DNA from: Malacoraja senta
Taxonomy: Eukaryota
Reading direction: 5' to 3'
Assembly: GCA_038087875.1 (NCBI GenBank)
Contig: CM075989.1
Span: 3,038,001 to 3,102,000, forward strand
DNA length: 64,000 nt
Part shown: positions 1 through 64,000 of the stretch, one piece after another
Position numbering within the stretch: position 1 is the first letter of the stretch
Layout: each line of letters starts with the position of its first letter
Notes under the pieces: generated by a model
What the model was told of the DNA's origin: nothing
Seen by the model: only the letters and a program-made list of their open reading frames with translations
Databases searched by the model: none
Position numbers and translations under genes: made by a program

Positions 1-480
1 TAATCCTCCAATTGTAGCCTATCCAAAGTCCTATAAAGCTGCAACGTGACTTCCTGACTCGTTAATGCCCCGGCCAATGTAAGCAAGCATACCATACGAA
101 TTCTTTACCACTTTATCTACTATATTGGCACTTTCAGGGAGCATAGGACTTGGACCCCAAGATCTCTCTGCATATCACTGCTGTTAAGTGACGCCATTAA
201 CAGTATACTTTCCCCCTTTCTTGTCACCTATCAAAGTGCAGCACCTCGTACTTGCTCGGATTAAACCCCATAGCCTTTTCTCCACCTGTTTTCCTAGCTG
301 ATCTGTATCTCACTGTATATTTTGACAGCCTTGCTCACTGTCTGCAAGTCCACCAACTGTGGTGCTGCCTGCAAACTTACTTATGCATCTCCATTCAAGT
401 CATTTATATATATTTCACAAAGAACAGAGGTCCCAGCACAGACCCCTGCCAAACTCCACTGGTCACAGAATGTCAGCCAG
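1..480 (-). mobile_element. Degenerate CR1-type LINE RT fragment
   Basis: Minus-strand translation retains IYINDL, as in the CR1 ORF2 at 12808-15495; many stops and frameshifts. Confidence 0.7.
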
Positions 481-564
481 AATAACACCATTCCACCACA
501 ACCCCCCTCTGTTGTCCAAGAGTAAGGCAGTTCTGGATCCAAATGACAAAGTCGCAATGGATCC

Positions 565-858
565 CATGCACACCGAGTCTCTTGCCCAGAATAGGGGAAT
601 TGGGAACCAGAGGACATAAGTTTAGGTGAAGGGGGAAAGATTTAATAGGAAACTCAGGGGTAACTTTTTCATGGAAAGAGTGGTGGGTGTATGGAACGAG
701 CTGCTGGAGGCAGGTACTATAGCACGGCTTAAGAAAATATTTAGATAGGTACATCGATAGGATAGGTTTAGAGGGATATGGGCCAAATGGGACATGTTGG
801 TCAGCATGGGCAAGTTGGGCCGAAGGGCCTGTTTCCACAGTTTGACTCTGACTCTGAT
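565..858 (+). mobile_element. CR1/HER1-type LINE 3' end
   Basis: Matches the ORF2 C-terminal region (TRGH...VVGVWNEL) and ends GGGCCGAAGGGCCTGTTTCC plus a short tandem tail (TGACTC). Confidence 0.8.
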
Positions 859-1384
859 ACATCCTTGTCTTGTTGAGGCAGGTCTTCCTGTTAGTACTAA
901 ATGAGAATGATGTTCAAGTGAGGTTCAATGTGAAATGGACCAGACATGATTGGGAGAGTCTGGTCCATGTGTAGCCAAGTTAAACCATTCAATTGCAGCA
1001 ACGTACAGAGCTGCCACCCTGTGATGCTGATTCACTGCGTTAACTGAAGAGTGTTTGTGGTGTTAGTGACTGTTCCTACGCTGAATGACTCTATGAATGT
1101 CCATAGATCTGTGGCACGTGGGCACACAGATGTGGCCGCTGGTTTAATGGATGCTGGTGTGGGCGGTGCTGTTTGTGAGGTTGGATCTATTGGTGCTGCA
1201 GGTGCTGTGTTTATTGCTCTTGCTGTTATTGTTATTGCTCTTCCTATATAATACTATCAGAAGCTGCTGCAGTTCCCATTGCTCCTCCTAATGTTGTGTG
1301 GTGTTATTTGTTACTGCTGCTCCAGTCCTTATTGCTTCTCTTATTGATATTGCAGCCACTGATCTATTCAATTAATTCCCACAG

Positions 1385-1660
1385 TTGTCATGGAGTCATA
1401 GGGTCATACAGCATGGAAACAGCCCTTCGGCCCAACGTGCCCACACCGATCAACATGTCCCATCTACACTAGTCCCACCTGCCTACATTTGGCCCATATC
1501 CTTCTCAACCTGTGCTATCCATGTACCTGTCTAAATGTTTCTTAGCTGCATCAACTGCCTCCTCTGGCAGCTCGTTCCAAATACCCACCACCCTTTAGTT
1601 ACCCCTCAGGTTTCTATTCATTCTTTCCCCCCTCACCTTAAGCCTATGTCCTCTCGTTCA
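1385..1660 (-). mobile_element. CR1/HER1-type LINE 3' end
   Basis: Reverse complement of the same 3' end seen at 565-858. Confidence 0.75.
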
Positions 1661-1985
1661 TGTTGATTTTCGAATGTCTTTTTGCTGAAATGCTGTATTG
1701 CCATCACTCGCATTTTCTGATTCTTATTGTGCTGCTGCTGTCTCTTGCTGTGCTGTTGTATTTTTGTTCATTACACCATGGCCGCACCACCTCAGGAAGG
1801 CCTCTGCCGCGCGGCGTGACAATAAAGAACTAAACCAAAGCTGGAGATGCCAGTTTCCCCCGTGTCTCTAAGGCACAAGACAAGGCTTCAGGCCCAACTC
1901 CACACACTCATGCATCGAAGGTTAAGATAACGTCCAGTACAAAGAGAATCCCTTGTCATTGTAGGTAGAATCCTCTGTCCAGACA

Positions 1986-3467
1986 TTAATGATTACCGTC
2001 CCGTGGCTCTCACTCCGGTAATCACGAAGTGCTTCGAGAGATTGGTCCTCCAGCACATCAAGGACTATCTCCCTCCAGACTTCGACCCCCACCAATTCGC
2101 CTATCGCCCAAACAGATCCACAGAAGACGCCATCACCGTAGCTCTCCACTCTGTGCTGAGCCACCTGGAGCAGGGGCAGAGCTACGTCCGGATGCTCTTT
2201 GTGAATTACAGCTCAGCTTTCAATACCATCATTCCGGACATTCTCATCGATAAACTGGTCACTCTCGGCCTCCCCACTCTCACATGTGCCTGGATAAAGG
2301 ACTTCCTCACCAACCGGCCCCAGACTGTGAGACTCGGCCCCCACCCTCTCCTCCACTCGCATGTTGAGTACCGGCTCCCCACAGGGCTGTGTGCTAAGCC
2401 CCCTCCTATACTGTCCCTACACCCACGACTGTAGTCCGGCCCATAACAACAACCGCATCGTCAAGTTTGCTGACGACACTACAGTAGTCGGACTCATCTC
2501 AAGGGGAGACGAGGCAGCCTATAGAGAGGAAGTCCTGAAGTTGACAGCCTGGTGCTCAGAAAACAACTTAGCTCTGAACACCAAGAAAACAAAAGAGCTC
2601 ATTGTCGACTTCAGGAGGCACAGCACCGACTTAGCCCCCCTATACATCAACGGCGAGTGTGTGGAGAGGGTCTACACCTTCCGGTTTCTCGGCGTCCTCA
2701 TCTCCGCTGACATCTCCTGGACAGACAACATCACAGCGGTCATCAAGAAGGCTCAGCAGCGGCTGCACTTCCTGAGGGTCCTCAGGAAGCACAACCTGTA
2801 CTCCAACCTGCTGCTGACCTTCTACCGCTCGTCCATTGAGAGCCTGCTGACATACTGCATTACAGCATGGTACGGCAGCTGCACCATGGCAGACAGGGAG
2901 AGGCTTCAGAGGGTAGTTAGGGCAGCACAGAAGATCATTGGCTGCCCTCTCCCCTCCCTGATGGACATTTACACCTCCCGCTGCCTCAGCAGGGCGAAGA
3001 ATATCATCAAGGACAGCTCCCATCCTGCGTTTGGCCTGTTCGACCTGCTGCCCTCAGGGAGGCGCTATAGGTGCATCAGAACAAGGACTAATAGACTCAA
3101 GAACAGTTGCTTTACAAAAGCCATAACCTCTCTGAACTCACACATGCACTGACTTCACAGCTTAACCCCCGGACTTCCATCTATCCACCTACTGTAATTT
3201 GTACTGTAACTGTAATTTTTAATATGTGCAATAACCCATACTGTATATAGGAATCCTATTTATTCACTCTATTTACCCATTGTCTTTTTATAGATATGTA
3301 TATAGCGCCGCAGAACTGTGCACCTTATCCCCCCCCCCCCCCCTTTTGTTTTGTTTTTTTGTTTTTTGAACTAATTACACGTCTACACTGAGTACGAGCT
3401 GCTTTTAATCTCATTGTACATGTGTAGAGTGACAATAAAATGGCATTCATTCATTCATTCATTCATT
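1986..3467 (+). mobile_element. 5'-truncated Rex1/Babar-type LINE (RT plus 3' UTR)
   Basis: RT motifs [22 protein letters not shown] and KFADDTTVVGLI; ends TGACAATAAA plus (CATT)n; CATTAATG occurs at both ends (1984-1991, 3464-3471). Confidence 0.9.
2003..3152 (+). pseudogene. Rex1/Babar reverse transcriptase, frameshifted near 2345-2360
   Basis: ORFs 2003-2434 and 2361-3152 are consecutive parts of one RT in different frames. Confidence 0.85.
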
Positions 3468-3521
3468 AATGCGAGACCCATTGGCATCTCAGGAGGACGT
3501 GAGGAGCCGTTGGCCTGATGT

Positions 3522-3880
3522 TAGAGTCATAGAGTGATACAGTGTGGAACCTGGCCGTCTGACATAACTTGCCCACACCGGCCAACATGTCCCCGCTACA
3601 CTAGTCCCACCTGCCCGCGTTTGGTCCATCTCCCTCTAAATCCGTCCTATCCAGGTACCTGTATAACTGTTTCTTAAACATTGGGATAGTCCCAGCCTCA
3701 ACTACCTCCTCTGGCAGATTGTTCCATACACCCACCGGCCTTTGTGTGAATATGTTACCCCTCTGGTTCCTATTAAACCTTTTCTCCTTCACCTTAAACC
3801 TATGTCCTCTGGTCCTCGATTCCCCTACTCTGGGCAAGAGACTCTGTGCATCTTCCCGATCTATCCCTCTCATGATTTCA
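3522..3880 (-). mobile_element. CR1/HER1-type LINE 3' end
   Basis: ORF 3601-3873 (-) ...GESRTRGHRFKV...VWNNLPEEVVEAGT is the CR1 ORF2 C-terminus. Confidence 0.85.
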
Positions 3881-4024
3881 TCCTTGATTGTATTTTGAAT
3901 GAAATACAGGATATTTTCCGCGTGGCTCTGGACAAAACGTATCTTGCATGAGAGGTAAAGGTAACATTGCAGTTGTAGAGGGTGTTACATGCAGTGAGTC
4001 CCATTGATCCTCTCCCTACACTCC

Positions 4025-4113
4025 ATGGTCTGAAGAAGGGTTCCGACCCAAATCGTCAACCATTTTCTTTTCTCCAGAGATGCTGCCTGACCCGCTGAGT
4101 TACTCCAGCACTT
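4025..4113 (+). mobile_element. Penelope-derived short repeat with degraded hammerhead motif
   Basis: CTGAAGAAGGGTTCCGACCC...GTC followed by the family body TCTCCAGAGATGCTGCCTGACCCGCTGAGTTACTCCAGCA. Confidence 0.7.
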
Positions 4114-4465
4114 TCAGAATCAGAATCATAATCATACTTTATTAGCCAAGTATGTTTTGCAACATACGAGGAATTTCGTTTGCCATACACTCATACCAAT
4201 AAAAAGCAACATAACACACAAAATACATTTTAACATAAACATCCACCACAGTGACTCCTCCACATTCCTCACTGTGATGGAAGGTGAAAAAAAGTTAAAT
4301 CTCTTCCCTTCTTTGTCCTCCAGCAGTCAGGGGTCTCTAACCTTCCGTTGACGGGACGATCTTACTCCCGTAGCCGGCGGCGGGCTTCCTCGTCGGGGCC
4401 ATCAAGCTCCTACATCGGGGGGGGGGAATCTCAGCTCCCCTGCGCCGGGTGATCTACTCCGGATT
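4114..4465 (-). mobile_element. Non-coding retroposon-like repeat (hairpin family with Rex-like tail)
   Basis: Shares the CCATCACAGTG...CACTGTGGTGG stem and a tandem-repeat tail with copies at 5560, 7722, 21688, 31280 and 38270. Confidence 0.6.
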
Positions 4466-4524
4466 GTGTCTATCTTCAGTATAAACCAGCGTCCGCAATC
4501 CTTTCTACACTCCCTCCCCACTGC

Positions 4525-4700
4525 GGGTAATTTACAGAGGGCCGATTAATCCTACATACCCGCACGTCTTTGGGAGGTGGGAGGAAGCCAGGGCGCCCGG
4601 AGGAGACCCACACGGTCACAGGGAGAACATGCAAACTCCACGCAGACAGTACCTGAGGTCAGGATCGTACCCGGGTCTCTGGCGTTGTGAGGCAGCAGTG
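4525..4700 (-). mobile_element. HE1/V-SINE-type SINE fragment
   Basis: Reverse complement of the SINE body seen at 6146-6457. Confidence 0.7.
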
Positions 4701-4789
4701 ATTCAAAGCTGAGACACACAGGGTGAAAACCGGTTCTTCATGCCACATCAAGCACCCATTTATACTAATCCCACCTCCCAGCCCTTAGT

Positions 4790-5020
4790 GACAATAGACA
4801 ATAGACAATAGGTGCAGGAGTAGGCCATTTGGCCCTTTGAGCCAGCACCGCCATTCAATGTGATCATGGCTGATCATCCCCAATCAGTACCCCGTTCCTG
4901 CCTTCTCCCCATATCCCCTGACTCTGCTATTTTTAAGAGCCCTATCTAGCTCTCTCTTGAAAGCATCCAGAGAACCTGCCTCCACCGCCCTCTGAGGCAG
5001 AGAATCCCACAGAATTCCAC
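4790..5020 (-). mobile_element. CR1 LINE 3' end, (TATTGTC)n tail subfamily
   Basis: Reverse complement of the 3' UTR at 39185-39501. Confidence 0.8.
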
Positions 5021-5559
5021 AGTGTCTTGGCAACTCAAGTTTTCTTCCACATACTTGTTAATAGTGATAACACCTCTGCTGCATCACCCACTCAGGCATT
5101 CCAGCTTCAAACCACCCTCGGAGTGAAAGAGAAAATCTTGAAATATTGATTGATTAATTGAAAACACAGGCCCTTCGTCCCACTCTGCCCACCCGACCAT
5201 TGATCACCCGTTCACACTAGTTCTACGTTATCCCCCCTTCCCCTCCACTCCCTACACACACAGGATAATTTACAGAGGCCATTTAACCTACAAAACCAAC
5301 ACGTCTTTGGGATGTGGGAGGAAACCGTGCAAACTCCGCACAGATAGCAGCTGATATTGTGAAAGCAGTATAGAATTGTGAGGCTTTCTACCCTTTCCTT
5401 TCTCTCTACCGTCTCTAGATGAACCTAATCACCTCTTTAAACTCCCTTAGAGCATCTGTTACCTTGCATGTAGCTCTTGTCTCCTGGAATTGTAAAACGG
5501 GCGGTTTGTATGAAGAGCACCGATGTTGATGATACAATGACATATTTGTTTCTTCGTGA

Positions 5560-6010
5560 TTCAAGTTCAAGTTCACATTAATTGCCACATGCACCAATTA
5601 AGGCACAGTGATATTTGAGTTACCATACAGCCATACAAGTAAAAAAGAACACAATACATGATAGAAATTAACATAAACATCCATCACAGTGGAATCAGCA
5701 TTCCTCACTGGGGGATCATGACAGGAGCCTCCTCGTGGCGATCCCTGGAAGCGACGACGCGATGCACTCTCTGACGCGTCGGCCGACAATTCTGTCAACA
5801 CGTTGGACGACGACAGAGGCCAACAGCGAGCTACATCCTCTGACACACGAGCGAACAAACGGTGATGGAAGGCGATAAAGTTCAGTCAATCTTCCTCCTT
5901 TTGTTCACCCGTGGTCGGGGCCTTGGACCCTCCACAGTCGCCACTACGGCCCGATGTACAGGCCCTCTCGTCGGGATGATCAAAACTCCGACATCGGGAC
6001 GGATCAGAAC
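5560..6010 (-). mobile_element. Hairpin-family non-coding retroposon carrying a 152-bp internal insertion
   Basis: Family motif TTCCTCACTG|TGATGGAAGG is split by 5711-5862; (TTCAAG)n tail at about 5560. Confidence 0.6.
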
Positions 6011-6145
6011 ATTGGTATTTCTTTGTTGTCGTCACTATACCTGGTTATGTGTGCTTTCTAGTCAAGTCGTGCAGTACATGTGTACAATCTAGCCTTAGAC
6101 AAATACAACAGGCTTGTGTAGAGAGAAAATACCAAAGTACACAAT

Positions 6146-6457
6146 GCAGTGCATGGTGGTGCAGCGGTAGAGTTGCTGCCTTACAACGCCAGAGACCCGG
6201 GTTCGATACTGACTACGGGTGCTGTCCGTACGGAGTTTGTACCTTCTCCCCGAGAACTGCGTGGGTTTTCTCCGAGATCTTCGGGATCCTCCCAAACTCC
6301 AAAGACTTGCAGGTTTGTAGGTTAATTGGCTTGGTATCAATGTAAATTGTCCCTTGTGTGTGTAGGATTGTGTTAACGTGCGGGGATCGCTGGTCGGCGC
6401 GGACTCAGTGGGCTGAAGGGCCTGTTTACTCGCTGTACCTCTAAACCAAACTAAACT
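6146..6457 (+). mobile_element. HE1/V-SINE-type tRNA-derived SINE
   Basis: A-box TGGTGCAGCGG, B-box GGTTCGATAC, central domain GGAGTTTGTAC...TCCCAAACTCCAAAGAC, CR1-derived 3' end and (CTAAA)n tail. Confidence 0.9.
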
Positions 6458-6596
6458 AGTTCTACACCATTAAAGTACGTGTGGAGGAGTACAGAGAGGA
6501 GGGAGAGGGGGGTGGTGAATCTGTGGAATTCATTGCCACAGGCGGCTGTGGAGGCCTTTCGCTATTCGGTAAGCTTCAATGAAATCCCCCCTAAAG

Positions 6597-6668
6597 TGAC
6601 CGCAGCGGGACTCGAACCTGCAATCTTCAGATCCAAAGTCAGACGCCTTATCCATTAGGCCATAGGCC
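6597..6668 (-). pseudogene. tRNA-Arg(TCG)-derived pseudogene, anticodon now TTG
   Basis: Minus strand GGCCTATGGCCTAATGGATAAGGCGTCTGACTTTGGATCTGAAGATTGCAGGTTCGAGTCCCGCTGCGGTCA resembles vertebrate tRNA-Arg(TCG); acceptor and anticodon stems are damaged and there is no adjacent T4 terminator. Confidence 0.8.
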
Positions 6669-6807
6669 TCCTTTTACCACTGTTGACCCTTGATGTTTCC
6701 TCAGCCTTGTGTCTTGTGAACTTCTGGGCTCACTAGAAGTTTAAATCTCTCCATTGTTCTGTGCACCTCATTAACGATGCACAGGTGGGGTCTCTGCCAC
6801 ATAACTA

Positions 6808-7340
6808 TGGCCCTGTCTCACTTAGGCGATTTTTAGGCGACTACAGGTGACTTGGCTGTCGCCACATTTACGCCGCTGGTCGTGAGTAGTCTCCTCAGTT
6901 GCCCAAAGAGACGTACCATCTTTCTGTTCGTTGCAGAATTTTCAACATGTTGACAATTTTTCGGCGACAGTGGGTTTGACGCATATGAGCGTGTCTTGAC
7001 TTCTCCTGACGTAGGTTGTTGCCAGGTTAACGTAGGTTGTCACTAGGATGACGTAGGTTGTCGCCGGTGCTGACTTCGGTGAATTCCTTTGGCGGCTACC
7101 TACGTCAACCGGCGACAGGTACCGGTCACTGAATTGTCTTACTTTGACGTAGCTTGTCGCGCGCGGGTGGACGTACGTTATCGTAGGTGTGGTCGTAGGT
7201 GGAGGTCCTAATGGTCACCAGTTGTCGGTAGCTAACCGTAGTTTGACGTCGACTAGGTGGTAGGTTGTTGTAGACATTGTCGTAGGGGCGGGGGGGGGTG
7301 TCCAGTCGGCGGTTATTCGGCGACTTGCTACGACAGGGGT
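6808..7340. mobile_element. Probable PIF/Harbinger-like non-autonomous DNA element (partial)
   Basis: Starts TGGCCCTGTCTC, similar to the TIR of the MITEs at 18407 and 58739; internal GTAGGTTGTC repeats; right TIR unclear. Confidence 0.45.
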
Positions 7341-7721
7341 GCAAGAGACACGGAGTGCTGGAGTAACAGGCAGCATCTCTGGGGAACAAAGATAGGTGAC
7401 ATTTCACAGAGTGCGGAAGTAACTCAGCGGGTCAGGCAGCATCTGTGGAGAACATGGAGAGATAGTGTTTTAGGTCGGAACCTTTCTTTGTACTAATTGT
7501 ATGGAGGGAGGGGGTTGGACAAAAGCTGTAAGAAAGGGACTGGTTACAGGGAGGGGTGGGGGCAGGAAAGGTGGATGAGAGGAGTGCTGCCTGACCCCGC
7601 TGAATTACTCCAGCACTTTGTGTCTTTTTTTGCAAAACAGCATCTGCAGTTCTGTGTTTCAACAAAATTGGAGTTTGTTTCCCATTTCCTATCGAAACCA
7701 GGTGGTGGATCTGTGGAATTG

Positions 7722-8380
7722 ATTAATAATAATAATAATAATAATAATCATTTTATTTACTGGCGCCTTTCTAAAACCCAAGGACACCTTACAATGCATA
7801 GAATCACAACAAAACAAAAAACACATAATCGGAATAAATTAAATATAAAAACACCACAGTACACAAATCAAGGACAGACTTCAATTTCAAAAGCACCAAA
7901 AGAAAATAAGAAACACAATTTGAGGAGAGAGCAGCGGCGACCAATTCGCGCCAGCGTCCACTCTCCCCTCCGACCGCCATCTTGTACACGGACTGACAGG
8001 CACAGGCACAGGCACAGCACACAAAATCATCCACCCACAATGACCACCACTGTGGGGGAAGGCACAATGTCCAGTCCCCAACCCAGTTCTCCCCAGAGTC
8101 AGGCCCAATGAGGCCTCCACAGTTGCCTCTATGGAGGCCCGATGTTCCTGGCCGTCGGGAGAGTCCTCGGAGCGGCTGGAACGGCCGGTTTCCCAGCGGA
8201 GTCGATGGCACCTGAAGCCGACAGGGCCGCGCTGATTTGGAGCCACGAGGCTCCCGATGTTGGAGTCGGCGCCGCCACCCGCAGCTGGTCGCTCCGCAGT
8301 CCCGCAGCCTGGAGGTGTTGAAGTCGGCGGTCCAGCTCACCGGAGCTCCAGCGCGTCGATCCAGCACGGTGACCCAGGCA
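7722..8380 (-). mobile_element. GC-rich hairpin-family non-coding retroposon
   Basis: Minus strand has the CCCACAGTG...CATTGTGGG stem; ends in an (ATT)n tail. Confidence 0.55.
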
Positions 8381-9033
8381 AGGGATATTTTTAAGGCAGG
8401 GATAGATAGATGTTTGATTAGTACGGGTGTCAGAAGAGTTATGGGGGGAAGGCAGGAGAATGGGGTTGAGAGGGAAAGATAGATCAGCGATGATTGAATG
8501 GTGGAGTAGACTTGATGGGCCGAATGGCCTAATTCTTCTCCTATCACGCGCACATCTTTCCACAACTTTCTATTTATGTCAATACTTTTACAATTGCTGG
8601 CATTTCTCAGTCCCCTGTCACCCTCAGCATGTGTGCACTTCCTTGCCCCATTAGATTTTGGGCTAGACCTAGTTATAATTGTATCCAGTGCAGTCTTGCA
8701 GGGTAAGACCCAGGGAATAATTTGCAGTTTGATGCTTTTTATTCTTCTCTGGCTTTCTCCAGGCCTGCTCTGGAGATTTCCTTCAGGAGGAAGTAATTTT
8801 GAAAGCCAGGCAGAGACTGCCAGGTAATGTATCGTGATCTTTAGGCTCAAATCCCCCACTGCTTATAACAGTAATAATGGTGAGATGAAGACGCAAAGAG
8901 ATCTGAACTTTAGTAGCAAGAAATCAATGTGGAATTCCCTGCACACCTCGGGTGTACGATTCCTCTCTCGTGATTCTGGTCATGATTTGTTTGGCTTCAA
9001 TGCCAGCTGTACCACATTAACAGACACCTCTAT

Positions 9034-9313
9034 GGCAGCACGGTGGCGCGTTGGTAGAATTGCTGCCATAGAGGCCCGGGTTCAATTCTGACTACGGGTG
9101 CTGTCTGTACATTCTTCCCCTGACCTGCCTGGGTTTTCTCCGAGATTTCCGGTTTCCTCCCACACTCCAAAGACATCCAGGTTTGTACATTAATTGGCTT
9201 GGTGCAAATCTAAATTGTCCCCAGTGTTAATGTGCGAGGATCACTGGCTGGCACGGACTCGATGGGCCGAAGGGCCTGTTTCCGTGCTGTATCTGTAAAT
9301 TAAACTAAACTAA
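9034..9313 (+). mobile_element. HE1/V-SINE-type SINE
   Basis: GGCAGCACGGTGGCGC head, V-domain, CR1-type tail and (CTAAA)n. Confidence 0.85.
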
Positions 9314-9359
9314 ACCTCCGCATTCACACTTGTACCCACACACTGCAACTTTCAAAGAA

Positions 9360-9700
9360 TAGTGAAAGGCTTCGATAGAGTGGATGTGGAGAGGATGTTT
9401 CCAGTGGCAGAGTCTTGGACTAGAGGTCATAGCCTCAGAATTAAAGAATGTTCTTCTAGGAAGGAGATGAGGAGAAATGTCTTTAGTCAGAGGGTGGTGA
9501 ATCTGTGGAATTCTTTGCAACAGAAGGCTGTGGAGGATGTCAATGGATATTTTTAAGGTGAGGTAGATAGATTATCGAACAATATGGGTGTCAGAGGTTA
9601 TGGGGAGAAGGCAGGAGAATGTGGTTAGGAGGGAGAGATAGATCAGCCATGATTGAATAGCAGATTGGACTTGATGGGCCAAACGGCCCAATTCTGCTCC
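9360..9700 (+). mobile_element. CR1 LINE 3' end
   Basis: ORF 9362-9556 KGFDRVDVERMFP...TRGHSLRIK...QRVVNLWNSL. Confidence 0.85.
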
Positions 9701-10029
9701 GATCAATGATGAAGATGAGGCGGGGGCAGGATCAGGGGCCAACAATGGACAGGAGAAGCAAAGGTGGAGAAGACAGCAGCTTGAAGCTGTTCTTTTGGGA
9801 CTGGGGGAACATTGCTCTCTCTAAAGATTGTACCACATTCACTGCCCTCCACCCTGGGCTTCTTGTTGCCACCAGAACACAGGGTACATGGATTAAAACC
9901 CAGACACAAATACAAACGATGTAGGCAACAAGGGAGGTGGGGGACAACCAAACAGTGACAAACCAAAACATCTCCAAATGGAGGTCATGCGGCTGAATTG
10001 ATGGCCAATCACAAAAATAAAGTTGAAAA

Positions 10030-10640
10030 TAGACATAAAATATTGGAGTAACTCAGCGGGTCGGGCAGCATCTTTGTAGAGAAGGAATAGGTGACGTTTC
10101 GGATCGAGACCCTTTTTCAGACTGAGAGTCAGGGGAGGGAGAAACTACTGATGGAAGGACACAAAGTGAATTTAAGGTGTGAAAAGGACAGATCAAAGCA
10201 GACGATGCTCAGGAGTAGAATGGTTCACTGTTTGGCTGGGGGGAAGGTGACAACGAGGCATACAAACAGTTTGCAGTTGTGTTTATTGTCACGTGTGCCG
10301 AGGTACAGCGAAAAGCTTTTGCTGCGTGCTATCCAGTCAGCGGAAAGACAATACATGCTTACAATCGAGCCGTTTACAGTGTACAGATACATGAGAAGGG
10401 AATAACGTTAAGGTAAAGCCAGGAAAATCCGATCAAGGATAGTCCAAGGGTCACCAATGAGGTAGATAGTAGTTCAGCACTGCTCCCTGGTTGTGGTAGG
10501 TTGATTTGCAATAGAAATGCTGCAGCAAAACAGGAATATTAATCAGGAGGGCAGTGAAACTGGTCGGGGAACTAGGGTGGGGGACAGACGGAGAGAGGGG
10601 GAAAGCAAGGGTTACCCAGTCAGAGCAATCAATATTCCGA
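10030..10640 (-). mobile_element. Penelope-like 3' region with hammerhead-like motif, interrupted by a Rex-type 3' UTR (about 10275-10505)
   Basis: Minus strand is collinear with 45870-46215; hammerhead-like motif at 10093-10120. Confidence 0.6.
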
Positions 10641-11242
10641 TCAAGTCTGATTAGTGCAGACTTCTGCTAATGGAGCAATTGTGGACATCTTATTATTGGT
10701 ATGAATTAATTAATAATGAACACTTGTTATAAAGAATCAACATCTTAATGGCGGTCGGTCCCTGCATTCCAAATGACGAGGCCATGATTATTTTATTACA
10801 AACCCGACACTGCATTGAAGTGACGCAGTAAATAATATTAACAGTTTCTCAGTGCCTGTCACCAACATAATGCAGACTCTGAACTCTGTGCCGGCCCCGA
10901 TAAATCCATTTTAAATCATTGTGTTTTCATTATTGCTGCACATTAATCTATCAATACAGCGCGGATTGTCCGTTAAGATGAGCTACAGCCGGCTGCCAGC
11001 ATTCGCCTCTCGCATTCATCTCAATTACAGGAGGGGAGAAGGAAAACATCTGTAGTTGGAGTAACTTTCATCTTCAGATTCCTTCATTTCGGATCCAGGG
11101 ATGTGTAGGAAGGAACTGCAGATGCTGGTTTAAACCGAAGATTGACACAAAAAGCTGGAGTAAGTCAGTGGGACAGGCGGCAGCTTTTCGTGCCTATCTT
11201 CGGTTTAAACCAGCATCTGCAGTTCCTTCTTACACATTCAGT

Positions 11243-11270
11243 CTGAAGAAGGGTCTCGACCCGAAACGTC
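11243..11270 (+). ncRNA. Minimal type-I hammerhead ribozyme motif in a Penelope-derived repeat
   Basis: CTGAAGA-A-GGGT(CTCG)ACCC-GAAA-CGTC: CUGANGA box, stem II, GAAA box and GUC site. Confidence 0.75.
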
Positions 11271-11451
11271 ACCCATTCCTTCCCTCCAGAGATGCTGCCT
11301 GTCCCGACGAGTTATTCCAGCTTTTTGAATCTATCTTCGGATTCAGGGATTTCTCACTGCCTTTCACTCGAGCTGATCCACAATCAAGCAGACTTTAGTC
11401 CCACCACTACCCACCCCACTTGCACTGGCTTTTCATAACTTTGGACAACTT

Positions 11452-11850
11452 TTTATAGCATGGTTTGGGAACAGCTCCATCCAAGACCGCAAGAAATTAC
11501 AGAGGATGGTAGACGCAGCCAAGACCATCACACACAAACCAACCTTCCTTCCATTGACACCATCTACACCTTACACTGCCTCAGGAAAGCCAGCAGCATA
11601 ATCAAGGACGAGTCGCACCCTGGCTACTCCCTCTTCTCCCCTCTTCCATCAGGCAAGAGGTACAGAAGTGTGAAAACGCACGCATACAGATTCAAGGACA
11701 GATTCTTCCCAGATGCTATCAGGCAACTGAACCATCCTACCAACAACTAGAGAGAAGTCCTGAGCTACTATCTACCTCATTGGAGACACTTGGACTATCT
11801 TAATCAGACTTTACTGGACGTTATCTTGCTGTAAGCGTTATTCACGTTAT
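11452..11850 (+). mobile_element. Rex1-like LINE 3' fragment
   Basis: ORF 11460-11750 ...IIKDESHPGYSLFSPLPSGKRYRSVKT...RFKDRFFPDAIR resembles the Rex1 C-terminus at 2361-3152. Confidence 0.8.
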
Positions 11851-12443
11851 TCTCTTCATCATGTGTAGGAAGGAACTGCAGATGCTGGTTTAAACTAAAG
11901 ATAGACACAAAATGCTGGAGTAACTCAGCAGGACAGGCAGCAGCATCTCTGGAGAGAATGAATGGGTGACGATTCGGGTCGAGGCCCTTCTCCATTGAGC
12001 CAGCTGTGCCTCAATGGTTCAAATTCTGCAGAGGAATCATTCAACCATATTCCCCTCAAGTGTTCATTGAAAAGGATGTAGATATAGAACAGCACAGAAG
12101 ATGGACACAAAATGCTGAAGTAACTCAGCGGGTCAGGCAGCATCTCTGGAGAGAAGGAATAGGTGATGTTTCAGGTCAAGACCCTTCTTCAGACTGCGAG
12201 TCAGCGGAGAGGGAAACTAAAGATATGAAAAGGTATATTGAGGACATAGGTCCAAGCTGAAGGGGAAAAGATTTAATAGGAATCCGAGGGGTAACCTTTT
12301 CACACATAGGGTTGTGGGTGTATGGAACAAGCTGCCAGATGACGTAGATGAGGTAGTTGAGGCTGAGACTATCCCATCGTTTAAGAAGCTGTTAGATAGG
12401 TACATGGATAGGGATATGGACCAAGCGCAGGCAAGTGAGATTA

Positions 12444-15400
12444 TCCTGGTGGGGAGATTTGCAAAGGCTAGTGGGGAGACTTTAAACTAGAACGGTTGGG
12501 GGGAGGGACTCAAATAGAGAAAGCTAGTAGACAGTGTGTGAGGCAGGAGGCAGAGAAGGGAAGCACTCAGACCCAACATGTAGGGGAGAAAGAAGAAAAA
12601 GATAATCAACAGAGAATAAGAGGTGGTGGGTTTCTTAAATGTGTGAGCAGAGAGACAGAGGGGTGTAAAATGAGGGTAGAAGCAATAGGTAGCAAGGTGA
12701 AAAGTAAAAGTGGCAGGCAGACAAATCCAGGGCAAAAATCAAAAAGGGCCACTTTTCAACATAATTGAATAAGGGGTAAGAGTGTTGTAAAAACAAGCCT
12801 GAAGGCTTTGTGTCTCAATGCAAGGAGCATTTGTAATAAGGTCGATGAGTTGAATGTGCAGATAGTTATTAATGAATATGATATAGTTGGGATCACGGAG
12901 ACATGGCTCCAGGGTGACCAAGGCCGGGAGCTGAACATCCAGGGATATTCAATATTCAAGAGGGATAGACAGAAAGGAAAAGGAGGTGGGGTAGCGTTGC
13001 TGGTTAGAGAGATTAACGCAATAGAAAGGAAGGACATTAGCTTGGAGGATGTGGAATCGATATGGGTAGAGCTGCGAAACACTAAGGGGCAGAAAACGCT
13101 AGTGGGAGTTGTGTACAGGCCACCTAACAGTAGTAGTGGAGTTGTGGATGGCATCAAACAGGAAATTAGAAATGCGTGCAACAAAGGTAAAACAGTTATA
13201 ATGGGTGACTTCAACCTACATATAGATTGGGTGAATCAAATTATCAGGGGTGCTGAGGAAGAGGATTTCTTGGAATGTATGCGAGATAGTTTTCTAAACC
13301 AACATGTAGATGAACCAACGAGAGAGCAGGCTATTCTAGACTGGGTATTGAGTAATGAGGAAGGGTTAGTTAGCAGTCTTGTTGTGCGTGGCCCCTTGGG
13401 CAGGAGTGACCATAATAAGGTTGAGTTCTTCATTAGGATGGAGAGTGACATAATTAATTCAAAAACAAGGGTTCTGAACTTAAAGAAAGGTAACTTTGAG
13501 GGTATGAGACGTGAATTGGCCAAGATAGACTGGCAATTGATTCTTAAAGGGTTGACGGTGGATATGCAATGGAAGGCATTTAAAGACTGCATGGATGAAC
13601 TACAACAATTGTTCATCCCAGTTTGGCAAAAGAATAAATCAGGGAAGGTAGTGCATCCATGGATAACAAGGGAAATCAGGGATAGTATCAAAACAAAAGA
13701 TGAAGCACACAAATTAGCCAGAAAAAGCAGCCTACCAGAGGACTGGGAGAAATTCAGAGTCCATCAGAGGAGGACAAAGGGCTTAATTAGGAAAGGGAAA
13801 ATAGATTATGAAAGAAAACTGGCAGGGAACATAAAAACTGACTGCAAAAGATTTTATAGATATGCGAAGAGAAAAAGATTAGTCAAAACAAATGTAGGTC
13901 CCTTGCAGTCAGAAACAGGTGAATTGTTCATAGGGAACAAGGACATGGCAGACCAATTGAATAACTACTTTGGTTCTGTCTTCACTAACGAAGACATAAA
14001 TAATCTGCCGGATATAGCAGGGGACCGGGGGTCAAAGGAGATGGAGGAACTGAGTGAAATCCAGTTTAGCCGGGAAGTGGTGTTAGGTAAATTGAATAGA
14101 TTAAAGGCTGATAAATCCCCAGGGTCAGATTGGCTGCATCCCAGAGTACTTAAGGAAGTAGCCCCAGAAATAGTGGATGCATTAGTGATAATTTTTCAAA
14201 ACTCTTTAGATTCTGGAGTAGTTCCTGAGGATTGGAGGGTAGCTAATGCAACCCCACTTTTTAAAAAGGGAGGGAGAGAGAAAACAGGGAATTACAGACC
14301 AGTTAGTCTAACATCGGTACTGTGGAAACTGCTAGAGTCAGTTATTAAAGATGGGATAGCAGCACATTTGGAAAGTGGTGAAATCATTTCACAAAGTCAG
14401 CATGGATGTATGAAAGGTAAATCATGTCTGACGAATCTTATAGAATTTTTCGAAGATGTAACTAGTAGAGTGGATAAGGGAGAACCAGTGGATGTAATAT
14501 ATCTGGACTTTCAGAAGGCTTTCGACAAGGTCCCACATAAGAGATTAGTATACAAACTTAAAGCTCACGGTATTGGGGGTTCAGTATTGATGTGGATAGA
14601 GAACTGGCTGGCAGACAGGAAGCAAAGAGTAGGAGTAAACGGGTCCTTTTCAGAATGGCAGGCAGTGACTAGTGGGGTACCGCAAGGCTCAGTGCTGGGA
14701 CCCCAGCTATTTACAATATATATTAATGATTTGGACGAGGGAATTGAATACAACATCTCCAAGTTTGCGGATGACACGAAGCTGGGGGGCAGTGTTAGCT
14801 GTGAGGAGGATGCTAGGAGGCTGCAAGGTGACTTGGATAGGTTGCGTGAGTGGGCAAATGCATGGCAGATGCAGTATAATGTGGATAAATGTGAGGTTAT
14901 CCACTTTGGTGGCAAAAACAGGAAAGTAGACTATTATCTGAATGGTGGCCGATTAGGAAAAGGGGAGATGCAACGAGGCCTGGGTGTCATGGTACACCAG
15001 TCATTGAAAGTAGGCATGCACGTGCAGCAGGCAGTGAAGAAAGCGAATGGTATGTTAGCATTCATAGCAAAAGGATTTGAGTATAGGAGCAGGGAGGTTC
15101 TTCTGCAGTTGTACAGGGTCTTGGTGAGACCACACCTGGAATATTGCATACAGTTTTGGTCTCCTAATCTGAGGAAAGACATTCTTGCCATAGAGGGAGT
15201 ACAGAGAAGGTTCACCAGACTGATTCCTGGGATGGCAGGACTTTCATATGAAGAAAGACTGGATAGACTCGGCTTGTTCTCGCTAGAATTTAGAAGATTG
15301 AGGGGGGATCTTATAGAAATTTACAAAATTCTTAAGGGGTTGGACAGGCTAGATGCAGGAAGATTGTTCCCGATGTTGGGGAAGTCCAGAACAAGGGATC

Positions 15401-15690
15401 ACAGTTTAAGGATAAGGGGGAATCGAGATGAGAAAAACATTTTTCACACAGAGAGTGGTGAATCTCTGGAATTCTCTGCCACAGAAGGTAGTTGAGGCCA
15501 GTTCATTGGCTATATTTAAGAGGGACTTAGATGTGGCCCTTGGGGCTAAAGGGATCAGGGGGTATGGAGAGAAGGCAGGTACGGGATACTGAGTTGGATG
15601 ATCAGCCATGATCATATTGAATGGCGGTGCAGGCTCGAAGGGCCGAATGGCCTACTCCTGCACCTATTTTCTATGTTTCTATGTTTCTAT
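12444..15690 (+). mobile_element. CR1-type LINE with nearly complete ORF2, nested in an older CR1 tail
   Basis: ORF2 followed by a 3' UTR and (TTCTATG)n tail; the host CR1 tail resumes at about 15691 (ATTA at both junctions). Confidence 0.92.
12808..15495 (+). CDS. CR1 ORF2: APE endonuclease plus reverse transcriptase
   Basis: Endonuclease motifs NARS, GITETW, YRPPN, MGDFN, LD and SDH; RT motifs NYRPVSLTS, DFQKAFDKV, GVPQGSVLGP and KFADD. In-frame stop upstream (12766-12768) and a frameshift near 15420. Confidence 0.92.
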   Translation: MCLNARSICNKVDELNVQIVINEYDIVGITETWLQGDQGRELNIQGYSIFKRDRQKGKGGGVALLVREINAIERKDISLEDVESIWVELRNTKGQKTLVGVVYRPPNSSSGVVDGIKQEIRNACNKGKTVIMGDFNLHIDWVNQIIRGAEEEDFLECMRDSFLNQHVDEPTREQAILDWVLSNEEGLVSSLVVRGPLGRSDHNKVEFFIRMESDIINSKTRVLNLKKGNFEGMRRELAKIDWQLILKGLTVDMQWKAFKDCMDELQQLFIPVWQKNKSGKVVHPWITREIRDSIKTKDEAHKLARKSSLPEDWEKFRVHQRRTKGLIRKGKIDYERKLAGNIKTDCKRFYRYAKRKRLVKTNVGPLQSETGELFIGNKDMADQLNNYFGSVFTNEDINNLPDIAGDRGSKEMEELSEIQFSREVVLGKLNRLKADKSPGSDWLHPRVLKEVAPEIVDALVIIFQNSLDSGVVPEDWRVANATPLFKKGGREKTGNYRPVSLTSVLWKLLESVIKDGIAAHLESGEIISQSQHGCMKGKSCLTNLIEFFEDVTSRVDKGEPVDVIYLDFQKAFDKVPHKRLVYKLKAHGIGGSVLMWIENWLADRKQRVGVNGSFSEWQAVTSGVPQGSVLGPQLFTIYINDLDEGIEYNISKFADDTKLGGSVSCEEDARRLQGDLDRLREWANAWQMQYNVDKCEVIHFGGKNRKVDYYLNGGRLGKGEMQRGLGVMVHQSLKVGMHVQQAVKKANGMLAFIAKGFEYRSREVLLQLYRVLVRPHLEYCIQFWSPNLRKDILAIEGVQRRFTRLIPGMAGLSYEERLDRLGLFSLEFRRLRGDLIEIYKILKGLDRLDAGRLFPMLGKSRTRDHSLRIRGNRDEKNIFHTESGESLEFSATEGS

Positions 15691-16974
15691 TAGTGTAGCT
15701 GGGACATTGTTGGCTGGTGTGGGCAAATTGGACCCAAGGGCCTGTTTCTACACTGTATCACTCTATGACTCTATACATAGAACAAATGAATGAATGATAT
15801 CCAAACGAACAAATCAAAGCCAGCAACGATGATCAAGTAAAGGTGGAGCCCACAATGGTCCATTGTTGGCTGTGGAGGAGGTGATAAAGAGTGGATACAA
15901 ACAGTAAAACTAAGCGGGACGACGGAAGGGTCTTGACCCAAAACGTCACCTATTCCTTTTCTCCAGAGATGCAGCTTGACCCGCTAAGTTACTCCAGCTG
16001 TTTGTGCAGATTACCAGATAATCTGTTTCGAAGATGTTGAATGTGGGATAATTATTTCATTGGACACCAGGGAACAATACTTTCTTTCAATAGTCAAGGG
16101 GGCCTGAATTAATGGTCTCTGCCTGGATTAGGGGGTATCTCCCTGGAATAGGGGCCATCCCCCTGGATTACAGGGTGTTAGCTACAAGGAAAGGTTGGAC
16201 AGACTTGAATTGTTTTCTCTGGAACATCGGAGGTTGAGGGGAGGACCTGATGGAAGTATATGAAATAATGAGGGGCATAGATAGAGTAGACAGTCAGAAC
16301 CTTTTCCCAGGATAGAAACATCAAATACTAGAAGGTATAGCTTTAAGGTGAGATGGTCAACATTTAAATGGGATGTGTAGGGCAGGTTTGGAAGATGTTG
16401 TTTGTAAGATAATTATTGCCAGGACACCAGGAGTGCCCTTTCTTTCAATGATGCAGGGTGGCACAATGGGGCTTTCTGTCTGGATTAGGAGGTATCTGCC
16501 TGGATTAGAGCGTATTAGGTACTGCTGGCTTGGAATTGTCCTTTTGCATACCCTTCATTCATTTGTTTCTTTGTACCCTTTCACACCTCTCGTTTCCCTC
16601 ACCCCTGACTCTCAGTGTGAAGGAAGGTCTCGACCCAAAACGTCACCTATTCCTTCACTCCAGAGATGCTGCCTGTCCCGCTGGGTTACTCCAGCTTTTT
16701 GTGTCTATCTTCGGTGTAAACCAGCATCTGCAGTTCCATCCTCCACATTGTATCTGCTGATTTATCTCATAGCTGTTCACTGTAAACAAATTAACCACTT
16801 TTTTCCTCCACCAAAACATATTTTATTCACTGTAGATTGCTTTAGAACTTGCTAAAGTGCTGTATCAATTCAATCTTTATTTCTGTCACACAATGACTTG
16901 AATTAACCCTTATATCACAGTAAGAAAGCTACTAACTTCGGAACTAGGAATGTATTGTTAAAATATGAACAGCA

Positions 16975-17284
16975 GGGTGGCACGGTGGTGTAGTGATAGA
17001 GCTATGACCTTGCAGCACCAGAGACCTGGGTTCGATCCTGACTGCGGGTGCTGTCTGTAGGGAGTTTGTACGTTTTCCCTGTGACCGCGTGACTTTTTTT
17101 CTGAGAGATCTGCGGTTTACTCCCACGCTGCAAAGACATACAGGTTTGTAGGTTAATTGGCTTGGTATGAATGTAACATTGACCCTGGTGTGTGTGGGAT
17201 AGCATTAATGTGGGGGGGTCACTGGTCGGAGGGCTGAACGGCCTGGTTCTGCACTGTATCTCTCAACTAAACTAAACTGAACTA
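16975..17284 (+). mobile_element. HE1/V-SINE-type SINE
   Basis: tRNA head with B-box GGTTCGATCC, V-domain and (CTAAA)n tail. Confidence 0.88.
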
Positions 17285-17297
17285 AAATTATCTCATG

Positions 17298-17518
17298 GAC
17301 ACAAAAAGCTGGAGCAACTCAGCGGGACGGGCAGCATCTCTGGAGAGAAGGAATGGGTGACGTTTCGGTTCGAGACCCTTCTTCTGTCTGAATAAGTGTC
17401 TCGACATAAAACATCACCCATTCCGTCTCGTCAGAGATGCTGCCTGTCCCACTGAGTTACTCCAGCTTGTTGTGTCTATCTTCGGTTTAAACCAGCATCT
17501 ACAGTTCCTTCCTACACT
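17298..17518. mobile_element. Inverted pair of Penelope-derived repeats
   Basis: A minus copy is followed directly by a plus copy, joined at the hammerhead ends; a second such pair lies at 17715-17885. Confidence 0.7.
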
Positions 17519-18406
17519 ATAACTTCATGTCATAGCTGCTTGCTGTTCACTGTAAACATGTTAGCCACTTCTTTTCCTGCAACAAAACATGTTTTATTCA
17601 CTGTAAATTGCTTTAGAACATCCTAAAGTGCTATATAAATTCAATATTCTTATTTCTGGCACACATTAACCCTTGCATCACAGTAACAAAGCTACTAACT
17701 TTGGACACATCATTCTGGAGTAACTCAGTGGGCCAGACAGCATCTCTGGAGAGAAAGAATAGGTGACTTTTTGGATCGAGACCGTGCTTCTGTCTAAAAA
17801 TGTGTCTCGACCCGAAACATCACCCAGTCCTTCTCTCCGGTGATGCTGCCTGTCCCGCTGAGTTACTCCAGCTTTTTGTGTCTATTTTCGTTTCATCCTG
17901 ATGGGCTCCACATCGAGTTATTGGCAGGCGTTTGATGCAGTGCGGTCTCTGACTGACCTGTCAATTGGATCCAGGAGTATAACAGAACATCTCAATCAGC
18001 CTGCAGACAAATGGAGTGCGGCTCCTGGAATCAAGTACCTTTCAGAGGCTTTCTACTGATACACTTCTTTTATTAAGAAAAACAAGCAAGGTGCAAGCAG
18101 CGAATGGAAGGATTTACTGCACAGACTGAGAAGCATCCATCAGTGCTGGCTCCTCAAATACTTATCTCATTCTATGCCAAATTATGATATAGTTTTAGCC
18201 CTGATAGTTACTTGTGGCAAAGCAATCCGTCTTCTGATAATTCTTCTGTGTAAAATCATTCCTTCTAAATGCTCTCATCATTCTTGCCGTGATAATCCTG
18301 CATCCATCTGCTCATTGCTGATTCACCAACCAAAGGAAACCATCTTTCACTATTTACTCTCCCAAGACTTTTATCGTATTTTGCAAGTCTCCATCTATCC
18401 ACCTTA

Positions 18407-18713
18407 AAGCCCTGTCCCGCAGTACGAGTTCATTCCAAGATCTCTCCCGAGTTTGCCCTGATGCGAACTCGGAGATTTACGGTAATGGCCACTCGTCGGT
18501 ACTCGGGGCTCTCGTGGACATTCCCGTGCTTCACGCGTCTTCCCGTGCTTACCTGCCGTTAGCGAGTCTTCCCGAGTACCTGCCGTTAGCGCTAAGAGAC
18601 GTCCCCGAGCTCCGACGTACCCGCTACGTTCATTCTCTGTGCTCACCACGAGTTTGATTTTTTTTTTACTCGAGAGAGCTCTTGGAATTAACTCGTACCG
18701 TGGGACAGGGCTT
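18407..18713. mobile_element. PIF/Harbinger-like MITE
   Basis: TIR AAGCCCTGTCCC...GGGACAGGGCTT extends imperfectly to about 35 bp; TTA flanks at 18404-18406 and 18714-18716. Confidence 0.8.
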
Positions 18714-18954
18714 TTAACGTCCTGCTGGCCACTGAAAGAAGCACCCATGTCTGTCCGCCTTCTTCCCTGGTGTTACTTGGTTCCACTTTCACCCAGTGTT
18801 GCGTATTTGGTGCTGGAAACGGACTTTAAATAATACTCGGACACGGGAGTAAACTAACGAGCTTCTTTTATTCTGGACGCCACAAAGAGTCTCTCCTACG
18901 CATGCGTCAATGGCGGAAGACCTTAAATATGTTAATCATATTTCATACACAACA

Positions 18955-18969
18955 CTCCTCCCCCTTTAA
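18955..18969 (-). promoter_or_regulatory. Polypurine tract of Gypsy element 1
   Basis: Minus strand TTAAAGGGGGAGGAG immediately before the 3' LTR. Confidence 0.8.
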
Positions 18970-21687
18970 CTTGGAGGCAGGTAACACAATTTCACCTTCA
19001 CGGTATATGCTCTTTACCTAAAATATAATTGATTAATACACTGTTCCAAAATTGTATTATTAAAGTTATCTTACAATACATCCTCATAACCGTAATAATC
19101 ATACCTAAACTTAACACTTATAATTTTACATTCCACCCACCTTCCTCAAACCAAATACATGACACCTTGCTTTATGTGATATCATTTATAAAGAACAAAA
19201 TCCTCAAATCTTTTGGGTGTTCTTCTTGTCCTATCTGGCCTGTGTCGGACTTTATCTGAGACATCAGGCTCTGGTTGTGATGATGTATTATCACTAGGGC
19301 TAGAGGTTCTCCACGCTCTGAAGTTCCTTCAGGATCTACACCAGCTGTTGAAGTAGGCAGAACTATCAGTGGCTCCTCGCTTGGTTGACCCCCTTCTCTT
19401 GGCTGGACATCGGCGTGCTCGTCACCGTTTGGCCAGTAGGCTCTTATTTGATCGACATGACGACGCACAAGTCTTCCCTCATTCAACTTTACGTTGAACA
19501 TGACTTCATTGATGACTTCTTCTCAAATCCCATAAAGCCAAGTAGGGCCTGAAGTGAAGTTCTTGACCATGACATGATCCTGCACTTCAAAGACTCGTTC
19601 CTTGCTTCCTCGATCTGCTGCCTGTTTCATTGAAGCTTGCTTCCTTCGGACAGCTTTGCTGAGATCGGGTCGCAGACTGTCAACTTTAGTGTGGATCTTT
19701 CGTCTGAACATCAGTTCAATGGGTGACTTTCCAGTCGTTTCTCGAGGTGTGACTCGGTACGTCAATAAGAACTTCTGGAGCGTTAGTTCCAGGTCTGATC
19801 CTTTTCCTTTCTTCACACCTGCTTTCACCATCTGTACACCTCTTTCGGCTAGTCCGTTGCTGGACGGGTGTTTGGATGATGTTTGAATGTAGCAGATGAT
19901 GCTGCTGCTGCTGAGGAACCTGGCAAATTCTTCGGACACAAACTGCGTACCATTGTCTGTCACCACCGTTTCCGGTAATCCATGAGATGCAAACAACCAT
20001 CTCAGGGCCCTCACTGTTCCTGCTGCTGTTGCGTGTCTCACCCGAATGGCTTCAATCCATTTACTGTGAGCATCAACCACAATCAGCAAGTTCTCATCGT
20101 TGAGGCTGGCATAGTCACAGTGAATCCTACTCCACGGTCTCTCAGGAAACTCCCATGGATGGATCTGGGCTGCAACAGGACTATGTTGACTCTGTTGCCA
20201 GCTTGGACAACTTCTCACTTGTTGTTCCAACTCTTTGTTGATTCCTGGCAACCAGACGTATGATCTTGCCAAGGCCTTCATTTTCACAATGCCAGGGTGC
20301 GTGCTATGAAGTTCTTCAAGGATTCTAGGCCTCATCTCCAGATTATCTGGTATGACCACTCGTGGTCCCCACAGGATTATGTCATCCTCAAATGACAGTT
20401 CTTCTTTCTTGCTGGCAGAGGGCTTTACTTCCTCTGGAAGATTCCTTGCACTTGGCCACCCTTCCACGATGTGGTTCCTCACCATGGGGAGAACTCTGTC
20501 CTTCTTGGTAGCTCTCTTCACTTCCTGTGCATCAACAGGGCGTGTGTCCAGATCGGTGAGCAAGTTGATGCTTGCGTCTGGTGCTTCATCGAGCACCGCG
20601 AGCTCAGGGTGATTCCATGAAGTCCTCTTCGTAGAACGGCAAACGCGACAACGCATCAGTATTCTGGTGTTTCTTGCCTTCCCGATGGACAATCTTATAA
20701 CTGTAGGCAGACAGGATCGTATGGTATCTTGCTACACGGGCAGAGGCCATTGGACTTTCAGGTTTGTGGTCTCCAAATAGTCCCATCAGAGGCTTGTGAT
20801 CAGTCACAATGGTGAAAGACCTCCCATGTAACTGCTTGTGGAACTTCTTCAGTCCGAAGATTATGGATAAGCCCTCCTTCTCATATTGTGCATAATTCAC
20901 TTCGTTGGGCTTGAGAGTGCGTGAGGCAAAAGCTATCGGACGTTCTTGTCCATCTGAATCCACATGGCTTATCACAGCACCTAAGCCATAGGGGCTTGCA
21001 TCAGTTTGGAGCAGGATTGTTTTGGCTGGTTTGTAATGCGTCTGCACACTATCACTCTGCAGAAGACGCTTGGATCTCTGGAATGCCTGCTCTTGTTCCT
21101 TTCCCCATTTGAACTTGGGGTCAGGCTTGCTGCTTCTCCTCCCACTCTTTGACTCAGCTGATCTGTACTCTTCCTTCAGCATTAGAGTCAACGGTGCAAT
21201 CTCCTGTGACAGGTCGGGTATAAACTTCCTGTAATACCCAAGTAAGCCGAGGTAGTTGGCTTTGGTTCACAGGCCGCTTGGCTTCCCGCACTGCATCAAC
21301 TTTGTCTTGAAGAGGACGAAGACCATTCTTGTTCAGTCGATGTCTGAGATATTCTACTGACTTTTGCATCAGTGCACACTTCTCCTTCTTCAGACGTAAC
21401 CCAGTGGTTTCTAGTCTTGACAGGACCGCTTCCAGGTTCCTGAGGTGCTCTTCATCAGTCCTTCCGCTGATGATGATATCATTAAGATACGGCTTGCACA
21501 TGGGAATATCCACTAGCAGGTTCTCCATTGTTCTCTGGGACATGGCTGGCGCGCTGGATATCCTAAAAGGTTATCTAGTATACTCGAAGAGCTCTTTGTG
21601 CATATTGATTGTGGTGTACTTCCGAGCATCTGGGTCTAACTCTATCTGATGATAGGCATGGGAGAGGTCTAGTTTAGAGAACTTCTC

Positions 21688-21860
21688 TCAATACAATACC
21701 GTTTATTGTCATTTGAACCTCAAATGATGTTTCTGCAGTCATACAACAAGAAAAAAAACTAAGACACACAATTAACACAATTTACACAAACATCCATCAC
21801 AGTGAATCTCCTCCTCACTGTGATGGAAGGCAAAGTCATTGTCTCTCCCCTGTTTTCCAT
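21688..21860 (-). mobile_element. Hairpin-family retroposon 3' fragment inserted in the Gypsy RT
   Basis: Interrupts ...LEEWEK|FSKLDLSHAY; 13-bp stem TCCATCACAGTGA/TCACTGTGATGGA; TGACAATAAA tail; CTTCTC at both junctions. Confidence 0.7.
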
Positions 21861-23475
21861 TCTTCTCCCATTCTTCTAGTTCCTGCAGGGTATCCTCCAA
21901 AGTTGGAAGTGGATACTGTTCCACTTTCAGCACCTTATTTGCGGTGAGCTTGTAATTGCCACAGACTCTCATGCTCCCATTTGGTTTCTTAACAGCTATG
22001 ATCAGGCATGCGAAATCTGCTTTCTTCACTGGCTTGATAATGCCATCCTGCAGCAAGTCATCTAATGTGGCATCTATCTGCTTCCTAGCAGCATATGACA
22101 CAGGAGCTGCTTTGCAAAATGTTGCCCCACTGTTTCCATCTTGTGGGTCCACTTTGGCTTGGTACCCCTTCAGTGCTCCATGGGTGCTGTTATCAAACAG
22201 CTTGGCGTGCTTGTTGAGTACTGAGCTCATGGCCTCTTGCAAATTGTGTACCCCACTCGGTGGGCTTAGGCTTGGACCCGGCGTTTGCTGGCTGGCCATA
22301 TTTGACAGCAGTACAGGGTACTTCCCCAACCAGTCTCTTCCCAATAGCCTTGCAGCTTTCTTTACCACCACTAGGGTCAGTGTTTCTGGCTTCTGGTGAG
22401 GATGGAACTGTACCTGTACCGCTGCTTGTCCGATAATGACCACCTTCTCCCCTGTGTAGGGTTTTAGCTTAAGGCTACAGGAATCCAGTCTGGGGTCCTG
22501 ACCGAGTTTTTTGAAGGCTTCCTCTGGTATTATAGTCCATGGACATCCAGTGTCCACTTCCAGTTGTACCTCCCTGCCGTTCACTATCACAGTGGCCGTA
22601 TACGGTTCAGAGTTCGACAACTTGTTAATTGATTCATCTTCCAACTGACTCATACGATCCTCTGATGAATCTGAATCAGTCTCCTCCAAGCGGTTTGCAT
22701 TTTTCCATAATCGTCTCCTCCTCTGCTGGTAAGCTCTAACAGCATCACGCTGGCTTTTGGTGAGACCCATTCCCGAGCACCTGAAGTACCTACTATCTCG
22801 GAATTTACACATCGCCGGCTCATGGCTGCCGCCATCTCCAGCAACTCTTGGAGTTGTGAATCTTGTCTCTGGATGCCCTTGGTGGACTCCATGTCTTCTT
22901 TTGTCCAAGCTCCTTGCCTCTGGATGCCCTTGGAGGACTCCTTGTCTCCTTTAGTCCAGGCTCCTTCCTTTGAATCTGATGGACGGGGTTAAAATCATCC
23001 TGGGACCTTCCAATCCTCCTGATCTGCCCTATGTCCTGTCTAGCAACCTCCATTGCCGTCGCAATATTGACTGCGTTCTCCAAGGTTAGTTTCGGTGTAC
23101 TGGATGTTAATCCAGCTGGATGTTAATATCTGCACATCCTACCACCAACCTATCCCTTAGCATATTCTACAGTTCCTTAAAATTACACCCCTCACTTAAC
23201 TGGCGAAGCTTTACTAGGAACTGAGGGATAGTTTCACTTGCTTGCGTGCAGGTATAAAACCAATATCTTTGCACGATTTCTGTTGGTGTAGGTGAGAAGT
23301 GAGCCATTAAAGCCTCCTTACATTCCTCGTACATTTTACTCGCGGGCTTTGCTGGCTGCAGCAACGCACGTAAGGTGTGATAAGCCTTGCTTCCTAAGCC
23401 TGTAAGGAATAATGCTCGTTTCTTCTCTTCTGCAGTGACATCATTTGAAGTGAACCAAGCCTCTAAGACTTCAGT

Positions 23476-23604
23476 GTTAAAGAACGAACTGCAGATGCTG
23501 GAAAATCGAAGGTACACAAAAATGCTGGAGAATCTCAGCGGGTGCAGCAGCATCTATGGAGCGAAGGAAATAGGCAACATTTCGGGCCGAAACCCTTCTT
23601 CAGA
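23476..23604 (-). mobile_element. ~130-bp hammerhead-bearing Penelope-derived unit with 13-bp TSD
   Basis: CTAAGACTTCAGT at 23463-23475 and 23605-23617; the insert splits Gypsy gag. Confidence 0.85.
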
Positions 23605-23827
23605 CTAAGACTTCAGTCCATTCCTCAAAATTACACCCAGAATCTAAAAGGCCTGTCTCACGAGTCTGCGGTCATTGGCGGTGATACAGGAAGTATCTAC
23701 CGCTCGTGGACCGCCAGAGACCGCGGGTTCGGTCAAACGCACACCGCCGGGGCCGTGCGGCGTTGGTCCCAACACCGCACGGTGCTCACAAAAAGTCAGC
23801 AATGTCTAAAAATAATTTCTTACCGCA

Positions 23828-24035
23828 CAGCCGCCGCCAGTGAGGCACGAGTGCGGCACGGTCACCGCCATAGCCGCCGCCAGTGCGGCACGAGCGCCGT
23901 GAGTCGAACTCTCACCGCCACAGCCTCCGTCAGTGAGGTACGTGTGCGGCACGGTCACCGCCACAGCCTCCGCCAGTGAGGTACGTGTGCGGCACGGGCG
24001 CCGCCACAGCGCCGCGATCAGCACTACCGCCACCA
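23828..24035. repeat. GC-rich ~43-bp tandem repeat in the Gypsy leader
   Basis: About four units like CAGCCTCCGCCAGTGAGGTACGTGTGCGGCACGGTCACCGCCA. Confidence 0.8.
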
Positions 24036-25038
24036 CAGCCCCGCTTGTCTTTTATAAAGCAAATTTCTATAACACCGCAAGCTCGTGTGACCGGCCGTAC
24101 TGAGATCACTCGGCCCCCGCGCAGCATCCGTGCGGCACTCCCGTGGCATAGGCTCGGCGCTCTCGCGGTTGACGTGCGGTCCCCTCTTCAGGCGACGCCG
24201 CGCTTCACCGCCAATGACCGCAACACCGTGATACAGAGCCTTGACAGGGGCACATTTCCTCCAATTGAAGTAGCCATGCTACACTGTTGCTATTCAGGTA
24301 CAATACGTGCTGTCCCATTACACAGTGTTCTCTGCTATGAGTGTTGTCTGCTATGGACTTAATTCTTTTACACACTGAGTAGTTATCCAGCAAAATGACT
24401 ATTACTAATTCTTATAATAATAGATTTATGCAGTTACCCAGCAAAATGACTACTACTAATTCTTATAATAATAGGTTTTTACTAATAACCAACATTTAGT
24501 GTTATTAGCAAACTAGAACATTTTAAGCCATATACCTGCTCTGCACACATATTTACTTAAATCATTGATAACAGTGAACAATACATTTTACTTCGGAGTC
24601 ACGTGAGTGACTGCGTGAAGAAGACCCCGTCCAGCCGCACACACGTCATATCGTCAGACGCATAGCGCAGCAACCGTGTGTGGAGGAGTAGAGCTCCTCC
24701 AAGCGGTAGGTAAAAAGCCTGAAGGTAAGTGAGTTTACCTTCGTTTTCAGGTCGCTTTCTTCAGAGAACTTGTAGTTATGCAACACAAGTTAGAATGGAG
24801 AAAGGACGTAAGGGGGCGTACCGCAGGTAAACTCGAGAAAGACCGCGGGTCTGCGAGTAGCGGGCGCCCGTTTGAGGAGTCGGTGGCAGCGAGGCCATCG
24901 ACTTTAGAAATGGTTAAAGAAATACCGTTGCAGCGCCATTAGGGCGCAAGACAGACAAAAGACCGGGTGGCCAGCAGACTCTGAGGAGTCAGACCGGAGG
25001 TTCCCCGCCTCAGGCAGACATTTTGTCTATTCGGGTCC

Positions 25039-25345
25039 GCGTTGGCCTACGGGAGAGCCAGTGCAGGGAGTACTTGGGAAGGTCCGGCTCAGCGTTGGCC
25101 TACAGGTGAGCCAGCGCGAGCAATGCCTGAATAAGGGCATTTTATGCGTTGGCCTACAGGAGAGCCAGCGCCAACAATGTCTGAAGGAAGACAGTATAGG
25201 CGTCGGCCTACAGGAGAGCCAGCGCCAGCAGCACCTGAAAGAGGGCTGCCTATGCGTTGGCCTACAGGAGAGCCCGCGCGGCGAGCACCTGGAAAAGGGT
25301 TTACTATGCGTAGGCCTATGGGAGAGCCAGCGCTAGAAACACCTG
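25039..25345 (+). repeat. Six 54-bp units with a conserved palindromic 26-bp core
   Basis: GCGTTGGCCTACAGGAGAGCCAGCGC recurs at 53-54 bp spacing; encodes (M/R)R(W/R)P(T/M)GEPA 18-aa repeats. Confidence 0.9.
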
Positions 25346-25751
25346 AAGCAGGATGCCAGTTCGCCCCCTCCATAGGGAGGATTATTTTAGGGGCAGCAAA
25401 GATTCAGATGACGAATCATATGAGGACCAGAGCCCAATAACAGAGCCTAAAGGACCAGGTCTGGCATAATATAAAATTTGTCGTTCCCAGACTGTCAGGG
25501 GAACCATTGGGAGATAAATTAGCAATGACAATAAATGACTTGCTCTCCCATCAGCTCCAGGTACTGACCATGGATGAGCTGTCAAAAAATATGAAACCCA
25601 CAGAATTGCACACTGCTAGCAGTCTCAGCGGTGAAAAAATGACAGAGGGTGTTGAAATTGCTGGTTCAGGCATTATGGCTTTGGCCAGAGGCTTGGATGG
25701 AGAGCATGTGTCTGCATCACAACAAGGTTGCCTTAGCACTCATGTGTAGTG

Positions 25752-26604
25752 GTGGGGCTCATCTCTGGGGGGGATGAGTACGCCTACAGGGATGAGGTGG
25801 AGCAGCTGACAGGGTGGTGTGGAGAAAATAACCTGCTCCTCAACACCTCAAAGACCAAGGAGCTCATAATTGACTACAGGAAGAAGAAAACGGACATTAC
25901 ACCACTAATCATCGATGGGGACTGTGTGGAAAGGGTGGCGGATTTCCGCTTCCTGGGAATCCACATTGAGGAGGATCTGACTTGGAGCGTGAACACCTCT
26001 GCGCTGCTGAAAAAGGTCCAGCAGAGACTGTACTTCCTGAGGGTGCTCAGGAAGAACAACATCACCCAGAGACTGCTGCTATCCTTTTATCGATGCTCAA
26101 TTGAGAGCATCTTAACATACTGTGTATGCGTGTGGTACACCAGCTGCACAGCGGCTAAGAGGAAAGCGCTCCAGAGGGCAATTGGCAACGCCCAGAAGAT
26201 TATCGGCTGCCCTCTCCTCACCTTGAAGGACCTACACAGTTCCCACTGTCTCAAAAAATCCAAGAAGATCATAAAGGACATTTTCCACCCCGGACACTCC
26301 CTGTTTGTACTGCTGCCGTCAGGCAGACGGTACAGATCAATGAGGACAAGGACAAACAGACTCAAAAACAGTTTTTATCCCACAGCAATAACTACACTTA
26401 ATGTAGCCACCAAATGAGTACAGGTGCGTTACACACCAAAGGGACTGTGAAATAGACAGAAGAATGTGGGTTTTTTTTCATGTTATTTATTTTAGTTGTT
26501 TATCTTAGACTTTTGCTCTAAGAAAATGTGTGCACTGACTAGTTGGCATTTCTAATTTCGTTGTACATGTTATAATGACAATAAAGTATTAATTCATTCA
26601 TTCA
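25752..26604 (+). mobile_element. 5'-truncated Rex1/Babar LINE nested in DIRS copy 1
   Basis: ORF 25749-26417 is a Rex1 RT C-terminal half; TGACAATAAA plus (TTCA)n tail; TSD TAGTG (25747-25751, 26605-26609). Confidence 0.9.
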
Positions 26605-29600
26605 TAGTGCGCACTTTGAAATAAACTGTATTTGTAAAAGTGCTATAAGACCTAACATATACCCTAAGTTTGCGGGGCTCTGTAAACCATCTAATATTCA
26701 ATTGCCTAATCTGTTTTTTGGAAAGAATTTAGCCAAAAAGGGTAAAAAAACCTCGATGAAGCCACCGGTGCTTGGCAGATCAAATCGAAGGCAGTTTCCC
26801 TACCGACGTGTGGTGATCGGGGCCAATGAAGGATCAAATCGGTCCTTCCCATATTTGCGTTATTGGCGCACTGCTCCTGAGGTACGTGGAGGTTACAGTA
26901 TTCCCACTAAGATCAGGAGACAACAATTGCCATCGGCAAACCCCGAGGTAGGAGGGTCTGGTCCTGTAAGAGACATATTAATGTTTCACACTTACAAGTT
27001 GGGGAAGATTACTATTCTTCCTAAAAGAATGGCAATCTGATGCATTTATACTGTACAGTATTGTGGGGTTTAGAATTGAATTCTACACATATTTGGATCC
27101 TCCTACTCAGCATATTTCAAACCGGACACGTATTTTCTCAAAAGAAGAGAATATGCAGATTCAGGCAGAACTTGAACTATTGTGTAAAAAAGGGGTAATT
27201 GAGAAGTCAGTTCACCAACACCACCAATTTGTGTCGAGTATTTTCTTAGAGCAAATAAGGATGGTGGGTGTAGAATTATTCTAGATCTGACAAGTCTTAA
27301 CCTTTTTGTACAGTATAAAAAATATTTTTTAAATGGAGACATTTAACAATGCTATACAGCTAATTTCAAGAAAATGCTATATGGCTAACATAGATCTTCA
27401 AGATGCATATTACTGTGTGGCCGTACATGGTAATAATCATAGATATTAAAAATTTATCTGGATGAGTCAATTATGGCAATTTAAAGCATGTCTTATGGTT
27501 TAACCTCAGCTCTGAGACTATTTACCAAATTGTTAAAACCAATCTTAGCACTACTGTGGTAAAACCAATCTTAGCACTACATTTGGTAATGGCCTATTTG
27601 GATATATTTTGATTGTAGGAGACACTCGGGCTTCAACAGAAGCATCAGTGTCAAGAATCAAGCTCACTTTCGAGAGGCTGTGATTTATTATCCATCCAGA
27701 TAAGTCCAAACTATTACCAAGCACAGTAATTGATTACTTGGGTTTCACTATTAAATCAGAACACATGGTAGTGACTCCGCCCAAGGATAAAGGCTGCAGT
27801 TAATTGAAAGTTGTATTAAGCTCATTACACAACACCAACCCTCAATTAGGCAGGTAGCAAGTCTGCTTGGCAAACTAATTGCTCATTTCCAGCTGTACAG
27901 TTTGGACCGCTGCATTATCAGCATTTACAGCAAGCATAGGTACAGGCATTGATGATACATTGAGGGCATTTTGACAGGCCCATGTAATTGCCAGTTGCAG
28001 TTATTACTGAAATACTATGGTGGATCATGAGTGTCTCAAATGCTTCCAGAGAGATTCTGGTTGAAACCTTCCATTATTCTACAGACTGATTTAGTGCGCT
28101 AGGTTGGGGCGCTACTAATACTATTTCCAGCTTAGATGGAATGTGGAGAAAGTACCTTTGATCCAAGAGCTGAGAGCTTTTAGGAACATTTTATGGGCCT
28201 AAAGCTTATTGCTCTAATATGCAAAATGTGCATGTTTAGGTACAGATTGACAACACTACGGGATAGTAACGTATGTTAATCATTTGAGTGGTATTAAGTC
28301 AGAATCTTGTGATAGATTGGCTAACGTGATCTGGACCTGGTGTTTTACCAGAATATTTGGTTTAGGCAATCTACCTACCAGGTAGATTCAAAATAGTTGC
28401 AGACTCAAGGTCACGTAAATTCAATGACAATACAGAATGGAGGTTGGATTGTGACAAATTTAATAAAATTGTTGCACGGTTCGGGATGCCAGAGATTGAC
28501 TTGTTTGCATCCAGACTTAACCACCAATTACCTAAATATGTGTCATGGGAACCTGATCCTGGGGCAGTAGCGGTGGATTTTTCTCGCTGCATTGGGGTAG
28601 AAGGTTTTTGTATGCATTTCCTCCATTTTGCCTCATTTAGTCAGTGTATACAGAAGATCAAACAGGACTCCGCTTCGGGAGTATTGGTGGTACCAGATTG
28701 GCCTACACAACCATGGTACCCTCTGGTGTTAAAAATGATCACAAAGCCCTTATGATTTTTCCCAAACAAAATAAACCTGTTTGTGCACCCTATAACTGAT
28801 GATTCACATCCTTTACATAATCGTATTGGTTTGTTGGTTTGCAGATTCTAAGGAGTGCCATATCTTGGAAGAGGACTATCAGATCGTACTGTGGGTGTTA
28901 TTGCGGCAGCCTGGAGGATAGTACCCAGAAGCTGTACATTTCTTACATAAGGAAATGGGAGGTGTTTTGCTTAAGGCAGAATATTACATATCACACTGCA
29001 GACATCTCAGACGTGTTAGAGTTTTCTGTCAACTCTTTATTTTGATTGGTAGTTAAGCTATAGTGCTATCAATACTGCAAGGAGTGCCCTCTCTGCATAT
29101 CTATGGAGGGAATCAGAACAAAATCCTGTAGGGTCACACCCTTTGGTCTGTAGATTTATGAAGGGAATTTTCAATTCTAAGCCTCCTAGACACAGGTATA
29201 CAGAAATCTGGAATGTAAGAGATGTGCTAATGCTCCTTCGCCAATGGACTCCTATTGCAGCACTGTCCTTGGCCAAAATTACCATGAAGGTAGTCATGCT
29301 CAGGGCACTGGTTTCAGCACAGAGAGTGCAAACATTGCAGAAACTACGAACAGACATGATGTAAATAGCAGCAGATGCTATTACGTTCTATGTCTATGAT
29401 TTGCTTAAACAGAGTAGACCTGGAGTCACAGGATGTAAGTTGGGGTTTTCAGCATATCCTACGGATCCACGTCTATGTGTAGTATCACATTTACGATGTT
29501 ACATTAAAGCCACCAGAACCTTAGGAGGTGCAGTTTCAGCATTCTTTATCAGCCATAAATAACCGCATAAGAAAGTGTCGGTTCAGACTATTTCAAGATG

Positions 29601-30846
29601 GCTGAAGCAGGTGTTGGTTGATGCAGGTATTGATACTGACAAATTTAAATCTCATTCCATCAGGGCGGCATCAACATCGGCGACCAAGGATTTGGATGTC
29701 CCAATAGACCATATCCTCGCGGCCGCAGGATGGGCAAGTGAAAGGATGTTTCACAAGTATTACCATAAGGAGATTACAGAACCTGTGGTTATTTGGTGGT
29801 GCTGTTTTGGATTCAGTATTAAGTTTCCCCTTGTGATAAAGGGGTTACTATTGTTGTGATAAATTAACTATTAACTGATTGCATCTATGTTGTGGTTATG
29901 CATTGTTGATTGCTTTACTCATTTAGAGTCAATCAATGCAGTGAGACGCCTGGATTTGAATCTACAGCATGAAATCACAGAGCTTTAAAATCTTCACGCA
30001 GTCACTCACGTGACTCCGAAGTAAAATAGTAAGATTAAACGAGAACTTACCAGTTTGAAGTTTGATCTTTATTTTATGTGGAGTTACGATGAGGGACTAC
30101 GTGCCCTCCACTCCCACCCCTCATAAAGGTCAACTGGTAATTCTAGTCTTCATGTATCTTACTATCATACTTCAGTAATTATTATCTGTGATTTCACACT
30201 GCTGCTTTGAAGATTGACGCGTGTGCGGCTGGACGGGGTCTTCTTCACGTAGTCCCTCATCGTAACTCCTCATAAAATAAAGATCAAACTTCAAGCTGGT
30301 AAGTTCTCGTTTAATCTTACTATTAAATCCGCAAAGTCCAGCTTTTATTCGAGGAACTCACTGGTCCGACTTGACTGTCTCTGGACTCCAGTGCCTCAGC
30401 GGCCTCTCGGGCTGTCCTTATGTGCTGGCTTGCTGGCTTCACGGCCGGGGGCTGGCTGTGCTTGCGGCCGGGCTAGTTGTATCTCACTGGTGGGGCTGGC
30501 TGTGCTTGCGGCTGGGGCTGGCTGTGTCGCGCTGGCGGGGGCTGGCTGTCGGACACTCACCCGACGTCGGTGGCGGTTGCTGGACCTGGCCGTGGGCTGC
30601 ACGGCACTGGAAGTATTCCAGGTAATCAGGCACCGTCGCTGTCCTGCTGGTTGGGCTTCCAGCTTTAAGGAGCGCTCTTCGGTGACACTTACTGCCCCGC
30701 TTGTTTCCTTGCGCTCTTGCTTCCCGTTCCGACTTTTCTTATCTTTCTGCTTGGTGCCGTTCCAATTTGTGGCGCCAAATACAAATTCTTTTTCAACTTT
30801 TTTCTTTTTTCTTGGAAGTACTTGTTCTTTTCTTTTCTGTTCTTTG

Positions 30847-30859
30847 ATCCTCGTCGCCA
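30847..30859 (-). promoter_or_regulatory. Primer-binding site, tRNA-Ser(GCT)-like
   Basis: TGGCGACGAGGAT just inside the 5' LTR is complementary to the ...ATCCTCGTCG-CCA end of vertebrate tRNA-Ser(GCT). Confidence 0.8.
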
Positions 30860-31837
30860 ACTGTTGTGTATTTGGTGCTGGGAACAGACTTTAAATAATA
30901 CTCAGGCACGGGAATAAACTAACGAGCTTCTTTTATTCTGGACGCCACGAAGAATCTCTCCTGCGCATGCGTCAATTGCGCAAGACCTTAAATATGTTAA
31001 TCATATTTCATACACAACACCCAGTTGCTGTGTTGCCTGCACTGTGTGCACTGGATGGCGCCAAAATGGCTGCCTCGTCAACAGTCTGTCTGTCCTTTCC
31101 TTCTTTGTGTATGTTTTTTTGTGTTAAATGTATGTGTTTAGTGTTCTTTAGTAATCAATAATGTTTCATTGTTGATGTTTAATGTTTTATGTGTCAGTCC
31201 TAACTGTCACTGTATGTCATGTTGTCACTTGCGGGCCGAGCACCAAGGCAAATTCATTCATTCATTCATTCATTCTTTAGCTTGTTTAGTGGGGGGGGCG
31301 GGTAGTTGTGGGAAACTTTTTCTAATCTCGTACCTCGACGGAGATGCGACTTATTCTGTATTGTATCTCCGTCCGCACTGCGGTCTAACATCGTGGAGCT
31401 GGCGGCCTTTGCTGGAGATCGACCGCGAGCTCCATCGCGGACGCCTGCGGGACTTACCATCACGGAGCCCGCGATCCCTGTTAGGGGTCATCGTTGGAGC
31501 TCCAACCGTGGGAGCCTGCGAGACTTTAACATCGTGGAGCCCACGGTCTCTGGTCGAGACCGACTTCAGGGAGCTCCAATCTGCAGGAGCTTTCGACCGC
31601 CCCGACGTGGGACTTTCGACCGCCGGCTGTGGGAGCATCGATCATCCGGAGTGCAGATGGTTCGACTACCCCGACCGCGGGAGAATAAAGAAGAAGGAGA
31701 TTGGACTTTTTTGCCTTCCATCACAGTGAGGAATGTGGGGAATCCACTGTGGTGGATGCTTATGTTAACTTTTATGTAGTTGTGTGTCTTGTTACTTTTT
31801 TTAGTCTGGCTGTATGATATTCTGAATTTCACTGTAT

Positions 31838-32958
31838 TGTAGCTGGTGCCTGTGGGTAGTCGAACCCTGCGGTTGGCTACCTCGGTCATGTGACTGTGGG
31901 GAGGGGTTTTGTTTTTTGCGCGTTTTCTGGGCAAGCCCCATTCATTCTATCGACCACCGTTGTGGTAAGAGCGTTTGTATTTAGCTGCCGTATGATCTCC
32001 ATTGTTTTCACCGCTTTCACAATAAAGCTCGTTTGGAAACCAACTAACGTCTCGACTCGCTAAACTGGTGACCCCGACACGTCCAATTGATATTGGATGC
32101 CGAGATGCAGGACGATTCAGTTCCCGTCGCCATTCCCGACGCCCATCAGAGCCCCGTCATCCTCAAGCTGCCGGTGTTTTGGCCTGAGCAGCCACAAGTG
32201 TGGTTTGCACACGTGGAAGCGCAGTTCCACCTGCGCCGTATCGTCGTTGACGCGACAAAATATTTCCATGTCGTAGGGGCCCTGACGCAGGAGTCAGCCT
32301 CCCATCTGCTGCCTTTTCTGCAGAACCCACCCTTGACCGCCAAGTACGACGGCCTCAAGGCCCTCCTACTGCACACTTTCCGGCTCAGCCGCCGGAACCG
32401 CGCCGCCCGCATTTTACACATGGACGGTTCAGGAGATCGCAAGCCATCGGTCCTCAGGGCTGAGATGCTCACGTTAATGGACAGCCACCGCCCGTGCCTG
32501 CTATTCGAGCAGGCATTCCGAGAACAAATGCCAGACGATGTCCGCCTCATGCTCGCAGGTGCGGATTTCGCCGATCCTCTGCAGCTCGCCGAACGGGCCG
32601 ACGAACTCTGGCTAATGAAGCATCAAGATGGCGGCCCCATTAACCGCGTGTCTGCATCAGTGCACCCTTCGCCTCAGCGAGACTGCGACGAGGCCCCGCT
32701 CACGAACGCCAGCGCGGACCCACAGCAACGATCCGGGACTCGCGGTAGGCACCGTTGGTGTTTCTTTCACCTCCGCTGGGGCGTGGAGGCTCGACACTGC
32801 CACCAGCTCTGTACGTTACAGGGAAATGCCTCGGCCGATCGTCTGTAGAGGCGATCACGATCGGCCCAAGCAAACGCCTCTACGTACGCGACCGTCACTC
32901 CGGCCGTCGTTTCCTAGTGGACTCTGGTGCAATTCAACTATCATCTCGACTCGCTAAA
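31838..32958 (+). mobile_element. Gypsy (CsRN1-like) gag-only deletion derivative
   Basis: 5' LTR 31838-32064, PBS TGGTGACCCCGAC (tRNA-Trp-like) at 32066, gag, protease stub FLVDSGA, last 24 bp of the 3' LTR, 4-bp TSD GTAT. Confidence 0.85.
32087..32848 (+). CDS. Retrotransposon Gag-like protein (open frame, 253 aa)
   Basis: LKLPVFWPEQPQVWFAHVEAQF N-terminus and C-terminal CFFH...C...C zinc-binding motif typical of this Gypsy lineage. Confidence 0.8.
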   Translation: MILDAEMQDDSVPVAIPDAHQSPVILKLPVFWPEQPQVWFAHVEAQFHLRRIVVDATKYFHVVGALTQESASHLLPFLQNPPLTAKYDGLKALLLHTFRLSRRNRAARILHMDGSGDRKPSVLRAEMLTLMDSHRPCLLFEQAFREQMPDDVRLMLAGADFADPLQLAERADELWLMKHQDGGPINRVSASVHPSPQRDCDEAPLTNASADPQQRSGTRGRHRWCFFHLRWGVEARHCHQLCTLQGNASADRL

Positions 32959-33029
32959 GTATCTTAATTGGTTCACCTGACAATAAACTGACCTTGAAAC
33001 CTTGAATGCAACACTGACATTAGAATACA

Positions 33030-33372
33030 GGGTTTGCACGGTGGTGCAGCGTTTGAGTTGCTGCCTCACAGCACCAGCTCCCCGGGTCCCGGGTTCGATC
33101 CTGATTACAGGTGCTGTCTGTGCGGAGTTTGTACATTCTCCCCATGACCCGCGTGGGTATTCTCCGAGATCTTCTCTTTCTTCCCACACTCTCAAAGACA
33201 TACAGGTTTGTTGGTTTATTGGCTTGGTACGAGTGTAAATCGTCACTCTACAGAAACAAGCCCTTCGGCCCACTGAGTCCGCACCGACCAGCGATCCCCG
33301 CACATTAACACTATCCTACACACACGAGGGACAAGTTACACTCGTACCAAGCCACTAAACCTACAAACCTGC
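33030..33372. mobile_element. HE1-type SINE (+) fused tail-to-tail with a minus SINE 3' fragment
   Basis: Plus head and V-domain at 33030-33245, followed by a reverse-complement 3' end. Confidence 0.7.
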
Positions 33373-33704
33373 GGGTGGGTCAGGCAGCATCTCTGTAGAA
33401 AAGGAATGGGTGACGTTTCGGGTCGGAACCCTTTTTCAGCCTATCCAGCATTTTGTGCCTATCTTCAGTATAAACCAGCATATGCAGTTCCTTCCTACAT
33501 ATTGTGCTGAGGTCTTAATAGAAATAATATTCAGTAGTCCAGAAAATCTGACAATTAGGCACCAAAGCCCTGAGCACATGGGATTATCAGAGATTTACTG
33601 TGCACAGAATTTTATTTCATTTTTCTTCTAATATAAAATTGGCAAGAGAGTTATTAAGAGGAGAGTGTCAGTTTGAAGAAGAGTCCCAATGCAAAACATT
33701 CTGG

Positions 33705-33996
33705 TTTTTAGTTTAGTTTAGAGACAGCACAGAAATAGGCCCTTCGGCCCACCAAGTCTGCGTCGCCCAGCGATCATCGTACACTAACATTATCCTACAC
33801 ACTAGGCACGATTTACAATTTTACCGAAGCCAATTAACCTACAAACCGCAGTGTGGGAGGAAACCGGAGCACCCGGAGAAAACCCAAGCAGGTCACGGGG
33901 AGAACATACAAACTCCGTACAGACAGCACCCGTAGTCAGGATCGAACCTGGGTGTACCGCGCTACCAACTTTACCGCTGCGCCACCGTGCCACCCC
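33705..33996 (-). mobile_element. HE1/V-SINE-type SINE
   Basis: Full reverse complement including the (TTTAG)n tail. Confidence 0.85.
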
Positions 33997-34089
33997 TGGT
34001 GTTATGTGAGAGCGATATATAGAGCATCAAAATGGTACTTAAACCATTGAGTAGTTTTACCTGTGGAATTTGTATTGAGCAATAAAATG

Positions 34090-34675
34090 GAGACACAAGG
34101 AACTGCAGATACGAGTTTCAAAAAAGTCAGCGGGTCAGGCAGCATCTGTAGAGAGTAAGGAGGAGTGACCTTTCGCATCAGGACTCTTCAGACTGATAGT
34201 AGTTGAGGGGGGGGGGGAGAAAGCTGGAATAGAGGTGGGGGTGGAACAAAGCGTGGCGAGTGATAACTGGATAGAGGTACAGGGTTTTGAACGGCAGATG
34301 GGTAGACATAGGCCGGAGATGAAAATGAGATAAAAGGGTGCCAGATAAGGAGAGAAAATGTGAAACATAAGCCAGAGGGAGGGATGTAGTTGTAAGGGGA
34401 CAGGGGAAGGGGAAAGGGAGCCAGGATAGTGGGAGAAATTGGTGTGTACCCAGATAGAGCTCAGGAAAGAAAGGGTGAGGAAAATGGGGGGGGGGCTACC
34501 TAAAATTGGAGACCAATGTTCGTACTGTTGGGTTGTAAGCTACCCAAGTGGAATATGAGGTGCTGTTCCTCCAGTCTGTCTGTCTGTGGTCCCATTCTGG
34601 CAGTGGAGGAGCCCCAGGACAGAAAGGTCCATATGTGAATGGGAGGAGGAGTTAGCAACCGGGAGATTGGAGATG
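34090..34675 (-). mobile_element. Penelope-like element 3' fragment: GIY-YIG C-terminus plus 3' repeat
   Basis: Minus translation LPVA..NSSSHSHMDLSVLGLLHC...RLEEQHLIFHLGSLQP.STNI, then a pyrimidine-rich UTR and a degraded CTGAAGA...GAAAGGTC motif at about 34167-34191. Confidence 0.75.
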
Positions 34676-35541
34676 CTTGTTGGCGAGGTACCTAACCAAA
34701 AGTTCTTGCCCGAATGTACTGTACCTCACCTGAGTGGGTGATAATTTTGCCGAAAAGAATGCCAGAGGCTCCCACCTGCGTTGACTTGCTGCTCCACGAC
34801 GGCTCCCACGCCGTTAACGGAGGCATCAGTGGTGAGTGAAAATAAGGCATTGGGCCTCGTTTAATAAAATCTCCTCATTACTACTCGTGTGCAGATAAGG
34901 CCAATTATTCCGTCTGACCTCGGAGTTGTTCATCAGCTCTCGTCTCTCGACCCTCACGTCAGGCTGCTCGCTACAAGGCAGCGGGAACAAGCTGTACCTA
35001 AAAACCACGTGAGCATGAAGTCGCCACGGATACAGCGGACCTTGTCAGACCCAGTGCAGATGTAATAACCTGTTTGACCCAAGAAATGTGTAGGAAGGAA
35101 CTGCAGATGCTGGTTTACACCGAAGATAGACACAAAATACTGGAGTAACTCAGCGGGTCGGGCAGCATCTCTGGAGAAAGAGAATAGGTGATATTTCAGG
35201 TTGGAACACAGTTGAGTTTGAGTTGAGTTTAGTTTATTGTCACGTGTACCGAGGTACAGTGAAGAGCAATGAAAAGAAGGTTTCCGACTCAAAAAGTCAC
35301 CTATTCTTTTTCTCCAGAGATGCTGCCTGACCCGCTGAGTGTCTCTCTTCAGAGACAAGTTTGCTTTGCTACTTATGGATTAAGTGGTCACTTTATCAAT
35401 GACAAGTTCAGGTTCTGTTGGATGCAGATGAAACTTAGGGGACTTGCCCTAGAATCCTAGTTGACCTCCTTGTTTTTTGAAGGGCATTTTCTGGTCGGTC
35501 CTCGCATCGTGAAGGACTTTGTACAATGTGTTAAGAAATAT

Positions 35542-35793
35542 GGGCAGCACGGTGGCGCAGCGGTAGAGTTGCTGCCTTACAGCGCCAGAGACCCGGGTTC
35601 GAACCTGACTACAGGCGCTTTCTGTATGGAGTTTGTACGTTCTCCCCATGACGGCATGGGTTTCCTCCTACACTCCAAAGACGTACAGGTTGTAGGTTAA
35701 TTGGCTTTGGTAAAATTGTAAAATTGTCCCTTGGGTGTTGGCTAGTCTACAGGGATCACTGGTCGGCGTGTTGCTAAACTCAACTAAACTAAA
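35542..35793 (+). mobile_element. HE1/V-SINE-type SINE
   Basis: GGGCAGCACGGTGGCGCAGCGG head, B-box GGTTCGAACC and tail. Confidence 0.88.
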
Positions 35794-36419
35794 TGCAAAT
35801 ATGAGATCACCTATCTAACATTTCTCTTCATGGCTCTGTTGCTAATTTCTCAGCCTTTTTGATCTTCCAAAGGATGAAAGTTTCTCCTCATAAGTAAGTC
35901 ACGGAATTTAGCAAAGAAGCTTAACAATACTTAAATAATTGTCTCTTCAAACAGATTGAGTTTTCTCCCTAACCACCAAGTCTCTTTGTCTTCAGAGAAC
36001 ATAGAGAGCTGTGGATTTCTAGATCTTCTAAAGGGAAAGGAGAAAGGCTTTCATTTATATCCTCGGGATATTGCAGAGAACTTTGAAACCAATGTAGCTT
36101 TTTTTTTAAAGTTAGTCATAGGAGTTCACTTTGGGTCCTTGTAAGGTCCAAAGTTATAATGTGCTGGCTATCTCTTTTATAGACTGAAGGAGCATCAGAA
36201 GAAGACCACTCTCTTCTTTGATTAAGTCCCATGGGACCATTCACAAACATCTGAGGAGCACGCAGAACTTCATTGAAAATCAAGCACCTCTGACAAGCCA
36301 TGGCAGTCTCAAAGCTTCACCAGAACATCAGCTGAGATGTTTGGGTTCTTGATCTGGGTTTGGAGATTTCAGCTCATAATTCCAGAAAGTGGGGAAAATT
36401 GGAAAACCATCAATGGCAG

Positions 36420-36865
36420 CTTAGACTTTACTTTAGACTTTGCAGATACAGTGTGGAAACAGGCTCTTCAGCCTACAAAGTCCGCAATCTCCCCATACAC
36501 TAGCACTATCGTACATACAATTTACAGAACCCAATTAACCAACAAGTCTGTAGGTCTTTGAAGTGTGGGAGGATAGATAGATTCTTGATTAGTCAGGGGT
36601 TATGTGGAGGCAATAGAATGGGGTTGAGAGGGAAAGATAGATCAGCCACGATTGAATGGCGGAGTAGATTTGATGGGCCGACTGGCCTAATTCTGTCCCT
36701 ATCACTTATGAACCTATTAAAACCTTGAGCACCCGGAGAAAACTCACGTGGTCACAGGGAGAATGTGCAAACTCAATACAAACAGCACCCGTAGACAGGA
36801 TGGAACCTGGGTCTCTAGCGCTGTAAGGCAGCAACAATTCTGCTGTGCCACTGTGCCGACCCTGG
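36420..36865 (-). mobile_element. HE1-type SINE interrupted by a CR1 3' end (about 36572-36715)
   Basis: The SINE halves flank a plus-strand CR1 UTR. Confidence 0.65.
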
Positions 36866-38599
36866 GACTAGACTCCCTACTACTGGAAACATCCTCTCCA
36901 CAGCCACTCTATCTAGCCCTTTCATTATTTGATTTCTCGCAGATTTCAAAGCTGAGATGGCCAACGTTTTGTAATGCAAGAATGTGAATACACTTGGGAG
37001 GCAAGAACTCAGATCCCTGCCACTCCTTTGCTCGGCACAGATATCAGTGAAACAAGCAGACAGCACCAACGTTGTGTGCAGTCTGGAACATGTTGCACGA
37101 GCTGGACTTTAATCAATCATCACAAACTCAGCATATGTTTTCCAGTGTCATTCGATTTATCCTCTGTGGAACCAAGCCAGGTAAATTAAGTTAAAATAGC
37201 AAAAAGCCATTATCTAATGAAATGGCAGAGCAAGCCTGAGAAACTAGACCTATTCATAAGTTTCAACTCCGAGGAAAAACTGCCTCTTACCTTCAATGAT
37301 TTTACATTAAGGCTACAAAAATACAGGCAGCAACTTAGCAAGCGAGTGGCAGTGTAACACACCGGATAACAAGGACTTCACGTCCAATGTAAGACATATC
37401 TTTCGCTTCAATGAACCCATGTATGGTTTAATTAGTTGGTTTCAATACGGAGCTGGCCTTGACTCACCAGGTTATTATTTGAATACATTAGCAAGCCCAA
37501 TGAATTTCTATAAGAGTCATATCTACAATTTTCTCTTATCAGCTGGGAATTTCCAAGAAAGCTCAACGATGATTTGAACCAATTTTAGCAAGAGCTGCAT
37601 GGGTGATTATGAAGGACTGAATCCTTGAGTTCACTATAACATTGTGCTTATACAGAGCCCTGTGAGGGAGGCAAAGTCGCTGCATTGATGTGCGGGTAAT
37701 GGAGCTCGACACACGATTCCAGCCAATTTAAAAGTCTGACACTTGAATGGAACATGGAGGAAATCCATTACCCAGTAACACAGGTTCCGAAAAAAAGTTC
37801 CTCATTTTGTAAGATATTAAATTACTGAGAAAATTTCCATTTTAAGTGTGTTTATGTACCATACGCACCAGATAAGAACCGGGACAATAAAATTCCTACT
37901 TGCCGCAGCACATTAGACACAACAACGATGTGGTATAAAGGATCAGTTATTCTACACAAACCAGACCATGATATTACAAAACCAAGCCAAGTAGAACAAC
38001 TATAGCGGTGCGATGTGTGTAGGGTTCAGTGCTGAGGTAACGTTGGGCAGGGTGGTTTAAGAACCTGATGGATGAAGGAAAATGGCTGTTCCTGAGCCTG
38101 CAGGTAATGGTTCTCAAGCTCCTGTAGATAGAAACAAAATGCTGGAGTAACTCAACGGGTCAGGCTCAGACAACATCTCTGGAGAAAAAGAATAGGTGAT
38201 GATTTGGGTCGAGACCCTTCTTCAGACTTCTACAATCTGAAGAAGGGTCTCGATTCGAAAAGTCACCTGAAACATCGGCCCCCGTGGCGGCAACTGCGGA
38301 GGCCTCAATAGGCCCGACTATGGGTGGACAATGGGATGGGGACTGGACTTTGTGCCTTCCCTCACAGTGGGAACCATTGTGGGGGGATGTTTTTATGTTT
38401 TATGTTAAATTTCTTTACAATGTTATGTTGTATTCTTATTAATGTGCTGCAATGGCAACTTGAATTTCACTTCACCAATTGGTGTATGTGACTACAAATG
38501 AACCTTATGAACCTATGCCTTCTCTCAGAGATGCTGTATGTCCCGCTGAGTTACTCCAGCATGTTGTGTCTATGTTCGGTTTCAACCAGCATCCGCAGT

Positions 38600-38970
38600 T
38601 CCTTCCGTCAAATTTCTATACCTTCGTCTTGATGGCAGCAGTGAGAAGAGAGTGTGGCCAGGGTGGAGTGGGTCTTCGGTGATGTTAGATGCCTTCTTGA
38701 GGCAGCTCTTCCTGCAGATCCTTTCAGTGGTGGGGAGGTCAGTACCCGTGATGGACCTGGCAATGTCCACTCCCGTTCTGCAGGTTCATGAGTGCTTGAA
38801 TTTCCAAACCAGGCAGTGATGCAACCTGTCAGTATGCTCACCACTGCCCAGCTGTTGACGTTCAATGGAGTATCCGGTTACATGACAAACCTCCTCCAAC
38901 CTCTGAGGAAACAGAGCTGAGCTTTCTTTATGATTGTATCAATGTACTGGGCCCAGGATAGATCATCAGA
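38600..38970 (-). mobile_element. Old Rex1-like LINE fragment
   Basis: SILTGCITAWFGN and HPGHTLFSLLPSRRRYR in ORFs 38608-38865 and 38582-38770. Confidence 0.75.
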
Positions 38971-38974
38971 GTTT

Positions 38975-39795
38975 AGAAACATAGAAACATAGAAAATAGG
39001 TGGAGGAGTAGGCCATTCGGCCCTTTGCGCCAGTACCGCCATTCAATATGTTCATGGCTGATCATCCAAAATCAGTACCCCGTTCCTGCTTTTTCCCCAT
39101 ATCCCTTGATTCCGTTAGCCCTAAGAGCTAAATCTAACAGTTTAGAGATATAGGGTGGAAACAGGCCCTTTTGGCCCACTGAACCAGGGGCCACAATTTA
39201 AGAAGAAGGGGTAAGCCCTTTAGAACGGAGACGAGGAAACACTTTTTCTCACAGAGAGTTGTGAAATTCTGTGGAATTCTCTGCCTCAGAGGGCGGTGGA
39301 GGCCAGTTCTCTGGATACTTTCAAGAGAGAGCTAGATAGGCCTCTTAAAGATAGCAGAGTCAGGGGATATGGGGAGAAGGCAGGAACGGGGTACTGATTG
39401 GGGATGATCAGCCATGATCACATTGAATGGCGGTGCAGGCTCGAAGGGCCGATGGCCTACTCCTGCACCTATTGTCTATTGTCTATTGTCTATTGTCTAT
39501 TGCAACCAGCCAGCACCGCCATTCATTGTGATGATGGCTGATCGTCCCCAATCAATAACCCGTGCCTGCCTTCTCCCCCTATCCCTTGATTCCACTGACC
39601 CCTAGAGCTCTATCTAACTCTTTCTTAAATCCATCCAGTGATTTGGCCTCCACTGCCCTCGGTGGCAGGGAATTCCACAAATTCACAACTCTCTGGGTGA
39701 AAAAGTTTTTTCTCACCTCAGTTTTAAATGGCCTCCCCTTTATTCTAAGACTGTGGGCCCTGATTCTGGACTCGCCCAACATTGGGAACATTTTC
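38975..39795. mobile_element. Cluster of CR1 3' ends in alternating orientation
   Basis: Minus at 38975-39140, plus at 39185-39501 with a (TATTGTC)n tail, minus at 39510-39795 (ORF 39579-39791). Confidence 0.8.
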
Positions 39796-39856
39796 TATAT
39801 CTCTCTACATCAGCATTGATGTCTGTCTCTCGTTTCACTTTACCCTGACCCTCAGT

Positions 39857-39884
39857 CTGACGAAGGGTCTCGACCCGAAACGTC
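39857..39884 (+). ncRNA. Minimal hammerhead ribozyme motif
   Basis: CTGACGA-A-GGGT(CTCG)ACCC-GAAA-CGTC. Confidence 0.75.
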
Positions 39885-40409
39885 GCCTGTTACTTTTCTC
39901 CAAAGATGCTGCCTGACCTGAGTTACTCCAGCACTTTGCGTCTGTCTATAGCAGATTGACTGCATGCCTCTTTAAGAGCATCAGTTCCAATACATTCATT
40001 ATTGGGATAAAACCAACAACAGATGCTCATTAAATGATAAATTTGTTTCAAGACAAAAGGTGTTTTCGTGTTCACCAGACGTATCTCAATTTGTATGGAA
40101 CTGCAGATTAATATTTGGAAAGAATATGTTCTATTGACTGTTCACAAAAGCACATCGCCTCTCTGAACATATCCTGACTGAACATTTTTAACTACTTCAA
40201 TGTCAGGTTAATTCTGCAAACAGTTTTTAGCATTAGTCAATGCTTAAAAATCAAAATCATAGAATGATAACGATACACGAGGAAGCCATTCAACCCATCA
40301 ATTCCTTGCCAGCTCTGCGGGGAACAATCCAGGCAATTCCAGCCCCCTGCTGTTTCCCTGTCAACCCGGAAATATATTTTTATTTTAGTTCCAATCCTAA
40401 TTCCTACCC

Positions 40410-40475
40410 AAATTTGAGGAATAGCACCTCATATTTCGCTTGGGCAGCTTACAACCCAGCAGTATGAATATTAAC
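40410..40475 (+). mobile_element. Penelope GIY-YIG C-terminal remnant
   Basis: Translates LEE*HLIFRLGSLQPSSMNIN. The continuation NIDLSNFK* plus 3' repeat resumes at about 45870, after the CR1+DIRS insertion. Confidence 0.65.
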
Positions 40476-41053
40476 ATAGAAACATAGAAACATAGAAAAT
40501 AGGTGCAGGAGGAGGCCATTCGGCCCTTCGAGTCAGAACTGCCATTTATTGTGATCATGGTTCATCGTCATAAATCGATAACCCGTGCCTGCCTTCTCCC
40601 CATATCCCTTGATTCCACTAGCCCCTAGAGCTCTATCTAACTCTCTCTTAAATCCATCCAGTGACTTGGCCTCCACTGCCCTCTGTGGCAGGGAATTCCA
40701 CAAATTCACAACTCTGGGTGAATAAGTTTTTTCTCACCTCAGTCTTAAATGGCCTCCCCTTTATTCTAAGACTGTGGCCCCTGGTTCTGGACTCGCCCAA
40801 CATTGTGAACATTTTTCCTGCATCTTGCTTGTCCAGTCCTTTTATAATTTTACTTCGGAGTCACGTGAGTGACTACGTGAAGATCCCGCTCAGTGCGCAG
40901 GCGCGGCATTACGCCAGCAGTGCAACAGCGGTGGCAGCTGGAGTTAGGCTCTCCGGCTGCAGTTTAAAAAACGGACCGTTAGGTAAGTATACTGAAGTAG
41001 TGGAAGATCTAACGGAGAAGGAGAGTCGTTGTGTGGTGTGTTCTTTACAAAAA

Positions 41054-42239
41054 TGAGTACACTCAGGAAAAGACTCTCGAAGAGAACTGCCCCCAGCTCA
41101 ACTCCACCAGAGGAGCGTTTAATCTCAGGGGGGCAGCAACAGGCGGCAGGACCGCTCATAGAGCGCTCCGCTATCCCCGAGACCGAGCCAAGCCCAGTCC
41201 CGCTAATGCCTGAACAGCGGACAGGGAGGAAATCCACCAGAAAAACTAACCGGCCGGTAATTTCCGATTCGTCGGATGGGGACATGTCTCCACCTAAACG
41301 GAGGAGAGACAGCCGCCTGAGCTTACAACAGCTCTTGGAGCAGATGCGCCAGCGGGATACGCAGAAAGAGCGTTCTCGCGGAGGAAGGTCAGGCACCTCC
41401 TCCACAGTGTCTTGTGCACTGCCCTCTGCTCCCTCATTACTGGCGGCTAGCATGGGTGACCAAGGTTGGGCTGGTCTGGAACAGGGGCTGGCAGACGAGC
41501 TCGGGAGTATGCAAGGGGTGCAGGAGCAGGAAGAGCTGCTGGGTGTGGTGGACCACTATGTAGCAACCCCACGTGCTGGAAGACCGCTGGAACCAAAAAT
41601 GGCGGCCAGCATCAATCATCTTTCCAATAAGCCCTTGCAGGAGAAGGTGCTTATTGAGGTGCTAGAACTCTACACAGCACCAGAGAACTGTGAGGCCCTC
41701 AGAGTGAAGACTGTGAACAGCCAAATCTGGGGGCACGTGGGGTCACACATTCGTAACCATGAACTAAAGCTACAGCGGATCCTAAGGCCTGACGTCGGCC
41801 ATCACAGCCTTTGCTCGTTCTGTGGAAAGCACGGAGATGGATACTTGCCAGCAGGATGTGCTGGCACTGATGTGCAACACACAATTTGAGATCAATAATC
41901 TCCGGCGGGAAAACATAAGACCTGCCCTCAATCCCAAATGTGCTGGGTTGTGCAGAGCCCCAGCTGCAGAAACGGACTTTCGGCCTCATGAGGGCAGGCC
42001 CCGGGACGAGCAAACCAAGACCTACAATACCCAAGCGGCAGCACCCCACGGCATCCACCAGTCGACGTCCTCAATATGGGACTGGTGAAAGCTCGGGGAC
42101 CGCATTTTATCCCCAAAGATCTTTTTTAGATCAGGGCCCAGAGCGGACCCCATGGAAAATGCGCCACCCCCCAACATCGCCAGCACGTCAGACAAGCAAA
42201 GCCTACAAGAACATGATGAAACAAAAGAAACGCCAATAA
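41054..42239 (+). pseudogene. DIRS ORF1 (gag-like), frameshifted
   Basis: ORFs 41029-41889, 41822-42088 and 41940-42239 lie in the ORF1 position. Confidence 0.6.
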
Positions 42240-44169
42240 CCATGGAGGTAGGTGGGTCTGGTTCCTGCCAGCATATAGAGAATAAGGGTGCTTTACTAAC
42301 AGGGGGGAGATTACACTTGTTTAAAGAAGCATGGGGTACTGTCACGAGTGACAAGTATATACTCAACAGCATTAGTGGATATAAAATTCAGTTCATGTCA
42401 GAGAAATCGCCGCCAGTTCAACATTGGCCCCAAAGGGTATTTTCTCCCTCCGTCAAAGAGAAACATGAGGGACAAGCTGAACTGGTGAGACTTATCACAA
42501 AGGGGGTCATCCAAAAGACCAAACATGAACCTTTGGAATTTGTATCAAATATATTCACTAAAACCAAAAAAGATGGTGGATGTCGCATCATCATTGACTT
42601 GACATCACTAAATAAGTTTGTTAAGTTTCAAAATGGAGACATTTGTTACTGCCAAACAACTGATTTCCAAAGGATACTTCATGGCAAGCATTGATCTTAA
42701 AGATGCTTACTATCTAATACCCATACACAAGGATCATTGCAGATACCTAAAATATATCTGGTTGGGGCAGCTGTGGCAGTACAAAGCATTGCCCAATGGG
42801 CTAACTTCAGCCCCAAGATTATTCACCAAAATATTGAAAATAGCCATGGCAATCATAAGAAAACAAAAACATATTGTCATGGCATAGTTGGATGATATTC
42901 TGATAGTAGGGAAAATGATGGAATTGGCTGTGGCAGCAGTATCAGCTACAAAACAGCTCCTCGAAACTCTGGGGTTCGTCCTACATCCAGATAAATCTAA
43001 GTTGAAGCCATCCACTATCATGGACTACCTGGGCTTCACAATTAACTCAGTCCATATGACTGTTACCTTGCCAAAGGAAAAAATGGTTGTATTAGCACAA
43101 TCATGCAACAATTTAATGGTCAACAAACGACCAACTATTCGACAAGTAGCAAGAGTGATTGGGAAAATGGTAGCAGCATTTCCAGCTACACAATTCGGAC
43201 CTTTGCACTATCAAAATTTACAAAGAGCAAAGGTACAGGCACTAAAACGACATACAGGTCACTATGATCGTGTCATGCAATTACCCACTGAAGCAATATC
43301 AGAGCTACAGTGGTGGGCAGAAAATGTTTGGCATAGTTTCAGCTCTATCATCATCACTAACCCTACTTTAGTTCTTCAAACAGATGCCAGTGCTCAAGGC
43401 TGGGGAGCAACTAACTCCATATCCAGCACAGGTGGTAGATGGACTAACCTAGAGTCATCATTACTACTGACACTGGGCATTAACTATCTAGAGATGTTGG
43501 GCGCCTTTTATGGGTTAAAAGCATATGTATCTAATATGCAGCACTTGCATGTTCGGTTACAGATTGATAATACTACGGTGGTGGCTTATATTAACCATAT
43601 GGGTGGCATAAAATCATTATCATGCAACAAATTGGTCAACGTGATTTGGCAATGGTGTGTCGAAAGACATATTTGGTTATCAGCTACTTATCTACCAGGT
43701 AAGCTAAACACAGTGGCAGACACCAGGTTATGGCAAATTCAATGATAACATCGAATAGATGTTAAACCCTAAAGTATTTGCTAAAGTTATTAAGCAGTAT
43801 GGAACGCCAGATATCGATTTATTTGCATCAAGACTAAATCACCAGTTACCTATGTATGTCCCTTAGGAACCAGACCCAGAGGCAGCAGCGGTAGATGCCT
43901 TCACGCTGGATTGGGGAAATGTCTTCTTCTATGCTTTCCCTCCCTTCTGCCTCATCAGTCGGGTACTTCGCAAAATACAGATGGACTCTGCTTCTGGAAT
44001 TTTGATGGTGCCCGACTGGCCTACACAGCCATGGTTCCCGGTTCTACATGACATGGTGGTTGAGTCACCAATGGTCTTTCCCAGTGATCCAGGATTATTA
44101 ACTCACCCAGTATCAGGGATAAGCCACCCATGCCATGAGAAAATTAAACTCCTGGGTTGCAGGTTTTGA
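42152..44169 (+). pseudogene. DIRS RT / RNase H / methyltransferase-like ORF, disrupted
   Basis: GGRL, SIDLKDAY, LPNGLTSAPRLFTK, A*LDD (catalytic Y replaced by a stop), QTDASAQGWGA, INYLEM, IDNTT, DIDLFAS and YAFPPF. Confidence 0.9.
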
Positions 44170-45140
44170 ATAGACCTTACCTGGAACTGGGATTGTCCGA
44201 ACGAACCATCAACACCATGTCGGCATCCCTTCGAACATCCACCAAGAGGCAGTACTTAATCAGCATAAGAAAATGGGAGAAGTACTGCCAGGAAACAGGG
44301 ACAACGTATGCAACAGCCACAGCCACCAACGTACTGGAGTTCCTGGCCCATCTACACCATGATGAAGGGATCAGTTACAGTGCCATCAACACAGCGCAGA
44401 GTGCTCTTTCTGCTTATCTCAAACCAGCAGGACAACAGGCAATGGGATCCCATCCACTGGTGGTAAAACTGATGAAGGGCATTTATAATATCAAGCCCCC
44501 TAAACCCAGGTATACCCATATTTGGGATATCAGTGTGGTCCTGACATACTTCAGGGAATGGCCACCAGCCAGATCCCTCAGCCTCGACCAATCTACACTA
44601 AAGACGCTCATGTTGATGGCACTTGTATCCGCTCAGAGGGTCCAGTCACTACACAAGTTAAGGCTGGACAACATGGTGACCACCCCAGATCAGATCACAT
44701 TCATCATACAGGGTCTGGTGAAGCAAAGCAGGCCAGGAACAGCTAATCCACTGGTGGTATTCCGGGCCTACCCACAAGAGCCACGGTTGTGTGTCGTGAC
44801 CCATCTACAACATTACATAGACACAACCCACAATATCAGAGGGAGTGAAAAAGCCTTATGGGTCAGCCACAAGAAACCTCATGGCCGGGTAACGAGCCAA
44901 ACCATTTCAAGATGGCTCAAACAGGTACTGAAGGCTGCCGGAATAGATACTAATACATTTAAATCTCATTCCACTAGGGCAGCATCTACATCAACGGCCG
45001 AGAGAATGGACGTATCGGTTGACCATATTCTGAATACAGCAGGATGGTCGAGGGAAACGACATTCAGAACTTCTTATAATAAGCCGTTGATGAAACCTGA
45101 TTTATTTGCAGAGCAAATATTACAAGCTGCAAATATTTAA
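44157..45140 (+). CDS. DIRS tyrosine recombinase (open frame, 327 aa)
   Basis: Catalytic residues present: AQR, K (VKQSR), HSTR, AGWS and TFRTSY. Confidence 0.9.
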   Translation: MQVLNRPYLELGLSERTINTMSASLRTSTKRQYLISIRKWEKYCQETGTTYATATATNVLEFLAHLHHDEGISYSAINTAQSALSAYLKPAGQQAMGSHPLVVKLMKGIYNIKPPKPRYTHIWDISVVLTYFREWPPARSLSLDQSTLKTLMLMALVSAQRVQSLHKLRLDNMVTTPDQITFIIQGLVKQSRPGTANPLVVFRAYPQEPRLCVVTHLQHYIDTTHNIRGSEKALWVSHKKPHGRVTSQTISRWLKQVLKAAGIDTNTFKSHSTRAASTSTAERMDVSVDHILNTAGWSRETTFRTSYNKPLMKPDLFAEQILQAANI

Positions 45141-45869
45141 TTTAAGCCCGGGGGAGCTATTTAATTTTTGTTATTGTTAATAAATACCTTTTTTGTTTCT
45201 TGAGAAACAGATTCATTGGTTGATTACGATAACACTTCCTCCCTCAAGAACTTCGGCAGTGAGTGAAATAAAACTGTTACACGGTTTGAAATCACAGAGC
45301 TTTGAAGTCTTCACGTAGTCACTCACGTGACTCCGAAGTAAAATAGTAAGATTAAACGAGAACTTACCAGTTTGAAGTTTGATCTGTATTTTATGAGGAG
45401 TTACGATGAGGGATTACGTGCCCTCCGCTCCTACCCTCATTATATGGATCAAACTAATAAATTGATGTCTCCTTTTCTTTACTATGTTTACTTCAAATAC
45501 CTGTGTTTATCTGTGATTCCACACCGCTGCTTGGAAGTATGCCGCGCCTACGCACTGAGCGGGTTCTTCACGTAATCCCTCATCGTAACGCCTCATAAAA
45601 TACAGATCAAACTTCAAACTGGTAAGTTCTCGTTTAATCTTACTATTTTATATGTTTCTATAAGATCCCCCCTCATCTTTCTAAACTCCAGTGAATACAA
45701 GCCTAGTCTTTTCAATCTTTCCTCATATGACAGTCCCGCCATCCCAGGGATCAATCTCGTGAACCTACGCTGCACTGCCTCAATCACAAGGATGTCCTTC
45801 CTCAAATTAGGAGACCAAAACTGTACACAATACTCGAGATGTGGTCTTACCTGAGCCCTATACAACTGC

Positions 45870-46215
45870 AATATTGACTTGTCTAACTTCAAGTAACCCT
45901 TGCTTTCCCCCTCTCTCTCCCTGTCCCTCCCCATCCTCGTTCTCCGACTAGTTCTACACTCCTCCTGATTAAATATTACTGATTTTATGCCGCATTGTCA
46001 CCCCCCCCTCAGCTAACATTGAACCTTTCTACAAATCCTTTTAAACTTCTGCTTTGATCTGTCATTTTCACACCTCCCCCTTCCATATCTCTAAGTTCCC
46101 TTTCCCTTGACTCTCAGTCTGAAGAAAGGTCTCAACCTGAAATGTCACCCATTTCTTCTCTCCAGAGATGCTGCCTGTCCCGCTGAGTTACTCCAGCACA
46201 TAGTGTCTATTTTCG
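45870..46215 (+). mobile_element. Penelope-like ORF end, 3' UTR and hammerhead-like repeat
   Basis: NIDLSNFK*, then a pyrimidine-rich UTR, then CTGAAGA-A-AGGT(CTCA)ACCT-GAAATGTC at about 46119. Confidence 0.7.
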
Positions 46216-46607
46216 GCCCTGGTTGCAGAGAACTCTAATCACTACCGTGTCCACATGAAAAATCTTATCCTGAAGAGTAGAGAAAGTGGGAAAGAAGACA
46301 TATGGTATGCTTGCCTTCATTGGTTGGGGCATTGAAATATAGAAACATAGAAATAGGTGCAGAAGTAGGCCATTCGGCCCTTCGAGCCAGCACCGCCATT
46401 CAATATGATCATGACTGATCACCCAAAATCAGTTCCCCGTTCCTGCTTTTTCCCCATATCCCTTGATTCCTTTGGCCCTAAGAGCTAAATCTAATTCTCT
46501 CTTGAAAACATGCAGTGAATTGGCCTCCACTGCCATCTGTGGCAGAGAATTCCACAGATTCACAACTCTCTGGGTGAAAAAGTTATTGAATATTAGAGTG
46601 AGGAAGT

Positions 46608-46893
46608 CTGCAGCGGTAGAGTTGCTGCCTTACAGCTCCAGAGACCCAGGTTCGATCCTGACTATGGGGGCTGTCTGCACGGAGTTTGTACGTTCTTCCC
46701 GTGACCACGTGGGTTTTCTCCAGATGCTCCGGTTTCCTCCCACACTCCAAAGATTTATAGGTTTGGCTTTATACAATTGTAAGTTGTCCCTAGTGTGTGT
46801 AGGATAGTGTAAGTGTGCAGGTATCATTGGTCGGTGCGGACAAGGTGGGCCGAAGGGCCCGTTTCTGCGCTGTATCTCTAAACTAAGCTAAAG
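46608..46893 (+). mobile_element. HE1/V-SINE-type SINE (5'-clipped)
   Basis: B-box, V-domain and CR1 tail. Confidence 0.85.
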
Positions 46894-47069
46894 TCATGTT
46901 GCAGCTGTATCAGACTTTGGTTAGGCTGCATTTGGAGCATTGCGTGCAGTTCTGGTCACCCCGTTACAGGAAGGATTTGGAGGTTTTGAAGAGAGTGCAG
47001 AAAAAGATCACCAGAATGTTGCCTGGATTGCAAGGTGTAAGTGGAGGCAGGACAAGCTTGGGTTGTTTT

Positions 47070-50000
47070 CGTATGTACCTCACTCTCACACTGGTTAGGG
47101 TATAAGCATCTTTAATGTTCAGCTCATCATCACACAAGCAGTACATCATACATTCAGTCTACTGCAGCTACTGAAGACAATAGGCGAGTTCTTACACTAT
47201 AAAGCATGCATTAGGCGGAGATATAATTACTAAGCATTCTGACTGGCTAACATGCAGTAGCCAATCTACATCTCTTCTTGTAGAAATGAAAAAACAACTA
47301 AGGCACTTTAAACGGTATGCTGACAGCTGAGGGAATAATAGTGAGGTTAAACAAAATCGCCATATCTGATGGGTGGCCTGCTAACCCGCCCGGTCCTCGT
47401 GCGGTAGGGGGCTGCCTCATCACCCTCTTCTTCCGAAAAGATGTGGGCCGGGGTTGGTGATACTCGATGGGCCTGTGGGGAGAGGCCGCCACGGGGGGAC
47501 CTGCGGTGGACCGACGCGGGGAGGCTGGGGTACCGGTTACAACGGGAGACGCAAGGGGCAACCGACGCGGGGAGTGGGTGGAACGGCTGCAACAGGCGTT
47601 GGTGTAAACTCGAGCGGTGGGGCATCAGGACCCGGGGACGCCGGACGATGTTCCTTCACAGGAAGGAGGTGTTGACGGGTGCATCTGTAGAGGACACCAT
47701 CGACTTTGACCAGGTAGGAGCGCGGCTCCTTTGAGGGGCCATGAATATGTCCCAGTTTGGTATGTCCTTTGTCAGTTTGTAGGCGTACCACTTGTCCTTG
47801 TGTAAGTGGTTTGAGTGGCTTGCTGGTTTTGTCATAGAAACGCTTCTGTGTGTCTCATTTAAACTGCACTCGCTTTTGTATCGCGGTGGGAGAGCGGTCG
47901 TGTGGCTGCAGCTGTTGCTGGGAGACAGGCAGTGGTGGATGCGTCTGGCGAGACATTAGTCCTTGGGAGGGGGAGCCAAGAATACTGTCTCTTGAAATGT
48001 TCCGTAAGTTTGGCAGGTCCAGGTAGACGTCGTATTACGCTAGGTAGGAGCGCTCCATGAGTTGTTTAACGCTGCAATCGGCACGTTCAGCAAGTCCGTT
48101 GGACTGTGGGTACTCAGGGCTGCTGGTGACATGTTGAAAGTTCCGCCGTTTGGCAAAGTTCTTGAACTTTTGACTGGTGAATTGAGTTCCGTTATCAGTT
48201 TGAAGGCGAACGGGGGCGCCATGCACGGACAGATGGATTGACAGTTACTGGATCACGATTTCGGAGGTTGTCGTGGGCAGTAGGTCGATTTCAAACCAAA
48301 CTGAGTAGGAGTCTACCAGGACGAGGTGGTGGTTCCCATGCCATTCAAAGATATCAGCGGCCAGGGAGGGAGCCGGCTGAGGCAAGAAGGGCTGCTTCTG
48401 TTGGTGTGGTGTTAAACTGTTGCAGATGGCACATGATGCAGTCTTATCACGTATGTACCTTGTCATCCCGGGCCAGTAGATCATGTTCTGGGCCCGTTTT
48501 TGAGTGGCCTCTGTACCAGGGTGGCCTCCGTGGATATCTTCGTAGTACTCACTCCGCAGAGTGGAGGGGACGACAGCCTTGTGGCCTTTGACGATTATTC
48601 CGTCCTGCAGCACCAGTTCGTCACGAACCAGGAAGTAGGGTCGTATTTCATACGGGGTGCTTGACTGTTTGTTTGGCCATCCGTTTCTTATAACGGAAGT
48701 CAGCAGCTGTGAAGTTTTATCCGCAGCTGTGTGTTCGGTAAGGCGGCGTTAGCGATCGGTAGGCACGAACGACACCTTTAGGACTGAGAATTCGTCCTGT
48801 TCGATGGGGTGGCGTTCGCTGGTAGTGCGCGGGGCCTTGGAGAGCGTGTCTGCGATGTGCATGTCTTTACCTTTCTTGTATACGATGCGGAAGTCAAACC
48901 GCTGCAGCTGCATCACCATTCGTTGTAGACGAGCCAGGGCGGCGTGGATGGGCTTGTTCAGGATGGTGACCAGTGGCTGGTGGTCAGTGTCGACGGTGAA
49001 GGTGTTGCCAAAAATAAAGTCTTGCATTTTGAACAGGCAAAGACAACGGTGAACAGTTCCTTCTCAATCTGGGCATAGCGTTGTTCAGTGTCTGTCAAGG
49101 TGCGTGATGCGTAGGAGACAGGCATCACATCACCGTCGGTACTTGTTTGTAGGCACGCTGCGCCAAGTCCGTACTGGGATGCATCGCAGGTAACGGTGAT
49201 TGGTCGGTTGAGGTTGAAGTATGCCAGTGTCAGCGCGCTGGCTAGCTGGAGCTTTAATGTCTCGAAGGCTCTCTGGTGCTGGGGGTACCAAGACCATGCA
49301 TTGTCCTTGTGGGTCACTTGTCGCAGAGGGGCAGAAAGTTCACTGATGGTTGGGAATGAATTTACCCAGGTAGTTGACCATGCCGAGGAGGAACCGTTGC
49401 AAGCTGGTGACGTCGGTTGGGACGGGCAGTTCGTTGATGGCTGCAGTCTTTAACGGATCCGGTTTTAATCCGTTGCTGGTGAATACATGACCGACGTAGG
49501 TAACTTCCGGAAACCGGAATTTGCATTTTAGAGGGTTGAGTTTGAGGTTGATGTTTCTGGCACGGTTTAATATCCTCTTCAGGTTAGCGTCATGCTCGAC
49601 GATATCATAGACTAATATCGTCAACAATGATGGCACATGGATACAGTTGTTCCATTGCCCATTGCAAGACTTTGCTGGCAGAGTTGATGCCAAAAGGCAT
49701 CCTTAAAAAGCTGTAGCGGCCAAATGGCGTGGCAAAAGTTGTTAGGGCAGACGATGCCCGGTCTAGTGGTATTTGCCAGAAAGAGCTTTTGGCATCAAGG
49801 AACGAGAACACCATTGCATTTCCGATTTGTGCAGCTACGTCCTCAGTGGTTCTCATCGGGTAGTGTGGGTGTTTGATTGCTGTGTTTAAATCTTTGGGGT
49901 TGATGCAAACCCGCAACCCTTCTTTGTTTTTCTTGGTGGTTATGACCATGGTGGAGACCCAGTCAGAGGGTTCGCTGACCTCGGCAATGACTCCAATGGA

Positions 50001-51741
50001 GACCATGCGTTTAAGTTCAGCGTGTATTTTCTCCCGCATGCCATAGGGGACGCGGTGGGGTGCGCGAACTATTGGTGTGACTGCATGATCTACAGTGATC
50101 TTGTACATCGTAGGCAGCTTGCCAAGTTTGTCGTCGAACAGGTCTTTGTACTGCGATAGCATCTGCTGTTGGTTCCTCTGTCAGGCAGAGTTTGTGGACA
50201 GCACGCCCGAAATAAACCAGCCCCAGGTCATGGCATGCGTTGATGCCAAGCAGGGTTTCTGAGTTCGGTTGGACAATGTAAAACATCAGGCTTTTAGTCT
50301 GCTCATTGACAGTGCATTTCAAAGCAGCTTTACCCAACGGGTGAAGAACTTCCCACCCATAGGCATGTAGGGTGGAGGAGTCCTTTTTCATTAGTTCAGT
50401 GGTTCTTATCTTGTTGAACTCCCTGAGTGACATTACGTTCACCTTTGCACCCGTGTCGACCTTGGCGGTCAGAGCCTTGTTGTTTATTACCATGGTCACC
50501 GCAGGATCTAGCAGCTTGCCTGAGGAGCGCAGGAGGAACAGCACGGCTGAGTCGTTGTCTGTGTTATCGGAATCATTCCCGTGGGAAACATCATCGTGCT
50601 CTTGGGAATCAGAGTCAGACAGTTCTTGTTGAAGCAGGTGCAGATTTGTACTTGAAGCAGTGTTCCCACGAGATCGACAACATGTGGCAAAATGATTAAG
50701 CTTCTTGCAGTTGTGACAAACGTTCCCATGGGCGACGCAAAACTGGCGCCCCCTAGAGTGGAAATAATTGCAGTTGGGGCACCTTGTGGCAGGCACATTG
50801 GGATCTTAGCGAGATGCGTTTAAAAATTTCTGCGGAGAGTAGTTGGCTAGATTTACATTATGTTGCTGTTGATGGCTGGCACGGTCAAAATCTGCTAGTG
50901 GGGCCACGGTCTCTGCCATTTGACATGAATGAATGGCTTGATCTAAAGTCAGTTCAGCGTTCCGAAGCAGTTCAGCTCTTAGCTTGCGGTCGCTCATTCC
51001 TCCCACAATTTTATCGCGTACCAGCTCGTTAGTCAACTCACCGAAGCGGCACCGTGTAGCCATGTGTCATAAATCACTGATAAATCATTCAACAGGTTCA
51101 TCGACCTGCCGCTGTTGGGCGAAGAATTGTGTTCTCTTGAGGATACGGTTCGAGGGCAGGTCGCATAGTTCTCTAATCTTTCTCAGTAGGACCATAGGGT
51201 TGTCGATAGTTTCTGCTGGCACCAGGACCTGACCATTCGCGTCGAGGTGTGCTGGGGCGAATTCAAAGTTGTCTGCACGGATCATTGCTTCCGGACCCGC
51301 TAGATTGAGTAGTAGCGATGCCTTCAGATCGCCGGGGTCGTTCCAGTGAAATATGGGGATATAGTGAGCATCGTCACGCTCAAACATTCGCCAGCGCTCG
51401 GCTATGTCAGAATCAAACACGTGGGGACTCGGCTTTCGGCAGGAGTTAGCCATGTCATCAAAATCAATCACAAATAAAAACTGATAAAGAAAATAAATCG
51501 TGGTTAACAGACGAAGGTTGGACCCAGTTTTCTGACACCATGTAAGTACCTCACTCTCACACTGGTTAGGGTACAAGCATCTTTAATGTTCAGTTCATCA
51601 TCACACAAGCAGTACATCATACATTCAGTCTACTGCAGCTACTGAAGACAGTAGGCGAGTTCTTACACTATAAAGCATGCATTAGGCGGAGTTATAATTA
51701 ATAAGCATTCTGATTGGCTAACATGCAGTAGCCAATCTACA
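47070..51741 (-). mobile_element. Gypsy (Mag-like) LTR retrotransposon 2, decayed
   Basis: 201-bp LTRs at 47070-47270 and 51541-51741 (about 8 mismatches by eye); TSD GTTTT; PBS TGGTGTCAGAA (tRNA-Leu-like) at 51530-51540; purine tract AAGAAGAGA before the 3' LTR. Confidence 0.93.
47347..51453 (-). pseudogene. Gypsy gag-pol of element 2, fragmented
   Basis: Gag MANSCRKP with two zinc knuckles (CPNC..H..C and CHNC..H..C), protease VDTGA, RT IVDD, RNase H CDASQYGLGA, integrase HGGHPG, DNGTQF and NGLAE. Confidence 0.9.
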
Positions 51742-52312
51742 GTTTTCTCCGGAACACCAGAGGCTGAGCGGAAACCTGATAGAAGTATATGAAATGACGA
51801 AAGGCATAGATAGGGTAGACAGTCAGAATCTTTTTCTCAGGGTAGAAGCGACAAAGACTGGAGGACATTTCTTTAAAGTGGGTGGGGCTAAGTTTAAGGG
51901 AGACGTGTAAGGCCAGTTTTTTACACAGAGGGTACTGAGGGCCTGGAACATACTCTCGGGGGTGGTGGTGGCGGGAGATACAATAATGGCATTTAAGAGG
52001 CTTTTGGACATGCACATGGATATGTAGGGATAAGGCTTATGTGCAGGCATAGAAACATAGAAACGTAGAAAATAGGTGCAGGAAGAGGCCATTCGGCCCT
52101 TCGAGCCAGCACTGTCATTCATTGTGATCATGGCTGATCGTCCCCAATCAATAACCCGTGCCTGCCTTCTCCCCATATCCCTTGATTCCACTAGCCCCCA
52201 GAGCCCTATTTAACTCTCTCTTAAATCCATCCAGTGATTTGGCCTCCACTGTCCTCTGTGGCAGGGAATTCCACAAATAGAAGACATTAGTTTATCTTGG
52301 CATCGTATTCTA

Positions 52313-52717
52313 GGTATGTTACAATACTTACCTTCAGCGGCGCTGCAATTCTGCCACTGGCCGTGTGCGCCATTTAGGCGCCTTTGAGGGGGGGCGGGGT
52401 TAAAACGCAGGTTTCTCCTACCTTGTCCTGGATTATATTTCATTGGAGTGCAAGCTTTTGCTGAAGAATCGTTCCGACGGGCGTTCTGTGTATTTTTTTT
52501 TTTTAATCGCCCGACAATTTCAGCGCTGGAGTTATTTTAAAATCAGCTTCTAAAGTCGTCAACGCCGACAACGGGGACGGATTTCACGCACGGGACAGGT
52601 AAAGGAAAGCCATTTATTTTATGTATAAAAGTGCTCCTTAAGATGCCTTTTTATGCTTTATCTGATGGGATAAATTACAGACTTGATTTTTAAAATCTCA
52701 AAATTTTGTAACATTGC
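52313..52717. mobile_element. Possible non-autonomous DNA transposon
   Basis: Imperfect TIR GGTATGTTACAA / TTGTAACATTGC with TA on both flanks; CpG-rich interior. Confidence 0.45.
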
Positions 52718-53367
52718 TACATATTCAGCACAGACATTGTGGGCCGAAGGGCCTGTTGCTGTTCAGTACTCTTCCGTTTTATTCACTGGTAAGAGAGGAC
52801 TGATGAAGTTAAATCCTGAAGAAGTTGACAATTGACGTGCCAGGGCGGCACGGTGGCGCAGCTGTAGAGCTACGACCTAAAACGCCACCCATTCCTTCTC
52901 TCCAGAGATGTTGCCAGTCCCGCTGAGTTACTCCAGCATTTTGTGTCTATCTAGATCAGATAATACTGTACACTGCACAATCAAATGAAAAACAAGTGCA
53001 ATGGATAGACTAAAGGGGAAGGTATAGACTTCTCTGCAATGCAGCACATCAGTTCCACAGACAATGTCTAATGTGTGCATTGGCCGGGTTGAGACAAGAC
53101 TTTGATTATATCAACTGCTCTCCTGAGGCAGTGTGGTGTGGATGGAGTCAATGGTGGGGAGTGTGATCGTGTGATGGACTGGGTTGCAACTTCATGCAGG
53201 AGAACTGTGACCTTCTTGACTCGCTCAGTGAGGTGACGGGTTCGACATATTTGATTGTACGGGGAGATTTTTTTTTTCTATTTCATTAAACGTCTATCTC
53301 TGAACCTTTGCAGGATAGGTGAGAAACAAAAGGAGGCAGAGAATGTCAGTTTGCAAGAATGTTGTAG

Positions 53368-53667
53368 GCAGCACGGTGGCGCAGCGGTAAGGTTGCTGCC
53401 TTACAGTGCCAGGGACCTGGGTTCGATCCCAACAACGGGTGCTGTCTGTACGGAGTTTGTACGTTCTCCCTGTGACCTGCGTGGGTTTTCTCTGGGTGCT
53501 CCGGTTTCCTCCCACACTCCGTAGATGTACAGGTTTGAACATTTAATCGGCGTCAGTAAAACATTGTATATTGCCCTTAGTGTGTAGGATAGCACGGGGA
53601 TTTCTGGTCGGCATGGACTCGGTGGGCCGAAGGGCATATTTCTATGCTGTATCTTTAAAGTCTAAAA
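53368..53667 (+). mobile_element. HE1/V-SINE-type SINE
   Basis: Head, B-box GGTTCGATCC, V-domain and tail. Confidence 0.88.
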
Positions 53668-53702
53668 TAAATGTTAACCTGAAGGAACAAGTAGATGTAT
53701 CA

Positions 53703-53836
53703 TGTGTTATAGAGGGAACTGCAAATGCTGGAAAATCGAAGGTACACAAAAATGCTGGAGAAACTCAGCGGGTGCAGCAGCATCTATGGAGCGAAGGAGA
53801 TAGGCAACGTTTCGGGCCGAAACCCTTCTTCAGACA
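53703..53836 (-). mobile_element. ~134-bp hammerhead-bearing Penelope-derived unit with 14-bp TSD
   Basis: AAGTAGATGTATCA at 53689-53702 and 53837-53850; core CTGAAGA-A-GGGT(TTCG)GCCC-GAAA-CGTT on the minus strand at 53806-53833. Confidence 0.88.
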
Positions 53837-54010
53837 AAGTAGATGTATCACAGTGGATGTTCAGAAGCCATTCACCAAGAAGCTGGATTTCTAAAGTCTA
53901 AAGACTAAATATTTAGCTGCACAATGTATAATTGATCGACAGTCACAGAAATATGTAATCTGGCTTTGTGATATAGTCATGAATGAGAGAGACCACAGCA
54001 TACAGGAAAG

Positions 54011-55806
54011 CACACCACACACTACACACACACACACACTACACACACACACTACACACACACACTACACACTACACACTACACACACACTACACACACA
54101 CACACTACACACTACACACGCACACACACACACACTACACACACACACACACGCACACTACACACACACTACACACACACTACACACACACACTACACAC
54201 ACACACTACACACACACTACACACACACACACTACACACTACACACACACTACACACACACACACTACACACTACACACACACACTACACACTACACACG
54301 CACACACACACACACTACACACTACACACTACACACACACTACACACACACACACTACACACTACACACACACACTACACACTACACACTACACACACAC
54401 TACACACACTACACACACACACACACACACTACACACACACACACTACACACACACACACACTACACACACTACACACTACACACTACACACTACACACA
54501 CACACACACACACTACACACTACACACTACACACTACACACTACACACACACACACACACTACACACACTACACACTACACACTACACACTACACACACA
54601 CACTACACACACACACACTACACACTACACACTACACACTACACACTACACACACACACTACACACTACACACTACACACACACACACACACTACACACA
54701 CACACACACTACACACACTACACACTACACACACACTACACATGCACACACACTACACACACACATTACACACACACATTACACACTACACACGCACACA
54801 CATATTACACACACACACACTACACACACACTACACACACACTACACACTACACACACACATTACACACACACACTACACACTACACACACACATACACA
54901 CACACATTACACACACACTACACACACACTACACACACACTACACACACACACACTACACACACACACACTACACACACACGCACTACACACACTACACA
55001 CACACACTACACACACACACTATGCACGCTACACACACACACACACTACACACACACACGCTACACACGCTGCACACACATGCTACACACACACTACACA
55101 TGCTACACACACACAACTACACACGCAATATACACATACACACACTATGCACACACATTACGCACACATACCACACACACTACACACACATACTACACAC
55201 ACATATCCTACACAAACACACACACACTACACACTACACACTCCACACACACAGACACAGTGTGTGTGTGTGCGTGTGTAGTGTGTGTGTGTGCGTGTGT
55301 AGTGTGTAGTGTGTGTGTGTGTAGTGTGTAGTGTGTGTGTGTAGTGTGTGTGTGTAGCGTGTGTGTAGTGTGTGTGTGTGTAGTGTGTGTGTGTGTAGTG
55401 TGTGTGTGTGTGTGTAGTGTGTGTGTGTGTGTAGTGTGTGTGTGTGTGTGTGTGCGTGTGTAGTGTGTGTGTGTAGTGTGTGTGTGTAGCGTGTGTGTAG
55501 TGTGTGTGTGTGTAGTGTGTGTGTGTAGTGTGTGTGTGTGTAGTGTGTGTGTGTGTGTAGTGTGTGTGTAGTGTGTGTGTGGGTGTGTAGTGTGTGTGTG
55601 TGTGTGTGCGTGTGTGCGTGTGTAGTATGTGTGTGTGTGTGTGCGTGTGTGCGTGTGTAGTATGTGTGTGTAGTGTGTGTGTGTGGGTGTGTAGTGCGTG
55701 TGTGTGTAGTGTGTGCGTGTGTGCGTGTGTAGTATGTGTGTGTAGTGTGTGTGTGTAGTGTGACACTACACACACACACACACACTACACACACACACCA
55801 CACACA
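54011..55806. repeat. Compound (CA)n/CTA microsatellite followed by its reverse complement (TG)n/TAG
   Basis: CA-rich at 54011-55258, TG-rich at 55259-55762, CA again at 55763-55806. Confidence 0.95.
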
Positions 55807-56381
55807 ATAAATAAGGCAGCACCAGCTCACTGTAAGATGCCATATGGTTGTTACACAATGCTGTTACAGAGTCACACATATTCTCCTTTCTTTCATCCTT
55901 TCTTAAAGCATTCATGTTTTCACTCATCCCCACATCTCTTGAGATTTACTACCATTGCCTGAGAAATGTTGATATTGTGGCTGTTCAGTCTCTCTGGTAG
56001 ATGTGAATACTCAAGCAGTTCAATCTGTGACAGTGTGAGTTCACAGTTTAGCAGCTGACTCTGAGCACACTTTGTGGCTTTGGATTTCTGAAAAGAACTG
56101 CTTCTCTCCCTTTCACATTTGGATGTTATTTGTGGAGATATCCTCGTGTTTTCACCGCACCTGTCAGATCTGTACCTTAGAAGAAAATAATGCAGTTTTC
56201 TTTGGATGACATTTTTGAATTCCGGAGAGGAAGGACAGATTCTTTGATGATAATCCCCTCCCAACTTGTATTTAAATGGTGTAAGAAGGAACTGCAGATG
56301 CTGCTTTACACTGAAGATTGACATAAAACGCTGGAGTAACTCAACGAGTCAGGCAGCATCTCTGGCGAAGAAGGAATAGGT

Positions 56382-56409
56382 GACGTTTCGGGTCGAGACC
56401 CTTCTTCAG
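56382..56409 (-). ncRNA. Minimal hammerhead ribozyme motif
   Basis: Minus strand CTGAAGA-A-GGGT(CTCG)ACCC-GAAA-CGTC within the repeat at 56280-56465. Confidence 0.75.
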
Positions 56410-56734
56410 ATCCATGTTCTCCAGAGAAGCTGCCTGACCCGCTGAATTACCTCAGCACTTTGTGTCTTTTTGTTAATCTCTCTGTAAATTGTTTGTATCC
56501 TCCATGCAGTTTGATATCCCACCTATGTTTCTGCCACTCTTGAATCTGGCCTCATCCCTCCAGCTTATCATTACACATTGTAAACAACTCGTGGTCCTAG
56601 CACTGAGCCCTGCCTGCCGCCGTCAATGTGTCACCTTGGTCAAATGGAGACCCTTCTGTCAATGTATATCATGTTGTTACTTGTGGGTGGAGCACCAAGG
56701 CAAATGCCTTGTATTTGAATACTTGGCCAATAAT

Positions 56735-57548
56735 TCAATTCAATTCAATTCAACTTTAATGTCATTGCACAAATACTGAGTATGGGTACAACGAAATGCA
56801 GTTTTGCGTCAGTCCGTAGTAGTAGTGCAATATAGAAATTTAAAAAAAAAGAGGATACAGAATAATCAAAAATACAGAATAATTAACAATGGGGACGGAG
56901 GGACCGGAGGAATCTATCGGTGGGACTCCGAGTTCAGCAATGCGACGGTATAATTGTAGAAGCTGTTCCTCATCCTACTGGTACGAGACCTGAGGCTCCT
57001 GTACCGCCTCCCTTTCGGTGGAGGGCATCCATGGCAGGGAGCGGGGCACCGATGATGTGCTGCGCGGTTTTCACCACCCGTTGTAGTGCCTTCCTGTCCG
57101 CAACAGTGCAGCTGCTGTACCATACCGTGAAGCAGGTGGTCAGGATGCTCTCGATTGTACGGTAGAAGTTGGTCAAGATCTGGGGGGACAAGTGGGCTTT
57201 CTTGAGCCTCCTCAGGAAGTAAAGGCACTGCTGTGCCTTTTTGATCAGCTTGGAGGTGTTGAGGGACCAGGACAAATCCTCCGAGATGTGTACCCCGAGG
57301 AATTTGTAGCTGGAGACGCGCTCCACCTCAGTCCCGTTTATATGGATGGGGGTATGTCTGCCCCCTCTGACCTTCCTGAAGTCGACAATAATTTCCTTCG
57401 TCTTCTTGGAGTTGAGGACAAGGTTATTGTTGGCACACCAGGTTGTCAGGTGCTGGACCTCCTCTCTGTAGGCTGACTCATCGTTGTCACTGATCAGTCC
57501 TACCACCGTGGTGTCGTCAGCAAACTTAATGATGGCGTTGGATCCGTA
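56735..57548 (-). mobile_element. 5'-truncated Rex1/Babar LINE with an internal deletion
   Basis: KFADDTTVVGLISDNDESAYREEV (ORF 56970-57506 and upstream); (GAATT)n tail. Confidence 0.88.
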
Positions 57549-57934
57549 CTTACTTACTTACTTACTTACTTCTTCAGTCTTGTATTAGGCTCAGAGGGGA
57601 GACGGCGACATCGTGTGAATCATCTGTGTCGGGGAAGAAGACTTAAACCAAAGACAAAAAAAGATGAAGAAAACGCCATTTTCAACAATAAATCCACAAA
57701 GAGGGAATGAAACGATACAATACGATAGAACTTTACATCCCCAGAGGGATATTGGTCTGCCGACAGTCACAACACACAACAAGTGCACCAAAATTAAATT
57801 TAAAGTGAATAAAAAAAGAAAAAGTCAAGCGACTGTTGGCCGGCTGCCGTGTGCACAGCGCCTTCAGCGGAACGACCGGACAAGCAAACAAACGCAGCCT
57901 TATCCCCTGGGCAGAGGATTCTAAAACTAGAGTG

Positions 57935-58135
57935 TCCCCACCCCACCATCACCTTCCCCCCACCCCCACCCCCCCCCCCTCACCGCCCACCCTCACCATC
58001 CCAACACCACCCCACCCTACACCCAGCCCCCCCCCCACCCACCCCCACCCCCACCCCTCCCCCTCGCCCCACCCCTCCTCACCGCCCCCTCACTCCCCCC
58101 ACCCCAACACATCCCCCCCCACCCCGCCCCCCCAC
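57935..58135. repeat. C-rich low-complexity tract (G-rich on the minus strand)
   Basis: Dense runs of C3-C9. Confidence 0.85.
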
Positions 58136-58738
58136 GCCGGGTCTCCATCGCCCCTCATGCTGGCATGTGGATGAATAACTTCATTCAGTGCGCCTGGCTG
58201 TCTGGTCTAGAAATCCTTCTTGGTCAATACTGAGCAATGAGCAACCCACCTGTTTATAAACTACACTGCACATAAAGCTCTCAGGTAAGTAGGAGTGTGC
58301 TTGTTAAAAGTCAATTATCTCCATGCTGTACTCCTGCAGGCAGGCATTTTCTGTTTGCAAAGACTATTTTCTTGTTGCCAGATGGCAGTGATTGTAATGC
58401 CGTGTTCTGTACACCCATAAGCAGTGACTCTTTTGCAGGAGGTGATGTGTCTTTTTGTTACATTATGTGTGAAGTCGTGAGAGGCTAATCGTTCAGCTCC
58501 CTCTCTCTGCCACCTGTGTCCCTGTAACTCGAGCTGACATGTGGCCTCATGAGAAACGCAGGCAAATTGACAACAGATCGACAATAAGCACAGGCCGGAC
58601 AGCTTTCATTGCAGCCATTTAACATCAAAGGTCGATTGAAGAAAGACACAAAAAGCTGGAGTATCTCAGCGGGTCAGACAGCATCTCTGGAGAAAAGGAA
58701 TAGGTGATGTTTCGGGTTGAGACCCTCCTTTAGACTTA

Positions 58739-59034
58739 AGCCCCTGTCCCACGATACGGGTTTACCCAAGAGCTCGCCCGAGTTTTTAAAAAATCAAACT
58801 CATAGTAAGTTCAACACGAGTATTTTTTTACTCTTGGACATTTTTCACAGTGTTGAAAAAACTTCACGAGTTACCATGTTTCCCGAGTACCTGCCGTTAG
58901 CATTACGAGCCGCTACGAGACATCCACGAGCTCCCACGTACCCGCTACGTACCCGCTACGTACATTCTCCGAGTTCAAATCAGGGGAAAACTCGGGAGAA
59001 CTCTTGAATTACCTCGTACAGTGGGACAGGGCCT
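58739..59034. mobile_element. PIF/Harbinger-like MITE, same family as 18407-18713
   Basis: AGCCCCTGTCCC...GGGACAGGGCCT with TTA flanks; shared internal TTCCCGAGTACCTGCCGTTAGC. Confidence 0.8.
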
Positions 59035-59082
59035 TTAAGGTCAATTCATCCCTTCTCAAGAGTAGAGTCAAGAGTGGTTAAT

Positions 59083-59384
59083 TGTTTAGTTTAGTTTAGT
59101 TTAGCGATACAGCGGAAACAGGCCCTTCGACCCACCAAGTCCGCACCGACCAGCGATCCCCGCACGCCAACACTATCCTACACACACTGGGGACAATTTA
59201 CAATTATACCAAGCCAATTATCCTACAAACCTGCACGTCTTTGGAGTGTGGCAGGAAGCCGGAGCTCCTGGAGAAAACCCACGCAGGTCACGGGGAGAAC
59301 GTACAAACTCCGTACTGATAGGACTCGTAGTCAGGATTGAACCCGGGCTTCTGGTAGCAACTCTAACACCGCGCCACCGTGCCC
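59083..59384 (-). mobile_element. HE1/V-SINE-type SINE
   Basis: Reverse complement with a (TTTAG)n tail. Confidence 0.85.
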
Positions 59385-59564
59385 TGGTACAATTGTCATA
59401 TGTACAGAAACCGAACAATGATATACAATCTTATACTTGCAGCAACACAACTGGTCTGTAACGCAGTACTGATCGTACAATACATGAAAGAAAGTTCAAC
59501 CATTATTTTTAACAACCCTATATTAGTGCAAAACAGAAATCAGAAGTCCCTAGTACAAGGATCC

Positions 59565-59876
59565 TGCTGGGACTCAAGGGCCTGAGCTATTGGGAGAGGT
59601 TGAGCAGGCTAGTACTTTATTCCTTTGAGCGCAGGAGGATGAGGAGAGATCTCATAGAGGTGTGTGAGGTCATGAGAAGAATAGACAGGGTAACTGCACA
59701 GAGTCTTTTACCAAGAATCGGAAAATCAATTAATAGGAACCACAGGGGCAACTTCTGTATACAAAGGGTGGTGAGTATATGGAATGAGCTGCCAGAGGAG
59801 GTAATTGAGGCAAGTACGATCACAATGTTTAAAAAACATTGAACAAGTACATGAATAGGATAAGTTTAGAAGGATA
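59565..59876 (+). mobile_element. CR1 3' fragment (target of the Helitron-like insertion)
   Basis: ORF 59600-59842 is a CR1 C-terminus; ends ...AGAAGGATA. Confidence 0.75.
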
Positions 59877-60078
59877 CTAGACCAAGTGGGACCCGTTGGG
59901 TCCCAAACTCACGTGAGGGCTGGTCCCCCAATGCAATATTCCACCTCTCCACCAATTCCAATATTGGTGGCCAGTGGGGGGGGGGGTGGTTTCTGGAGCG
60001 CTAGGGAGCGTGTTGTGGGCCGAAGGGACTGGTTTCCAGAGGGCTAGTATGGACATTGTGGGCCAAACAGATTTTTGA

Positions 60079-60293
60079 ACTCACAGTTCAGTCACTCACG
60101 GCTGGTGGACTCACAGTTCAGTCACTCACGGCTGGTGGACTCACAGTTCAGTCACTCACGGCTGGTGGACTCACAGTTCAGTCACTCACGGCTGGTGGAA
60201 TCACAGTTCAGTCACTCACGGCTGGTGGAATCACAGTTCAGTCACTCACGGCTGTTGGAGCCACAGTTCACTCACTCACAGCTGGTGGACTCA
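60079..60293. repeat. 30-bp minisatellite, about 7 copies
   Basis: ACTCACAGTTCAGTCACTCACGGCTGGTGG; a related array lies at 62245-62375. Confidence 0.95.
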
Positions 60294-60297
60294 TCCA

Positions 60298-60992
60298 TCA
60301 CACACACCTTCCATCACACACACACACACACACTCCATCTCACACACACACACTCCATCTCTCACACACTCACACACACACTCACACTCCCTCTCAGACA
60401 CACATACCCTCCATCTCACACACACACCCCCATCTCACACACTCACACACACACACTCCATCTCACACACACACCCTCCATCTCACACACACATACACAT
60501 ACACTCACACAAACACACACCCCCCCATCTCTCACACACTCACACACACACTCTCCATCTCACACACACACACAACTCCACTCCATCCTCACACACACAC
60601 ACACACTTCATCACACACACACACACACCCATCTTCCACACACACACACACACTCCTCACACTCCCTCACACCCACACACACACCCACACACACACACAC
60701 TCCACACACCCTCACCACACACACACACACACCCTCCATCTCCACCCACTCACACACCCACTCACACACCCTCCATCTCACACACACACACCCTCCATCT
60801 CACACACACACACCCCCCACCATCTCACACACACACCACACCCTCCATCTCACACACACACACCCTCCATCCTCACACACACACACCCCCCATCTCACCA
60901 CACACACACACACCATCCCATCTCACACACACACACACCCTCCATCTCACACACACCCTCCACCACCACACACACACACACACATCATCCAT

Positions 60993-61026
<34 letters not shown>

Positions 61027-61851
61027 CACACGCACACACACCCTCCCTCTCACACACACACACCCTCCATCTCACACACACACACCCATCTCTCTCACAC
61101 ACACACTCTCCATCTCACACACACACACACACACACACCCTCCATCTCACACACACACACACACACACCCTCCATCTCTCTCACACTCACACACACACTC
61201 TCCATCTCACCCACACACACACTCCATCTCACACACACACACACTCACACTCCATCTCACACACACACACTCCATTCACACACCCACACACACACACTCA
61301 CACACACTCCATCTCACACACACACACTCCATCTCACACACACACATACACACCCTCCATCTCTCTCTCACACACACACACCCTCCATCTCACACACACA
61401 ATACATCTCTCATATACATACACACCCACACGCACACACACACTCCATCTCACACACACACACACTCCATCTCACACACACACATACACACCCTCCATCT
61501 CTCTCTCACACACACACACCCTCCATCTCACACACACAATACATCTCTCATATACGTACACACCCACACGCACACACACACTCCATCTCACACACACACA
61601 CACTCCATCTCACACACACACATACACACCCTCCATCTCTCTCTCACACACACACACCCTCCATCTCACACACACAATACATCTCTCATATACATACACA
61701 CCCACACGCACACACACACACTCCATCTCACACACACACACACCCTTCATCTCACACACACACACTCCATCTCACACACACACACCCTCCATCTCACACA
61801 CACACACCCTCCATCACACACACACTCCATCACACACACACACACCCTCCA

Positions 61852-61921
<70 letters not shown>

Positions 61922-62120
61922 ACACGCACACGCACACGCACACACGCACACGCACACACGCACACGCACACGCACGCACATGCACGCACGCACGCACCCA
62001 CGCACGCACACACACACACACACACCATCTCACACCCACCCACCATCTCTCACAAACTCACACATAAGCACACCCTCCATCTCACACACACAAACACCCT
62101 CCATCTCACACACACACATC
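60298..62120. repeat. (CA)n/CCATCT compound microsatellite
   Basis: CA runs punctuated by CTCCATCT; a ~120-bp higher-order unit is repeated around 61310-61730. Confidence 0.95.
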
Positions 62121-63784
62121 CGGGACATATGACAGTAAAACTCTCTTGATTATACTCAGGTCCGATTTCTGGACTGAGAGCGACCTCTGGACTGAGCTCA
62201 TCCTCTGGACTAAGCGCGACCTCCGGACTCAGCCACGGCTTGTAGCCTCACAGTTCACTTACTAAGGGCTCGTAGACTCACAGTTCAGTCACTCACGGCT
62301 TGTAGACTCACAGTTCACTCAGCAGGGCTTGTAGACTCACAGTTCTGGACACAACTCACTCACGGCTTCCAGGCTGACTGACTCACGCCCGGCCTCCGGG
62401 GCTTTATTCTCCTTGCCCCCGGAAGGGTCGTCACCTTCATGGTGACTGACAGGCGAGAAGACCAATCTGCTGATCTCACGATTTTTTAAACCTTCGTAAC
62501 AAGCAGGGCCCAGTACGATGGGCAAATATCCACCCCATTATCCACCCCTCAGCATGAGTTTAGTTTATTGTCACGTGTATCGAGGTGAAGTGAAAAGCTT
62601 TTATTTCATGCTATCCAGTCAGTGGAAAGACAATATATGATTACAATAAGGCCAAAATGTCACCCATTCCTTCTCTCCAGAGATGCTGACTGTCCCGCTG
62701 AGTTACTCCAGCATTTTGTGTCTACCTTCGATTTAAACCATCACCTGCAGTTCCTTCCCACACATTACAATCAAACCATTAGATATAGATACAGGATAAG
62801 GGAATAACGTTTAGTGCAAGGTAAAGCCAGCAAAGTCTAGTCAAGGATATTCTGAGGGACATCAAAGAGGTAGATAGTAGTTCAGCACTGCTCTCTGGTT
62901 GGTAGGATGATTCAGTTGACTGATAACAGCTGGAAAGAAACTGTCCCTGAATCTGGAGATGTGCATTTTCACACTTCTGTAACTTTAGCCTGATGGGAGA
63001 GAGGAGAAGAAGGAATGTGCTGGTGGCCTTGCCGAGGCAGCGTGATGTATAGATGTAGTCAATAGAATGGAGATAGACACAAAATGCTGGCGTAACTCAA
63101 CGGGACAATAGAAGGGTCTCGACCTGAATCGTCACCCATTCCTTCTCTCCGGAGATCTCTGGAGAGAAGGAATGGGTGACGCTGAGTTACTCCAGCTTTT
63201 GTCCCGCTGAGTTACTCCAGCTTTTTGTGTCTATATTCGGGACAATAGAAGGGTCGGATTGTGTGTTGGTCTGGGCTGCGCCTACAATTCGCTGCAATTC
63301 TCTTCACTCTGGCTGATAGAAATCCAGAGAATGTGACAATTTCCAGACCAAAGTGCTTTTAAAAATTGTCTTGACGTGATACAAATTAATTTCCATTTGT
63401 ATCTGCAGATTATCCAAAGCATCCTGCTTAAATAAACTGTTGTCACAGTCAGGTCCCTGACTGCGCAATAATTATTTATTCACTTTAATCCTATCTTTTT
63501 TGAGAATGTTTAACCAGAGCTTTAATGAATTGTGAGCTGTATTGGGTTTAAGTTTTTTAAAAAATTGCATTTTCCCATTGAGCAGATTTAAGCAGAAATG
63601 ATTATAAATCACTTCTGATGCAGGCTCGGGAGTCTAAAGAGAGATGATCTCACTAATCCAATCACTTTCACCTTTCCCCAGGCGACCTTCTACAATGCAC
63701 AAACAACGCACACACTGAATATCAGCCAGCTCATTCTTGTATTCACATCCACATGCTCCTCTCCCAAAGGTGTCAATTCCAGAT

Positions 63785-64000
63785 CAGTTCTGGGCACCGT
63801 GTTGTGGGAAAGATGTTGTCAAGCTGGAAAAGGGTGCAGAGAAGATTTACGGGGATGTTGCCAGGACTAGAGGGTCTGAGCTATAGGGAGAGTTTGAGCA
63901 GGCTGGGACTCTATTCCCTGGAGCGCAGGAGGATGAGGGGTGATCTTATAGAGGTGAACAAAATCACGAGAGGAATAAATCGGGTAGATGCACAGAGTCT
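63785..64000 (+). mobile_element. CR1 LINE fragment running off the window
   Basis: QFW...VQRRFTGMLPGLEGLSYRESLSRLGLYSLERRRMRGDLIEV. Confidence 0.8.

What the first reader, a model, noticed from the sequence alone, without database searches (positions are those of the whole stretch)
4025..63250. Dense family of short repeats carrying a minimal hammerhead-ribozyme core
Seen: roughly 20-30 copies of a ~100-130 bp repeat, many beginning GTCTGAAGAAGGGTCTCGACCCGAAACGTC. Best-preserved cores are at 11243(+), 39857(+), 53806(-) and 56382(-). They read CUGANGA, one extra A, a 4-bp stem II with a tetraloop, GAAA, then CGU(C/U). Stem II variants keep pairing (GGGT/ACCC, GGGT/GCCC with a UUCG loop, AGGT/ACCT at about 46119). 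Known: Penelope-like elements carry minimal type-I hammerheads whose helix III is a short palindrome (here ACGT/AACGTT) and which cleave best as dimers. Inference: this genome carries a very high density of potential self-cleaving motifs, about one repeat per 2-3 kb here, which could cut intronic or read-through transcripts.
Basis: partly seen in the sequence, partly recalled or inferred. Interest (0 to 1): 0.72.

Follow-up and report, generated by a model that had tools for sequence, protein, structure and literature searches.

The report
Penelope retrotransposon ends carrying minimal hammerheads
The repeats are real and carry a hammerhead-ribozyme motif, but they are likely the decaying 3' end pieces of a Penelope-like jumping gene in what is likely a shark or ray, a kind of element described in 2014, and only 4 of the 24 copies that span the motif keep it whole, so cutting of host RNA is predicted to be negligible.

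Summary
Observation confirmed. There are 38 pieces at 24 loci, one per 2.7 kb, and the motif matches a minimal type I hammerhead far above chance (8 hits against 0.04). The repeat is likely the 3' pseudo-LTR end of a Penelope-like element (PLE). One copy lies ~300 nt behind a broken GIY-YIG C-terminus matching shark PLE proteins (E~1e-10). Nine of 24 loci are head-to-head inversions, 3' ends fall in two groups ~33 nt apart (the PLE 'tail'), and two copies have 13-14 nt target duplications. The functional inference is weak. Only 8 of 24 motif-spanning copies keep the core, and 4 also keep the ACGU palindrome. Helix I is at most 2 bp. The core decays as fast as the body (11.3% vs 10.3%, p=0.64). 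Covariation is not significant, the hammerhead fold is not the predicted one, and no host gene was recognised. Published PLE hammerheads cleave weakly as dimers, or only with protein. One unexplained detail: 15 of 38 pieces start at the motif's first bases and 1 at the cleavage site, so uncleaved RNA was likely copied. The scan noted the same kind before in other shark genomes. No cleavage was tested.

The parts
4024..4114 (+). repeat copy starting at the hammerhead; core broken
4448..4510 (+). 3' body and tail piece, perhaps the split end of the 4024 copy
7345..7656 (.). composite locus: two minus pieces and one plus piece; core broken
10022..10640 (-). copy with upstream 3' UTR (interrupted by another repeat); G8 mutated
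11102..11343 (.). inverted and tandem composite with a probable flanking duplication (15 nt, 1 mismatch, by eye); holds an intact motif
11241..11272 (+). intact minimal hammerhead: helix I 2 bp, CUGAAGA, extra A, stem II 4 bp, GAAA, CG, UC; predicted cleavage after 11270
11862..11996 (-). copy with tail; core broken
12093..12247 (-). copy with ~55 nt of upstream UTR; core intact, helix III palindrome broken
15925..16006 (+). 5'-truncated copy
16561..16747 (+). copy with upstream UTR, body and tail; core broken
17295..17517 (.). head-to-head inverted pair joined at the hammerhead start; both cores broken
17702..17891 (.). second head-to-head pair of the same build; both cores broken
23476..23605 (-). 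subfamily B copy (UUCG loop) from the hammerhead start to the tail end, 13-nt target duplication; core intact, palindrome has a C-to-T change
33376..33499 (.). inverted pair; G8 mutated
34097..34495 (-). ~300-nt pyrimidine-rich 3' UTR followed by a decayed hammerhead copy (3-nt gap), directly behind the GIY-YIG remnant
34496..34680 (-). frameshifted C-terminal remnant of a Penelope-like GIY-YIG endonuclease, with the ORF stop
35087..35352 (.). inverted pair with a spacer; cores truncated or broken
38098..38268 (.). head-to-head pair; the plus piece keeps the core but has a wobbled stem II and no palindrome
38511..38610 (+). the one copy that starts at the predicted cleavage site
39805..39951 (+). 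copy with upstream UTR and an intact motif (core at 39857)
40410..40478 (+). second GIY-YIG C-terminal remnant; no hammerhead copy follows it
45870..46216 (+). likely ORF end (stop at 45894-45896, by resemblance only), ~220-nt UTR and a copy with core intact, A-U outer stem II pair and palindrome changed
52866..52953 (+). 5'-truncated copy lacking the core
53703..53835 (-). subfamily B copy, intact motif (core at 53833, GUU site), 14-nt target duplication
56279..56471 (.). inverted pair; the minus copy has an intact core and palindrome (core at 56409), helix I only 1 bp
58635..58738 (-). copy starting at the hammerhead; core broken
62652..62764 (+). 5'-truncated copy with tail
63068..63243 (.). 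four-piece inverted and tandem composite; core missing or broken

Best explanation
The repeats are likely 5'-truncated retrocopies of the 3' end (pseudo-LTR) of a Penelope-like retrotransposon, likely of the Neptune type, whose master elements carry a minimal type I hammerhead that is predicted to cleave only weakly, as a dimer or with the element's protein, and the scattered copies decay as fast in the ribozyme core as elsewhere. Shown: the repeat, the motif, its place ~300 nt behind a GIY-YIG C-terminus, head-to-head inversions, two 3' end points ~33 nt apart, target duplications at two copies, and equal decay of core and body. Inferred: the element's RT/endonuclease nicks DNA and starts cDNA at one of two internal sites 100-135 nt downstream of the motif. 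It usually stops or switches strand at or before the motif's 5' edge, leaving short solo or inverted copies. The RNA copied was mostly uncleaved. In an intact tandem element two motifs would pair through ACGU to form helix III and cut after GUC or GUU; solo copies lack a partner and would be inert.
For: Motif far above chance: 8 vs 0.04 per window, about 1e-4 per 135-bp unit. The frame upstream of the 34193- copy found 4 whale-shark proteins among 8 candidates. These align back to 34515-34665 at E 3e-10 to 8e-9 for three of the four. Their longer relatives (37 of 421 candidates) are RT + GIY-YIG proteins of up to ~900 aa, with the best hits from sharks and rays, and show a C-x4-C-x2-C linker, which Craig 2021 gives for Neptune and Nematis. 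9 of 24 loci hold both strands, head to head. 3' ends: 17 at profile 148-163, 15 at 182-194, 1 between, 5 earlier. Target duplications are 13 and 14 nt; 3 of 2000 random pairs reach 10 nt. The core differs from consensus at 24/213 non-CpG cells against 186/1804 in the body, p=0.64. Subfamily B's 4 changes inside the motif are all tolerated (loop, two wobbles, GUC to GUU; 0 of 11 core positions), against 14 changes in the next 74 positions. The extra nucleotide after A9, the G10.1-C11.1 pair and the palindromic 15.2-16.2 are the features Cervera 2014 lists. 135,791 contigs of one run lie on a 391-nt stretch with one copy and its UTR, so the family is genome-wide.
Against: No full-length element and no PLE RT lie in the window, and no genome is held. 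The ORF link rests on one copy, itself decayed, plus a 9-codon resemblance at 45870-45896. No tree was built, so Neptune is inferred from a motif in relatives. Helix I of 2 bp is shorter than the 4-5 bp of schistosome minimal motifs (it matches D. virilis). Folding gives helix I pairs a probability of 0.06 or less in all 12 constructs, and the dimer form scores -12.7 to -13.3 kcal/mol against -21 to -30 for other folds, so even the master motif may not cleave. The subfamily comparison is too small to prove selection (0 of 11 at a 19% rate has about a 10% chance). The zebra-shark read-through match is weak (E 0.075).
Confidence: 0.88

Rival explanations
1. One reading: the many copies are live self-cleaving motifs that cut intronic or read-through host RNA.
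For: 4 copies keep core, stem II and palindrome. Two of them (53833-, 56409-) lie 2.6 kb apart on one strand and could pair in one transcript. Contigs of runs guessed to be RNA hold the repeat (DNA not excluded).
Against: 16 of 24 motif-spanning copies are broken. There is no excess conservation and the hammerhead fold is disfavoured. Inverted loci would fold into long hairpins (inference). No host gene was recognised. Published monomers show no cleavage and dimers low cleavage; the anole motif cleaves only with protein; 8 of 9 Xenopus retrozyme dimers gave no cleavage.
Confidence: 0.06
2. The short copies come from independent non-autonomous masters of about 132 nt (SINE-like or retrozyme-like) that begin exactly at helix I and are moved in trans by the PLE protein, rather than being random truncations of the full element.
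For: 15 of 38 pieces start within profile 55-64 (17 counted, less 2 that carry unmodelled UTR), 16 start across the next 76 positions, and 1 at the cleavage site. Both subfamily B copies run from the motif start to the tail end with different target duplications. Contig joints return to 46115-46117. Upstream lies a pyrimidine tract ending in CAG, which reads as a splice acceptor or an initiator (consensus recalled).
Against: An RT stop or strand switch at the motif's edge gives the same pattern. Several starts are not independent (two inverted pairs share one build). No GT..AG joint to that site was among the 15 joints listed of 172. Copies with longer UTR exist (7 of 38). No long tandem arrays as in retrozymes. 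This rival is compatible with the PLE origin.
Confidence: 0.3
3. The likeness to a hammerhead is chance in an ordinary SINE-like repeat.
For: Rfam hammerhead models give no hit. No significant covariation. All copies descend from few masters, so they are not independent.
Against: Chance is about 1e-4 per unit even with a relaxed descriptor. The motif sits where PLE hammerheads sit, behind a GIY-YIG ORF, and has the three extra features listed by Cervera 2014.
Confidence: 0.02

Closest known systems
Minimal hammerheads (min-HHR) in the pseudo-LTRs of metazoan Penelope-like elements (Cervera & de la Pena 2014, PMC4209133; dimer cleavage also in Lunse et al., PMC5785218, title seen only)
   Same: Type I core CUGANGA/GAAA/UH, one extra nucleotide after A9, G10.1-C11.1, no helix III of its own, palindromic 15.2-16.2, mostly solo copies from truncated elements, opposite-strand pairs close together.
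   Different: Stem II is only 4 bp (7-8 in schistosome motifs, 6 in D. virilis) and helix I only 2 bp (as in D. virilis). Repeat density is high: one locus per 2.7 kb in this window. Cartilaginous fishes are not named in the parts I read; one supplementary file could not be searched.
Neptune-clade PLEs (Craig et al. 2021, PMC8557442, passages)
   Same: C-terminal GIY-YIG, Zn-finger-like linker in the named relatives, 5' truncation, inverted 5' copy, 30-40 bp tail, hammerhead near the 3' end.
   Different: Only the last ~60 codons are in the window, so linker and RT were seen in relatives only, and no tree was built.
Poseidon PAc of Anolis (Frangieh et al. 2024, PMC11167929)
   Same: Two internal RT start sites give the optional tail, and uncleaved RNA is the main template. 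Both fit the end points seen here.
   Different: Different clade. There the ORF starts inside stem II; no such ORF start was sought here.
Non-LTR retrozymes of animals (Cervera & de la Pena 2020, PMC7229834; Li et al. bioRxiv 10.64898/2026.07.22.740005)
   Same: Non-autonomous, type I hammerhead, related to PLE pseudo-LTRs; reported in one cartilaginous fish.
   Different: Retrozymes are head-to-tail arrays with a complete motif in each unit, often canonical with loop-loop contacts. Here the copies are solo or inverted and the motif is minimal.

Membership tests
PLE minimal hammerhead | Conserved core CUGANGA, GAAA, UH around a paired stem II | tested here: met
   8 of 24 motif-spanning copies; majority form in alignment A1
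PLE minimal hammerhead | Extra nucleotide after A9 and G10.1-C11.1 pair | tested here: met
   extra A in 8 of 8; commonest pair G-C in 17 of 24
PLE minimal hammerhead | Palindromic 15.2-16.2 allowing a dimer helix III | tested here: met
   ACGU in 4 of 8 core-intact copies; the rest are mostly CpG changes
PLE minimal hammerhead | Helix I closing the motif | tested here: inconclusive
   2 bp in 6 of 8 and 1 bp in 2 of 8; pair probability 0.06 or less; 2 bp is reported for D. virilis
PLE minimal hammerhead | Covariation in stems | tested here: inconclusive
   3 both-side cells, reached by 49 of 500 shuffles; score reached by 7 of 500
PLE minimal hammerhead | Self-cleavage as a dimer or with protein | not testable with these tools
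   needs an in vitro assay; contigs cannot show RNA ends
Penelope-like element | ORF with C-terminal GIY-YIG upstream of the pseudo-LTR | tested here: met
   remnant 34496-34680 lies ~300 nt upstream of the 34193- copy
Penelope-like element | Telomerase-like RT in the same ORF | tested here: inconclusive
   absent from the window; RT present in relatives of the matching proteins
Penelope-like element | 5' truncation with inverted or tandem copies | tested here: met
   9 of 24 loci inverted head to head
Penelope-like element | Optional 30-40 bp tail | tested here: met
   two groups of 3' ends, 17 and 15 of 38, about 33 nt apart
Neptune clade | Zn-finger-like C-x(2-5)-C-x2-C linker and RT phylogeny | tested here: inconclusive
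   motif visible in P0005-P0007, P0009, P0017 and P0025; not in the window; no tree built
Non-LTR retrozyme | Head-to-tail array of two or more units, each with a complete motif | tested here: not met
   no locus among 24 has two intact same-strand motifs; the nearest are 2.6 kb apart
Canonical type I hammerhead (Rfam) | Match to Rfam hammerhead models; 6-bp helix I with loop-loop contact | tested here: not met
   no hammerhead hit; helix I of 2 bp

The most novel reading that the evidence does not exclude
Sharks and rays carry a very abundant ~132-nt non-autonomous Penelope-derived SINE whose RNA begins precisely at helix I of the hammerhead. Its start is set by an initiator or splice acceptor in the pseudo-LTR, which would explain why helix I is only 2 bp. 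The ribozyme would then act as a protein-gated switch that removes the first ~31 nt, and only uncleaved RNA is copied.
Probability: 0.2. Interest if true: 0.45.

Novelty: new member of a known kind. Interest (0 to 1): 0.2.

Why it matters
As it stands it adds little. It is another large family of Penelope hammerheads, here in a likely cartilaginous fish, and it corrects the idea that repeat density equals density of active ribozymes. The family is useful material for an open question, namely what PLE hammerheads do. With many thousands of copies, the positions of 5' ends can show whether cleaved or uncleaved RNA is copied; in this window 1 of 38 pieces starts at the cleavage site and 15 at the motif's start. 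A motif with 4-bp stem II and 2-bp helix I is also near the lower size limit for a hammerhead and is cheap to assay.

Tried and rejected
No whole genome is held, so no genome-wide alignment was possible. Pattern scans of metagenome and viral contigs found 0 matches, and a PLE protein scan of metagenome contigs gave 198 pattern hits with none confirmed. A search for translated read-throughs of the motif gave 4 candidates, none at E<=10. A phmmer job on cluster representatives was still queued at my last try and gave no result. Sequencing runs: no RNA holder listed. Laid runs were contigs only, so RNA ends, strand and level could not be seen. I did not use the depth gradient to place 5' ends, because the reference copy is decayed inside the motif. 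Intron idea (donor at the ORF stop, acceptor at the motif): no such joint among the 15 listed of 172, so it is neither shown nor excluded; by eye it would not lengthen helix I. A longer helix I: none within 6 nt and none favoured in folds; z-scores -0.03 to -1.79 in 6 folds. Rfam miRNA hits are microsatellite artefacts. Searches for a printed description of this shark or ray family found none, but Repbase, Dfam, Lunse et al. (not held), one Cervera supplement and the bioRxiv supplements could not be seen and may hold it.


Full report
1. Observation. The repeat is there. BLASTN with window 11241-11345 gave 34 pieces. A profile built from 12 copies gave 38 pieces, and none on the reversed window. 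These group into 24 loci and 3,701 bp, one locus per 2.7 kb. The pattern CTGANGA-N13-GAAA occurs 10 times against 0.16 expected. A relaxed minimal-hammerhead descriptor of my own gives 8 hits, all inside this repeat, against a mean of 0.04 in 100 shuffles, or about 1e-4 per 135-bp unit. The per-unit figure is the right one, since the copies share ancestors. Rfam's hammerhead models do not hit it.

2. State of the motif. 24 pieces span the motif. 8 keep the 11 core positions and four stem II pairs. Against the profile consensus (36 of 38 pieces, subfamily B left out, 3 edge columns dropped) the core differs in 33/237 cells and the body in 197/1888 (p=0.12). Without CpG sites the figures are 24/213 and 186/1804 (p=0.64). 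CpG sites differ at 47/228 and others at 326/2907. This is the picture of neutral decay. Stem II is 92.7% paired, but only 3 cells change on both sides (49 of 500 shuffles reach that), and the covariation score is reached by 7 of 500, which the tool warns can arise from kinship alone. At the 46119 copy cited as covarying, laid contigs read mostly G and C. At master level, subfamily B (2 copies) differs from the main consensus at 4 positions inside the motif, all tolerated and none in the core, and at 14 of the next 74. That suggests selection on the masters but is not significant.

3. What the repeat is. About 300 nt upstream of the 34193- copy, on the same strand, lies a frameshifted coding remnant. 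One of its frames found 4 proteins among 8 candidates, all from whale shark. Three of them align back at E 3e-10 to 8e-9 and the fourth at 4e-7. A search with one of them returned 37 proteins of 421 candidates. The best were from sharks and rays, and several were ~900-aa RT + GIY-YIG proteins, the PLE architecture. They show a C-x4-C-x2-C linker, given for Neptune and Nematis by Craig 2021; I built no tree. A second remnant at 40410-40478 has no motif behind it. The main subfamily's UTR runs ~220 nt up to a 9-codon stretch that resembles the same ORF end (resemblance only). The insertion anatomy fits PLEs as described by Craig 2021. 9 of 24 loci are head-to-head inversions. 3' ends fall into two groups (17 and 15 of 38, 1 between, 5 earlier) about 33 nt apart, the optional tail (I chose the seed lengths, so I checked the ends by eye). 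Two subfamily B copies have 13- and 14-nt target duplications, where 3 of 2000 random pairs reach 10 nt. 135,791 contigs of one run, and 4,305 to 16,479 of runs from three other organisms, lie on a 391-nt stretch holding one copy and its UTR. The host is therefore likely a cartilaginous fish and the family is genome-wide. All Pfam hits among 218 ORFs of 75 aa or more were transposon domains; short exons would be missed.

4. How it likely works. Shown elsewhere: in the anole PLE, reverse transcription starts at two internal sites that define the tail, the hammerhead cleaves only with the element's protein, cleavage is not needed for insertion, and no RNA-seq reads end at the site (Frangieh 2024, parts 1-2 of 4 read). 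Schistosome minimal motifs do not cleave as monomers and cleave weakly as dimers (Cervera 2014, parts 1-2 of 4). Inferred here: cDNA starts 100 or 135 nt downstream of the motif and mostly ends or inverts near the motif's 5' edge. 17 of 38 pieces start at profile 55-64 (15 after removing two that carry an unmodelled UTR), 5 further upstream, 16 over the next 76 positions, and 1 at the cleavage site. The templates were therefore mostly uncleaved. Folding of the four best copies gives helix I a pair probability of 0.06 or less in 12 of 12 constructs. Stem II ranges from 0 to 1.0, because its 5' strand can pair instead with the bases after the cleavage site and the core can pair with downstream sequence. 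The dimer form (-12.7 to -13.3 kcal/mol) loses to other folds (-21 to -30). Energy models miss the tertiary core, so this lowers the chance of activity but does not exclude it. Solo copies lack a partner; the only intact same-strand pair nearby is 53833/56409, 2.6 kb apart.

5. Comparison. It works like, and by the tested features belongs to, the PLE minimal hammerheads of Cervera and de la Pena 2014, who report about 4,000 in coelacanth and 9,000 in Xenopus, mostly solo. It is not a retrozyme array and not a canonical Rfam hammerhead. Stem II (4 bp) and helix I (2 bp) are at the short end. Papers seen: Cervera 2014 and Frangieh 2024 (parts 1-2 of 4); Li et al. bioRxiv 2026 (parts 1 and 3 of 5 and passages); Craig 2021, PMC6765202, Schostak 2008, PMC6155905, PMC7229834 and PMC6466107 (passages); Lunse et al. 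(title in reference lists only). Four searches found no paper on this shark or ray family, but repeat libraries and some supplements could not be seen. Three earlier notes of this scan report the same kind in other shark genomes. They are unchecked notes and are not counted as evidence; my reading was set down before seeing them.

6. Verdict. A real feature and a new member of a known kind. Interest 0.2. The one open detail is the sharp pile-up of 5' ends at helix I, next to a pyrimidine tract plus CAG, which could mean short non-autonomous masters that start there (probability about 0.2, interest 0.45 if true).

Noticed in passing
window 5711-5796 (+): Candidate HDV-like ribozyme. Weak Rfam hits below gathering (CPEB3 23 bits, HDV-F-prausnitzii 21 bits), yet P1 pairs 7 of 7 with a G-U at the cleavage end and P2 7 of 7. 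P3, the P1.1 bases, a P4 hairpin and a C in J4/2 are present by eye. Single copy in the window; it may be a better candidate for real cleavage than the hammerheads.
   Followed up: partly
window 40996-45420 (+), with related pieces near 28366-30324: DIRS-type element: RT and tyrosine recombinase frames, with repeats shared between 45339-45650 and 30022-30324.
   Followed up: no
window 19523-23553 (-) and 48245-51582 (-): Two broken Gypsy-like LTR retroelements; the 23605- hammerhead copy sits at the upstream edge of the first one's gag frame.
   Followed up: no
window 12769-15495 (+): 908-aa LINE ORF2 (endonuclease + RT), CR1-like by recall, nearly whole; its 3' end fragments are another abundant repeat.
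   Followed up: no
window 6597-6668 (-): tRNA-like sequence above Rfam gathering (44.9 bits) that ARAGORN does not call; likely a decayed tRNA copy.
   Followed up: no
window ~54000-55810: Long CA-rich microsatellite array that flips strand near 55250 and so forms a large inverted repeat; it causes the miRNA-family artefacts.
   Followed up: no
window 60046-60323 and 62213-62370: 30-bp minisatellite in two places.
   Followed up: no
protein P0006 (zebra shark), last 15 residues: A PLE frame read through its 3' UTR ends in residues that match a translation of the hammerhead (6 of 7 identical, E 0.075), hinting at the same motif about 360 nt behind that ORF.
   Followed up: partly
window 46090-46118 (+) and 34190-34225 (-): Both UTR types end in a pyrimidine tract plus CAG just before the motif. 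In D. virilis Penelope an intron ends at helix I. No spliced joint was among those listed.
   Followed up: partly
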